Source of the DNA: Mayamaea pseudoterrestris
Lineage: Eukaryota
Direction of reading: 5' to 3'
DNA: 64,000 nucleotides
Assembly: GCA_027923505.1 (NCBI GenBank)
Contig: BROI01000027.1
Coordinates: 186,001-250,000, forward strand
The notes beneath the pieces are model-generated. The model worked only from the letters and a program-made list of their open reading frames with translations, was not told the DNA's origin and made no database searches. Within the stretch, counting starts at the first letter, position 1; each line of letters opens with the position of its first letter. Both the position numbers and the translations under genes were made by a program. This document shows, in pieces, positions 1 to 64,000 of this stretch.

Positions 1-131
1 CATTCTCAACCAGATCCGAAAGATCTTTTCCCATACTAGCAAGTTGGTCTTGCACATTGGCGTAGGAAACGCCCAAGCAAAGGACCTTTTTGCGTGGACG
101 AGGCGCCATGGTGGCATTTACTAGTATGCAT
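1..131 (-). CDS. Possible 5' end of a gene running off the left window edge (MHTSKCHHGASSTQKVLCLGVSYANVQDQLASMGKDLSDLVEN...)
   Basis: Open minus-strand frame from ATG at 131 to the window edge; protein-like composition but too short to assign. Confidence 0.35.
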
Positions 132-169
132 CCGACGATTATTTTTACGGCTCGACGACTCATGCAGTA

Positions 170-433
170 AATTACGTCACGAGGCAATAGTACGAAACGA
201 GTGCCAGTGAAAACTACGTCATAAGGCAATACTATGAAACGAAAGCCAGTGAAAACTACGTCATAAGGCAATAGTACGAAACAAGTGCCAGTGTCAATTA
301 CGTCATTAGGCATTAGTACGAAACAAGTGCCAGTGTCAATTACGTCACAAGGCAATAGTGTGAAACAAGTGCCAGTGTCAATTACGTCACAAGGCAATAG
401 TGTGAAACGAGTGCCAGTGTCAATTACGTCACA
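170..433 (+). repeat. 42-bp minisatellite array 1 (about 6.3 units; consensus ~TACGTCACAAGGCAATAGTACGAAACRAGTGCCAGTGWMAAY)
   Basis: TACGTC recurs at 173, 215, 257, 299, 341, 383 and 425, an exact 42-bp period. Confidence 0.97.
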
Positions 434-566
434 ATCTGCATCTTGGAATTCGCTCGAACTGCGCCGGTTCCATCTCATTCGAACGCGATACATTTTCCAT
501 TCCTCTGATCAAACTTCGAGCACAATGTCCGAAACTATTACTACAAACCCTATATCATAATAAAAC

Positions 567-1744
567 ATGGCGACAATCAAGGATGGAACTGGCACAATCA
601 TGTTGGCGGCGTTTGACACGTCGTGCGACTTGAAGAAGCTCGAGGCGGGACGCCCCAAGGTTGGATCTAACGACATTTCGATTGACATTCAGTTTTGCGG
701 CATGTGCCACAGCGATCTTCACGCTTGCAACGGTGACTGGGGTTCGAAAAAGTTTCCGATTGCTCCGGGACATGAGATCGCCGGAATTGTGAAGGATGTT
801 GGTGACAAGGTGAAAGAATTCAAGGTCGGAGACAGGGTCGGCGTTGGCTGCTTGGTGGATAGCTGTCGGAGCTGTGATTTGTGTCAGAAGGGACTCGAAA
901 ATCATTGTCCAGGCGCAGTGCAGACCTACTGCTCGGACTTTCCGGATGGAAAGGGCGCAAACATGGAGAAAGCCGTTGGATATTATACAAACGGAGGCTA
1001 CAGCACTGATATCACCGTCAGCGAGCACTTTGTGTTCCATATTCCAAAAGGTTCGTACGTTGCAGCATCATACGTTCACATGACACAAATCTTATTCTGG
1101 TCATGTATCGTTTGCAGATATGGACATGGAATATGCTGGGATCTTGCTATGTGCGGGGATTACCATGTTTTCGCCACTCAATCGTCACATTTTGGAAAGG
1201 GGAGGCGGTGAAGGGAAGCACATAGGAATCGTGGGTTTTGGCGGACTTGGTCAGATGGGTGTCAAACTTGCCAAAGCCATGGGCTGCGAGGTGACTATCT
1301 TGTCACGGAACCGTAAGAAGGAATCAGCTGCCAAAGCTTTGGGCGCAAACCTTCTCGTTCATGCTGATGAGAAAGCAATCAAGTCTGCTGAAAGGTCATT
1401 TGATCTCATTCTTGACACAGTTTCCGCCAAGCATCCAATCGGGCCACTAGCTTCCATTCTCAAGGTCGGTGGGACAATGATCTTGATTGGTGGCGTCTCA
1501 CAGCCATTCGAGATTTCGGCGCTTCAGCTGGCTTTTGGTCGCCAGGCCATCAGGATCTGCAATCGGAGGCGTTCCCGAAACGCAGCAGATGCTAGACTTT
1601 TGTGCCAAACACAAAATTGTACCGGAATACAAGGTCATTCACGCAAAAGACGCTTCAGCTCACTTTCAGGAGATGTTAGCTGGCGAAGCTGATGCCATGC
1701 GCGCCGTAATCGATATTGCAACTCTCGCAGAGTTAAAGGACTGA
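567..1744 (+). CDS. Zn-dependent alcohol dehydrogenase, cinnamyl-alcohol dehydrogenase (CAD/YahK-like) MDR family; apparent frameshift near 1552
   Basis: CHSD, GHE, structural-Zn CxxCxxC...C and GxGGLG motifs. GT-AG intron 1051-1117 joins IPK-D-MDMEY in frame. The C-terminal GSAIGG..ETQQMLDFCAKH motif is in a different frame after 1552. Confidence 0.9.
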
Positions 1745-1820
1745 AAAGACTGACGCGCTGGAAATTGCATGTAAGCCAATTAGAGAAACAATCATATACG
1801 TAGTCAATAGACAACCATAG

Positions 1821-3338
1821 CTAATACATTGGAGAAAGGAAAAGAGGGCGTTGTAGGTGAAAAGCTTGCTCAAAGTGACTCGTCCAGTTGATCCATTGGC
1901 AACCTTCCTTTTTCGCCGAAGCCTTGTTTACGCCAATCGTCCAGTGTCTTGCCTTACACGTAGAATTCCGACCCGATATTAGCTTGGCCAATAAACCAAA
2001 ATTCCCCATGTTGTAAACCATGCTGGAAGGAGTAGAATTGGGAAGCTGTTAAGACTGGCTAGCACCTTTGTAGCCATTGTAACAGTAATTAACTTACCAA
2101 TCACCAAAAGACATAATATAAAGGTCGATAAATACTGGATAAAGCTCACTGAATGCCAGGTCTTTGACGCGATCGACATGCACAGGGTCCTGGCCATCTA
2201 AATGAGCAACGACGCGTACGTTGCGCCGCTTGCCATACTCAACGGCAACTTCTTTCGCATAGTAAGAGTCTGAGGAAACAAAATACGGACCCGCATTCAG
2301 CTCGGAGACACAGTTTAGCGCGTTCTCGGCCCATTTCTTGATGGATTCGTTTCCCGGGTCAAACTCGTACAGCGCTCGAATATGCGCAAAAGCAAATTTA
2401 CCAGGAACAAGAGCAGACCGCTCCATTTCGTCTTCAACAGTCTTGGCAATTGTTGGAGCAGGAGTAAAGAAGGTATACCAGATGTCATGAAAGTGCTCGC
2501 GCCATGCATGCGGAGACTCTCCCATCGCCATGGCCCACTCATTGTATACTTCGCTTCCATGCGTGTGCGACTGTATGCGGATGCGCGTAATAACCTCCTC
2601 TTGATTCTCTAACTGATGTAGAAAAACAGTTACGGTTCGAATGACTTCTTCCTGTGGAATCGCTGCAATGTGTTCATGCATATCCTCTGGCAATCGCCAA
2701 TTAATGCCTCCCTGTGGTGGCAGTAAAAAAGCTTCCAACGGACCGGGAACGTCCCAATGAATAAAGAGCATATGCTTCGATTTAGCGGCAGCACGGAGCA
2801 CAAATGGGAGTGGCTGCAGTCGATCCGCTGTGCCTCCACACTTGGCGTCGGAGTGAAAGCAGCCCATGACTATATAGCGCATGTTTGACCAATTGTCTTG
2901 TGTCAATGTCTTTCGTTGCTGGCAATGCCATGCAAAGTAGTCCTTGGCCCATTGTGGAAGAATTGTTGATTGCTCCCAAATCGCTTCATTTGACGGTCGG
3001 AGTGGAATTGGATACAACTGATTGCCAATCAATGTGACATCCCTTTCGGCTGGTGGAAGCTTTCGCCCCAAGGGAGCAGTGGCACTAGATTTGGCCTCGA
3101 AACTTGTGTGGTGCGTTTGATTATAAATGTCTATTAATGCAAGTGGTTTGCCATTCCGTTGAAAAGTTGCAGGCGAGTACTCGAGGTACCCTCGTTGAAT
3201 CGCAAGGTAGACGTCGTCGCGCAAGTTGAGACGCTTCTGCATAAACAAAAGCATCAAAGAGTAAAGAAACACCACTAATATAGGAATGCATCGTAAACTC
3301 GTCAGCCTACGTCGCATGCTCCTGCACTTGCTGCGCAT
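1821..3338 (-). CDS. Type II membrane protein, putative glycosyltransferase-like (fucosyltransferase-type) protein
   Basis: N-terminal TM helix, CGGTADRL, HIR and FVSSDS segments. Intron 2023-2097 (GTAAGT...CAG) joins FGD-C-MVYNMG in frame. The family assignment is tentative. Confidence 0.7.
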
Positions 3339-3634
3339 AAGGACGCCTTGCGGGACCACAGAACATCGTCGTCATCTGCAAAATTGCGTTCATCGCGTCA
3401 AAGAAAAGGTCTTAGCGGTTTCAAGTTTCTTTTTTCAATCGTGCGAACTTCTACGCCCAATGAAAAATCTCAGTTGGAAGAACAAGCATCGCTTCGCTTC
3501 ACTCATCGGACAATCACATCCATCATCCATCAAGCGTGGGACAAAAGACCGACCCGAATTGAAAGCCAAACAATAAGCGAGTACTTGCCTACATGAAAGT
3601 AACAGCAAGCAGAGAGCAGACTTATATATGAATC

Positions 3635-4360
3635 ATGCCTGTCCTTAGTGTTCCAGAAACTCCAAGCAATTTTGAAGCGAGTCCATTCAAAAAGGCTGCA
3701 CCCTTCGTCATATCCATGAACGCGTCGGACTTGCCACTTGCATCACCATTGCTAACTCATGCAGAGTCTCTTGAGATGGACACATTTGGTCAGCCCATGA
3801 GCGTGATCAAAGAAGTCACTGCCAGTCCTCGTCCTAAACTACGCGCCTATCAGGAGCACATGGAAAGCATGTCGCCACGAAAAGAAAGCAAGCCTCATGT
3901 CCCCATTGACACACAAGCAATAATTGCCAAGTATCACGAGGAGCACGACTTGCAGAATGTGGTGAACATTCCTGTCGGTTTATTGGGCGGCGGTTCGTCA
4001 AACAAGAAGAAAATTCACCATCGTCATCGCCAGCAGTACCCCGACAGCAGCGACGACGAATTTGACTGGACGGAAAGCAACTATGAAGATCCACTCGACC
4101 ATGATGCTAGCGCCAATGGCTACGAGAACTTTGGGCAACCAATTATGGAGGTGCTGCCGACAGCGTCTCCAAAGCGCAAGATGCAAGTCTATCTCAAGGA
4201 CCACGGGGCGACGCATGCATCGCAGGACATCAATCCAATTGGCAATGGCGAACAGCAAGCTACGCCGCCAAGTGTGATGGATCTGGATGCTAGCGAGAAC
4301 AGGGACGCCGAAGACGTGTCGGAAGCCGATATGGAGGAGCTCATGATGCAGGGTGGATAG
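3635..4360 (+). CDS. Hypothetical protein, 241 aa, largely disordered and acidic
   Basis: Intact ATG-initiated ORF; no recognisable domain. Confidence 0.65.
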   Translation: MPVLSVPETPSNFEASPFKKAAPFVISMNASDLPLASPLLTHAESLEMDTFGQPMSVIKEVTASPRPKLRAYQEHMESMSPRKESKPHVPIDTQAIIAKYHEEHDLQNVVNIPVGLLGGGSSNKKKIHHRHRQQYPDSSDDEFDWTESNYEDPLDHDASANGYENFGQPIMEVLPTASPKRKMQVYLKDHGATHASQDINPIGNGEQQATPPSVMDLDASENRDAEDVSEADMEELMMQGG

Positions 4361-4634
4361 TGGTTATAACTCAAGTGCATTCGTGCGTCGAGGGACAGTT
4401 TCGCATTAAAATAAGCTATAAACTCATTACGTACAAGCTTGTCTTTTTTGATATCCTGCATACCGGTATTAATACATCATGATGTTGTCTCTTCGGTCGA
4501 TGATGTACTGGCAAACGCGCGGTAGCTGAAGTCAATACGTCACACCGGTATACCGTCACTACGACACGGATGTTCCGGCGGCGCGACCACAACCTGCACC
4601 TTCTACCATTTACTTTAATTCTATCTCTTCCATC

Positions 4635-5911
4635 ATGTTGTCTCTATCGTCGGATCACATGCCGACTAGCGGCAGCTCTCGCAGCACTAGCATCAATTTT
4701 GATGATCCCGCGATTCGCTCGCTGCCCCGCATTCTTCTCATGGGCCCTCGGCGCTCCGGCAAAACTTCCATCCAGCGAGTCGTCTTTCAAAAGATGAGTC
4801 CCCATGAAACCCTCTTTCGATTGGAGCCGACGCAGCAAACGACGCAATCGTTAATTGATCATACTCCCCTCTGTCGGTTCACGCTTGTGGACTTTCCAGG
4901 CGATGACTACGCCGACAACGACGAGGCAAGCAACGCTGAAAATATAAGTGAAGACGAGACGCCAATTGATTCGGATCGCTCCATCTTCTCGGGAAGTACG
5001 GCGCTGGTCTTTGTCGTGGACGCCCAGGACGAGCCATACGATCATGTACTGCCGGCCATTACGAGCGCCGTCACTCGGGCCGTTCGTGTCCATCCGAACA
5101 TTCACATTGAAATCTTTTTGCACAAGGTTGATGGCGAGCTGTTTCTAAGCGACGATGCCAAGTATGACTGCCGGCGCGACGTCATGACGCAAGTTTCGGA
5201 TGAGTTGCTGGAAGCTGGTGTCAGTTTAGATGGGATCCACATTCGCTACCATTTGACTAGCATTTACGATCACTCCATTTACGAGGCGCTTTCGCGCGTC
5301 GTGCAACGATTAATGGCGCCACTTCCGACGCTTGAAAACTTGCTCAACGTACTCGTTAGTACATGCTGCATGGAGAAGGCATTTTTGTTTGACGTGGTGA
5401 GCAAATTGTACATTTCCACTGACTCTGGACCAGTCGATATGCAGAGCGTTGAACTGTGCAGCGACATGATCGATGTTGTTTTGGATGTTTCTGGTATTTA
5501 CGGACTCGGCGGGAGGGACCAGCGGCAGCAATCACAGGATGGAGGAGATGAAGGAGTCAATGTAGACAGTGCCTATGATACATCGAGCGCAAGTGTCATA
5601 CGCTTGAGCAACGGCATGGTGCGTGTGGGAGAGTTTGCGTTTAATCTACATGTATCGCTTACTACTTTGCAACTGACAACCAGATGCTTACGTATCTTTA
5701 TCTTGCTTACTAATCGCAGGTGCTTTATTTGAAAGAGGTTGATACAATGCTTGCGCTTGTCTGCATTACGCGGTCGGAGAATTTTGCTAAAAAGAGTCTC
5801 ATCAACTACAACATTAGTTGCCTAAAGAAGGCCTTGAGGGCGCTCGCGCAACCTGCATCACCAGCGGCGTATGAGACTAATGGACCATTGAGTGCTAAAT
5901 CTCCCAAATAG
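4635..5911 (+). CDS. RRAGC: Rag GTPase C/D (Gtr2 family), TORC1 amino-acid signalling
   Basis: RILLMGPRRSGKTSIQRVVFQKMSPHETLF, DFPG, HKVDG and TSIYDHSIYEALSRVVQ. Intron 5619-5719 joins NGM-VLYLKEV in frame. Confidence 0.95.
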
Positions 5912-6112
5912 ATACACGTGATTAGAAAAGTTTTGGCAGTGCTTTGGCACAGCATCATTTTAGGCTCAAGCACGCTCTTCATCTCCACAATTTACTGTTA
6001 CAAATATTAGTTGATTGGTACAAGTAGGACAAGGGGACCTCACGGTCTGTGGCACTGCCCCGGCGCTTGCGCGTGGAAAGATGTGTTCCCTGTGCGACTG
6101 TATATCACCACA

Positions 6113-6560
6113 ATTTGCAGTGTAGTGCTTGACTGTAGCTCTGCCTTTGGTAGTGCAGGGCCTTTCTCGATAGAATGTGGTTGGTGGTTTCTTGATAATG
6201 TACCTGAGATCTTGATGTAAAGCTACTGCTTGTAGAGTACCGATAGGGCCCAACTGTATCTCTGCCATTCTAAGTGTAGGGCTTGTTTCCATAGTCTTAT
6301 TGGTAGCTGGATGGTAGCTCCTTAGACTCCTGAGACCTCTTTCAATGCTGCTTGTGGTGTGGGGCCTGACTGTTACACTGCAGTTTTTAGTGTGGAGCCT
6401 GACGGTAGCTCTGCCTTTTGCAGTGTATGGCCTTTCACAATAAAATCTGGCTCAATTAGCTGCTAAGATAACCAGGGCCTCATGTGTACCTCTGCTGCAT
6501 GTAATGCACTGGTGGGTTTTGATGGTAGCTCTGCTATTGTAGTGTAGGGCCTGTCGATAA
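6113..6560. repeat. Degenerate CpG-poor repeat remnant flanking the satellite domain
   Basis: Imperfect motif GA(C/T)(G/T)GTAGCTCTGC...AGTG(C/T)A.GGCCT recurs near 6130, 6400 and 6520, with a partial copy near 6260. Confidence 0.5.
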
Positions 6561-6679
6561 TATTATTAATAGTACATGGTTGTTAGCCACATACAATATT
6601 ATGGTACTATACAGTTTTGTGTGGTGGCTTCAGTTGTTTTATGCATCAATGTGACATTTGGCATTCCAAAGAGTTATAC

Positions 6680-6770
6680 ACCAATCATACTGCAGTCTAC
6701 TGAGACACCAGGAGGCACTTTATCTGTAGCGCAGGCTGAATAATGATGTTGGCACCATTCTTGTGTGATT
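6680..6770 (+). repeat. Orphan partial copy of the 169-bp satellite monomer (old edge variant)
   Basis: CCAATCATACTGCAGTCTACTGAGACACCAG...TGTAGCGCAGGCTGAATAATGATGTTGGCACCATTCTTGTGTGATT matches the array monomer. Confidence 0.85.
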
Positions 6771-7756
6771 CATGCACCAATCACACTGCATACGTGTCCC
6801 CAACGATAGCCAGAAAAGAAATCACGGAACAAGACAAGTGGGGGTAGTCGTTGAAGGCCACACACTGTAGCACCATGGAGCTGGTACTGTGTGGATGTTT
6901 GCCCTCCCAAACAACTGATGCTACACGTGAGCTGGAAATGATTATTATGCACCAATGTCACCGCATATGTGACCTTAAGAATAGCCAGAACAGAATTCAT
7001 GGAACAAGACAAGTGGGGGTAGTTGTTAAAGGCCACACACTGTAGCACCGTGTAGCTAATTACTGTGTGGATCTTTGCCCTCCCCAACAACTGATGCTAC
7101 ACGTGAACCAGAAATGATTGTTATGCACCAATCTTGCCAAATATTTGTCCTCAAGGATAGCCAGAACAGAATTCATGGAACCAGACCATGGGGGGTAGAA
7201 GGCCACACATGTAGCACCATGGAGCTGGTTACTGTGTGGATGTTTGCCCTTCTAAACAACTGATGCTACACGTGAGCTGGGAGTGATTGTTATGCACCAA
7301 TCTTGCCACATATATGTCCCCAAGCATAGCCAGAACAGAACTCACGGAACAAGACTATGTGGGGCAGTCTTTGACAGCCGCACACTGTAGCACCATGGAG
7401 CGGGTTACTGTGTGGATGTTTGCCCTTCCAAACAACTGAAGCTACACATGAGTTGGGAATGATTGATATGCACCAATCTCGCCGCAAATATGTCCCCAAG
7501 CGTAGCCAGAACAGAATTCATGGAACAAGACTATTGGGGGTAGTCATTGAAGGCCACTCATGAAGCACCGTGTAGCTGGTTACTGTGTGGATCTTTGCCC
7601 TCCCCAACAACTGATGCTACACATGAGCTGGGAGTGATTGTTATGCAACAATCTCACCGCATATGTGTCTCCAAAGATAGCTAGAACAGAATTCATGGAA
7701 CAAGACTATTGGGGGTAGTCGTTGAAGGCCACACATGTAGCACCGTGTAGCTGGTT
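6771..7756 (+). repeat. Second satellite, ~175-bp unit, about 5.6 diverged copies
   Basis: ATGCA(C/A)CAAT anchors at 6772, 6947, 7123, 7292, 7468 and 7643 (spacing 169-176). Shared blocks ATAGCCAGAACAGAATTCATGGAACAAGAC and AACAACTGATGCTACAC. Confidence 0.92.
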
Positions 7757-7862
7757 GCAGGAGGATATATCTGGACAAGTCTAACAACATTACTTGGAAT
7801 ACTGCAGCTGCGACCCAGATGATGTCATGGTTGTGGTGCATACAATGGCCCAAATTACAAAT

Positions 7863-7952
7863 GTGTTAGCTATCCGAAACACATTGCTATACTATAGGAG
7901 TATGCTCTCAGAGAGCCATCAATCACCACTCAATTACTGCAATCTCTAGCCT
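7863..7952 (+). repeat. Dispersed ~90-bp repeat, copy A, abutting the left edge of the 169-bp array
   Basis: Aligns by eye at roughly 80-85% identity to 39653-39744. Confidence 0.8.
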
Positions 7953-10900
7953 GCTGAGACTCGTTACAACTTGTCACCAATTACATTGCAGTCTACTAAG
8001 ACACCAGTCAGGCATACCATCTTGTAGCGCAGACGGATTAATGATGTTGGCACCATTCTGGTGTGATTTGGGTGTCTACATGGCATGTAATATGGGCAGT
8101 TGAATGTCACGGCATCTGCGGGCTGAGACTGGTGACAAGTTGTCACCAAATACATTGCCATCCCCTGAGACACCAGCCAAGCTTACCATCTTGTAGCGCA
8201 GCCTGAATAATGATGTTGGCACCATTCTGGTGTATTTTGGGCACCTACAGGGTTTGCTGTAGGGGCGTTTGAATGTCACGGCATCTGCAGGCTGAGACTG
8301 GTGACACGATGTCACCAAATACATTTTCATCCCCTGAGACACCAGCCAAGAATACCATCTTGTAGCGCAGCCTGAATTATGATGTTGGCACCATTCTGGT
8401 GTATTTTGGGCACCTACAGGGTTTGCTGTAGGGGCGTTTGAATGTCACGGCATCTGCGGGCTGAGACTGGTGACAAGTTGTCGCCAAATACATTGCCATC
8501 CCCTGAGACACCAGCCAAGGATACCATCTTGTAGCGCAGCCTGCAAATTGATGTTGGCACCATTCTGTTGCAATTTGGGCACCTACCGGGTTTGCTGTAG
8601 GTGCGTTTGAATGTCACGGCAACTGCGGGCTGAGACTGGTGACACGTTGTCACCAAATACATTTTCATCCCCTGAGACACCAGCCAAGTATTACAATCTT
8701 GTAGCGCAGCCTGAACAATGATGTTGGCACCATTCTGGTGCAATTTGGGCACCTACAGGGTTTGCCGTAGGGGCGTTTGAATGTCACGGCATCTGCGGGC
8801 TGAGACTGGTGACAAGTTGTCACCAAATACATTGCCATCCCCTGAGACACCAGGCGGGCTGAGACTGGTGACAAGTTGTCACCAAATACATTGCCATCCC
8901 CTGAGACACCAGCCAAGCCTACCATCTTGTAGCGCAGCCTGAACAATGATGTTGGCACCATTCTGGTGCAATTTGGGCACCTACAGCGCTTGCTGTAGGG
9001 GGGTTTGAATGTCACGTCATCTGCAGGCTGAGACTGGTGACAAGTTGTCACCAAATACATTTCCATCCCCTGAGACACCAGCCAAGAATACCATCTTGTT
9101 GCGCAGCCTCAACAATGATGTTGGCACCATTCTGGTGTAATTTGGGCACCTACCGGGCTTGCTGTAGGGGCGTTTGAATGTCACGGCATCTGCGGGCTGA
9201 GACTGGTGACACGTTGTCACCAAATACATTTTCATCCCCTGAGACACCAGCCAAGTAATACAATCTTGTAGTGCAGCCTGAACAATGATGCTGTGCCTGA
9301 GCAATGTGTTGCACCATTTGGTGTAATTTGGGCACCTACAGGGTTTGCTGTAGGGGCGTTTGAATGTCACGGCATCTGCGGGCTGAGACTGGTGACAAGT
9401 TGTCACCAAATACATTGCCATCCCCTGAGACACCAGCCAAGAATACCATCTTGTAGCGCAGCCTGAACAATGATGTTGGCACCATTCTGGTGTATTTTGG
9501 GCACCTACAGGGCTTGCTGTAGGGGCGTTTGAATGTCACGGCATCTGCGGGCTGAGACTGGTGACAAGTTGTCACCAAATACATTGCCATCCCCTGAGAC
9601 ACCAGCCAAGCCTGCCATCTTGTAGCGCAGCCTGAACAATGATGTTGGCACCATTCTGGTGCAATTTGGGCACCTACAGGGCTTGCTGTAGGGGGGTTTG
9701 AATGTCACGGCATCTGCGGGCTGAGACTGGTGACACGTTGTCACCAAATACATTGCCATCCCCTGAGACACCAGCCAAGAATACCATCTTGTAGCGCAGC
9801 CTGAACAATGATGTTGGCACCATTCTGGTGTATTTTGGGCACCTACAGGGTTTGCTGTAGGGGCGTTTGAATGTCACGGCATCTGCGGGCTGAGACTGGT
9901 GACAAGTTGTCACCAAATACATTGCCATCCCCTGAGACACCAGCCAAGGATACCATCTTGTAGCACAGCCTGAATAATGATGTTGGCACCATTCTGTTGC
10001 AATTTGGGCACCTACAGGGCCTGCTGTAGGGGGTTTGAATGTCACGGCATCTGCGGGCTGAGACTGGTGACAAGTTGTCACCAAATACATTGCCATCCCC
10101 TGAGACACAAGCCAAGAATACAATCTTGTAGCGCAGCCTGAACAATGATGTTGACACCATTCTGGTGTATTTTGGGCACCTACAGGGTTTGCTGTAGGGG
10201 CGTTTGAATGTCACGGCATCTGCGGGCTGAGACTGGTGACAAGTTGTCACCAAATACATTGCCATCCCCTGAGACACCAGCCAAGGATACCATCTTGTAG
10301 CGCAGCCTGAATAATGATGTTGGCACCATTCTAGTGTATTTTGGGCACCTACAGGGTTTGCTGTAGGGGCGTTTGAATGTCGCCGCATCTGCGGGCTGAG
10401 ACTGGTGACACGTTGTCATCAAATACATTGCCATCCCCTGAGACACCAGCCAAGCCTACCATCTTGTAGCGCAGCCTGAACAATGATGTTGACACCATTC
10501 TGGTGCAATTTGGGCACCTACAGGGTTTGCTGTAGGGGCGTTTGAATGTCACGGCATCTGCAGGCTGAGACTGGTGACAAGTTGTCACCAAATACATTGC
10601 CATCCCCTGAGACACCAGCCAAGCCTACCATCTTGTAGCGCAGCCTCAACAATGATGTTGGCACCATTCTGGTGTATTTTGGGCACCTACAGGGTTTGCT
10701 GTAGGGGCGTTTGAATGTCACGGCATCTGCGGGCTGAGACTGGTGACACGTTGTCACCAAATACATTTTCATCCCCTGAGACACCAGCCAAGTAATACAA
10801 TCTTGTAGTGCAGCCTGAACAATGATGTTGACACCATTCTGGTGTATTTTGGGCACCTACAGGGTTTGCTGTAGGGGCGTTTGAATGTCACGGCATCTGC

Positions 10901-13900
10901 GGGCTGAGACTGGTGACAAGTTGTCACCAAATACATTGCCATCCCCTGAGACACCAGCCAAGCCTGCCATCTTGTAGCGCAGCCTGAACAATGATGTTGG
11001 CACCATTCTGGTGCAATTTGGGCACCTACAGGGCTTGCTGTAGGGGGGTTTGAATGTCACAGCATCTGCGGGCTGAGACTGGTGACACGTTGTCACCAAA
11101 TACATTGCCATCCCCTGAGACACCAGCCAAGAATACCATCTTGTAGCGCAGCCTGAACAATGATGTTGGCACCATTCTGGTGTATTTTGGGCACCTACAG
11201 GGTTTGCTGTAGGGGCGTTTGAATGTCACGGCATCTGCGGGCTGAGACTGGTGACAAGTTGTCACCAAATACATTGCCATCCCCTGAGACACCAGCCAAG
11301 GATACCATCTTGTAGCACAGCCTGAATAATGATGTTGGCACCATTCTGTTGCAATTTGGGCACCTACAGGGCCTGCTGTAGGGGGTTTGAATGTCACGGC
11401 ATCTGCGGGCTGAGACTGGTGACAAGTTGTCACCAAATACATTGCCATCCCCTGAGACACCAGCCAAGCCTACCATCTTGTAGCGCAGCCTGAACAATGA
11501 TGTTGGCACCATTCTGGTGTATTTTGGGCACCTACAGGGCTTGCTGTAGGGGCGTTTGAATGTCACGGCATCTGCGGGCTGAGACTGGTGACACGTTGTC
11601 ACCAAATACATTGCCATCCCCTGAGACACCAGCCAAGTAATACAATCTTGTACTGCAGCCTGAACAATGATGTTGGCACCATTCTGGTGTATTTTGGGCA
11701 CCTACAGGGCTTGCTGTAGGGGCGTTTGAATGTCACGGCATCTGCGGGCTGAGACTGGTGACAAGTTGTCACCAAATACATTGCCATCCCCTGAGACACC
11801 AGCCAAGCCTACCATCTTGTAGCGCAGCCTGAACAATGATGTTGGCACCATTCTGGTGTAATTTGGGCACCTACAGGGCTTGCTGTAGGGGGGTTTGAAT
11901 GTCACAGCATCTGCGGGCTGAGACTGGTGACACGTTGTCACCAAATACATTGCCATCCCCTGAGACACCAGCCAAGAATACCATCTTGTAGCGCAGCCTG
12001 AACAATGATGTTGGCACCATTCTGGTGTATTTTGGGCACCTACAGGGTTTGCTGTAGGGGCGTTTGAATGTCACGGCATCTGCGGGCTGAGACTGGTGAC
12101 AAGTTGTCACCAAATACATTGCCATCCCCTGAGACACCAGCCAAGGATACCATCTTGTAGCACAGCCTGAATAATGATGTTGGCACCATTCTGTTGCAAT
12201 TTGGGCACCTACAGGGCCTGCTGTAGGGGGTTTGAATGTCACGGCATCTGCGGGCTGAGACTGGTGACAAGTTGTCACCAAATACATTGCCATCCCCTGA
12301 GACACCAGCCAAGCCTACCATCTTGTAGCGCAGCCTGAACAATGATGTTGGCACCATTCTGGTGTAATTTGGGCACCTACAGGGCTTGCTGTAGGGGCGT
12401 TTGAATGTCACGGCATCTGCGGGCTGAGACTGGTGACAAGTTGTCACCAAATACATTGCCATCCCCTGATACACCAGCCAAGCCTACCATCTTGTAGCGC
12501 AGCCTGAACAATGATGTTGGCACCATTCTGGTGCAATTTGGGCACCTACAGGGCTTGCTGTAGGGGGGTTTGAATGTCACGTCATCTGCGGGCTGAGACT
12601 GGTGACAAGTTGTCACCAAATACATTTCCATCCCCTGAGACACCAGCCAAGAATACCATCTTGTTGCGCAGCCTCAACAATGATGTTGGCACCAAACTGG
12701 TGTAATTTGGGCACCTACCGGGCTTGCTGTAGGGGCGTTTGAATGTCACGGCATCTGCGGGCTGAGACTGGTGACACGTTGTCACCAAATACATTGCCAT
12801 CCCCTGAGACACCAGCCAAGCCTACCATCTTGTAGCGCAGCCTGAACAATGATGTTGGCACCATTCTGGTGTATTTTGGGCACCTACAGGGCTTGCTGTA
12901 GGGGCGTTTGAATGTCACGGCATCTGCAGGCTGAGACTGGTGACAAGTTGTCACCAAATACATTGCCATCCCCTGAGACACCAGCCAAGCCTGCCATCTT
13001 GTAGCGCAGCCTGAACAATGATGTTGGCACCATTCTGGTGCAATTTGGGCACCTACAGGGCTTGCTGTAGGGGGGTTTGAATGTCACGGCATCTGCGGGC
13101 TGAGACTGGTGACAAGTTGTCACCAAATACATTGCCATCCCCTGAGACACCAGCCAAGAATACCATCTTGTAGCGCAGCCTGAACAATGATGTTGGCACC
13201 ATTCTGGTGTAATTTGGGCACCTACAGGGCTTGCTGTAGGGGCGTTTGAATGTCACGGCATCTGCGGGCTGAGACTGGTGACAAGTTGTCACCAAATACA
13301 TTGCCATCCCCTGAGACACCAGCCAAGGATACCATCTTGTAGCACAGCCTGAATAATGATGTGGGGGTTTGAATGTCACAGCATCTGCGGGCTGAGACTG
13401 GTGACACGTTGTCACCAAATACATTGCCATCCCCTGAGACACCAGCCAAGAATACCATCTTGTAGCGCAGCCTGAACAATGATGTTGGCACCATTCTGGT
13501 GTATTTTGGGCACCTACAGGGTTTGCTGTAGGGGCGTTTGAATGTCACGGCATCTGCGGGCTGAGACTGGTGACAAGTTGTCACCAAATACATTGCCATC
13601 CCCTGAGACACCAGCCAAGGATACCATCTTGTAGCACAGCCTGAATAATGATGTTGGCACCATTCTGTTGCAATTTGGGCACCTACAGGGCCTGCTGTAG
13701 GGGGTTTGAATGTCACGGCATCTGCGGGCTGAGACTGGTGACAAGTTGTCACCAAATACATTGCCATCCCCTGAGACACCAGCCAAGCCTACCATCTTGT
13801 AGCGCAGCCTGAACAATGATGTTGGCACCATTCTGGTGTATTTTGGGCACCTACAGGGCTTGCTGTAGGGGCGTTTGAATGTCACGGCATCTGCGGGCTG

Positions 13901-16900
13901 AGACTGGTGACACGTTGTCACCAAATACATTGCCATCCCCTGAGACACCAGCCAAGTAATACAATCTTGTACTGCAGCCTGAACAATGATGTTGGCACCA
14001 TTCTGGTGTATTTTGGGCACCTACAGGGCTTGCTGTAGGGGCGTTTGAATGTCACGGCATCTGCGGGCTGAGACTGGTGACAAGTTGTCACCAAATACAT
14101 TGCCATCCCCTGAGACACCAGCCAAGCCTACCATCTTGTAGCGCAGCCTGAACAATGATGTTGGCACCATTCTGGTGTAATTTGGGCACCTACAGGGCTT
14201 GCTGTAGGGGGGTTTGAATGTCACAGCATCTGCGGGCTGAGACTGGTGACACGTTGTCACCAAATACATTGCCATCCCCTGAGACACCAGCCAAGAATAC
14301 CATCTTGTAGCGCAGCCTGAACAATGATGTTGGCACCATTCTGGTGTATTTTGGGCACCTACAGGGTTTGCTGTAGGGGCGTTTGAATGTCACGGCATCT
14401 GCGGGCTGAGACTGGTGACAAGTTGTCACCAAATACATTGCCATCCCCTGAGACACCAGCCAAGGATACCATCTTGTAGCACAGCCTGAATAATGATGTT
14501 GGCACCATTCTGTTGCAATTTGGGCACCTACAGGGCCTGCTGTAGGGGGTTTGAATGTCACGGCATCTGCGGGCTGAGACTGGTGACAAGTTGTCACCAA
14601 ATACATTGCCATCCCCTGAGACACCAGCCAAGCCTACCATCTTGTAGCGCAGCCTGAACAATGATGTTGGCACCATTCTGGTGTAATTTGGGCACCTACA
14701 GGGCTTGCTGTAGGGGCGTTTGAATGTCACGGCATCTGCGGGCTGAGACTGGTGACAAGTTGTCACCAAATACATTGCCATCCCCTGATACACCAGCCAA
14801 GCCTACCATCTTGTAGCGCAGCCTGAACAATGATGTTGGCACCATTCTGGTGCAATTTGGGCACCTACAGGGCTTGCTGTAGGGGGGTTTGAATGTCACG
14901 TCATCTGCGGGCTGAGACTGGTGACAAGTTGTCACCAAATACATTTCCATCCCCTGAGACACCAGCCAAGAATACCATCTTGTTGCGCAGCCTCAACAAT
15001 GATGTTGGCACCAAACTGGTGTAATTTGGGCACCTACCGGGCTTGCTGTAGGGGCGTTTGAATGTCACGGCATCTGCGGGCTGAGACTGGTGACACGTTG
15101 TCACCAAATACATTGCCATCCCCTGAGACACCAGCCAAGCCTACCATCTTGTAGCGCAGCCTGAACAATGATGTTGGCACCATTCTGGTGTATTTTGGGC
15201 ACCTACAGGGCTTGCTGTAGGGGCGTTTGAATGTCACGGCATCTGCAGGCTGAGACTGGTGACAAGTTGTCACCAAATACATTGCCATCCCCTGAGACAC
15301 CAGCCAAGCCTGCCATCTTGTAGCGCAGCCTGAACAATGATGTTGGCACCATTCTGGTGCAATTTGGGCACCTACAGGGCTTGCTGTAGGGGGGTTTGAA
15401 TGTCACGGCATCTGCGGGCTGAGACTGGTGACAAGTTGTCACCAAATACATTGCCATCCCCTGAGACACCAGCCAAGAATACCATCTTGTAGCGCAGCCT
15501 GAACAATGATGTTGGCACCATTCTGGTGTAATTTGGGCACCTACAGGGCTTGCTGTAGGGGCGTTTGAATGTCACGGCATCTGCGGGCTGAGACTGGTGA
15601 CAAGTTGTCACCAAATACATTGCCATCCCCTGAGACACCAGCCAAGGATACCATCTTGTAGCACAGCCTGAATAATGATGTTGGCACCATTCTGTTGCAA
15701 TTTGGGCACCTACAGGGCTTGCTGTAGGGGGTTTGAATGTCACGGCATCTGCGGGCTGAGACTGGTGACAAGTTGTCACCAAATACATTGCCATCCCCTG
15801 AGACACCAGCCAAGCCTACCATCTTGTAGCGCAGCCTGAATAATGATGTTGGCACCATTCTGGTGTAATTTGGGCACCTACAGGGCTTGCTGTAGGGGCG
15901 TTTGAATGTCACGGCATCTGCGGGCTGAGACTGGTGACAAGTTGTCACCAAATACATTGCCATCCCCTGAGACACCAGCCAAGCCTACCATCTTGTAGCG
16001 CAGCCTGAACAATGATGTTGGCACCATTCTGGTGCAATTTGGGCACCTACAGGTCTTGCTGTAGGGGTGTTTGAATGTCACGGCATCTGCGGGCTGAGAC
16101 AGGTGACAAGTTGTCACCAAATACATTGCCATCCCCTGAGACACCAGCCAAGCTTACCATCTTGTAGCGCAGCCTGAAAATGATGTTGTCACCATTTCTG
16201 GTGTGATTTGGGCACCTACAGGGCTTGCTGTAGGGGCGTTTGAATGTCACGGCATCTGCGGGCTGAGACTGGTGACACGTTGTCACCAAATACATTTTCA
16301 TCCCCTGAGACACCAGCCAAGTAATACAATCTTGTAGCGCAGCCTCAACAATGATGTTGGCACCATTCTGGTGTATTTTGGGCACCTACAGGGCTTGCTG
16401 TAGGGGTGTTTGAATGTCACGGCATCTGCAGGCTGAGACTGGTGACAAGTTGTCACCAAATACATTGCCATCCCCTGAGACACCAGCCAAGCCTACCATC
16501 TTGTAGCGCAGCCTGAATAATGATGTTGGCACCATTCTGGTGCAATTTGGGCACCTACAGGGCTTGCTGTAGGGGCGTTTGAATGTCACGGCATCTGCGG
16601 GCTGAGACTGGTGACAAGTTGTCACCAAATACATTGCCATCCCCTGAGACACCAGCCAAGCCTACCATCTTGTAGCGCAGCCTGAACAATGATGTTGGCA
16701 CCATTCTGGTGTATTTTGGGCACCTACAGGGCTTGCTGTAGGGGCGTTTGAATGTCACGGCATCTGCGGGCTGAGACTGGTGACAAGTTGTCACCAAATA
16801 CATTGCCATCCCCTGAGACACCAGCCAAGCCTACCATCTTGTAGCGCAGCCTGAATAATGATGTTGGCACCATTCTGGTGTATTTTGGGCACCTACAGGG

Positions 16901-19900
16901 CTTGCTGTAGGGGCGTTTGAATGTCACGGCATCTGCGGGCTGAGACTGGTGACAAGTTGTCACCAAATACATTGCCATCCCCTGAGACACCAGCCAAGCC
17001 TACCATCCTGTAGCGCAACCTCAACACTGATGTTGGCACCATTCTGGTGTATTTTGGGCACCTACCGGGTTAGCTGTAGGGGCGTTTGAATGTCATGGCA
17101 TCTGCAGGCTGAGACTGGTGACAAGTTGTCACCAAATACATTGCCATCCCCTGAGACACCAGCCAGGCATACCATCTTGTAGCGCAGACGGATTAATGAT
17201 GTTGGCACCATTCTGGTGTAATTTGGGCACCTACAGGGCCTGCTGTAGGTGTGTTTGAATGTCATGACATCTGCGGGCTGAGACTGGTGACAAGTTGTCA
17301 CCAAATACATTGCCATCCCCTGAGACACCAACCAAGCCTACCATCCTGTAGCGCAGCCTGAATAATGATGTTGGCACCATTCTGGTGTATTTTGGGTACC
17401 TACAGGGCTTGCTGTAGGGGCGTTTGAATGTCACGGCATCTGCGGGCTGAGACTGGTGACAAGTTGTCACCAAATACATTGCCATCCCCTGAGACACCAG
17501 CCAAGCCTACCATCTTGTAGCGCAGCCTGAATAATGATGTTGGCACCATTCTGGTGTAATTTGGGCACCTACAGGGCTTGCTGTAGGGGGGTTGAATGTC
17601 ACGGCATCTGCGGGCTGAGACTGGTGACAAGTTGTCACCAAATACATTGCCATCCCCTGAGACACCAGCCAAGCTTACCATGTTGTGTCACAGCCGGAAT
17701 ATTGATGTTGGCACCAATCTGGTGTATTTTGGGCACCTACCGGGCTTGCTGTAGGGGCAATTGGATGTCACGGCATCTGCGGGCTGAGACTGGTGACAAG
17801 TTGTCACCAAATACATTACCATCCCCTGAGACACCAGCCAAGCTTACCATCTTGTAGCGCAGCCTGAATAATGATGTTGGCACCCTTCTAGTGTAATTTG
17901 GGCACCTACAGGGCTTGCTGTAGAGGCGTTTGAATCTCATGGCATCTGCGGGCTGAGACTGGTGACACGTTGTCACCAAATACACTGCCATCCCCTGATA
18001 CACCAGCCAAGCCTACCATCTTGTAGCGCAGCCTGAACAATGATGTTGGCACCATTCTGGTGCAATTTGGGCACCTACAGGGCTTGCTGTAGGGGGGTTT
18101 GAATGTCACGGCATCTGCGGGCTGAGACTGGTGACAAGTTGTCACCAAATACATTGCCATCCCCTGAGACACCAGCCAAGCCTACCATCTTGTAGCGCAG
18201 CCTGAATAATGATGTTGGCACCATTCTGGTGTAATTTGGGCACCTACAGGGCTTGCTGTAGGGGCGTTTGAATGTCACGGCATCTGTGGGCTGAGACTGG
18301 TGACAAGTTGTCACCAAATACATTGCCATCCCCTGAGACACCAGCCAAGCCTACAATCTTGTAGCGCAGCCTCACCAATAATGTTGGCACCATACTGGTG
18401 TATTTTGGGCACCTACAGGGCTTGTTGTAGGGGCGTTTGAATGTCATGGCATCTGCGGGCTGAGACTGGTGACAAGTTGTCACCAAATACAATGCCATCC
18501 CCTGAGACACCAGCCAACAATGATGTCGGCACCATACTGGTGTATTTTGGGCACCTACAGGGCTTGTTGTAGGGGCGTTTGAATGTCATGGCATCTGCGG
18601 GCTGAGACTGGTGACAAGTTGTCACCAAATACATTGCCATCCCCTGAGACACCAGCCAAGCCTACCATCTTGTAGCGCAGCCTGAACAATGATGTTGGCA
18701 CCATTCTGGTGCAATTTGGGCACCTACAGGGTTTGCTGTAGGGGCGTTTGAATGTCCTGGCATCTGCGGGCTGAGACTGGTGACAAGTTGTCACCAAATA
18801 CATTGCCATCCACTGAGACACCAGCCAAGCCTACCATCTTGTAGCGCAGCCTCAACAATGATGTTGGCGCCATTCTGTTGCAATTTGGGCACCTACCGGG
18901 TTTGCTGTAGGGGCGTTTGAATGTCACGGCATCTGCGGGCTGAGACTGGTGACACGTTGTCACCAAATACATTTTCATCCCCTGAGACACCAGCCAAGCC
19001 TACAATCTTGTTGCGCAGCCTCCCCAATGATGTTGGCACCATACTGGTGTATTTTGGGCACCTACAGGGCTTGTTGTAGGGGCGTTTGAATGTCATGGCA
19101 TCTGCGGGCTGAGACTGGTGACAAGTTGTCACCAAATACATTGCCATCCCCTGAGACGCCAGCCAAGAATACAATCTTTTAGCGCAGCCTGAACAATGAT
19201 GTTGGCACCATACTGGTGTATTTTGGGCACCTACAGGGCTTGTTGTAGGGGCGTTTGAATGTCATGGCATCTGCGGGCTGAGACTGGTGACAAGTTGTCA
19301 CCAAATACATTGCCATCCCCTGAGACACCAGCCAAGCCTACCATCTTGTAGCGCAGCCTGAGCAATGATGTTGGCACCATTCTGGTGCAATTTGGGCACC
19401 TACAGGGTTTGCTGTAGGGGCGTTTGAATGTCCTGGCATCTGCGGGCTGAGACTGGTGACAAGTTGTCACCAAATACATTGCCATCCACTGAGACACCAG
19501 CCAAGCCTACCATCTTGTAGCGCAGCCTCAACAATGATGTTGGCGCCATTCTGTTGCAATTTGGGCACCTACCGGGTTTGCTGTAGGGGCGTTTGAATGT
19601 CACGGCATCTGCGGGCTGAGACTGGTGACACGTTGTCACCAAATACATTTTCATCCCCTGAGACACCAGCCAAGCCTACAATCTTGTTGCGCAGCCTCCC
19701 CAATGATGTTGGCACCATACTGGTGTATTTTGGGCACCTACAGGGCTTGTTGTAGGGGCTTTTGAATGTCATGGCATCTGCGGGCTGAGACTGGTGACAA
19801 GTTGTCACCAAATACATTGCCATCCCCTGAGACACCAGCCAAGAATACAATCTTGTAGCGCAGCCTGAACAATGATGTTGGCACCATACTGGTGTATTTT

Positions 19901-22550
19901 GGGCACCTACAGGGCTTGTTGTAGGGGCGTTTGAATGTCATGGCATCTGCGGGCTGAGACTGGTGACAAGTTGTCACCAAATACATTGCCATCCCCTGAG
20001 ACACCAGCCAAGCCTACCATCTTGTAGCGCAGCCTGAGCAATGATGTTGGCACCATTCTGGTGCAATTTGGGCACCTACAGGGTTTGCTGTAGGGGCGTT
20101 TGAATGTCCTGGCATCTGCGGGCTGAGACTGGTGACAAGTTGTCACCAAATACATTGCCATCCCCTGAGACACCAGCCAAGCCTACCATCTTGTAGCGCA
20201 GCCTGAACAATGATGTTGGCACCATTCTGGTGTATTTTGGGAACCTACAGGGTTTGCTGTAGGGGCGTTTGAATGTCACGGCATCTGCGGGCTGAGACTG
20301 GTGACACGTTGTCACCAAATACATTTTCATCCCCTGAGACACCAGCCAAGTAATACAATCTTGTAGTGCAGCCTGAACAATGATGTTGACACCATTCTGG
20401 TGTATTTTGGGCACCTACAGGGTTTGCTGTAGGGGCGTTTGAATGTCACGGCATCTGCAGGCTGAGACTGGTGACAAGTTGTCACCAAATACATTGCCAT
20501 CCCCTTATACACCAGCCAAGCCTACCATCTTATAGCGCAGCCTGAACAATGACGTTGGCACCATTCTGGTGCAATTTGGGCACCTAGAGGGCTTGCTGTA
20601 GGGGGGTTTGAATGTCAGGTCATCTGCGGGCTGAGACTGGTGACAAGTTGTCACCAAATACATTGCCATCCCCTGAGACACCAGCCAAGCCTACCATCCT
20701 GTAGCGCAGCCTGAATAATGATGTTGGCACCATTCTGGTGTGATTTGGGTGTCTACATGGCATGTAATATGGGCGTTTGAATGTCACGGCATCTGCGGGC
20801 TGAGACTGGTGACAAGTTGTCACCAAATACATTGCCATCCCCTGAGACACCAGCCAAGCTTACCATCTTGTAGCGCAGGCTGAGTAATGATGTTGGCACC
20901 ATTCTGGTGTAAATTGGGCACCTACAGGGCTTGCTGTAGGGGCGTTTGAATGACACGGCGTCTGCGGGCTGAGACTGGTGACAAGTTGTCACCAAATACA
21001 TTGCCATCCCCTGAGACACTATGCAAGCCTACCATCTTGTAGCGCAGCCTGAATATTGATGTTGGCACCATTCTAGTGTAATTTGGGCACCTACAGGGCT
21101 TGCTGTAGGGGCGTTTGAATGTCACGGCATCTGCGGGCTGAGACTGGTGACAAGTTGTCACCAAATACATTGCCATCCCCTGAGACACCAGCCAAGCTTT
21201 CCATCTTGTAGAGCAGCCGGAATAATGATGTTGGCACCATTCTGGTGTAATTTGGGCACCTACAGGGCTTGCTGTAGGTGCGTTTGAATGTCACGGCATC
21301 TGCGGGCTGAGACTGGTGACAAGTTGTCACCAAATACATTACCATCCCCTGAGACACCAGCCAAGCCTATCATCTTGTAGCGTAGCCTGAATTATGATGT
21401 TGGCACCATTCTGGTTAATTTTGGGCACCTACAGGGCTTGCTGTAGGGGCGTTTGAATGTCACAGCATCTGCGGGCTGAGACTGGTGACAAGTTGTCACC
21501 AAATACATTGCCATCCCCTGAGACACCAGCCAAGCCTACCATCTAGTAGCGCAGCCTGAACAATGATATTGGCACCATTCTGGTGTAATTTGGGCACCTA
21601 CAGGGCTTGCTGTAGGGGGGTTTGAATGTCACAGCATCTGCGGGCTGAGACTGGTGACAAGTTGTCACCAAATACATTGCCATCCCCTTAGACACCAGCC
21701 AAGCTTACCATCTTGTAGCGCAGACGGATTAATGATGTTGGCACCATTCTTGTGTAATTTGGGCACCTACCGGGCTTGCTGTAGAGGCAATTAAATGTCA
21801 CGGCATCTGTGGGCTAAGACTGGTGACAAGTTCTCACCAGTCACATTGCAGTCTACTTGGGCACCCAACAGGTATACCACCTTGTAGACCAAATGGATTT
21901 ATGATGTTGGTACCATTCTGGTGTGAAATGGGTGTGTACATGGCATTTTATATGGGCAATTGAATGTCGAGGCATCTGTGGGGTGAGATTGGTGACAACT
22001 TGTCACCAATCACATTGCAGTCTACTGAGACACCAGCCAGGCATACCATCTTGTAGCGCAGACTGAACAATGATGTTGGCACCATTCTTGTGAAATTTAA
22101 GCACCTATCGGGCTTGCTGTAGGGGGGTTAGAATGTTACGGCATCTGCGGGCTGAGACTGGTGACAAGTTGTCACCAAATACATTGCCATCCCCTGAGAC
22201 ACCAGCCAAGCCTACCATCCTGTAGCGCAGCCTGAAGCATAATGCTGGCACCATTCTGGTGTGAATTGGGTGTATACATGGCATGATATATGGGCAATTG
22301 ATTGTCACGGCATCTGCAGGCTGAGACTGGTGACAACTTGTCACCAATCACATTGCAGTCTGCTGAGACACCAGCCAGGCATACCATTTTATAGCGCAGA
22401 CTGTATAATGATGTTGGCACCATGCTGGTGTGATTTATACATGGCTTGTTATAAGGCATGGCAGCTGCTGGCTGAGACTGGTGACAAGTTATCACCAATC
22501 ACATTGCAGTCATTGAGACACCAACCAGTCGCATATTCTTGTAGCGCACC
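7953..22550 (+). repeat. Satellite DNA array of about 86 head-to-tail 169-bp monomers (about 53% GC in the consensus)
   Basis: Consensus GGGCACCTACAGGGCTTGCTGTAGGGGCGTTTGAATGTCACGGCATCTGCGGGCTGAGACTGGTGACAAGTTGTCACCAAATACATTGCCATCCCCTGAGACACCAGCCAAGCCTACCATCTTGTAGCGCAGCCTGAACAATGATGTTGGCACCATTCTGGTGTATTTT. The 169-bp period is also visible in the ORF track (9336, 9505, 9674...). Confidence 0.99.
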
Positions 22551-22998
22551 TGTAAGTGTGATGATTCAAAGCCCCCATTTGTATACTCAATCACACTTTT
22601 TGTGTGTCTTGTTGGATGATAGACGATGCACATTTTTCCACAAGTTTAGCGCAAAGGTTGCTTTTATACACTTGCATCATCAAACACCATCATTAATTTT
22701 ATATGCATCTACATTCAATACAAACTGTCATCCAAAGAGTATTTTACTCAAACACCACCATGTCCATACACCAGGCCCCCTGGAGAGAATAACGACGAAT
22801 GGTGATCAAAGCAAAAGGCGTCGGTAGATTATGTCGCACTAAGTCCCGGTACGAGCTTCATGTACCACGATCCGTTGATTTCGCGCGTGTCGGCGATAAA
22901 AGCGTTCGACGACACAATCCTTTGATACATCGTTGAACTTTAATCTGACCTTCAATTCGACTCTCAAGCTGCGGTCGTAGAGAAGACGAAGCAATAGC

Positions 22999-25332
22999 AT
23001 GATTCCATGTGCCTCCTTGCATCCACCATCGGAGGTATTGATCGAGCGTGCACTGCGGAGCTTGCACTCATTCGAAGCCGATGACGACAGCAGTCTGGGG
23101 TCGACTTCTCCTCCCAATTCTCCGTCACGAGAACATTCACAGGACGGGAATCAATCATACAATCGATCTACTACTCTTTTTACGAGTCGCCTCCGACATT
23201 TACATTCGGAGCTTGTGCCGACGCCTCCGAGACGGCTTGGCGACTTGGTGATGGCGCTTCCAACACATGGAATCGATTCGTCCAACAATAACACGACTGC
23301 AAATCGTCCAAAAACAGGGTTGGATGACAATTCAACTGGGAATTACATTGACAGGAACATTATTCATGTCAACATGCCATGCCACCAGCTTTCGGACGAG
23401 GTGAATGACGAGATGCCACCTTCCGTATCGCCGCGACGAAGGTACATTCGTTCCGACTGCTGCGAGGAAAAGAAATCATCGACGCCGCCTCCAAATCATA
23501 CTTTTACCAAATTAGGCAGGAGCCCGACTGCATCATTGCTTTTTGAAGACGAAGGTGATGGTGAAGTAATGCAGACATTGGTTGGTCGCCATTCGCAAAG
23601 CACATCAAAAATGACTCCTCATTCAGACGATGGATCCGAACGTAGCAGTTTGGATGGTCAACCTACTGGTTCATCGCTAACTGTTCACCAACAAGCGCAG
23701 ATTGCTAGAAACATGGCGGATAATGATGCTACCTTGTGCGATAGGGGAGACATTCCAATGCTGAACCATGAAGACGTTTCACGTAGATCAAGAAATGGTG
23801 ACAGTCTTTGTGCAATGCCAACTGATGAAGGCATGGCAACAAGCGACAAAGAGCTAATCGGCAATGCATCCAAAGAGCATATTGACATTGTGTCGTCGAG
23901 GTCGCATGCAACACTTCGATCAATTTCGCAGCATGTGCGGCGTGAGACTTATGGTCGGGCATCGTCTCGTTTGGCGAAGACGGATCAATGCCATACAAAG
24001 TTGATGACAGAACAAGCCTTACCGGAGAATCAAGAAGTGCCAAAAACGTGCAACCTTGATACCGGAATTGTCTCAGAGAAAGAGTGGGCGGGGCTGCTAC
24101 GGCATACTCGTACCAGAAAGCCTGACCCTGAACAAGAGTCACCATTGGAAGAGCAACACTGTATTCAGACAGAACCGGTTAAAAGTCTAGATCTGGATAT
24201 TGGCATTCCAAAAGGTGACATAATGTTGTCGTTATTGAATGATGGATGCCCAAACCGAGAGTGGGTAAAGGATGGGATATGGCGCATGCGACGTATGCGT
24301 CGGAATTGCGATAGTACATGGGCACGTACAAGTGACGAACAGACGCTGAACCTGTCAGAAGATGCGTCCATGCTTGAAGCTGATGCCAATCGAAGTAAGG
24401 GCAGCATTGCACAAATCCAAGCAGAAGCTTTTCAGCAGTTGCGCCGCGATAAATTTGATCAAGCTCAGTTACTCTATGAAGATATCTTGCACATCTGCCA
24501 TCGAAATCAGGAGTATCATCTAAGGAACAAAGGAAGTTGCTCGGAAGCCGAAGTGGAGAAATACATAGCGGAAAGCAAAAGTTACATTGGTACATTGATG
24601 CATAACTTGGGATTGATCTTGCTCATGCAAGGCAAGTGGCAAGATGCATTCGCATACCTAGAAAGGGCAACTTGGAATCGAAGCTATGGTGCCTGGGGAA
24701 GTTCGTGCCATGTATCATCCCTCACGCGGACAGCTTTAGCGAGGCATGCTTTAGACGATGTCCAGGGATCCATAGCAACGCTTGAAGAAGCCTTACCGCT
24801 TGCAAAGGCAAACACGTCGCTCCTTTCGGATCATCATATGCTTGCTGAAATACTGAACAACTTGGGATGCCTGTCATTTCTCACTGGGAATGCCGACTGC
24901 GCTTTGCAATATTTCAACGATTCCCTTCAAATTCAAAAACAAGCTGCCGACCATTCGCTCTACGTTGGATCTAAGCTCTCGTACCACCAGGAAATGTTCA
25001 ATATGTCCATTACAAGAGCGAACATTGGGTTTCTTCACTTAGTCGTTAAAGATGCATCGAAGTGTATTGCTATGTTTGAATCCGCGATAAAAGCTCAACA
25101 GCTGTTGCTTCGCGACGCCGATGCTACTTTGATTTCAACCATGGAGCATTTGGTCACTGCGCATCTTTTAGTAGGCAACAAGACCAAGGCCATTCAACTG
25201 CTGAACCGGATGCTACGCATTCAATGTGATGCAAGGGGTCCAAGTCATTCCCTTGCGCGTTCGACGGCGAATAAAATCTCCATGTTGCAGACGGGTGCTG
25301 CTGCAGGCCTTGGCGAGCGACTAACGTTGTGA
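22999..25332 (+). CDS. TPR-repeat protein with a long disordered N-terminus (777 aa)
   Basis: C-terminal TPR-like units (TLMHNLGLILLMQGKWQDAFAYLERA; EILNNLGCLSFLTGNADCALQYFNDSLQI). Confidence 0.8.
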   Translation: MIPCASLHPPSEVLIERALRSLHSFEADDDSSLGSTSPPNSPSREHSQDGNQSYNRSTTLFTSRLRHLHSELVPTPPRRLGDLVMALPTHGIDSSNNNTTANRPKTGLDDNSTGNYIDRNIIHVNMPCHQLSDEVNDEMPPSVSPRRRYIRSDCCEEKKSSTPPPNHTFTKLGRSPTASLLFEDEGDGEVMQTLVGRHSQSTSKMTPHSDDGSERSSLDGQPTGSSLTVHQQAQIARNMADNDATLCDRGDIPMLNHEDVSRRSRNGDSLCAMPTDEGMATSDKELIGNASKEHIDIVSSRSHATLRSISQHVRRETYGRASSRLAKTDQCHTKLMTEQALPENQEVPKTCNLDTGIVSEKEWAGLLRHTRTRKPDPEQESPLEEQHCIQTEPVKSLDLDIGIPKGDIMLSLLNDGCPNREWVKDGIWRMRRMRRNCDSTWARTSDEQTLNLSEDASMLEADANRSKGSIAQIQAEAFQQLRRDKFDQAQLLYEDILHICHRNQEYHLRNKGSCSEAEVEKYIAESKSYIGTLMHNLGLILLMQGKWQDAFAYLERATWNRSYGAWGSSCHVSSLTRTALARHALDDVQGSIATLEEALPLAKANTSLLSDHHMLAEILNNLGCLSFLTGNADCALQYFNDSLQIQKQAADHSLYVGSKLSYHQEMFNMSITRANIGFLHLVVKDASKCIAMFESAIKAQQLLLRDADATLISTMEHLVTAHLLVGNKTKAIQLLNRMLRIQCDARGPSHSLARSTANKISMLQTGAAAGLGERLTL

Positions 25333-26916
25333 CCACTTGCGATTCCCTTTCGTGAGTGCTTTGAATAGCTACCGGCAGCATTTTTTGTACGTTTGTGTGA
25401 TGGCACTCCAGCATTGCTGCAACATAAGTTGATAATTCGTAACTTATGTTTTTGTTACATTTATAGAGTAAGATGGTGCGAGCGACGCACGCGCAGCGGC
25501 TCAAGCTCGACGAACCGAGGTTCAAGCGAGAGGCTAGAGAAGTCAACAATTTCTCCACTTGTAATATGAGCACAACAACTGACAGATCATGTCTGCCTGA
25601 ATGACTTGCTTCCGAGACTTGACAAACTCGTTACTTATACTGAAGGTATTCCCGAGACACCGACCTTAATTGCCTCTGGTTCGACACGGTTCCAGTTCTG
25701 TTGGCCAGCGTCCGAGAGACCCAACGATCCATGATCCACAAAGTGTTTTGTATACATCAAGGAACTTCTGGTGCGCTTTCATTCGAATGTACATGATAGA
25801 AGGGAATGCGTCATCGCTTGTGAGTGGATTTCTCCGCCTCAGCTTGATCTTTCGCGGCAGCGTCTCCCTTACTACAGGTAGCTGCCGCCGCTGCAGCATC
25901 CGCATTTTTCTGTGGCGACATGGGATCAGCTTTTATACTCGAATTCTTGGAGGGCTGAAAATTAGTCCTATGCTGTTTTCATTTACGCTCCAATGTTCCA
26001 ACTTGGCTCATGTTGCTTTCGTGGCTCGAACCCAATGAAAAGTAGCCCTCTGATTTACGGTTGGACGGATTTGTCAGATCCTGCGGCTTGCTGGAAATGC
26101 AAAGCTATATTGTTTTACAATACTTGCTTGGCCCAAGGTATCGCTGCTCGGTTATTGGCAGCTACTCGTATGTCCGCCGCCATCCTAAAGGAACCATTTT
26201 TCATCGGTGCGCGCGAAGGCGCTGACACTCGACCAGGGCGGCGGAGAAGCGGCTACGGATGGACACTAGAACTTCACATTGCAACTAAAAAAGCTTTCGC
26301 GTCGCTGTCCTTGTGAAGCCCGTTTCAAACATGTTCTGGAGTAAGGCGACAGACGCGAGCCGGGCCAGAATCCGTCGAACTTCCACCAACTTAGATTCAT
26401 GGAGTCGCGTGAAAGATTTCAGGATTACATGACGAAGCGTCTGCGAGTGTCGTGGCTGCAAGGTGGAGCATGTTAAGGATGCCGTTGAGTTGCTGTCGGA
26501 GACCGAGAAGTTAAAAAATGTTCATCCAGTTCTGAAAGAACAAGCCATGACGCTCGCTTACGAGCTTGCGCGATAGATTGGTCGGAGCAGGTTCTTCCTC
26601 ATTATTAACGAACTGAAGTTTGGACAATGTAGAATTGAACTCAACTCATGAATCGAAAATATCCTCATTAGAATCGTGCTTGGAAAATGTAGCGATATCA
26701 AGCTCGTCGTCCTAAGGCGGTGCGATGTGCGATTGCTGCTCCTGCTGTCATCTCGAACGCAATATTAAGACGACAGCTGCCTTCATGTCATGGTCATCAA
26801 ACGGCTTTCGCATCTTGGAGATGAGGAAAGCTTACCGGTAGGCCACTGTATTGACTGTGAACGAATCCATCAGGATCGTTCGTCGTCTGCTCACTCGATG
26901 TTGGCGCGCCGCGAAG

Positions 26917-27103
26917 CTATTACCTTATGACGTAGTTTTCACTGGCACTCGTTTCGTACTATTGCCTTTGTGACGTAGTTTTCACTGGCACTCGTTTCAC
27001 ACTATTGCCTTGTGACGTAGTTATCACTGGCACTCGTTTCGTAGTATTGCCTGATGACGTAGTTATCACTGGCACTCGTTTCATACTATTGCCTCGTGAC
27101 GCA
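26917..27103 (-). repeat. 42-bp minisatellite array 2 (about 4.4 units; reverse complement of array 1)
   Basis: TGACG(T/C)AG at 26928, 26971, 27013, 27055 and 27097; unit TGACGTAGTT(T/A)TCACTGGCACTCGTTTC...TATTGCCT. Confidence 0.97.
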
Positions 27104-27478
27104 GAACCTGCTGATGCCGGTTTCTCCGTCGGCACGAATTTCGAGCGAGTTCTGCCGCGAGAGGTTCTGCGCGCTCGTGGGTCTTCACAATTTCGAACAG
27201 CAGCACCTTCACAAAAGCATCGGCTCGCTTGTCTTATCGGAGGACATTGCGAGAAAGACCATGAGTTCCGCCGAGGGTGAGTTAGTACCTGGGAGAGTTA
27301 ATGTGAAGAGAATGTGCATGCAATGCTTGAGACATGCAGGAGGCAGGAGGCGGACTCGCCATCATCGACTGCTCGACTGCGAGCTCTTGCAGTGTAACTT
27401 TCCTTGACTCGTGCTTGCTTCTCGACAGCCGTCTCTTTGCTTCACTCACATGCAACCTTACTTTATTCTTTAGTCATC

Positions 27479-28348
27479 ATGGGTTTTGCACCTGGAGCAG
27501 TAGGAGGCTTTTTCAATGTCTTTGTTGGCCATCCATTAGACTTGGTCAAGACGAGACAGCAGGTTGGTGGAGCGTCCATTGCTGCAACAGCAAATGCTTC
27601 TTACAGAACAAATACCGCAACCCTTCAACATGGCTCGACAAAGACCATGCTCCGATCCATTTTCGCGCAGCAAGGAGTCACTGGTTTGTACGCCGGCGTG
27701 AGTGCGCCGCTACTTGCCGTCGTGCCAGCCTTTGCCATTGTCTTTTCAACGAATGACTGCGTCAAGAACATGCTGGCAGATAGAGGAAATGCTTCTCAAC
27801 TATCAACCTCACAATTTGCGATTGCCGGAGGAATATCTGGAGTGCCACTTGCTATAGTGTTGGGGCCATTGGAGCGAATTAAGTGCGAGTTTCAAGTCCA
27901 TGGGGCTAGCAAATACTCCAACAGCATCCGCGCCTGCGCTCACGAAACCTACAAGCAAGGAACCTTGTTTCGGGGAACGGCGCTTACTATGGCCCGGGAT
28001 GTTCCGGGTAATGCAGTTTACTTTGCTTCCTACGAAGTATTGCGACGAATGTTTTGCCAATTGCAAGGGATTGACTCACCGAGCATGGCGGCCACCGTGC
28101 TTGCAGGCGGGCTAGCCGGCATGGCCAACTGGACAATTGCACTTCCAATGGATGTCATCAAAAGCAGGTTCCAAGTGGGAGCTTATAGTAGCTGCTGGCA
28201 GGTAGTTACGGATCTTATTCGGCACGAAGGACCATCAGCACTCTTTCGAGGCCTCTCGCCGGCACTGCTGCGAGCGTTCCCAGCAAATGCCGCCTGTTTC
28301 CTTGGAGCCGAGACTGTTCGAACCATGCTGACAAAGGCTGATCGATGA
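27479..28348 (+). CDS. Mitochondrial carrier (SLC25), carnitine/acylcarnitine or basic amino-acid carrier-like
   Basis: Three PX[D/E]XX[K/R] signatures (HPLDLVK, GPLERIK, LPMDVIK), plus RDVPG and LLRAFPANAACF. Confidence 0.92.
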   Translation: MGFAPGAVGGFFNVFVGHPLDLVKTRQQVGGASIAATANASYRTNTATLQHGSTKTMLRSIFAQQGVTGLYAGVSAPLLAVVPAFAIVFSTNDCVKNMLADRGNASQLSTSQFAIAGGISGVPLAIVLGPLERIKCEFQVHGASKYSNSIRACAHETYKQGTLFRGTALTMARDVPGNAVYFASYEVLRRMFCQLQGIDSPSMAATVLAGGLAGMANWTIALPMDVIKSRFQVGAYSSCWQVVTDLIRHEGPSALFRGLSPALLRAFPANAACFLGAETVRTMLTKADR

Positions 28349-28879
28349 CAGGAAGTGTAAAGAGGAAGAATTACTTTTGTCTTGGGATAGCATCACCTTT
28401 TTGTGTGTGCATGCAAAAGCTTCCTCGCAGTACGAGTGCATACACTACTGGGGGGTTGCGAATATTTCTATCGGCTGTTTGTTGCTTTATGTATAAAATA
28501 GATTGCTTTATTCGTGTATGTGCAAACCATAACCTTGTGCCGTACAGTGTTAGAAGCATAGCGAAAGGACATGTCGCCGTACAGAATCGACGTACATAAA
28601 CCGGTAGTATCGATTTTGGTCGGGATGCATTACAAGTCACTCATCTATTACATTTGGTACAATAGATGGTTTACTAATGATGAACTTTACTCGAGAGGAT
28701 TACTCACAGATAATTGCGAATGCATTAGCTAAACTTTGCCCGCCTATATTTATTTGACGTTGAACGGAAAGACGTTTCGAAATTTGAATCGAAAATTCGA
28801 TGCGTGACACACATCGACATCGAAGTTCGATTGCGCCATTTCAAGGAACAAGCTCGCACTAACTGCTTCATTCCAGATC

Positions 28880-30736
28880 ATGTTGCGGTCATGGCAACCG
28901 CAGGAATTCGAGTTGATCAAGTTCTGCCATTTGCAGCGCTGGGATCTGGTATCGGATAGGTGCGGAACACACCCGCTCGAGGCAGCTCCTTCCGACGCTT
29001 CTCTTCGCGGCGAGGGTTCAACAGTTCTTGCTCTCGCTATCCGAAAAGGAGCACCACTTGTATCTTTAATCGCGCTATTACATGCGTCGATTGATCAGAT
29101 TACAGTAGTGCACCGAATGCGGGGAAGTGTGCTGCACGAGGCGATCAAACACGGACATTCGACCAAAGTTCTTTCGCATCTCCTTCGAGTGATGTCCCAT
29201 CATCGGCAGTCAAAGATGGGCATGCACCATAGGCCAGATCAATCATCATTAGCTGATGCTTCCCAGTTTACGCATGTTGAGATACAAGAGAAACGCATCA
29301 TTCAAGGTTCAGACATATTGCAAGCTCAGGACGACATGGGCAAGACGGCACTGCACCTTTTGATGGAATGTCTCGGGGACCGATCAAGCGAAATAAAGCG
29401 TTGCCCGGATGATAGACTGCTCTTTACACGAGCTTTCATGTCAGCATGTCCGCAAGCTATTCAAAAGATTGATTGCAATGGAAACACACCCTTGCTGCTG
29501 CTACTTCAAATGCCTCGAGACCAGCGATCATCGGCAACCGAAAGCCTTATATTTTCTGTTGTGGACTTCATATTATCATTTTGTCCCGAGGCCGCTAATG
29601 TGCGACAAATGGGTTCAAATCGGAAACGTCACAGATATCTCCCACCTGCCATAGGTGAGAATTCAGTAGCTTGTGTTGAAATTGCTCGAACGCCACTCTA
29701 TTACGCCCTGCTGCATGGACGATCTCTGGAAACTATTCTACTTCTCATCAAGCAAAACCAGAGCCTAGGCGGGAGCCCATGCTCGGCAGTTGTGACTCTG
29801 CATCACGAAGTGCCTCTGCACATCGCCATTTCTACGAGAGCTCCCCTCTCAATCATTTACCACGTGGCTGCGGAAAGTCCTGAAGTGATTCTCAGTGAAG
29901 ACATTTTTGGACTAAACTCCCTTGACTGGCTATGGATACGTCATGTACTTGATTGGCATGCAAGTCCATTAGACGTTTCTTCGAGTCGCATTGTTTCAAG
30001 GCGCCGACTTGTTGATACTCAGTACTCGGACTGGCACACTCTTGCATCAAACAACATACCATTGAATGATGACGTTTCGGTTCCAATCAATCCCATTGCT
30101 ATCAGAGGGCTGCAAGAAGATCTGCTACATCGAATGAAACTCCTTCTTCCGCCAGCTGCGTCAGTACTGTCTCAAGACTTTCCATACGACCAAAAGGAGC
30201 ATTGGTCACTGATACACGCGGCCTGTCATGTATCTTGTCCGATCGCCATGGTGCGAGCTGCACTATTTATGTCTGAAGAAACGCTCGATTCTATCAAAAC
30301 TAAGGATATGCGGGCGGGAAGGCTTCCGTTGCACTACGCCGCTGGAAGATGGGGCTACAGCGCAACTGTGCCGGTTGGGGCAACCCGCTCCATCCAGTTA
30401 ATTCGCGAACAATCGCCAGTCTTTGATGTTGTGGCCGCTTATCCACAAGCATGCTTTGAAATCGATTTACAAGGACAGCTCCCTTTCCATATTGCGATTG
30501 ACACTGCTAACAGGACTCGTGCTTCTTTGCTTGGCGAGCAACTTCAATCCGAAATAGACTTGGAAGAGAATGCCATTCTATCGCTATTGCTGATGCACAA
30601 CCCCGGTGCTTTGGATCATCGAGATGGGATAACAAATCTATACCCATGGCAACAAGCTGCCGTCGGATATGGCTCGAGCCTAAATACAGTCTACACCTTG
30701 CTGAAGCTGCAGCCAACTAGGTTGTGGCGCAGCTAA
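28880..30736 (+). CDS. Ankyrin-repeat-like protein (618 aa)
   Basis: GKTALHL, GNTPLL, TPLYYA, VPLHIA and RLPLHYAA motifs. Confidence 0.75.
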   Translation: MLRSWQPQEFELIKFCHLQRWDLVSDRCGTHPLEAAPSDASLRGEGSTVLALAIRKGAPLVSLIALLHASIDQITVVHRMRGSVLHEAIKHGHSTKVLSHLLRVMSHHRQSKMGMHHRPDQSSLADASQFTHVEIQEKRIIQGSDILQAQDDMGKTALHLLMECLGDRSSEIKRCPDDRLLFTRAFMSACPQAIQKIDCNGNTPLLLLLQMPRDQRSSATESLIFSVVDFILSFCPEAANVRQMGSNRKRHRYLPPAIGENSVACVEIARTPLYYALLHGRSLETILLLIKQNQSLGGSPCSAVVTLHHEVPLHIAISTRAPLSIIYHVAAESPEVILSEDIFGLNSLDWLWIRHVLDWHASPLDVSSSRIVSRRRLVDTQYSDWHTLASNNIPLNDDVSVPINPIAIRGLQEDLLHRMKLLLPPAASVLSQDFPYDQKEHWSLIHAACHVSCPIAMVRAALFMSEETLDSIKTKDMRAGRLPLHYAAGRWGYSATVPVGATRSIQLIREQSPVFDVVAAYPQACFEIDLQGQLPFHIAIDTANRTRASLLGEQLQSEIDLEENAILSLLLMHNPGALDHRDGITNLYPWQQAAVGYGSSLNTVYTLLKLQPTRLWRS

Positions 30737-30947
30737 TTCCTGTCAGAATCTTCTCTTTTCACGCTACTTCTTAATATTTATATTACTGCAACGAGCCTAG
30801 AGATTACACACTCTAAACATTCAACTTCAATGCGTAATACTAATCACTAGCCCTGTGCACGCTTTACAGCTAACGCGCGCCTTCACTTCCAATTGCTTCC
30901 CGGTGTACAATCCATGCGTTAATTTCTCACTTCCTATTTATGCCGCA

Positions 30948-31619
30948 TTACGCGCTCAAATCAACCGCCTTGGAGGTATCATTCTTGAGCCCAATGAGAA
31001 TGTCTCGCATACGCTTGACATCGGCAGTCTTTTGGCTGGAATCATGCGAAAGCTCCACCATTTTGCAGATTCGCTGCCAGCTGTTATCATTCTCCAAATC
31101 AGCCTCGATCGCCTCAAGCTTGATCTGCTCATCCTCGCGGTTCTTGGCCATTCTCGCCTCCTTCTTTTGCTCTCGCTCCTCCAACATTTGCTTCAATGCC
31201 TCATCGGCAGCCGCCTGGAGCTCAGCTTTGCGAGCATTCTCCTCATCCTTGCGCTGCTGCAACAAAACCTGCCACTCGGCATTCCACTTGGCCATGGGCG
31301 AGGGACCACTGTCGACAATAGCGCCGGCATTATCACCCTCATCCGCCGAACCGGAAGCAAATTGCTGGTCCGGTTGCTGCATAAAGTCATCAGTGTCGCC
31401 AGAAGCCCCAAGGTAGATTGGAGCATTGTTATCGCTCTCCATACCACTACCTGTTTCGTTCAAGTCTCCAAGGTAGCCGTCCGACGATGGCGGCGACGCA
31501 AAGTCCGTTTGTTCTCCTCCAAACGCATCGTGCGGCGGTGGAGCTTCGCCGAGAATAATCGGGGCTTCGTCGGTTGAATCCGCTGAGGGAGTCGCAAAAA
31601 AATCGTGATCTTCCGACAT
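30948..31619 (-). CDS. CLC: Clathrin light chain
   Basis: Acidic N-terminus, central coiled coil beginning KWNAEW, KNREDE, and C-terminal SWQRICKMVEL...DVKRMRDILIGLK. Confidence 0.85.
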   Translation of the reverse strand: MSEDHDFFATPSADSTDEAPIILGEAPPPHDAFGGEQTDFASPPSSDGYLGDLNETGSGMESDNNAPIYLGASGDTDDFMQQPDQQFASGSADEGDNAGAIVDSGPSPMAKWNAEWQVLLQQRKDEENARKAELQAAADEALKQMLEEREQKKEARMAKNREDEQIKLEAIEADLENDNSWQRICKMVELSHDSSQKTADVKRMRDILIGLKNDTSKAVDLSA

Positions 31620-31845
31620 GTTAAAAGTGAAGTTTCGTTTAGTATAGATAGAAACGAAGGTAGCTGCAGCTAGATGCTAGTTATGAAGGATAGGAAACAA
31701 GATCGTTAAACGACTCGCGCAAGGTCCATTGTGCCGAGTCAACGGCTCGCTGCCTCTTGGTTTGCCTCCACGCGCATGGAGTACGCATGCCTCCGTAGGA
31801 TCTTTGTACATTCGGCTTTACAGTAAACTGTGACTCCGGGTTAGC

Positions 31846-31862
31846 TTACGTCACAATCTGCA
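31846..31862 (+). promoter_or_regulatory. Candidate bZIP/CRE-like element in the CLC/COX6A divergent promoter
   Basis: TTACGTCACAATCTGCA is identical to 424-440 at the end of minisatellite array 1, and lies about 47 bp before the COX6A ATG. Confidence 0.4.
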
Positions 31863-31908
31863 GCGGCGTCTCGCCTCCCAACGAGAAGCAAAAAAGTGGA
31901 CCGTCACC

Positions 31909-32608
31909 ATGGTAGGTTTGGTGTCTGCTATCTCTGCTTTGCGATCTCTTCTGTACTTCGATGCAAAAATTATCAGATTATATTTAATTCAATAAATCAA
32001 TAATTACTGGAAGATTGTTTGCAGCGAGAGGGGAGTGTCGCGGAAAAATCGAAATTTCAATGGCCTTTCCCCAAACCAACACTTAACTTATTCTCTTACT
32101 CATTGTACAGATTCGCAGTGGAGTCTCCAAAGCTATCTCTAGCCGCATGGCTTCCGTCGGTGTTCAGCGCCGCTCCATGCAGATGGTTCCGCGCCTTGGA
32201 TCGGAGGCCGACATGACCAAGGAGGCGGTGGAGCAGATTCGGGCACGCGTTGCCTACCAAAAGTCACTCTTGGCCGCCAAGGGTCATTCCATTGACGAGG
32301 AAGTCAAGGAAATGTGGCGATGGGTCAATATTACCTTCATGGTTGGTATTCCAATCGTCGTAGCGTCGGCCGTTTACTCGTTCTTCTTTGACGTACATCG
32401 TAAGTACCATGTGCGGAAGAGGTGCAATTTGTTGATGGATGTTTCACTCAATCGATCAACTTCGTAATTCTTTACAGCCCACCGCTTCGATGGAGAATTG
32501 CCAGAATACATGCACGTTCGTAACAAGGAATTTCCTTGGGAGTGCAGCGACTGCGATATCTTTGATGGTGCTTGCTGGAAGAAGTGCCGCGCGGAGAAGC
32601 AGAAGTAA
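31909..32608 (+). CDS. COX6A: Cytochrome c oxidase subunit 6A; exons 31909-31911, 32111-32399 and 32478-32608
   Basis: Transit-peptide-like N-terminus, single TM helix after MWRWVN, and spliced C-terminus YMHVRNKEFPWECSDCDIFD. Introns 31912-32110 and 32400-32477 are GT-AG and keep frame. Confidence 0.85.
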
Positions 32609-32666
32609 AATAGTATAGTAAGCCGGGATTAAAGAGTTAATGAAACTAATTAGTACTTTCGCAATC

Positions 32667-34061
32667 TTAATCATGATGCTGTGGAAGCAGCTCGCGCTTG
32701 TGGACAGTCATGTACTCGTCGAGCAAGTTCCAAAAGTTGGCGTGAGTCTTTTGGTCCATGCCGCGCTTGTCGCGGCTCAGTTGAGCCTGCGTCGCGGACC
32801 ATCCCATGACATCTGGTGGAATCTTGCTCCCCTCCATGCCTATATAGTAGCCAAACGTGCGGCTGAACAATTGGACGGGGTCATTGTAGGGTGCTGGCCA
32901 GTCCTGAAACTGCCACTTTTGGCCGAGCACAACCACTGCAACAATCCTTTCCCACTCCTTCAAGTCATGTCCAAGCTTTTTCGGATTATCAATTATCTCA
33001 TACTCCAAAAGACCAGCGTTGGGAACATTGCGCGAAAACAGGGCTTGCGTGTTTCCGCGGTTCAAATCTTGCTTGATCATCACGTCGCGAGGAACAAAAT
33101 TGCCATTGGCAAAGAACTCGTGAGCATTCAACAAGGTGATTGGCGCCGTCATGCCCTTTGGAACGACAATGACTGGTTTCTTGCCAAGCAGATAAAGCTT
33201 TTTCGTTGGCTGCGACGATGAACTTGTCGCGGAGGAACCGTGCTTGGACGATTTACTCTTGGGATGAACAGTCTCCATGAAGAGCTCCATGACGCGCGAC
33301 AAGCTCTTGTTGGGATTCATGGCTTGGAGAATGGAAGCCGAGTTACCAACGGGAACTTCGTTCGCCAAAATGTAGTCCGCCTTTGGCTTGAACTTGGCCA
33401 AGATTTCCGGTGTCACTTCAAACCCATCCGCCGAAAGCGCCTTGGTAATTTCCTCCTGCTGCAATTTGGTATCATCCTGTCGTCGATCCGCGACTTTTGT
33501 AAGATTCGAAAGCAGCTGCTCGTCCGTGACAGTCTTGACTTCCTTTCTCTTCTTCTTGTGCTTGTCGTCCCGACTGCTGCTGCGATGCTTGCTGCTACTT
33601 CGCTTGTGCGATTCCTTGTCCTTGCGGGACGAGCGGGAGCGCTGATCGTCACTGCTGCTGCGGCGCTTTTCCTTTGGCCGCTCCGCTGGCGCAGCTGCAG
33701 CTTCTGCTGGTGCAGTGCTGGAAGCATCTGTCGTGGCTGCAGCTGCAGCTGCTTCGGGAAGGAAATATCCAACCACTGTTGGCTTGTCATGCGCACCCAC
33801 CGGATCAGTCACGTGGTACTTGGTACAGGCTTTTCGATAAACCAATAGACTTTGATTGGGATCAATAATCTGCAAGTAAATGGATGCGAGCGAATACTGG
33901 CATGACTTTTCCGAGAAGTCAATGGTCAAGGGAGTGGCAGCAATCAGTTGCGTTTCACCAAGCATTAGAGTCTGTCCATCTTCGGACAACTGAGCGTCTG
34001 CTAGCTTCTTCTCCGACGCCCATTGAAGCAGAGTCGCTCTAGCAGTTTCTGGGTCGTTCAT
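32667..34061 (-). CDS. CDC73: Paf1 complex subunit Cdc73 / parafibromin
   Basis: PVIVVP...ITLLNAHEFF, WERIVAVVVLGQKWQFQDW and RDKRGMD..ANFW motifs of the Cdc73 C-domain. Confidence 0.9.
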   Translation of the reverse strand: MNDPETARATLLQWASEKKLADAQLSEDGQTLMLGETQLIAATPLTIDFSEKSCQYSLASIYLQIIDPNQSLLVYRKACTKYHVTDPVGAHDKPTVVGYFLPEAAAAAATTDASSTAPAEAAAAPAERPKEKRRSSSDDQRSRSSRKDKESHKRSSSKHRSSSRDDKHKKKRKEVKTVTDEQLLSNLTKVADRRQDDTKLQQEEITKALSADGFEVTPEILAKFKPKADYILANEVPVGNSASILQAMNPNKSLSRVMELFMETVHPKSKSSKHGSSATSSSSQPTKKLYLLGKKPVIVVPKGMTAPITLLNAHEFFANGNFVPRDVMIKQDLNRGNTQALFSRNVPNAGLLEYEIIDNPKKLGHDLKEWERIVAVVVLGQKWQFQDWPAPYNDPVQLFSRTFGYYIGMEGSKIPPDVMGWSATQAQLSRDKRGMDQKTHANFWNLLDEYMTVHKRELLPQHHD

Positions 34062-34267
34062 AGTATTACAAGATCTGAGTTTTAATTATGCGAGAGACGG
34101 TCCCATCCCATGGTGAAACGCTCGGTTCCGACGATCGCTTTGACGCACAAAGGTCGCATCGGTACTGGTTCGACGAAAATGTGTCACGCTTTCTCGATTC
34201 GTCGCAAGAGCTCACCTACTACACTACGATTGATCCCGCACCGGCATATCTCGCTCTAGATTAGCAA

Positions 34268-35482
34268 ATGACAACTAATGATATCGAAGAACCCGATCTC
34301 ATCAAGCTGATCAAAGCCCCAAAGCCATCATGGTCGCTCATTTTAAAGCGCGTCCGCGAGCACCCATCCGAGGCTCGATACATTGACCCAGTCACTGGAC
34401 AAACGGTGTTGCACTGGGCGATTGAGCGACGAAGTACATCCCAGAGCCGACTACAAGTCATCATGTCCATGCTAGCCTGGTATCCAGGAGCAACCATGGT
34501 GCGATGCAAGCTAAAGGGATACACGCCGCTTGACAAGGTCTGTGTGTCGAGAACGGAGAACGAATTTATACTTGAAAGTGACGCCAAGGTTGCAGAGCTA
34601 TTGATAAAGTCCAGCACTGTGAAGGAGTTACTTGTCAATTCGCGCAATAATTTGGAGCGACTCTCGCCTCTCTCGCTTCACGTGAAAGCCATGTCGTTGT
34701 TACAGGCGAGAATCAAGCACCAAGTGCCATCAAATGCAGAGCACGGCGAAAAGAAGCAACATTTGCATCGAGCCTCCAAAGTTGTTCTTGGCGCAATCGC
34801 GCCACATTGCTCGCTGGAAACCTTGTCGGAAGCGCTCGAAACCTTGTATCTTTGCAACTCGCTTGTCATTATGGACATGATTAGCCAGGAGGAAAGCAGG
34901 AGTCGACGCAGCAGCAATAACGGCGGCTTTGACTTTGGCAAGCAGTCGCGAAAAAGGTCGGCGAAAGGTCATTGGATTTGGGAGTGGCTGCTTGACATGC
35001 TAGCGGTCTTGCATACGCGAAGCGCTCCCCACCGACAGGCACCCTTTCACGCGCTCCACTTGCTTAGTAAAATACCAAACTGTCCACCTCCGTTTCTACA
35101 ACTGGCCATGAGAGCCTATCCATATGATGTCAAAACGCCGGATCCGACGTCGGGTAATTTGCCGCTGCACAATGTTGCGGAATGGACCTCGCAGCATGGT
35201 GCTGATTCAAACGTGCGCAAGTACATGTGCATCGAGTCGCTCAGTGCGGCTCACGAAACAGGACTCGCAGAGCCAAACGTTGCTGGCAAAACGCCGGTGC
35301 AGTTGGACAATGAGGCTGGAACGAATCTGTTGGACATGGGAGTTTCGGGGCATGATCAAAGTAGCGGCAGCCGTGACGATGATGGTGGGGATGAAGTCGA
35401 CGACGAGTTTGATGACGACGAAGAAGGAGAAAGTTTAGTCAACGCTGATGATGAGAGTTATGATGAAGACGGATCGAGATGA
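34268..35482 (+). CDS. Ankyrin-repeat-like protein with acidic tail (404 aa)
   Basis: GQTVLHWA, GYTPL, GNLPLHNV and GKTPV motifs. Confidence 0.7.
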   Translation: MTTNDIEEPDLIKLIKAPKPSWSLILKRVREHPSEARYIDPVTGQTVLHWAIERRSTSQSRLQVIMSMLAWYPGATMVRCKLKGYTPLDKVCVSRTENEFILESDAKVAELLIKSSTVKELLVNSRNNLERLSPLSLHVKAMSLLQARIKHQVPSNAEHGEKKQHLHRASKVVLGAIAPHCSLETLSEALETLYLCNSLVIMDMISQEESRSRRSSNNGGFDFGKQSRKRSAKGHWIWEWLLDMLAVLHTRSAPHRQAPFHALHLLSKIPNCPPPFLQLAMRAYPYDVKTPDPTSGNLPLHNVAEWTSQHGADSNVRKYMCIESLSAAHETGLAEPNVAGKTPVQLDNEAGTNLLDMGVSGHDQSSGSRDDDGGDEVDDEFDDDEEGESLVNADDESYDEDGSR

Positions 35483-35873
35483 TGAAGACATTAAATCACA
35501 TACAATTGATGGCGGACACGGACTGACGGTAGGTGGTTTGCTTGGCCACGACGATGAATGGTGTATAGTAAAGCGCCGAGCGGAAATATGCATATCTCTT
35601 CAGCTTTGACCACCGACTTTGAGGACGGATCAAGACGATGAAGACATACGATATATGCAATTGGCGGCCGACGCGGACTTACTCTAGGATGTTTTGTATT
35701 CGCGACGGGCGATGTACGGTCTTTTAAAGGCCCGGCACAGGCATCTGCAAACACGAACTTGTTTAAACAATAATCTACAGGTGCACTCAACGCTACATTG
35801 GTTGCATATATCAATCAGTCGAGCAGCACATTAAAAAGTTGTCCATTGTCTTAAAACCTGTCAAAATGTAACG

Positions 35874-36791
35874 TTACATACCCGAAACATACACCAAACT
35901 CTTCTGAACTTCTTCCATGTACCGCTCCAAGCCGTCAACAATGTCTTGATCCGCTTTCTTTCGCTCGTCCTGCTCGACCTTGATCTCATGCTCGAGCTCT
36001 TTTAGTTCTTGCTGAATGCGCTGGTCGAGCGTTCGCTCCGACTCGGTGCGATTTGACTGGTCGGCAACTGACTGCTCCGTCAATTTTTGAATCGCGTCAA
36101 ACCGCTCCTGTCGTTCCTTCTGCCAAAGCTCCTTATAGTCGCTGCCCAGTCGCGCAATTTGCTGATTGAGCGCCTCCTCTCGCTCTAGCCGCGTCTGACG
36201 CTCATTCTGCGTCTGCTGCTTCAATTCATTCACTTGATCCTGCAAGTACGATGCCGCTCGCGCCGACTCGTGCTGGACCGACTGCAAGTCCGCCTGCCAC
36301 CGCGTTTCCAGCAAGGCCAGCCGCTCCTCCACCAAGTTTAGTCGCTCCTCTGTCGCAGCACGATCATGATCCATTTGTTCCTGAAGACGCTCCTCGACGC
36401 GTCGAATTTCCTCCTGCGCCTTGAGTTGAAACTCTTTGAGTGCTTCGACTCGTCGCTTGACTTCGGCCGAAAGGGCCGCCTCGAGGCGCTTGGTCTGCAC
36501 CTTGATGGAGGCAATGGCAGCGTCCTCCTTATCGCGGCGCTGACGAGTCTTTTGTTTGACTGTTTCCGTGAATGAGGCAGCGTCATCCAAGACAATGAGC
36601 ATGGATGGTGTTTGTGGATATTGCGGTACTAGTTGTTGTTGTTGCTGATTGGTTGTGGATGCTGCTGCGGCTGCGGCTGTCGGTGACGCGTCGCCGAGAG
36701 TCGAGACCGGAGACGCGAATTGATGGGCATCGCGATACGGAGTATGGTATGGCGTGTCTGGGTCTTCATTCTTGCTCTCAGGAGACGACAT
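35874..36791 (-). CDS. SF-assemblin / beta-giardin family coiled-coil protein
   Basis: Ser/Pro-rich head followed by a segmented coiled coil (RLEAALSAEVKRRVEA...ERKKADQDIVDGLERYMEEVQKSL). An alternative ATG lies at 36830. Confidence 0.75.
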   Translation of the reverse strand: MSSPESKNEDPDTPYHTPYRDAHQFASPVSTLGDASPTAAAAAASTTNQQQQQLVPQYPQTPSMLIVLDDAASFTETVKQKTRQRRDKEDAAIASIKVQTKRLEAALSAEVKRRVEALKEFQLKAQEEIRRVEERLQEQMDHDRAATEERLNLVEERLALLETRWQADLQSVQHESARAASYLQDQVNELKQQTQNERQTRLEREEALNQQIARLGSDYKELWQKERQERFDAIQKLTEQSVADQSNRTESERTLDQRIQQELKELEHEIKVEQDERKKADQDIVDGLERYMEEVQKSLVYVSGM

Positions 36792-37126
36792 GGTCCATGT
36801 ACTTTGCCTAATATGAAAGGTAATTTCCATGGCGAGGACGCAGCATAGCGAATGTCGCCGAGCATTATAGTCGCACCGGTACAACAAGTACCGTTACGAT
36901 ATCATTAGGGATCGCGCACGACGATTGCACCTCAACAACCTCAACATGATGTTGTTACCGGTACATGTTACATCCCATCCAAGGCCTGCTCTACCAATAC
37001 TTCGCAAAAGAATAGTACAGTTATGCAACGGAGCGTCGACGCTGCGCTCGCATTGCCGCGCAACTGGAAAATCAACTTGATGTTGCTAGCTCAAACAAAT
37101 GATGACTCTTCGGTAGGTTATATATC

Positions 37127-37702
37127 TTAAATATTACTATTAGGCCGCAAGTATGACAGTATCCTTCGCCGATGGTTGTCCAAAATGGTTTGCGCTGTAC
37201 GTCTGTTTGCACTTGCATTCAACCTTTGCTGCTGCCTCTCTCGTTGAGTATCATCACCAACCGCAACTACGGCTCGTGCATGTCTTCGCTGCCGCCGCCT
37301 CCTTTCAATTCGACGAGACATTTCCAAGGCTTCCGCTCCTGTTTCACTGTCAGAACTTTCAGTTCGTTCCGTGTCATCTTGATCACTTTTATGCGGCAAG
37401 TCAAAGTACCCAACAATGAGCGGTTCGACATCCGGCCCCAAGACTGTGACATCCTCCTGATTCTCAATCTGCCATTGTCGAATTGCAGCGCGTAGCGTTG
37501 GATGGGTAATGAGATCCGAAAGATGCATGGTGCGCCGCGTCAAGGGACAAGTGTTGGAGTGGGCAGCGAGCCATTCGACAATGGCGGACCGTTCGTAGCT
37601 GTGGCCGTACTTTGAGAGGACGGGGTCCTGCATGATCTCGTTTGTAATGGGACAGACAAAGTCTTCTGGTGCCTCCTGCGATTGATTGCTGCTCTCGTTC
37701 AT
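37127..37702 (-). CDS. U-box domain protein (putative E3 ubiquitin ligase)
   Basis: PEDFVCPITNEIMQDPV...GHSYERSAIVEWL...TCPLTR...LRAAIRQW. Confidence 0.9.
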   Translation of the reverse strand: MNESSNQSQEAPEDFVCPITNEIMQDPVLSKYGHSYERSAIVEWLAAHSNTCPLTRRTMHLSDLITHPTLRAAIRQWQIENQEDVTVLGPDVEPLIVGYFDLPHKSDQDDTERTESSDSETGAEALEMSRRIERRRRQRRHARAVVAVGDDTQRERQQQRLNASANRRTAQTILDNHRRRILSYLRPNSNI

Positions 37703-38208
37703 GGTGCTGCTTCGTTTCGTTGCTTCTTGTGAAGTTGATCACGCGGCGGCTGACAGTTTGACTTTGCGTTCGGTGAACTCCTTTGACGATTTGCGATCGC
37801 GTCAACGACTCCTTGGCCTTCGTCGGCGCGTTTCAATCCTGCATGGAGGAACCGAAACGGACTTGGCTTGCGCGCGAGTGGGTCAGCCGTTTCAAATGCC
37901 GAGTCGGCCGCTTCATCGCCAAAGCTATGTGGACCTTTGGGGTGGACGATTAGCACAAGTGTGCTGAGTTATTTTGCATTGAAGCGCTTGTCCAGTACTG
38001 TACATAGCATATAGCATGCATACCTCTTACACAAAAGCTACCGTAGTTTTACTTCAGCCAGGCTATGGTTTGCCGACAGCTAAGATTGTTGACATGATGT
38101 GTGCAACATCAAAAGCATATCTTTTTTATACCTAAACTGATAGCTTTCGTTTGTCATAATGACTCCTGCTATGCGTATCGTCCGCCGAATCATCCCGCTT
38201 ACAAGTAG

Positions 38209-39431
38209 TTACCGTTGCATCGGCCGCACTTTCAAGCACAAGAGACCCGTCACAAAGTAGCCTGCCACTGCCAAGCAGATTAGTATGCCGCCTCGACCCA
38301 ACGTGCAACTTGATTCATAGATACCGGCAGCTTGAAGCATGCCAAAGGTTGTGCTCGTTAATTGGCTTGAGCAGAGATTGCTTCGAAAGATTAAAAAGGT
38401 GAGGCCTTGGAAGAGTGAACAACCAACGACGAACAACAGGCCAATCAGTCGCATTCGAGCAACCGACATGCGGCACCCACAAAGTGAAACAACCAAAACA
38501 CAACTCAGCACTGTAGACAAGACGTAGGTTGCCGTTTGAAGACCGATGGCCGCCTTCCACATACTGTCAGAAGCCAGACTGTCTGGATAGTCGACACAAG
38601 ATGACGAAAAGACCACTGCAACGTTTTGCGAGCTCTCGTCGACAACAGTTCCAGCGTAGTCAATGTCTTGCTGCTTCCATAGACCAAGATTCCTGTAGGG
38701 CAAGTCTTCAAGTCCTTGTGACTGCGTACCATTGCTTGTTCCAATGTCGCTAAAGCTGTGATTCGGAGCAATCGCAACGACTCGGCACCAAAGACCACCG
38801 CTTAATGAAAAGATTAGCGACAAAGGTGAGGCCTTGGAAGAGTGAACAACCAACGACGAACAACAGGCCAATCAGTCGCATTCGAGCAACCGACATGCGG
38901 CACCCACAAAGTGAAACAACCAAAACACAACTCAGCACTGTAGACAAGACGTAGGTTGCCGTTTGAAGACCGATGGCCGCCTTCCACATACTGTCAGAAG
39001 CCAGACTGTCTGGATAGTCGACACAAGATGACGAAAAGACCACTGCAACGTTTTGCGAGCTCTCGTCGACAACAGTTCCAGCGTAGTCAATGTCTTGCTG
39101 CTTCCATAGACCAAGATTCCTGTAGGGCAAGTCTTCAAGTCCTTGTGACTGCGTACCATTGCTTGTTCCAATGTCGCTAAAGCTGTGATTCGGAGCAATC
39201 GCAACGACTCGGCACCAAAGACCACCGCTTAATGAAAAGATTAGCGACATGAAGCCTCCTATGGCTGGCAGTAGGGCGGCGCATCTGGTGATTTGAAAGT
39301 AGATTGATGTGATTATTTCAAGTTTGAATGTGATAAACAGAGAGTCGGTCGGAGCGAAAGAGGCGTGCGTCAGAATTCAGAAAGCGGCAAGACGCATTAG
39401 TGGCTCACTTTCAAACTCACTCGTCTTCCAT
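38209..39431 (-). pseudogene. Four-TM (claudin-like) membrane protein gene frameshifted by an internal 427-bp tandem duplication
   Basis: Exon 1 is 39421-39431 (ATG GAA GAC GA|GTGAGT) and the intron is 39285-39420. Removing one duplicate copy gives an intact 219-aa ORF with four hydrophobic segments. Could be an assembly artefact. Confidence 0.65.
38395..39248. repeat. Direct tandem duplication, 2 x 427 bp (38395-38821 and 38822-39248), no differences seen
   Basis: Same sequence at offset 427; duplicated ORFs at 38505/38932 and 38529/38956. Confidence 0.97.
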
Positions 39432-39652
39432 GTTCTACTTTGATTGTCTGTTTCGAATTCAGCGTAATCCCGCCATGGCGTGAGAGACTGTGACGAACAA
39501 ACAAGAGTGTGCCTGGTGCTGATGGCGGGAGGCGCGTTTTGGGCTGCCGCCGCGCCAGAGTGAGTACCGCTGCGATTGTAATGCCGGAAGAAACTGCGAC
39601 TCAGATGACGTCAAGCTTTGGACGCTTGCAAATGACCCCGCACACAATGACC

Positions 39653-39744
39653 GTGTTAGCTATCCCAAAAAGTATTGCTTTACTTTAAGAGTATGCTCTC
39701 AAAAGAGCCATTGATTACCACTCAATTAGTGCAACATCTAGCCT
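39653..39744 (+). repeat. Dispersed ~90-bp repeat, copy B (solo copy of the satellite left-flank sequence)
   Basis: GTGTTAGCTATCC...GAGTATGCTCTCA...AGAGCCAT...ACCACTCAATTA.TGCAA..TCTAGCCT is shared with 7863-7952. Confidence 0.8.
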
Positions 39745-40276
39745 CTCCTTTGGCCCATATAGACAAGATATGTTGGCATCAACCATTCTGTTGCTGTGAG
39801 GGCCAGTGTCAACATTACTGTCTTTGTTTGGCAGTGTTTGTGCGCGCGAAGCGTGCAAAAATCTTTGCAGGCTTTGTGAAACCATTGATCCTACCACCTC
39901 CCCGCCCCGCGAATGTGTTTGAGTTTCAATGGGTACCGTACCGCTGCGAATGTCACCTACTCCTATTAGTGTCGACCTGATGAGGACGTATTTCTTTTCA
40001 TTTCAGCCTCCCCAAGCATCGAAAGTAACTGCGTAATGTGATATAACCAGTGCGCCTCAAAAGTAAGGCATGAGATACAGGTGGAGCAGGTATATGCTTA
40101 GTGTGTATCACTATAATTGATAACAAATAAAGGGACACCCAAGGAGCTTTTCGTCGTAATGAACCATCCTGCTCGTCGCTTACAGTTGTACAGAGCATGA
40201 AATTTAAACACCGCAGCAACAAATCAATTTTCAAGCTGCGCCCATCAACCTGGCATTAACTATAAGCAGATAATTA

Positions 40277-40870
40277 CTACTCATACCAGATAGTGGTCTT
40301 GCCATCAGTCTCCGTCACTCGCGGCCGTTGTCCAAGAATATCTTGAATTTGGTCGCAAAGATTCTTTCGAAATCCAGCGCAGTCTTTTGAGCTGCTGGAG
40401 TATTGAGTACTATTCAAAGAATAGTTTGTGATGTAGAAGCCACAATTTTTGCGAAACAAAATCAAGATTCTCTTAATTAGTTGATCGGATTGCCCACTGC
40501 TGTAGTGGTCCCCATTGACGTAATATGTGAATCGATGAGCCGTTAAATACTGGTCACTCGTCGTCAAGGCACTAGTTATTTGCTGAAATCGCGCCTGATC
40601 CTTCATTGCCGCTGTCTGGAGCTTGATGGCTTCAGTTTGTGCGTCGATGGATGTTTTGACAGCGCTCACTGCATCCTTCAAGTCACAAAGGTGTTGGTTT
40701 GTTGTGTTTAACTTATTCTCCATCGACTCTTTTACCAATTTTGACCCTTCAGACACATCTTTGATCGACGCAGCGATTTCCCTGCTAAGCGCTAGACTGT
40801 TAGACTCAGTTACGCTTACAGCCGCTTGAATAAGAGCTTCGGCTGCAGCCGTGAGTTTGTTCGGCTCCAT
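40277..40870 (-). CDS. Hypothetical protein (about 197 aa), N-terminal coiled coil plus a small globular C-terminal domain
   Basis: Open frame from ATG 40870 (MEPNKL...); heptad-rich N-terminal half. Confidence 0.6.
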   Translation of the reverse strand: MEPNKLTAAAEALIQAAVSVTESNSLALSREIAASIKDVSEGSKLVKESMENKLNTTNQHLCDLKDAVSAVKTSIDAQTEAIKLQTAAMKDQARFQQITSALTTSDQYLTAHRFTYYVNGDHYSSGQSDQLIKRILILFRKNCGFYITNYSLNSTQYSSSSKDCAGFRKNLCDQIQDILGQRPRVTETDGKTTIWYE

Positions 40871-41140
40871 CGCTGTCGGTGCTTCAAACGAAGCGATGTT
40901 ATATGATTTTGGACGGAGTGTTCGACTCGTATAACTCGTACGCCACCGACCGCATGATTCAGGTACTTGGGTTTTCGTGTAAATACTGACGTCGCACTGA
41001 CCATGGGCATCCGGGAGTGTCAACCTATCATACCAAAGAATAGTATGGCATTGTAAAAGTACTGTACAAGATACACCAACACACGAATGTTGATTGCCAG
41101 AAACCGGGTTGATGTTGAAAGATATACCTAGCGGTAGGTG

Positions 41141-44017
41141 TCAACGCTTTTGCCCAGCTCGTCGACTAGCTCTCGTTTCTCTATACCGTGCTAGTGGATC
41201 AGGCTTTGTACGAAGTAAGCCGTATACTGCAGTTAGCGAGTCAAGCTCTTTCTTTTGAACCTGCATTCGGTGGTCCTCAATGGTTTGGCCGTCATACAAA
41301 AAGGCGGGATCGCGACGACGTTTATCTGGAATGCGAGCAAAGACAGCAGCCACCATGAATGGGTACATGCCGTCCAAGGCATGGAGAAAAATCTCTTCTT
41401 CGCGCTCTGTACGTAATGCTTGATTGTGAAGCGATACTGAAAGGACATTGTGATTAATGTCTGCAACGCTGCGAAGCTTGCGAGGAAACTTTAATGCTTT
41501 GGGGCAGCTTTTGACAAGAATGCTGAGACCGCCACTCCATGTAGTTCCAGACTCGATGGCAAGTTGAAGGGGTGTTTCGCCTTGATTGTTGGTAGTGCGC
41601 GACGCTTCAGGATAAAGCCCAAGGAGCAGGTCAATCGCCTGCAACTTGCGACGAATGACAAACGGATCACCGCAAATGATATCTTTATCGCATCGCCACG
41701 AGCACACGTGATGCAGCGGGAGATTGTACAAGTTGTCGCGTGGGTCTCGATCTTCAATTTGCTTTGGATACATCTGACACAGCAATGCCAATATTGGTGT
41801 TGGGCATGCGGTCATGCTCGCCGCTGCTTGTAGCGCACAAAATGGGCGTTTATCGCCATCGGAACCAGCAGAGTCTGCATATTTCAATATCAACACTGTC
41901 CACTTTAGTGCCCACCATTCCGAAAACTTTGAGGTAACAGTCGCCCCACTTGCTCCGACGGCATCATTGGCAAACGCGTCATCGACGGCTTCTTTAAACT
42001 GACCCATATTGCTCCGGTACAAAAGCTCGATTGGTGACCGCATCTTGTTGCGATACGTTCGCGCTTCCGCCAACGAGTAAGCTTGTCGAAGAAGCGTTTT
42101 GATTACGCCCGTCGATGAGCTGGACGCAGACGGCGCCTCCTCTGGGTTAATATGCATGCGGCTGTAGGATAGTATATGGACATCCAACGCACTAAATCCA
42201 TCGTCTGTGAACACATAGGGACTGTGCTCCGCGTACGTGATAATCAACTCAATCATGGTAGCAGCATCGTTCATGTCATAGTACTTATCCGCCACCAAGC
42301 AAGCGTAATGTAAGGGAGTATATTTCTTGCTAGTGCATCTGGTAATGGCAGCCTCGGGAGCCGCCATGAGCAACACTTCAATGACTTCCAATGGAGCGGG
42401 GTCATACCCAGGTATTAGCCCGTCGCGCATGGCAGGATTGGTGCGACTCATGACTGCCAAGTGCAAGGCGGTCGTGCCATCGGTTTCGTTCACGCACTTT
42501 GCGTCTCGCGGGTTCATGTCGCATTCTTCAACTACCATATCCCATTGGCAAGAGCGAGCATACTGATAGACTGGTGACAACGGATTAACAGCTGGTTCTT
42601 GAACTGTTTGACTCTCTTCCACAATATCTGTTTCGTCGTCGTAATCATCCCACGCAGCTTCCGTCTCATCGCTCATGGGCTGCCTTACAGTCGACTCTAC
42701 ACTTCTTTGCCGCATTGGTAGATCAGGAGAAATGTCAATCTGTTCCGATTTGAATATATTCTTAGTATTTGGTCCCGACTCCAACGGAGTATGCAACCAT
42801 TGCTGCTCCTCTTGATGTGTCGTCTTGAGCTGCACTCGCTGCTTGAGTCGGCGACTGGCACTACTATGGCTTTGACTCGAAGGCGATCGATGAGGCGATT
42901 GCGCCGCCGCCGATGTGGCAGATAGTCGCCTTTGACCCGTTCGTCGTGGTGACTGTGAGACTTGCTGTGAATTGGACGCAGGCGTGTGATTGCCGCCGTT
43001 TGACGTTATTGCCTGATTGGGAACGGATCGTTGTCTGGTAGCTTTTGTTGCCACTGTCTTTTCGCTCGCGGGTCTACCCAAGTTGCTATTTCCAACTGTT
43101 TGTGCTCCTCCGGCCGCAAAGGAAGCGGCACGGGGTCGCACCTTTTTCACAGTGCCCTTTTTTCCAGTTGGCGTCGCCACTGCAGGTATAGTCTTTTTCT
43201 GTCGTGGCATACCTTGATCACTGCTTGAAGCGATAGTCTCCTGCGACGTTGCAGCAGTAGTTGCAGCTGCTGCCAATGACTTTTGACGGGGTCGTTGCGA
43301 AAGTTTCTTTGCCGAATCTTGCTTTGCCATACTCTTTGGCATTTGCGACGCAATCGCCGCACTACTCAAACTCTGCGCTCGCCGCCGCTGTCGCTGCACT
43401 GCTGGTTTGACGGGTGAAACATTAGGCGCCGTCTTTTTAGGAAGTGACTTTGCTAAATTCGTAGCGTCGCCTGCTGCCAGCGAGTGAGACGGAGGAACGT
43501 TGCTTAGACTCGATCGTCGCTTGTGCGTCGGACCAGTGACTCCACTGCTGCCAGGCGACAGTTTGCTTGCATTAGCGGCAGTGACAGACGTGGTAGGACC
43601 AAGACTAGCCCTCCGGCGGTTCCTGCGAAGAATACTGGTGCTTGCTGCAGCATTCGTCGGCGGTGATTGCTCAATGGGACGAGTCATTAAAGCAGCCGCT
43701 GGACCATTGGCATCAGCAGAGGGTGCATTGAGCGACAAACTGTAAAACTTTTGCTTCTCGGATGATTCTTGCGTCGAGTCAGTGCCAACACTGGATCGTC
43801 GGCTATTCTTCCAGGTACTAATGACATTATTGCTGCCTGTTGCTTTTGCAGTTGCAGCTGAATGATTGTTATTATTTCCTCTTCCAGTCAAAACATTCGC
43901 CAGCTGCTTCATGCTTAATCGACGCGGCGCTCGCGCTGGACTCTTTGCCGTCGTGCTGTTTCGTCGTCGCATCCGCGGGTCGTCGCTTGCGTCGAGTGGA
44001 GCAAAGTGAGCCGACAT
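41141..44017 (-). CDS. Large protein with disordered basic Ser/Arg-rich N-terminus and ankyrin-like C-terminus
   Basis: GTTALHLAV, YTPLHYAC, NLPLHHVC, GETPLQLAI and GMYPFMVAA motifs; first ATG at 44017. Confidence 0.8.
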   Translation of the reverse strand: MSAHFAPLDASDDPRMRRRNSTTAKSPARAPRRLSMKQLANVLTGRGNNNNHSAATAKATGSNNVISTWKNSRRSSVGTDSTQESSEKQKFYSLSLNAPSADANGPAAALMTRPIEQSPPTNAAASTSILRRNRRRASLGPTTSVTAANASKLSPGSSGVTGPTHKRRSSLSNVPPSHSLAAGDATNLAKSLPKKTAPNVSPVKPAVQRQRRRAQSLSSAAIASQMPKSMAKQDSAKKLSQRPRQKSLAAAATTAATSQETIASSSDQGMPRQKKTIPAVATPTGKKGTVKKVRPRAASFAAGGAQTVGNSNLGRPASEKTVATKATRQRSVPNQAITSNGGNHTPASNSQQVSQSPRRTGQRRLSATSAAAQSPHRSPSSQSHSSASRRLKQRVQLKTTHQEEQQWLHTPLESGPNTKNIFKSEQIDISPDLPMRQRSVESTVRQPMSDETEAAWDDYDDETDIVEESQTVQEPAVNPLSPVYQYARSCQWDMVVEECDMNPRDAKCVNETDGTTALHLAVMSRTNPAMRDGLIPGYDPAPLEVIEVLLMAAPEAAITRCTSKKYTPLHYACLVADKYYDMNDAATMIELIITYAEHSPYVFTDDGFSALDVHILSYSRMHINPEEAPSASSSSTGVIKTLLRQAYSLAEARTYRNKMRSPIELLYRSNMGQFKEAVDDAFANDAVGASGATVTSKFSEWWALKWTVLILKYADSAGSDGDKRPFCALQAAASMTACPTPILALLCQMYPKQIEDRDPRDNLYNLPLHHVCSWRCDKDIICGDPFVIRRKLQAIDLLLGLYPEASRTTNNQGETPLQLAIESGTTWSGGLSILVKSCPKALKFPRKLRSVADINHNVLSVSLHNQALRTEREEEIFLHALDGMYPFMVAAVFARIPDKRRRDPAFLYDGQTIEDHRMQVQKKELDSLTAVYGLLRTKPDPLARYRETRASRRAGQKR

Positions 44018-44478
44018 GATATTATGGTGCTGTCGGCGCGATTCGGGTCGTGTTGGCAGAAGCAAGCAGGACGACTATTGTGTGTCTGTACAGAAAGCGA
44101 AAGTAGTTGCAAATGCCCTTCTAGATTAGCCTCTTTAACGATCCAATTCTCTTGTCTACTACCAGAATGCAACAATCTATTCGAGCTCCTTGGTGCATGA
44201 GGAGCAAATGGCCGTCGGGACTCGAGAGGTGCGCATGCTGATGCAGCGACGAAGTGGAGAGGCCATGCGCAGCGCTATCGATTTCACTTTGAATAGCCCA
44301 TAAAAATGTCAAAACGAAGATCTATTCAAGCCATATATGGAAAAGACATTCCGGGAAGGTCATTGCGAGCAATGATGACGCACGGATAAGTGGTGCGACA
44401 AATTCTCGTCGCTTGGCGACCATGGCGGCTAGTCGCTCCTAACTCTTGCTTCGTCACCTCTTCATAGCCGCTGCTACC

Positions 44479-46797
44479 ATGAGCGATGAAACGCTAGAAT
44501 CGGATGTGGGAATCGAATCAGACGGACACCAGCAATCAATACCTGCGGCGCCAGTAGAGGAACAAGCAGCAGGCGAGCAAGACACCTGCAACAATGGAGC
44601 TGCTGCACCAAACAATTCACTCACTGCAACACAACAAACCAAAGCATCGAATAGTTCCAAAAGTACCGAACATTATGATGCAAAAGATCCAGCAAAGGCT
44701 AATACGCCATACGAGGAGACAAAGTGCGACGCTGGTGATCTTTCCGTTGGAACGGATTCTGGAGATTGGAGCGACTCGAGTGGAGGAAACGCAAGTAATC
44801 CAGACGGAAGATACAATCACTACAGACCTCCAATATCAGACAATCGACCAATATTATCTCAAGCTGATATCGAGATCTGCATGGAAATTGATCAGCACTT
44901 TGACCATGCCTTACAGGAACAAGATATTAGCTACACTGCGAGATTCAACTCTGTGCGACAAAGCGCATGCTTCTCCGTCATTTTCATGCTCATCTACTTG
45001 ACACTTGGTACTGTATTCTTCGTGCAGCAAGCCGACTGGACGATTGCCGACTCGCTTCTCTTTAGCGTTTACACTATCACAACCGTCGGCTATGGCCATT
45101 TGGAGCATCCCCAAACGCCAGCGTTCCAAATGTACACAATCATGTTCATATTCATTGGCATTGCCTGCTTGACCATCATGGTGGCTCAGGTCTACCAGTG
45201 CATGGCGCTGGAAGCAACCCGCGCGCAGCATGCGCAGGACATTCGCGACATGAGTCGACAGCAGGCAACCTTTTTGTCGCGAAGTCAAGTAGCGCATCCA
45301 GCTGCAGCGCCAACGACAAGCTCGAATGGATCAGTGGTTGATGAGATTGTCATGAATCGTGACAGCTGGAGTGATCATTTACTACGATGGATGTTTCGCG
45401 CGCGAGTGTTCTTTCGAGATAATGAGTACGGAAGGTCGATTAGTGTCTTGTTTCCGTTTCTCGGGCTCATTCTTGCTGGATCTCTCGTTGTCGGTCCTAT
45501 TGAAGGCTGGACTGTCGTCGAGTCGCTATATTTTGCAGTAGTGTCTTTGACAACAACGGGTTACGGAGATTACTATCCTACTCGGACTGCGAGTATCTGG
45601 TATTGCGTCTTGTGGCTACCATTCTCCATTGGTTTCATGTCTTTATTTCTCGGCAACGTGGCTGCCTTTTATATACGACTGAGTGATGCAAATATCGAAC
45701 GGATTGAATCGCAGTTGCGACGTCGTCTCCAGAGAATAAAAGAGCGGCAAGAAAAGGAACGCAGAGAAGCGAGACGGCGTGCACTTCGGGGCCAGGAGCG
45801 GGCTGACACGTCCGAGGAGGAAACGGATTTGGCTGTTGAAATCGGGACAGTTGAAATCGAAAATGGACAGCGGCAACGACGAAGGATGCGTTCTAGACGG
45901 CACCACTTTGACAAACTGCCAACGACGGAGCATCCTGCGGATGATTCCGCCGATACAGCGTCTCAAGGTTCGCGCTCAAGTGGAAGTCGGGGCAGGCGGT
46001 TCTTAAAATCCAATCGCTCAATGTTTCCAAACCGTCGCGATGCGATCCTACACAATAGTCGTCGCCCTACCAACGAATCCATTAGTGATCAAGCATCTGC
46101 TGAGACGCTTTTGCCATTGCCGGCGGCAACAACATCAATGTCCACGATGCGTGATGTGCTAATGGCGGTACACCGCAATATTGACAAAGAAAGCAGCGAA
46201 GGCATTTCGCTTCGATCTGCAAACGATCCTGAGTTTGAATTTCTCTCAATCCGTTCTCGGACCACAGTGCATCGTTCGTTGGACGACCGATCGTCAGTGT
46301 TACGACCATCATTTGCACTTCGAGCACTGGTGCAAGAGCGACTTTCTGAGATTATTGCCGCAGAAATTGCTGGATACACGAGCAATGTTGACATCCATGA
46401 CAATAGCATGACCATAACGATTGATGTTTTGCGAGAAACTGCCGACAAATGGATGTTACCTCGACGCGCGCGCAAATCATTTCGCTCCATCTGCTTCGAG
46501 GCGCTCGTTTTCGTCGGCGAGCATGGCTTGATTACGCGAGGAGCTGACGCGTTGTACGACTTGACACCATTCGAATATCACTCACTGTTTGCTCCGTTGT
46601 TAGCAGCCATGGGCGACGCGGAAACAATGGCAGGATGGCTCGCAAGCACGCAAGTTCTATCTGATGTTGATCTACATCGGCGAACAACGCTGTCTGTGTC
46701 GAATTCGACCAAAAATGATGTACATTATTCAAACGTCGTTGATCGAGTGGATTCTAATGAGGAACTACAGCACGAATTGCGACTAACGATAGACTGA
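44479..46797 (+). CDS. Two-pore-domain potassium channel (TPK/K2P family)
   Basis: Two pore loops (TITTVGYG and SLTTTGYGD), each flanked by TM helices. Confidence 0.92.
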   Translation: MSDETLESDVGIESDGHQQSIPAAPVEEQAAGEQDTCNNGAAAPNNSLTATQQTKASNSSKSTEHYDAKDPAKANTPYEETKCDAGDLSVGTDSGDWSDSSGGNASNPDGRYNHYRPPISDNRPILSQADIEICMEIDQHFDHALQEQDISYTARFNSVRQSACFSVIFMLIYLTLGTVFFVQQADWTIADSLLFSVYTITTVGYGHLEHPQTPAFQMYTIMFIFIGIACLTIMVAQVYQCMALEATRAQHAQDIRDMSRQQATFLSRSQVAHPAAAPTTSSNGSVVDEIVMNRDSWSDHLLRWMFRARVFFRDNEYGRSISVLFPFLGLILAGSLVVGPIEGWTVVESLYFAVVSLTTTGYGDYYPTRTASIWYCVLWLPFSIGFMSLFLGNVAAFYIRLSDANIERIESQLRRRLQRIKERQEKERREARRRALRGQERADTSEEETDLAVEIGTVEIENGQRQRRRMRSRRHHFDKLPTTEHPADDSADTASQGSRSSGSRGRRFLKSNRSMFPNRRDAILHNSRRPTNESISDQASAETLLPLPAATTSMSTMRDVLMAVHRNIDKESSEGISLRSANDPEFEFLSIRSRTTVHRSLDDRSSVLRPSFALRALVQERLSEIIAAEIAGYTSNVDIHDNSMTITIDVLRETADKWMLPRRARKSFRSICFEALVFVGEHGLITRGADALYDLTPFEYHSLFAPLLAAMGDAETMAGWLASTQVLSDVDLHRRTTLSVSNSTKNDVHYSNVVDRVDSNEELQHELRLTID

Positions 46798-47013
46798 CTG
46801 TCGCTGTCCGTCCGCAATTACTCGATAAGTATAATTTGCAGCGAAATGGTTGCACTGATTATACTCGTTGACAAATACTCTAAAAAACAAACCAAAATTA
46901 TAAGACTTTCATCTGACTAGTCTATGCAAAAATTGTCGACAAAATATTCGAAGCGAGTGAGGGCAAAGACAAAATCACTCGCATCAACAAAATGTTGCGA
47001 TGCAAACAAAAAA

Positions 47014-49205
47014 TTAAGCAGCTTCTTCAGTCTTGTCGACCGGCCTGGCGACCTCTACCGGGACTTCTACCTTTCCATGCTTGGAAGCGCGCATCTCCAT
47101 GAGCTCTTCGACATCCTCCTTATTTGGTCCACTGTAATCGTACGCTGCTCCACGATGGTGAGAAATGTCCAGCCCAACTTCCTCCTCCAGCGGATCCACG
47201 CGAAACATGTTCAACGCTCTCAAAACAATAAAAAACGGGGTCATGATTGCGACAACCCATGAGACAATCCACAAAACGCCACAAATTTGGCACAAAAGAA
47301 GATTGGCATCGGAGCCGGTGGGCCACGTGAAAAACCAACCTTGGTGACCACCTGGATTGACGTACCCAGCGGTGGCCATGAGATCTTGATGAGAAAAGAG
47401 ACCAGATGCGATGAGTCCCCAGATGCCGTTGCAGAAATGAACGGGAATCTGGTAGAATGTACAGAGCGATTTATAACAAATGAGGAATTGAATCGAAGTG
47501 GCAAGACATCGACGACGGCATGTCCAAAAAAACTTACCGCATCGACAGCGTCATCAATCTTGAACCTAATAAGTGTCTTCGATCCAAGGATATAGACCCA
47601 TCCACCAACCATTCTGTAGTGGAAACAACAATTATGAGCCATAGGCATCGGACGCACCAATGACCGGATTGATTTAACTCACCCAATGATAATGGCAGAC
47701 CAAGCCGGCACTGTGGCACATCCCGAAGTAATGGCAACAAGACCTCCAAGAGCTCCATTCATGCACATCGTGAGGTCGTATGATACCTCGCCAGTCTTTC
47801 TGGCCTCCAAGAAGGCGTCGGTAAAGACACCCGAAATCGCACCAGCTGCTGCACCCATCGTGGTAGTGACCGCAGCAAGTGACGCCGTGGCTGCCGACGA
47901 AGGGTTGGCGATCAGCAAAGCTGAACCAGGATTGAAACCATACCATCCGAACCAAAGGAGAAAACTGCGGCGATCATTTGGCAGTGAATGTGGCAGGCAA
48001 TGAGTGAGCGTGCGCTGGTATCTGAATGCAGTCACTCCAGGCACGTCACTTACGTTCCAAGGACCTGTAAGGCAACAGAATGGGGCGGAAAGGTGACGGG
48101 ATGCTCCAAAGGATTGCCGTCTTCGTCATAAAATCGTCCCTTACGCGGACCCAGAATGATAGCCGCAATCAAAGCCGTCGAACCTCCTACCAAGTGAACC
48201 ACGCCAGACCCTGCGAAGTCAACAACGCCCACACCACGGAACGGGACGGCATTAAAGGCTGAAAGAAATCCGTTGACACTCCAGATGCTGTGGACAATGA
48301 CAGGATAGACGAACGACGTCAAGAAGAAGCTGTAGCAAACATAAGCAGACATCTTGCAACGTTCGGCTACAGTTCCAGCCACAATGGTGGCGGCACTAGC
48401 GGCAAAGGCGAATTGAAAGAAGAAGAATGCGTAACCAGAAGTGTCAATCCCACGAAGGCCGAAACCTGAGTTGCCGACGAACGTTGTAGCATCCGTGTCG
48501 CCTCCAAACGCGAGGCCGTAACCGATAGTAAAGAAACCAATAGCTCCAAAGCTGGCATCGAGGATGTTCTTAAGCATAATGTTCTTGACATTCTTCTGGC
48601 GGACGGATCCTGCGCAAAGCATGGCAAACCCAGTCTGCATCATAAAGACGAGGGCTCCCTAAAGACGAGTGAGACTATGTGTTAGGGAATGACGGGTCAC
48701 GTGTGTGACGCAATGCCTGTGGTCCAACTTCCGCGCCCATGCAAGGAAGATCGTTCCGAAGCGCAAACGAGTCGAAATCACCATGGCAATGGTCGGTCAA
48801 AACGATCAATTTTTAGCGTTGCAGCGACATTGCCTTTCTTTCGACTCAAACACTAGCTTCCTAAGCGAAAAATGCCACGCCGTTCCAGGATACTTACCGC
48901 AAAGAGGAGAAAAAACGTGTCGACACCGACAATGATGCCTTCGATGGAAGAAGCATTGACGACGCTGGACGCCTCATTGACGTTCTAGAGTAATGAAATA
49001 GAACATGAAATAATGAGTCAAGCCACGAGCAAGGTCAGTTACGTCAGTCGATGGTTTCTAGTTTCTACAACCAGAAATCCTCGCAGATCGCTGCGCACTG
49101 CATCGCCAGATCAACGCAACTTACCGAATAGAGAGCACAGACGGCAAGATCCTGCGTTTCCAAAGCGTCTCCAGCACAATAGCTCTTGAAATCAAAGGAT
49201 GACAT
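47014..49205 (-). CDS. AMT1: Ammonium transporter, AMT1 family, about 521 aa; exons 49125-49205, 48898-48984, 48054-48658, 47683-47964, 47538-47613 and 47014-47448
   Basis: MQTGFAMLCAGSVRQKNVKNIMLKN, DFAGSGVVH, FLLWFGWYGFNPGS and DDAVDAIPVH motifs. Five GT-AG introns all keep frame. Confidence 0.95.
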
Positions 49206-50082
49206 GGTGTTTCAAGAGGTTGCTGATCAGTCAAATTGTATCTTGGCTGGGTGGGTTTTGTGAGCAGCCTGTTGAAGTCGATGAGCAAGCTGCGGTGCAG
49301 CCTGTTAACATGTGGAATTCAGTACGGGACAGAGAGTATTTTCACCTCCTATTGCACCGTAGCTATTGGCGTATCTAAAATGCCTAACGAAGCGACGGAA
49401 GTTTCAACTATGGCTCATTTAGTAGTAAACAAGTGCGGACGTCAGCCTTATTCATCATCCATCGTGTGTCAGAAGCGAACACCATTCTCGATTGTTCTTG
49501 TTTGGCTACCGTGGGTAGCTTCATTAGGTTTATCAGTAGGAAGCCTGGATGACAATAATAACTTCAAAATCGTTCCATATAATTAGAAGATACGCAACTA
49601 TTTGAAAAGCAACATTTGCAAAACAAGGCAATCACCTTCAAGGCAAGGCCGCCTCCCTCGCCTTTCAACATTCAGCATTTGCAGCGCTCGGCCACTGCTG
49701 AGGCCACAATCGCTGCCGCGCTTGCCACAAAGGCAAAGTCATGTTAGAAGAGTACATACGTAAACATAGGAAATAACAGCTCGGAAAGCAACCTGAGTCG
49801 TCCCAACGAACATAATATTTGATGTGTTGCGACCGATTTCCTCCTATAATTAAGAACCAACCGCCATCGGAAATTTTCTATTGCATGATGTCCTTCAGTT
49901 CTTTTGACAGATATTTTTAGCTTGCGTTGTGAAGAGCATGGCTCCTTAACGTTTCGAGGCAGTAATAGAGTGATGTTCATGACCTGACACTTTATCAAGG
50001 GTTTGAAATGCTTGCATCACGCGTAGTCACGCGGATGCTTGCCAAAATGAACAGATAACAAGAAGTCACAATTGGATAAGCA

Positions 50083-51505
50083 CTAGCAGCTTGACTTTCT
50101 CCGATCAGCATGTGTTGATTCGGAGTTTCGTTCAAAAATCATCATCGCCATGGACTCCCTGCGTCGCTCCTGGATGCGTTTGGTGACGAGCGGATTTTCC
50201 TTAACCATGATCATGAAGCATTCAAGTTTAAGCAGTTCCCACTCGCTTTCCTCGTCGTTAACTGCCCAAGTGTGGTCAGGATCGCATTGAATGTTATTGA
50301 TTCTGTAATAAAGGAACGACAAGATGTACATGGTGAGCACTTTCGAATAAAATGCACAAATTCGCGCACACTACACAGTAAACTTACCGGCCAAGACACT
50401 TTACCCACTCCCTTTGCTCCTGCGACTTTAACACGTCCAATCGTCCGACGCGGTACAGCATCATCTGTACCACTAGCTCCCAGTAGTAAAAGCGATGCTC
50501 CGACGCAATCTCCTTGTCAATAGGCTTGCCAAGCACAACGTGCATTCCAGTCAACGCCACCAAGTCACCAAAAGCTTCAAACGCCCGCTTGGACTGGAGC
50601 CGAAACGAACTGTTCCGCCAGTCGCTTCCAGCAACACTGACAGTATGAATTGACGGATGGTTCACCAAGCAGCTCGCCAGCGCAACACAAGCATCATCCT
50701 CCATACCAGTCGTTGACTCTAGTGTCAAGTGCGTCAACGTGTGATTCGCCTGAACAGCCCGACCCAGCGCCATAATGTGCGGCGTCAGGCTTTCCGAGGC
50801 CGCCGCCGAAACAAGGCGGAGCGACAGCAAATGCGTGTTCGTAGAAACACTTTCCGCCAAGTCGCTCCAGCAGCAGCTTTCGATGCGAGGAAAATCCCAG
50901 CTCAGCTCCAACGGAAGGGCTGTGGCAAAGTGCAACTCCCGGACGCGACTGGGTGCCGCCAAGAGACTGGCTAGTGCTAGTCCATTGACGGGGTGCGTCG
51001 TTGTCACGTGAACGCGAATGAGCTTGACACAGGTTGCAAGAGCCTGCAGAATGGGGTCAAGCGGAGCCTCCGTATGCGAGGCTAGTAAACACTGAAAGTC
51101 TGTGAGTGATGGATGGTTCTTGAGCGATGCAGCCAATCCTTGCTGCGCCGACTCGTCAAAGCGGAGCGACATTGTCGTGTTCAAGACCAGCCGCTTCAAG
51201 TTTGGAGCCCGACAGGCCAATCCAACTGGCGAAGCCTCCGTCAATGGTGCGGCAATGTCAAGTTCCTCCAGTTGCTGCATGCTACCAATGATTTCGTAAG
51301 CTTCAACGCGCTGCTCAGTGGTGAGATTGTTGGAGAATCGAGGCCTCCAAATGATTGATGTAATCGTAGTGTTTTCGCGGAGTGCTCCTAAAAAGTCTGA
51401 GTAAATTGGCGCATTCGAAAGCGATCTTCGTCGGAAGAACATGTTATCCGCAAGAGACAGCTGCGTTGGTCCTGTCCTGATAGTTTCGGCTAAGGTAGAT
51501 ACCAT
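50083..51505 (-). CDS. RNI-like leucine-rich-repeat protein; intron 50303-50387
   Basis: Repeated LxxNxxLxxLxL-type units. The GTAAGT...CAG intron joins CLG-R-INNIQ in frame. Confidence 0.7.
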
Positions 51506-52044
51506 GATTGTTGTCTATGGTAGTATGGGTGCAGCAGAGGGCGGAGATGCTGTTATCGATGGGTGATGGGTGATGGCCTATGGCCTGACTGATGATATCT
51601 GATGCGAAAGCAACAATTTCGTTAATCACAACTTGATGCTTGTCCGGTAACAGAGGGTAACGAAGTTTTGCGTTGTCAACAACGAGGTCAGAGTGGCAGG
51701 AAGGTCTATAGTTGTGAATAACAACGTTCGTCGGCAACCAAATCTGGTCACGCGATTCTCATGGCAATTCACGATCACATCCGGACAAACCTGACTACAC
51801 AAAGGTATATAGTGACGTCACAACCCGGTCATTCGGTTTCGCGGCGCGGCGCGGCACCGAAACATTCGTTTAAGTAAACGAGATGGCAGCCGTAGCTATG
51901 ATAAGTGCATGGAGGCCAACTTCCTCACGTACGTTTAAAGATTCATTTTTACATATACAGGTCTTATATTGGGTCTTACGGCTACTCTAGAGGCGCGCTC
52001 TCTTGTCGAGTGTCTATATTGCATGTCCATCATTCTTGCAATCT

Positions 52045-52704
52045 CTACCTTCGAACGCCGCCGAAGAAACCAGCAGCAAAGCCAGAACCTGCTGGCAAAT
52101 TAAACTCTAGTACTTTGAGCATTTTTCGATACGCGGCCGATGCATCATGTTGGTCGATACGTCCGTCTTGATTCAAATCCATATACTTTTCAATCGTTTC
52201 CTGAATCTTGGTATGATTCACTTCAATGTATCCGTTATAAGCCAGAGTCTGCAAGGTAATGAATCCAAGTCCAAGTACAGTTGCAGTAGCTCTTCCGATT
52301 TGTCGTGCGGCAATGCCGGCGCAATATCCACTCACAAAGCCATAGCTCAGCTGCGACGGAATGCCAGTGTCAATGGCTCCTTGAATCTGCGTTCCCACCG
52401 TCTTGGCCAAGGCATCCATGACGTTTCGATCGGCCAGACCTTTCGTCGACTTGTCCAAAATGTTTTGCCAGCTATTGTTTCCGTCCTTGTCGCCGCCGCC
52501 TTGGTCGCAGTGCACCGTGGAAGCGTTCCATAATGTTGACGAAGTCGAAACGCCGCTCAGTTGCAGCAGCGAAAAGCCAGTCGTTGCCACTGTCGCAGCC
52601 TTGACGAGAGATTGACGAGATATGCGAGTTGCAGTGGCGGAGATCATCATTGGAGCAACCGAGGGTGAAGAATTCAGATGTCCTTTCGTGGATTGTGGAT
52701 CCAT
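52045..52704 (-). CDS. FUN14: FUN14 family mitochondrial outer-membrane protein
   Basis: QLSYGFVSGYCAG...LGLGFITLQTLAYNGYIEVNH...DLNQDGRID...NLPAGSGFAAGFFGG; first ATG at 52704. Confidence 0.88.
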   Translation of the reverse strand: MDPQSTKGHLNSSPSVAPMMISATATRISRQSLVKAATVATTGFSLLQLSGVSTSSTLWNASTVHCDQGGGDKDGNNSWQNILDKSTKGLADRNVMDALAKTVGTQIQGAIDTGIPSQLSYGFVSGYCAGIAARQIGRATATVLGLGFITLQTLAYNGYIEVNHTKIQETIEKYMDLNQDGRIDQHDASAAYRKMLKVLEFNLPAGSGFAAGFFGGVRR

Positions 52705-52743
52705 TTCGTCCTTCGAAAGCACGGTGCCATTTCATGTGAAACG

Positions 52744-52941
52744 TCACTGGCACTCGTTTCGTACTATTGCCTTCATGACGCAGTTTTCACTGGCACTCGT
52801 TTCACGATATTGCCTTTGTGACGCAGTTTTCACTGGCACTCGTTTCATACTATTGCCTTAGGCTTCGTTTTCACTGGCACTCGTTTCATAATATTGCCTT
52901 GTGACGTAGTTTCCACTGGCACTCGTTTCGTAATATTGCCC
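52744..52941 (-). repeat. 42-bp minisatellite array 3 (about 4.7 units; same family as arrays 1 and 2)
   Basis: (T/C)CACTGGCACTCGTTTC recurs at 52744, 52787, 52830, 52871 and 52913 (41-43 bp spacing). Confidence 0.97.
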
Positions 52942-53328
52942 TTTGAAGACAACCATGCGACACGGCGCGACGGATCGCCGACCAACATTTTCTTCATCGC
53001 AGCTTTGTTGAGAACAATACCAAATCCTTCGCACTACAGACCTTCCTTGCTCGTATTATAATTTGCAACGCATACTGTATCTATCATGGACACGGAAGAG
53101 GATGATATGACTGCTGAAAGCGAAGGATTTGAACGAAGTCAGCCAAGTACGTGTCGTGGGAGTGATGGAAGGAAGTTTGGTAAGACTGTATGACAGCGAC
53201 GAATGATTGCGCCAAAGCCGAAGCGAGGAGTGGCATGCTGTGCAATGTCTTACACACTCAACGGTGCTTGATCTCATTAATTGGCAGCCTTTCGATTTGA
53301 ATATCTAAGTAACGAAGAATTATACAAG

Positions 53329-54308
53329 ATGTTTTTTGCACCAAAAAAGACGAGTCTGGAGAAGTTAAACGAAAAACTCGAACACAAGCGTGCACAGCCT
53401 TCCATCGCGATCCGCCGGCAACCTGAGCAGCTCATTCCTTTGAGTAAAAACCAAAACACGCGTGAATTGGACGTACTATCGTTAAACGTTGGAGGAACAA
53501 GTTTCGACGTACTGCGCGGGACATTGACGTCGATTCCGAGCTTGTTGGCAACAAAGTTCAGTGGCGAACGGGACGAGAGCCTGCCCAAGGATTCAGCCGG
53601 TCGATTCTTTCTGGATGAAGATTACGAGTTATTTATAGCCCTCGTGAACTACATGCGTGATCACAATCGGGTGCAATCATCTGGGTCTAGTTGCCCAAGT
53701 GCACCCTCTTTTGACGATGGAGGGAAATCGCTGCGTTTCAATCGCATGGTCGATGCAATCAGTCTGTCACAGCACTTTTGGCCTTTTGATTTAGTTTTAT
53801 ACGATAGTCATCATAAGCTTACTATGGCTTATGATGAATCAATGCACGCTCGCATTTCTGCGCCTTGCAAAGTTCCTGCTATATTCTGCAGCGAAAATGT
53901 TCGGATCGCCGACGAGTGCATTCATTCGAGGTGCAAGTTCATCTCAGCGAGGACTGTGATGGATTTAATATAGGCTGGCTCCAATATAGTCTTGACAAGG
54001 CCACTGTGGAGGAGTTGAAAAGCGGAAGAGTGACCTATCTCGACACAAAGAGCTGGTCGATTGAAACGTACAAGAAGCCCACGGTTTCTTTGGATGTTGC
54101 TGGCATTGTATCCTCTCCTGTCGATTTCACCATCAGATGCGTCGATCGTGGAGCAGAATGGTTTGTGAATGGTTGGTTGGTGGCCGAAACAAAAGATGAT
54201 GCACGCACTGGGACGGGCATGCAGCCAATGATCGTGGTGAGAGGCAAAAGTAATTTTCGAATTCTTCGTATGGATATGGAATATGAAATATTTTACCTGG
54301 CCAACTAG
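53329..54308 (+). CDS. BTB/POZ (KCTD/T1-type) domain protein; apparent frameshift near 53870
   Basis: LSLNVGGTSFDVLRGTLTSIPSLLATKFSG...KDSAGRFFLDEDYELFIALVNYMR. The protein-like continuation (53865-54308) is in another frame. Confidence 0.7.
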
Positions 54309-54416
54309 ACGCGTCGCTTATATTGTCATGAAAGCGTGGCTAGACAGTCGGGCTAGGGGTTCATACCTACATATATATTGCGGCTCGCCAACTATTACTA
54401 AGATGATCTTGTACAA

Positions 54417-57402
54417 TTATTCAATATCAATCTTTTCGGAAATTGTGAACTCTTTAATCTCGGCCAGTGGCTGAACGGGAAATAGAGGCTGGCACCCAAC
54501 AAAGGTTCGGGGGTCATTGATGCATTCGACTGTTGAAGCCGGAGGCAGCTTGAATGCATCCGTATGTTCTCTTCCGAAAACTTGTACAGATAGCTTACGA
54601 CGATTAGGTGAGCCAGCGACAAGGTATCTGTCGAACAAGCGCAACACATCTAGCTTTGATAGCGCCTCGACTTCGTCTGCAATCAAAGCTAAACGCCGAA
54701 AGTCGTAGCGCTGACTTGTAATGGCACTCCAATGTTTCGAAGACTCTTCGCCAAGGCTCTTGTTCTTTTCTCGAAGACCCTCACACACTGACTTGACATT
54801 CGTTTGAAACTCTTCAGCTGAAAGTGCAACAATCTGTTGGCGGACGGTGACGAGGAAGTGCTCAATTCGGCCGTCCATGTGGACTGGATCAAATGAGCCG
54901 CCTTGCACCAAAATCATGAGACTCTTGACCCGATCCCCGCTTGTCTTTATTGAGCTATGGACGATGTAGCCAAGTTGTTCCTCCGTGCGAAGCTGATTAA
55001 ATGCTGGCTCCCTGAGTAAATGGTGAAGAAGAGATAATGTACCATTCGATCGATAGTCCATCGGCCCCATCTGAAATATTGCTAAGGCGCAGCTATTCTC
55101 GTCGTCTTCATTTAGATTGCGCAAGCGATACAGGCAATCAGTCGGCAGCTCAGTTACACGATTTGTAGGTAAATGGAAGGGCGCTTTAGTGGTAAACTCT
55201 GACAGGACGATATCCGAAAGAGCAGTGGCCTCTTCACATGATACGTTGCCATGGACAAGCAGCTCGAGCTTAAATCTAGACACCAGCTCTTTGGAAAAAT
55301 GCTTGAGCTCCGCCGGAGAGACATCCTCTAAAGCTTCCATGCGCTTTGTCATCTCCCATTTTGTATCCTCCAGGCACAAATCGGCAGCATAAATTGCTTG
55401 CTCATATGGTTGAGACACAAAGAAAGCCAAGAATTGACGCCGAAGCTTGTCGACAATGCGATGAAAGAGCTCATCTGTCAGCTTGTCGGTTAGACTCTGG
55501 ATGACATTGACCACGCGCTGGAGAAGATTAATGGCCTTGTGATTGTATCCCGAAAGGTGAATCTCCACCCCGCCTCGAGTGTTGGCGAAGTCGCAGTGGA
55601 GTCCAGCCATGGATGCTGCGTAAGTGAATTCATTGCATTCTTCTCGCGACAGCTCCACCCACAAGCTAGCCAAGACCGAATGCATGGGCCCGCATGCGTA
55701 TGCAGTTGGAGTTCGAAGAAACATCATTATATTCACCTTTGGCATGTCAAACATAGTATCTGGTTTGTACCAAAGTCTGCAGGTCGCGCTATCTAGCAGA
55801 CAGCATGGAACGCAATCCTTCTGGATGAACGCTGGAGAGCGTTGCACCAGTTCAAAATTTGTAGCTAGCATGTCATTCAGCAGCGGCAAATGTAGATCGC
55901 CAAAAGATTCCTTGATTTTTGACGGATCGTTCAAATTTTGCAGGAAATCTGCATCGAAAGATACACGCTTAAACTGGGTACCGTACCACTGATCCGTTTC
56001 GTCTGTACTTCCTGCAAAGTCCTTCGATGCGACAATCATGAGCATGTTCTCAGGCGTCAATGATGTGCGGCATTCTTCAATCAAGACAGGATCAAACTCG
56101 AAATACTTGTACGGGCCAGACACACAAAACTGCGGAGGAAACAAGTGCATTTGCGCCGCAAGCGTCGACGCCGTATCGCTGGCGGGCCGCTTACTCAAGA
56201 AACGAAACTGCATGTCACTCGTCGCTAGCAACTCATCGTGCACGTATTGAGGAACTTCTTGCAGTAGCGATAAGTACGCATACACCATTGCAACAACTCC
56301 TTGCACATTTTCGAGTCCCTGTTCGGTCAGTTCAATGTCAATTGCGAAAACTGTGAACTCACGAAAGCATCGTGACATGTCGTCGGCACCGAGCTCCTGT
56401 GCCCATCCCTTGGCTCGAAGCGCCGCCAACAGCGAACCTGGTCCTTCGTGACCAATCAAATGAGACAAGTAGCGAGACGGCTTGGTTTTATAGAGAGACA
56501 AGGTTTCTCGCATGCACCACTGCAGCTGCAGATTAATAGAGTCCGAAGTGGGAACCATGTTGAGGCGGAGCGGATTAGGCTGAATGGCTGCAACATGACG
56601 CGGCTTGTGACTCGCATCACCCGATGGTATACTAGTAAAGTACTTTTCTGCCATTGCCTTGAGTTCGTCGATTGGTTGCTTACCAACGATGCACAGCGTC
56701 ATGTTAATGGCCTTGTAGTATTGATCGTAAAACGCCTTGACGCTTTCTCGCAGTTTCAAAATGCCATGCGCCGCCAACGACTCACGATTGCCGCTTCCAA
56801 ACATGGCATACGGATGATTGCTGCTTTCTCCTAAAACAGTTCGAGCGAGCTGATGAATTCTCCAATGATCAGCAAGGGTGTTGTTTCGATGCTCCGAGTC
56901 GACGGCGTTGATTTCCTTGTCAATGGAGCTTTCCTTCAACAACGGACAATAAAAGAAGGACGAGAATCGATCCAATGCTCCATCCAGCGCCGATGACTGT
57001 ACATCAAGGTAGTAGCACGTCAGCTCAAGGTCCGTGTATGCATTCGAGTGTCCGCCGTTCGCCGCAAGGTAGGACTCGTGTGCATTTTCGTCAGGGTAGC
57101 GCTCCGAGCCCATGAAAAGCATATGCTCGGTCAGGTGCGCAAGTCCGGGTAGTTCATCTGAGCATATGTATACATCAATCAATTGTTAGATATAAGTTCG
57201 TTCAGAAGCCAATCGTTTATATACGTGGATCTGTCCAAGTTGATCAAAAACACTCACCTTGCATTTGGCCGACGGCTACAGCGACGGATGCAGCGGCTTT
57301 ATCTGTCTCGCTATCGCTAATGAGCAAACAGGAAAGCCCATTGGATAGCGTTACATGCTCATAGATGCGCTTATCGCTCTGGGAAATCTCAATTTTGGTC
57401 AT
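54417..57402 (-). CDS. IDE: Insulysin / insulin-degrading enzyme-like M16A metallopeptidase; intron 57158-57257
   Basis: Inverted zinc motif HLTEH, NAYT, HLIGHEGPGSL and FNQLRTEEQLGYIV. Exon 1 (MTKIEISQSDKRIYEHVTLSNGL...DKAAAS) splices in frame. Confidence 0.93.
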
Positions 57403-57683
57403 GGCTGGCAACAGATGCGATGAGGATGGCGACGACGAGTTGTGAGATGAACGATGGTGATCTTCGCCCTTGCAATGCGTGTCGTATCGTCACTTCTGGC
57501 GAAGCACAGACGGCTAGCGACGACTCCACCCGAGGCACGCGCGCGCGCTTCGGCGAGCCCGTACATTCTACACGACTGTAAATCGCCAGCTCCCGTGTCG
57601 CAGTCCACTTTCCACGATATCAACCCACAACGACAGCGGCAGTTCCTCTTGCAGCAGCCAAGTCTCTCTCGCTTCCATTCACC

Positions 57684-58953
57684 ATGACGACGATTGCTCC
57701 TTCCTGCGGCACTGGTGATCTCACCACCTTTAACATTCTCCATGCCTTCCCCGAGGCGTTGGTTCGCGGCATGCGCTCGTCCTTTCTCCGCGACCCCGAG
57801 TACCACCACTTGACCCAGTGCGAGTCGTTGGACGATGCGCGGCTCAATTTGACCGAGACGGACTACTCGGAAGTCTTGGCGGACTCGAGCACCATGACGC
57901 CGGCGTCGCTGCAAAAGGCGGCGATTCAAAAGGTATGTGTAATGGAAATTACATAGGGAATCAGATTCTTTCGCAATTGATCGCCTCGACTAACTTTATC
58001 GCTTTTATTTTCATTCCATTATACAGTTGGTAACCGAGTTTCAGTACTTGCGCTCGCAGGCAGTCCAGCCCTTGTCGCAGTTTCTCGATTTCATCACGTA
58101 CGAATACATGATTGAGAATGTCATTTTGCTTCTCAAGGGCGCCTTGTCGGGCCGCGACATTAACGAGCTCATTGAGCAGTGCCATCCGCTTGGCATGTTC
58201 AAGGAATCGACCATGCGCTCCATTCCGACGTTTGAAAACTCGGCCAAGGGATACATGGACTTGTATCAGACGGTTCTTGTCGATACGCCGGTGGGACCAT
58301 ACTTTAGTCTGTTTTTGCAGGAGAGTGCGTCGCATCATGGAGGCGACTCGCGCAATGTTTTGGAGGAAGTGGAGATTGAGATTATCAAGTCGTCTCTCAT
58401 CAAGTACTGGATCGAAGACTTTCACCAGTTTACCCAAAAGTTGGGAGGTGACACTGCCAAGCTCATGGGCGACCTCTTGAATGTTCGCGCCGATACGAAT
58501 GCGATTAACATTACGCTCAACTCGTTTGGAACGCCACTCAATGAGCCGGCCATGCGCTCGTCGGACCGCAAGCGTCTGTACCCGGCGGTTGGACACTTGT
58601 ATCCAGCGGGAACGTCCATGTTGGTGGATGTTGCGGACGAGGAGGAGCTTGGACGTGTCCTTGAGCTCTTTCCGCAGTACAGCGCGATTTGGAACGTTCA
58701 TGCCAATGGACAGGGCGACAAGAGCATTGACGACTGCTTTTATGAGCGTGACGTTGAAATGCTTGAGCTTGCCTTTGAGAGTCAAATGCATTACGCAGTC
58801 TTTTATGCTTACGTCAAGCTCAAGGAGCAGGAGATTCGAAACTTGGTTTGGATTTCCGAGTGTATTTTGCAGCAGCAGAAGGACGAGATTAACAAGTTTG
58901 TCCCCGTCTTTTCCTTCCATGCTCCGTGGCGTGAAATGAAGCCGCGCCGATAG
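57684..58953 (+). CDS. ATP6V0D: V-type H+-ATPase V0 subunit d; intron 57933-58026
   Basis: LTQCESLDD.RLNL.ETDY, YMIENVILLLKG, CHPLGMF and YAYVKLKEQEIRNLVWISECI. Confidence 0.96.
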
Positions 58954-59113
58954 GAAGTCGGCTTTCATCGTCGATGCTCGCAATGTCGAGGCACTAAAAT
59001 CTAGTTGAAAAGCGTTATTATGAGTTATGATTATGAAGCTAATGTATAAAAGTATGCTGGTAGGAATACATAGTGCAGTCTATGAGCTTGTCTGGCACCC
59101 AGACGACGATCCT

Positions 59114-60921
59114 TCACGTATAACGCAGCCCGTTCGGTCCATACGAAGAAACGAAAGGCTTCGACTCGTCGCTCGCACTCCAACTGGGGTCCGCGTGTTG
59201 TTGCTGAGCTCCAAGTTTCCAATTCACGGCACATGTAAGCCCGGCGATCAGAATTGCTATACCGAGGACAGCAATGGAGCTACGACAAAGCCTACTGCAG
59301 CTTGCCTCCAGGTCAAGAATTTTCTCATCAATAGCGTCGCGAAAGTCTGTCTCACGTCGACGCTTCTTCTTGGAAGTATTAGATGCGACTTGGTCATTGC
59401 TGCAGCTGCTTTCTGCAAAACCCATGCGCTCATTTTCAATGTCAAACAAAATGTTCTTGCCCTGCATAAAATTCGAACCCAGAGTCTGTTTGCTATCCGA
59501 CGTGAAGAATATTCGGGAAATCCATACATTGTTCTCCTCAATGTATCTCATGTAGTGTGAAGGAGGCATGCTGTACGTAATTGTATTAGAGGGTTTGTCA
59601 GCTCTCGGTCGGACACTCGCGCCAAACGATTTTACCTAACGACGTTGTCACTTACGCAACAAGTATGGAACCGCGATTATACCTGTCCAAAGTATTCACA
59701 ATCCAAGGAGCTGACAAGTCGTTCTCATTACGCCGCGACGGAGATAACTGGAAAAGGAGTGTCGGAAGATAGTCATCCAGCTCGTCCCGATCGTATACAT
59801 ACTCGCGATGTGGACTGTAATGCTTGCCGGTCAATGCTTTCCATGCATCCGAGAAGGGAAACTCCAAATTTTTGTTGAACAGGGTGCTGGAGGTGCCGCT
59901 GTCTACAATAAAAGGAGATCGGTTCATGGCGTACGTGCGCATGCTCACCGTCTCGTACCAAACATTGTAGTGACTCTGCCGACTTGGTTGAACCCGTCCA
60001 CCTCCGTGCATGCGAAGGTGAATATTTTCCACGTACAAGCCATAATAGTCATCGGTCTTAAGCATTTCTGCAAAGATCATGGGCGTTTCATTCAAGCTTT
60101 CGTCGGCTCCGCCAAACGTCAGGACTGCTGCTGCTGCTGCTGCAGGTGACACGTCCTACGTCCTTGTCTTGCGTGACGGTTCGAAAGCACAATCCAAAAG
60201 ATTGCGAATCCATCAGCCTTTGGTCGTAAATTTGCTTCCAGAAACTGCCAGAGTATCGACTCATTCCCATGATACCATCTGCCAACTGATCGGTAAAGAG
60301 GCCGTGAATGCTAATTTGACAGCCAAACGTCAAATTCATGTAAAGGCCAAGGTTGCCTACTCGAACGATATCTGTGCCTTCATCGGCCACCCAGGAGCTT
60401 CCTTCATCGTAGTGCCGACTAACGCTGCAGTAGCTTTGTGAGTTTCTTTCGTAGTGATTGCGGCTGCTGCTAGATGCCGCGTTGCATTTTCCAAGCATGC
60501 AGTCACGGTTGGTTCGACAGGGCGTTTTCATGTAGCACGTTGCATTGGATTCATTATACAATCCTCCCAAATGATGGTCATCGCATCCTTTGCACTGCGA
60601 GCAGGGAAAGGCCGTCGTGCCCGATCCAGTGTCGACAATGAGGCTAACGTTTTGTAGATTGTCGCCACAGCCAATCTCTACCATTACATAATGCGTGCCT
60701 GGCGCTTGGAATAGCTCGAGTCTGACGACTGGAGGAGAGAGAAGCGGTAGATTGCTATCATTTGAAATGTTATTTTGGATTGTAGAAATGATTCTTCGAT
60801 GTCTTTGTGAAGCATGATGATGAATGGGAAGTCGAATTGATCGCCTGGAACATGATAGTCGAAGAAAAAATGAGGCCCCGAACAGCCAACGAACGCAGAG
60901 TTTAGACAGTAGCAGCTTCAT
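59114..60921 (-). CDS. A1 aspartic protease with signal peptide and C-terminal TM (plasmepsin V-like architecture); intron 59571-59655; frame broken by a 7-bp duplication at 60151-60164
   Basis: Catalytic motifs LIVDTGS and FIVDSGT, plus ADGIMG, LGSNFM and ILFDIENERMGFAES. Confidence 0.85.
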
Positions 60922-61230
60922 GTCGTGACTTGATCTATGAGTCTGAGAGAAGATCGCGAATGGTTAAGCATCATCTTGTGCAACGGTGTAGTCCTGTTGT
61001 GCATTTGCTGCATTCTATCACGGAACAAATGCGACGACGAGTGGATGTCGGCGAGCACGACGAAAAGAAATGTCCGACCGAAACTGCGTGCGACAACGTT
61101 AGCTATCTCCGCATGCGACGAGGATTTCGTTCAGCCTATATGCCACAACATACGTATTATAGCAATGAACTTGCTATGATATGACTAGAGTGGCTAGTAC
61201 TTTATCTGAGTGACAGCTTTGCTTCTGCAG

Positions 61231-63099
61231 CTACAAGCCACACCCGCAATCGCAGCTGCACTGGACGGTTTCGCAGTCAACGGAAACATACATGTTAATC
61301 TCCGACTTGAGTGCGCAGACTTCCAACGGGACAGTGCCAGACAGTGAGTTTAAATACAACGTCATGAGTTCCAGATTTGATAATTGCGATAGTTGCGATG
61401 GAATGGTTCCGATCAAGCGATTCTCGTCCAAAATTATATACTCCAGATTTGACAGGACTCCCAGCTCGGTTGGAATCGAGCCAGACAGCTGGCTGTTCTG
61501 AAGTGAAAGGTACTTGAGATTGGGAAGGTTGGTCAAGAACGTTGGAATCTGTTGCGACTCAAAAAAGTTGCCCCCGAACAGCATCGTTTCCATGAAAGTC
61601 ATGTTTGCTATTTGAGGTGGTATGCGCGGCAACCAGTTGTCTCGTACGTTCAATCGCCGGAGACTCGTCGGCAGTTGCGGAACAGAGCTCATACCAACCT
61701 GCTGTAGTTCAAGCTGCCGCAAATTCTGCATGGCGAACAACGATTCCGGAAGAACGATGCCTCGGTTGAATGACAAGTCAAGCTTGACAAGACCCGTCAG
61801 CAGCTCCATCTCTTGAGGAATCACTCCAGTTATATTGTTGCTTGACAGATCTAGCTCCGTCAGTGTCCCATTTAAACACGGCAGCTGGGCATTGTTGTAC
61901 CATAAGCATTCGCTTTCGTAGCTAAGCCACGCTGAATTGTCCTTCCAGATACGCCCGTTGCTGGCATGGTACAAGGTTGCAAGTACGAAACGAACGAGCA
62001 TGGACTCTGTCGTCATCGCTGTTGCGGAAGTATTCGCGGCTTGACGCTCCAACCATCTCCATGCCTTGAATTGTGGTGATTGATTATTTTGAATCGCCTC
62101 GAGCGTGTAGTTTGGTAAATGCTGCGTTCGAAGCACTTCCAGACTGGAGACGACGGATGAAATTGTAGGCGAGTTCGTAGGTTGGTATTGCATGACATCG
62201 TCGTCGGGTTGTGTTGCGTTTGGAAATATCTTGTTTCCACTCGTGTATTTTGCAGATTTTGCTGCGGATCGATTTCCAACCAAACCAACAGCCAACGCAA
62301 CTGCTAAAATTGCCACAAGGACAAGCAACGCAAACAAGCAGAGACTAATTCTGCGGCATCTTGTCAGTTTGCGCTCGAGCGTATCTACAGCGCTGCTTGC
62401 CGCTTGGACAAGCTCCTTCAAATCATCTGGTGAAACTTGCGAAAGCTGCGATGACGCATTCGTCGCTCCGGTCATGCTCTTTTTGATTGCCGTTGGATCG
62501 TAGTCATTCACAATGTCTCCACCATTCGTATTGTCTTCCATGATGGTGCCAAGCTCATAGTCACTCAAGTCGTCTGGAAAGACAGCCTGCATGGAGGTTT
62601 GCGTGTCATCGCCTCCCGTTCGCAGCGTCATATTATCGTCCTGCTGCGGCTGGCACTGCAGTGCTCTCAACGCTTCCTGCTGAATAGTTTTGGTAGTCGT
62701 TTCCCATGGATGATGCTGGTGATGATGAGCTTGACGAAGCTGTTGTTGCTGCATAAGCTGGTTGCTACCGCTGGCAATCTCCTGCTGCCGGAGTGTTTTG
62801 CGGAGCTGCGTGCGACGGCCGCTATTGTTGGCATCGCTGTCCATGGACGAGACCATGCTTAATACGCTTTCACCGTGATGCATTTGGTTGAGAGTACTTT
62901 CGTCGTCGTCCGTAATGGAGGAACGAATTTCTGGTCGGCGACTTGTGCGATCGTTTCTCGTTGGAGTAATGGGTAGATTTTCAGCTGCAGCTGCAAATTT
63001 ATCAAGCACGAGGCAACTAAAGGAAAAAGCGGCCGGCCGTTGTCCCTTGTTGCCGTTTCTCTTTCTTTGATCCTTGGTCGAGTATAGCGGCGTCTGCAT
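61231..63099 (-). CDS. Single-pass type II membrane protein with extracellular LRR (L-domain-like) region
   Basis: Disordered N-terminus, TM helix, cap motif (SPQFKAWRWL...RFVLATLY...W...WLS...ECLW) and plant-type LRRs (LSGSIPTELGVLSNLEY). Confidence 0.88.
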   Translation of the reverse strand: MQTPLYSTKDQRKRNGNKGQRPAAFSFSCLVLDKFAAAAENLPITPTRNDRTSRRPEIRSSITDDDESTLNQMHHGESVLSMVSSMDSDANNSGRRTQLRKTLRQQEIASGSNQLMQQQQLRQAHHHQHHPWETTTKTIQQEALRALQCQPQQDDNMTLRTGGDDTQTSMQAVFPDDLSDYELGTIMEDNTNGGDIVNDYDPTAIKKSMTGATNASSQLSQVSPDDLKELVQAASSAVDTLERKLTRCRRISLCLFALLVLVAILAVALAVGLVGNRSAAKSAKYTSGNKIFPNATQPDDDVMQYQPTNSPTISSVVSSLEVLRTQHLPNYTLEAIQNNQSPQFKAWRWLERQAANTSATAMTTESMLVRFVLATLYHASNGRIWKDNSAWLSYESECLWYNNAQLPCLNGTLTELDLSSNNITGVIPQEMELLTGLVKLDLSFNRGIVLPESLFAMQNLRQLELQQVGMSSVPQLPTSLRRLNVRDNWLPRIPPQIANMTFMETMLFGGNFFESQQIPTFLTNLPNLKYLSLQNSQLSGSIPTELGVLSNLEYIILDENRLIGTIPSQLSQLSNLELMTLYLNSLSGTVPLEVCALKSEINMYVSVDCETVQCSCDCGCGL

Positions 63100-63644
63100 A
63101 TTCTGCTATGCGTGGACCGGTAGATTGAAGTGGTTAAAAGGGATTGCTACGACGAAATGGCGGCGATGGTTATCATGGTGAAGGTGCGATTTGGATCGCG
63201 ACGTCAGAGCGTTGGTGCGAAGATACCCATATAATTTGAATCACGTTTCAACATTAAGCCTACTGACGTGGCTTGGCTTGCTGCACGCTTATACCAACGG
63301 AATACTAATCCCCGGTGAGACATAACCAATGGATAACTATCATCCGCCCTGCTATCGTTGCGGGATGGATCAGATCGTGTGACGAAACAAGTAGACACTA
63401 CAATAGATAGCTGACTACGGACCATTTTCTCAAGATGCTGTGTAGCATGAAAACTCGTCTACATTAAGATTTACGACGCGCGTAGGTAGGTGTTTCGGTA
63501 GGCAACAATCTATATAAATTAGTCATGCAAATGTAAGCTTTTATGAAGTAAAGACGTTCATACATCTGATTGTTCTGCGGTTAGTGCAATGCGGAGGAAG
63601 TATTGAGCAAACATGCAGATTCAAGCCATGACCATCTCCCATCC

Positions 63645-64000
63645 TCAGACCAGCCCACGCTTCATCTGCTTGCGACGCTGTCCTTCCATATTCGCGGCGA
63701 GCAATGCCGCCTTGATAGCGGCAGCAGAAACAGGCTTCAGTTCATTGTGGATAGACTCCTCCGCAAAGACGGTGCGGTTTGCAACGATATCAAGTTTCTC
63801 GTCGGTCAAATCCGTTATACCAATGTCGGCAAGCGTCGTCGGAAGGCCAACCGACTCGCAAAAGGAGTAAACTTCGTCCATGAGCTCCTGCGATGCATCC
63901 GTAAAGAACAAACCAGTCAAGACGCCGATGGCAACCTTTTCGCCATGATAGTACTTGTGACATTCCTGCAATTCCGACAAGCCATTGTGCACCGCATGGG
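63645..64000 (-). CDS. gldA: Glycerol dehydrogenase (GldA-like, metal-containing ADH family), 3' part only
   Basis: HAVHNGLS...HGEKVAIG...VGLPTTLADIG motifs; the ORF runs off the right edge. Confidence 0.85.
   Translation of the reverse strand, partial: HAVHNGLSELQECHKYYHGEKVAIGVLTGLFFTDASQELMDEVYSFCESVGLPTTLADIGITDLTDEKLDIVANRTVFAEESIHNELKPVSAAAIKAALLAANMEGQRRKQMKRGLV

Follow-up and report, generated by a model that had tools for sequence, protein, structure and literature searches.

A dispersed 42-bp minisatellite bearing TGACGTA sites adjoins gene starts in the diatom Mayamaea pseudoterrestris

Does a repeat that lies beside gene starts regulate the adjoining genes, or is it merely a spreading satellite? 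The question is raised by a 42-bp unit that forms three arrays, at positions 170-434, 26917-27104 and 52745-52946, in a 64-kb stretch of DNA (the window, analysed here as a whole) from the diatom Mayamaea pseudoterrestris. On the best reading it is a satellite that may plausibly have a regulatory effect.

A preliminary description of this DNA had reported three arrays of one 42-bp unit, and three methods confirm it. Tandem Repeats Finder detects the first at 170-434 (period 42, 6.3 copies, 89% matches), the second at 26917-27101 (period 42, 4.4 copies, 88%) and the third at 52744-52940 (period 43, 4.7 copies, 84%). With as many as 3 mismatches permitted, the 16-mer CACTGGCACTCGTTTC has 16 matches in the window against 0.81 expected, a number reached in 0 of 100 shuffles; all but one of these matches fall inside the arrays. 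Finally, an nhmmer profile of the unit recovers 15 full or near-full copies (E <= 8.5e-11), every one of them within the arrays. A weaker in-array match (E 0.011) is only a partial edge unit, and no solo unit was found elsewhere in the window (best match E 1.9).

In its canonical orientation (CACTGG...TGACGTA) the unit lies on the minus strand in array 1 (170..434) and on the plus strand in the other two, the inversion that had been noted before. Array 1 consists of a partial leading unit and six full units of 42 bp each, with seven TGACGTA sites. Array 2 (26917..27104) has a partial leading unit (unit columns 20-43) followed by four units of 43, 42, 42 and ~38 bp, with four TGACGTA sites and one TGACGCA. 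The unit is not 42 bp in every copy: in array 3 (52745..52946) four units measure 43, 43, 41 and 42 bp and a fifth is truncated, stopping after TATTGCC, while the third has no TGACG core. Positions 52722-52744, just before this array, may be a degenerate remnant. The window also contains a 169-bp satellite of 15.6 kb, placed between arrays 1 and 2.

The unit is non-coding and is not a structured RNA gene: four of its six frames contain stops (read by eye), it has no protein match, it matches 0 Rfam families and it folds into a weak hairpin only (z -0.3 to -2.4).

How abundant is the repeat? Using the region of array 2 as a probe at >= 80% likeness, we found 2,054, 1,622 and 1,553 matching contigs in three DNA contig sets (X1, X2 and X3, respectively). 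Summed contig depth reached 68,943 on array 2 against 112-126 on its flanks in X1, 12,922 against ~31 in X2 and 3,358 against ~7 in X3, or ~400-550 times the single-copy flanks. By our own arithmetic, (bin depth - flank depth) x 524 / flank depth, this amounts to ~300 kb (X1), 218 kb (X2) and 250 kb (X3) of unit DNA. The excess thus translates into ~0.2-0.3 Mb, or ~1% of the 30.6-Mb genome, in arrays numbering on the order of 1,000; these figures may be inflated several-fold because summed contig depth is not copy number and 868 X1 contigs fit two places. The density in the window (648 bp of arrays in 64 kb, or 1.0%), scaled to the 30,627,229-bp assembly, gives ~310 kb, in agreement with the depth estimate. 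The earlier expectation of many copies genome-wide is therefore strongly borne out in all three sets.

We found no earlier description of the repeat, and no member of the family outside M. pseudoterrestris in the collections scanned, which include few diatom genomes. In the genome paper, Table S3 (RepeatMasker) counts 0 satellites, 0 DNA transposons and 0 rolling-circle elements, with 2.26 Mb unclassified; the 42-bp repeat sits hidden among the "unclassified" or "simple" repeats.

The edges of the arrays bear on how these copies came about. Compared over 200 bp on either side, the array flanks have no match longer than 10 nt, the longest inverted match between 25-nt flanks is 3-4 nt, and direct matches at the array edges amount to 4-6 nt only. 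A dispersed family without common flanks, TIRs or TSDs, as originally proposed, is upheld for 3/3 arrays. Mobile elements, MITEs among them, can distribute transcription-factor sites in the vicinity of genes, and the repeat resembles them as high-copy, gene-proximal DNA with a ready-made candidate factor site. The arrays could be the body of a non-autonomous transposable element (MITE-, Helitron- or Tetris-like) targeting promoters. Copy number and gene-proximal sites would suit such an element, the 2.26 Mb of unclassified repeats could conceal it, and satellites are known to spread as short arrays that form the central repeats of non-autonomous elements (PMC11610590). Still, we regard this origin as very unlikely: no TIR or TSD exceeds 6 nt at any array, the edges differ in unit phase (starting at columns ~28, 20 and 1 and ending at ~41, 38 and 28), the agreement among loose contig ends at other loci is just 0.45-0.57, the hairpin of the unit is weak, and RepeatMasker recorded neither DNA transposons nor rolling-circle elements. 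The TIRs, TSDs and fixed termini that define a MITE or other class II non-autonomous element were looked for at the Mayamaea arrays and not found.

Nor are the arrays products of local amplification: their units are mosaics of variants common to other arrays. Leaving out three edge or degenerate units, identity is 0.865 within arrays versus 0.853 between them (permutation P 0.18); if every one of the 15 units is kept, the values are 0.825 and 0.802 (P 0.03). For 9/15 units, the nearest neighbour sits in a different array.

We consider it somewhat more probable than its opposite that the arrays represent a high-copy, apparently species-restricted dispersed minisatellite, a short-array satellite, fragments of which would enter open DNA close to genes. 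The copies of a minisatellite stand head to tail with a unit of 10-100 bp, and here the period is 42-43 bp with 4.4-6.3 copies; they also occupy many unlinked loci whose flanks differ (no flank match above 10 nt; ~1,500-2,000 contigs per DNA run, with discordant loose ends). Multi-unit fragments would be copied between loci by a flank-independent route, for which reinsertion of extrachromosomal circles, break repair and interlocus conversion are candidates. The mosaic of units across loci is indirect evidence for a spread via extrachromosomal circles or interlocus exchange; neither an eccDNA nor a source array nor an empty site turned up.

The closest parallels are the euchromatic satellites of insects, as described in PMC11610590. 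In Tribolium, such satellites have colonised gene-rich DNA, and eccDNA and transposition are the suggested routes. Like Cast1-Cast9 of Tribolium castaneum and the euchromatic 1.688 of Drosophila, the Mayamaea repeat is one monomer family in many arrays in gene-rich DNA, at an abundance comparable to their 0.3-1.5% or so of the genome per family, with monomers exchanged between loci, flank-independent spread, for which eccDNA is a proposed route, and a suspected effect on nearby genes. The Mayamaea unit differs in its minisatellite size of 42 bp and its 4-6 units per window array, and the three arrays differ in lying 40-160 bp from start codons in a very compact diatom genome.

Is there selection within the unit? 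Three conserved boxes, CACTGGCACTCGTTTC, TATTGCCT and TGACGTA, are separated by variable spacers, a layout that looks like constraint on protein-binding sites and not uniform decay. TGACG(T/C)A occurs in 13/15 full units (10 TGACGTA and 3 TGACGCA) and in two partial edge units; "nearly every unit", as first stated, therefore holds apart from the third unit of array 3 and its truncated fifth. The CpG within the 16-bp box is kept in 12/15 units and the one within TGACG in 13/15, versus only 7/15 for the CpG at columns 16-17; columns 29-31 are hypervariable. Such a pattern of CpG retention would not be expected of a satellite that is purely neutral, and counts against a satellite-only reading.

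TGACGT is indeed a known bZIP target, as had been stated: it is the "aureo box" of diatom aureochromes, and PtbZIP11 binds the CO2/cAMP element (PMC4937327, PMC11142338). The same two papers note several such sites per promoter. The arrays could be multimerised, helically phased sites of the aureochrome/PtbZIP11 type, with the two other boxes serving as co-factor sites, and would place many bidirectional promoters in one light, CO2 or stress regulon. In line with such a selected cassette, 15 TGACG(T/C)A sites are packed into 648 bp of arrays (outside them, the window has 36 TGACGT against ~31 expected by our own arithmetic), the 42-bp period sets successive sites ~four helical turns apart, gene starts adjoin all three arrays, and the core CpG is retained while other CpG positions decay.

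The conservation data speak against it. Majority counts per column over 15 units are 10-14/15 for TGACGTA, 12-15/15 for the 16-bp box and 14-15/15 for TATTGCCT; the best conserved part is CACTGGCACTCGTTTC, with 13 of its 16 columns invariant. A TGACGT core no better conserved than other parts of the unit is just what the preliminary description had named in advance as refuting its bZIP cassette; that reading is only partly supported, the core being present in 13/15 units but not conserved above the other boxes. The core is missing from an internal unit and is TGACGCA in three more; in four X1 contigs from other loci, unrelated letters replace the core-bearing stretch while the adjacent boxes still align. 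Core sites within any one array all face the same way, in contrast to the CO2-responsive promoters of PMC11142338, which carry motifs on both strands. The apparent confinement to one species points, weakly since few diatom genomes were scanned, to a recent spread and not to an old regulon. We deem the selected cassette possible but rather unlikely.

Compared with the diatom elements themselves (PMC4937327, PMC11142338), the arrays have the identical hexamer core, several copies per promoter and a position within ~300 bp upstream of start codons. The known elements are described there as single or few sites, on both strands in some promoters, with no repeated 42-bp unit. The Mayamaea candidate sites are instead same-strand, exactly periodic and contained in a repeat found across the genome, in which the other boxes are conserved at least as well as the core.

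We next consider the neighbouring genes; ADH, SLC25, FUN14 and BTB are confirmed as earlier named. Array 1 lies between the 5' end of an unnamed gene (2..109, minus strand) and a zinc-type alcohol dehydrogenase (567..1744, plus strand; Pfam ADH_N 3.9e-26, ADH_zinc_N 1.2e-17), 61 bp and 133 bp from their respective ATGs. The unnamed gene starts at 109 in an ACCATGG context and its frame leaves the window; the 36 aa available have no Pfam match. To the right of array 2, the annotated ATG of a mitochondrial carrier (SLC25; 27261..28348, plus strand; exon 1, 27261-27275; 100% identity to NCBI protein MPSEU_001003000) is 158 bp from the array edge. To its left, neither strand of 25333..26916 offers a convincing reading frame, and the stretch has no protein match (zf-DNL E 0.0059, below cut-off; PDB E 0.027). 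The ATG of the putative exon at 26870 (minus strand) opens only 12 codons before a stop, and nothing supports a gene there. Array 3 is flanked by a FUN14-family gene (52045..52704, minus strand; Pfam FUN14 3.8e-25), with its ATG 40 bp away, and by a BTB-domain gene (53087..53973, plus strand; Pfam BTB_2 2.9e-08 on 53329-53973). The latter starts at 53087, with a short inferred first exon, or at 53329, hence at least 146 bp from the array.

A placement between divergent starts, claimed for all three arrays, is accordingly confirmed for two and lacks a supported left-hand gene at array 2; a distance of 40-47 bp to an ATG at each array is true of one supported start only, that of FUN14. All three arrays nevertheless have one edge within 40-160 bp upstream of a supported ATG. 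Only 10% of the non-genic DNA available to them lies in divergent gaps, yet these hold 2/3 arrays (P = 0.03 for at least two of three). The positional P values, between 0.002 and 0.03, were computed post hoc on three arrays and our own rough gene map. Such a promoter-side site suits a selected regulatory role equally well.

The same positions invite a structural explanation, in which the arrays would be a chromatin element and not an activator site. Read through the 16-bp box, they could serve as a loop anchor, as an origin of replication, or as an insulator or nucleosome-excluding spacer that separates divergent genes. Here the strong conservation of that box and the location between divergent or tandem gene starts would find a reason. 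The arrays are 26.7 and 25.8 kb apart in the window (equal gaps, P 0.04), and the estimated genome density is ~one array per 20-30 kb, similar to the spacing of replication origins in small eukaryotic genomes. However, the sample is three arrays, the evenness disappears once the 15.6-kb satellite is discounted (11.1 versus 25.8 kb), no known factor or motif was matched, and 3/5 confirmed divergent gaps in the window have no array. A chromatin element is, in our estimate, quite improbable.

What would a dispersed satellite do to the promoters it enters? Open, non-coding promoter DNA would be the main place where its fragments insert or persist. Without their arrays, the two array-bearing gaps that are confirmed measure 192 and 184 bp, and the array-free divergent gaps 206, 296 and 461 bp; each fragment would roughly double a bidirectional promoter of ~190 bp, bringing in two other boxes and 4-7 CRE-like sites that are helically phased on one strand. 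With these sites and boxes added, bZIP and other factors would probably bind the arrays, array length could tune the adjoining genes, and a regulatory effect on them is plausible. A bolder version, which we think unlikely, is that ~1,000 promoter cassettes, with 4-7 phased CRE-like sites and two co-factor boxes apiece, form a lineage-specific regulatory layer that recently wired perhaps a tenth of genes or more, including a large share of bidirectional promoters, to one bZIP/aureochrome pathway, with copy number as a heritable expression dial.

Promoter repeats of yeast are many and unrelated, for the most part short, AT-rich units that originated where they now stand, unlike the single 42-bp family found at many loci in Mayamaea. 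Unstable ones reportedly act as "tuning knobs" (the work of Vinces et al. 2009), and here, too, a change in copy number could affect spacing, nucleosome occupancy and expression. The tuning-knob idea for repeats is also mentioned in PMC11610590.

If our estimate holds, ~1% of a 30.6-Mb, 11,019-gene genome consists of a single undescribed 42-bp repeat, which adjoins a sizeable share of the gene starts. The repeat would then let one follow, as a natural experiment, the remodelling of promoters by a spreading satellite in a eukaryote with a compact genome. Promoter engineering in diatoms would gain from it a ready-made, multimerised CRE-like module. The question of regulation is directly answerable from public data, as the strain already has an assembly, an annotation and RNA-seq. 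Even if neutral, the repeat matters for annotation, as a hidden repeat class and through spurious ORF extension: the open 14-codon frame of the unit can lengthen spurious ORFs, such as that at 2..493 on the minus strand.

The 42-bp family is a real and very abundant dispersed minisatellite lying beside gene starts. Tandem Repeats Finder delimits array 1 at 170-434 (unit orientation on the minus strand, period 42, 6.3 copies, 89% matches), array 2 at 26917-27101 (plus strand, period 42, 4.4 copies, 88% matches) and array 3 at 52744-52940 (plus strand, period 43, 4.7 copies, 84% matches). Read in a single orientation (array 1 on the minus strand, arrays 2 and 3 on the plus strand), the unit consists of CACTGGCACTCGTTTC, a variable spacer of 4 nt, TATTGCCT, a second variable spacer of 2-4 nt, the TGACGTA core and a variable tail of 5 nt. 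When 3 or fewer mismatches are tolerated, the 16-mer box occurs 16 times in the window against 0.81 expected, a count reached in none of 100 shuffles, and 15 of these matches fall within the arrays. A profile search of the 64 kb found no solo or decayed units outside them, the top non-array match having an E-value of 1.9. The three arrays of one unit reported in the preliminary description are thus borne out by all three approaches.

The same description had anticipated many copies genome-wide, and public DNA runs agree. Contigs of four runs were compared with positions 22600-38300 at 80% likeness and their depth was summed in 524-bp bins; abundance was drawn from the three runs with even flank coverage, X1, X2 and X3. 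In each of them the array 2 bin stands far above its flanks, with a summed depth of 68,943 against 112-126 in X1 (2,054 contigs), 12,922 against ~31 in X2 (1,622 contigs) and 3,358 against ~5-10 in X3 (1,553 contigs). The X1 contigs range widely in likeness: 391 at 99% or more, 607 at 95-99%, 691 at 90-95% and 365 below 90%. By our own arithmetic these depths put the unit-like DNA genome-wide at ~300 kb from X1, ~218 kb from X2 and ~250 kb from X3, bearing in mind that summed contig depth does not equal copy number, as the tool itself states, and that the estimate could overshoot several-fold because 868 X1 contigs fit two places. Extrapolation from the window (648 bp in 64 kb, or 1.0%) gives ~310 kb, and with each array taken as about 5 units the genome would contain on the order of 1,000-1,400 arrays. 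As a qualitative result, the presence of hundreds to thousands of copies in the genome is safe. In X4, a fourth run of unknown kind and uneven depth, 64 contigs fell on the 15.7-kb stretch, with a depth of 10.5 in the array 2 bin, 0-20 in other bins as far as 30.9 kb and up to 80 beyond.

The genome paper on Mayamaea pseudoterrestris describes a diploid genome of 30,627,229 bp in 41 contigs with 11,019 genes, 2.97% heterozygosity and 19% repeats, Copia foremost; its Table S3 gives no satellites and no DNA transposons, and puts simple repeats at 122 kb and unclassified ones at 2.26 Mb. Among the literature records listed on this species and on diatom minisatellites, tandem repeats or promoters, we found no description of the 42-bp repeat, which is apparently undescribed so far.

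Pfam upholds the labels ADH, FUN14 and BTB given earlier to neighbouring genes, and its matches also yield a usable gene map for the remainder of the window. Array 1 is flanked by ADH, which starts at 567, and by a start on the minus strand at 109; array 3 has the BTB gene on one side and FUN14, starting at 52704, on the other. On the right-hand side of array 2, the SLC25 reading frame (27479-28348) is 100% identical to the NCBI protein MPSEU_001003000 of M. pseudoterrestris, whose first five residues place on a short exon beginning at 27261; this start lies 158 bp downstream of the array. The proposal that all arrays separate divergent starts is supported for arrays 1 and 3 only; array 2 has no convincing reading frame on its left side. 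No protein match was obtained there either with 'longer' lengths. A plus-strand resemblance to the DNL zinc finger is sub-threshold (Pfam E 0.0059, PDB E 0.027), and a trial splice did not produce the DNL pattern; the stretch (25900-26848 and 26433-26573) perhaps holds a gene that is non-coding or has escaped annotation. A colinear contig from a run of unknown kind covers it. Immediately right of array 2, at 27120-27126, deletions of 4 bp and 1 bp occur at roughly half depth in X1, probably as a difference between the two alleles of this diploid at the edge of the array.

With the arrays taken out, divergent gaps account for 10% of the DNA that is neither genic nor satellite, and 29% of the available DNA lies no more than 200 bp ahead of an ATG. 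Two of the three arrays lie in divergent gaps (P = 0.03 for at least two), or all three if a gene start also lies left of array 2 (P = 0.0017); these positional figures, post hoc and from three arrays on our own rough gene map, are only suggestive. Without their arrays the two confirmed host gaps measure 192 and 184 bp, at the low end of the range of divergent gaps (206, 296 and 461 bp for the array-free ones), so that an array roughly doubles the promoter.

Spacing between the arrays is nearly even (26.7 and 25.8 kb; P = 0.04 for intervals so equal), a regularity of ~26 kb that vanishes once the 15.6-kb satellite between them is discounted. This tandem array, at 6772-22436, has a 169-bp unit (338 bp in places, with 175/345-bp variants at 6772-7756) unrelated to the 42-bp one; its main blocks hold ~23-30 copies each at 89-94% identity and a GC content of ~0.51. 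This appears to be non-coding satellite DNA within a stretch dense in genes, since its longest reading frames reach 181 amino acids and the single frame tested has no Pfam match. Elsewhere in the window, at 38395-39249, a 427-bp segment stands in exact (100%) tandem duplication and overlaps a 166-residue minus-strand frame with no Pfam match.

As noted before, the three arrays share no flanks, TIRs or TSDs: flanks match over 10 nt at most, and no TIR or TSD exceeds 6 nt. Together with the variable array ends, whose start and end columns within the unit differ among the three, this argues against a classical transposon. For contigs derived from other loci, the loose ends disagree among themselves (agreement 0.45-0.57). 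Units from different arrays resemble one another nearly as closely as units of the same array, at 0.853 versus 0.865 identity (P = 0.18) when three edge or degenerate units are dropped and 0.802 versus 0.825 (P = 0.03) with all 15, and the nearest relative lies in a different array for 9 of the 15. Such similarity rules out local expansion from one founder unit. Altogether, flanks, end phases, loose ends and identities point to each array being a mosaic of variants circulating genome-wide. The euchromatic satellites of Tribolium are described as having a like mosaic, flank-independent pattern, with eccDNA reinsertion, transposable-element carriage and interlocus conversion discussed as routes (PMC11610590); by this likeness, similar routes may have served in M. 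pseudoterrestris. The 42-bp family is best filed among short-array euchromatic satellites.

The minisatellite also carries candidate CRE-like sites, the arrays containing 15 copies of TGACG(T/C)A. Diatom aureochromes and PtbZIP11 are documented to target TGACGT, and the arrays very probably could bind bZIP proteins; a regulatory use of these sites is plausible. A stronger reading, that the arrays are a selected cis-regulatory cassette, we consider unlikely. Variation is concentrated in the spacers, and CpGs are kept in the 16-bp box (12/15) and the core (13/15), compared with only 7/15 at columns 16-17; both features favour some constraint on the unit, an argument weakened by the shared ancestry of the units. 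Against a selected cassette, the core is not a privileged, best-conserved part of the unit, an outcome that the preliminary description itself had named as refuting its reading. Its columns keep the majority letter in 13, 14, 14, 13, 13, 10 and 14 of 15 units, no better than TATTGCCT (14-15) or the 16-bp box (12-15, with 13 of 16 columns invariant), the best-kept box of the unit. The core is missing from one internal unit, and four X1 contigs from other loci carry unrelated sequence in place of the core-bearing 12-14 nt, with the neighbouring boxes still aligned. TGACGT as a general promoter word was rejected, since its 36 sites outside the arrays versus ~31 expected by our arithmetic show no enrichment. 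Perfect palindromic CRE sites (TGACGTCA) occur once each at 39606 and 51813, both intergenic and outside any array.

Other identities were rejected. No Rfam match was found across the whole window, which sets aside a known RNA, and single-strand DNA folds are too weak for a strong hairpin or cruciform (z = -0.34, -2.39, -0.53 and -1.88). A 27-nt degenerate unit pattern had no match in metagenome, prokaryote and viral contig collections; a looser scan (an 8-mer three times in tandem) returned at least 116 stretches, and none of the 115 loci examined among the matches listed was related (best blastn-short matches 14-18 nt). This absence of relatives is weak evidence, as these collections contain few diatom genomes. 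Finally, a coding repeat was considered for the minus-strand ORF 2..493, which reads array 1 as a 14-residue repeat: none of 64 candidate proteins matched at E ≤ 0.001, and coding fails in arrays 2 and 3 because 41- and 43-bp units break the frame. Because the 42-bp unit spans exactly 14 codons and is open in one frame, array 1 lengthens this artefactual 164-residue ORF on the upstream side of 109, where the true start likely lies, and such an open unit frame is a trap for gene callers.
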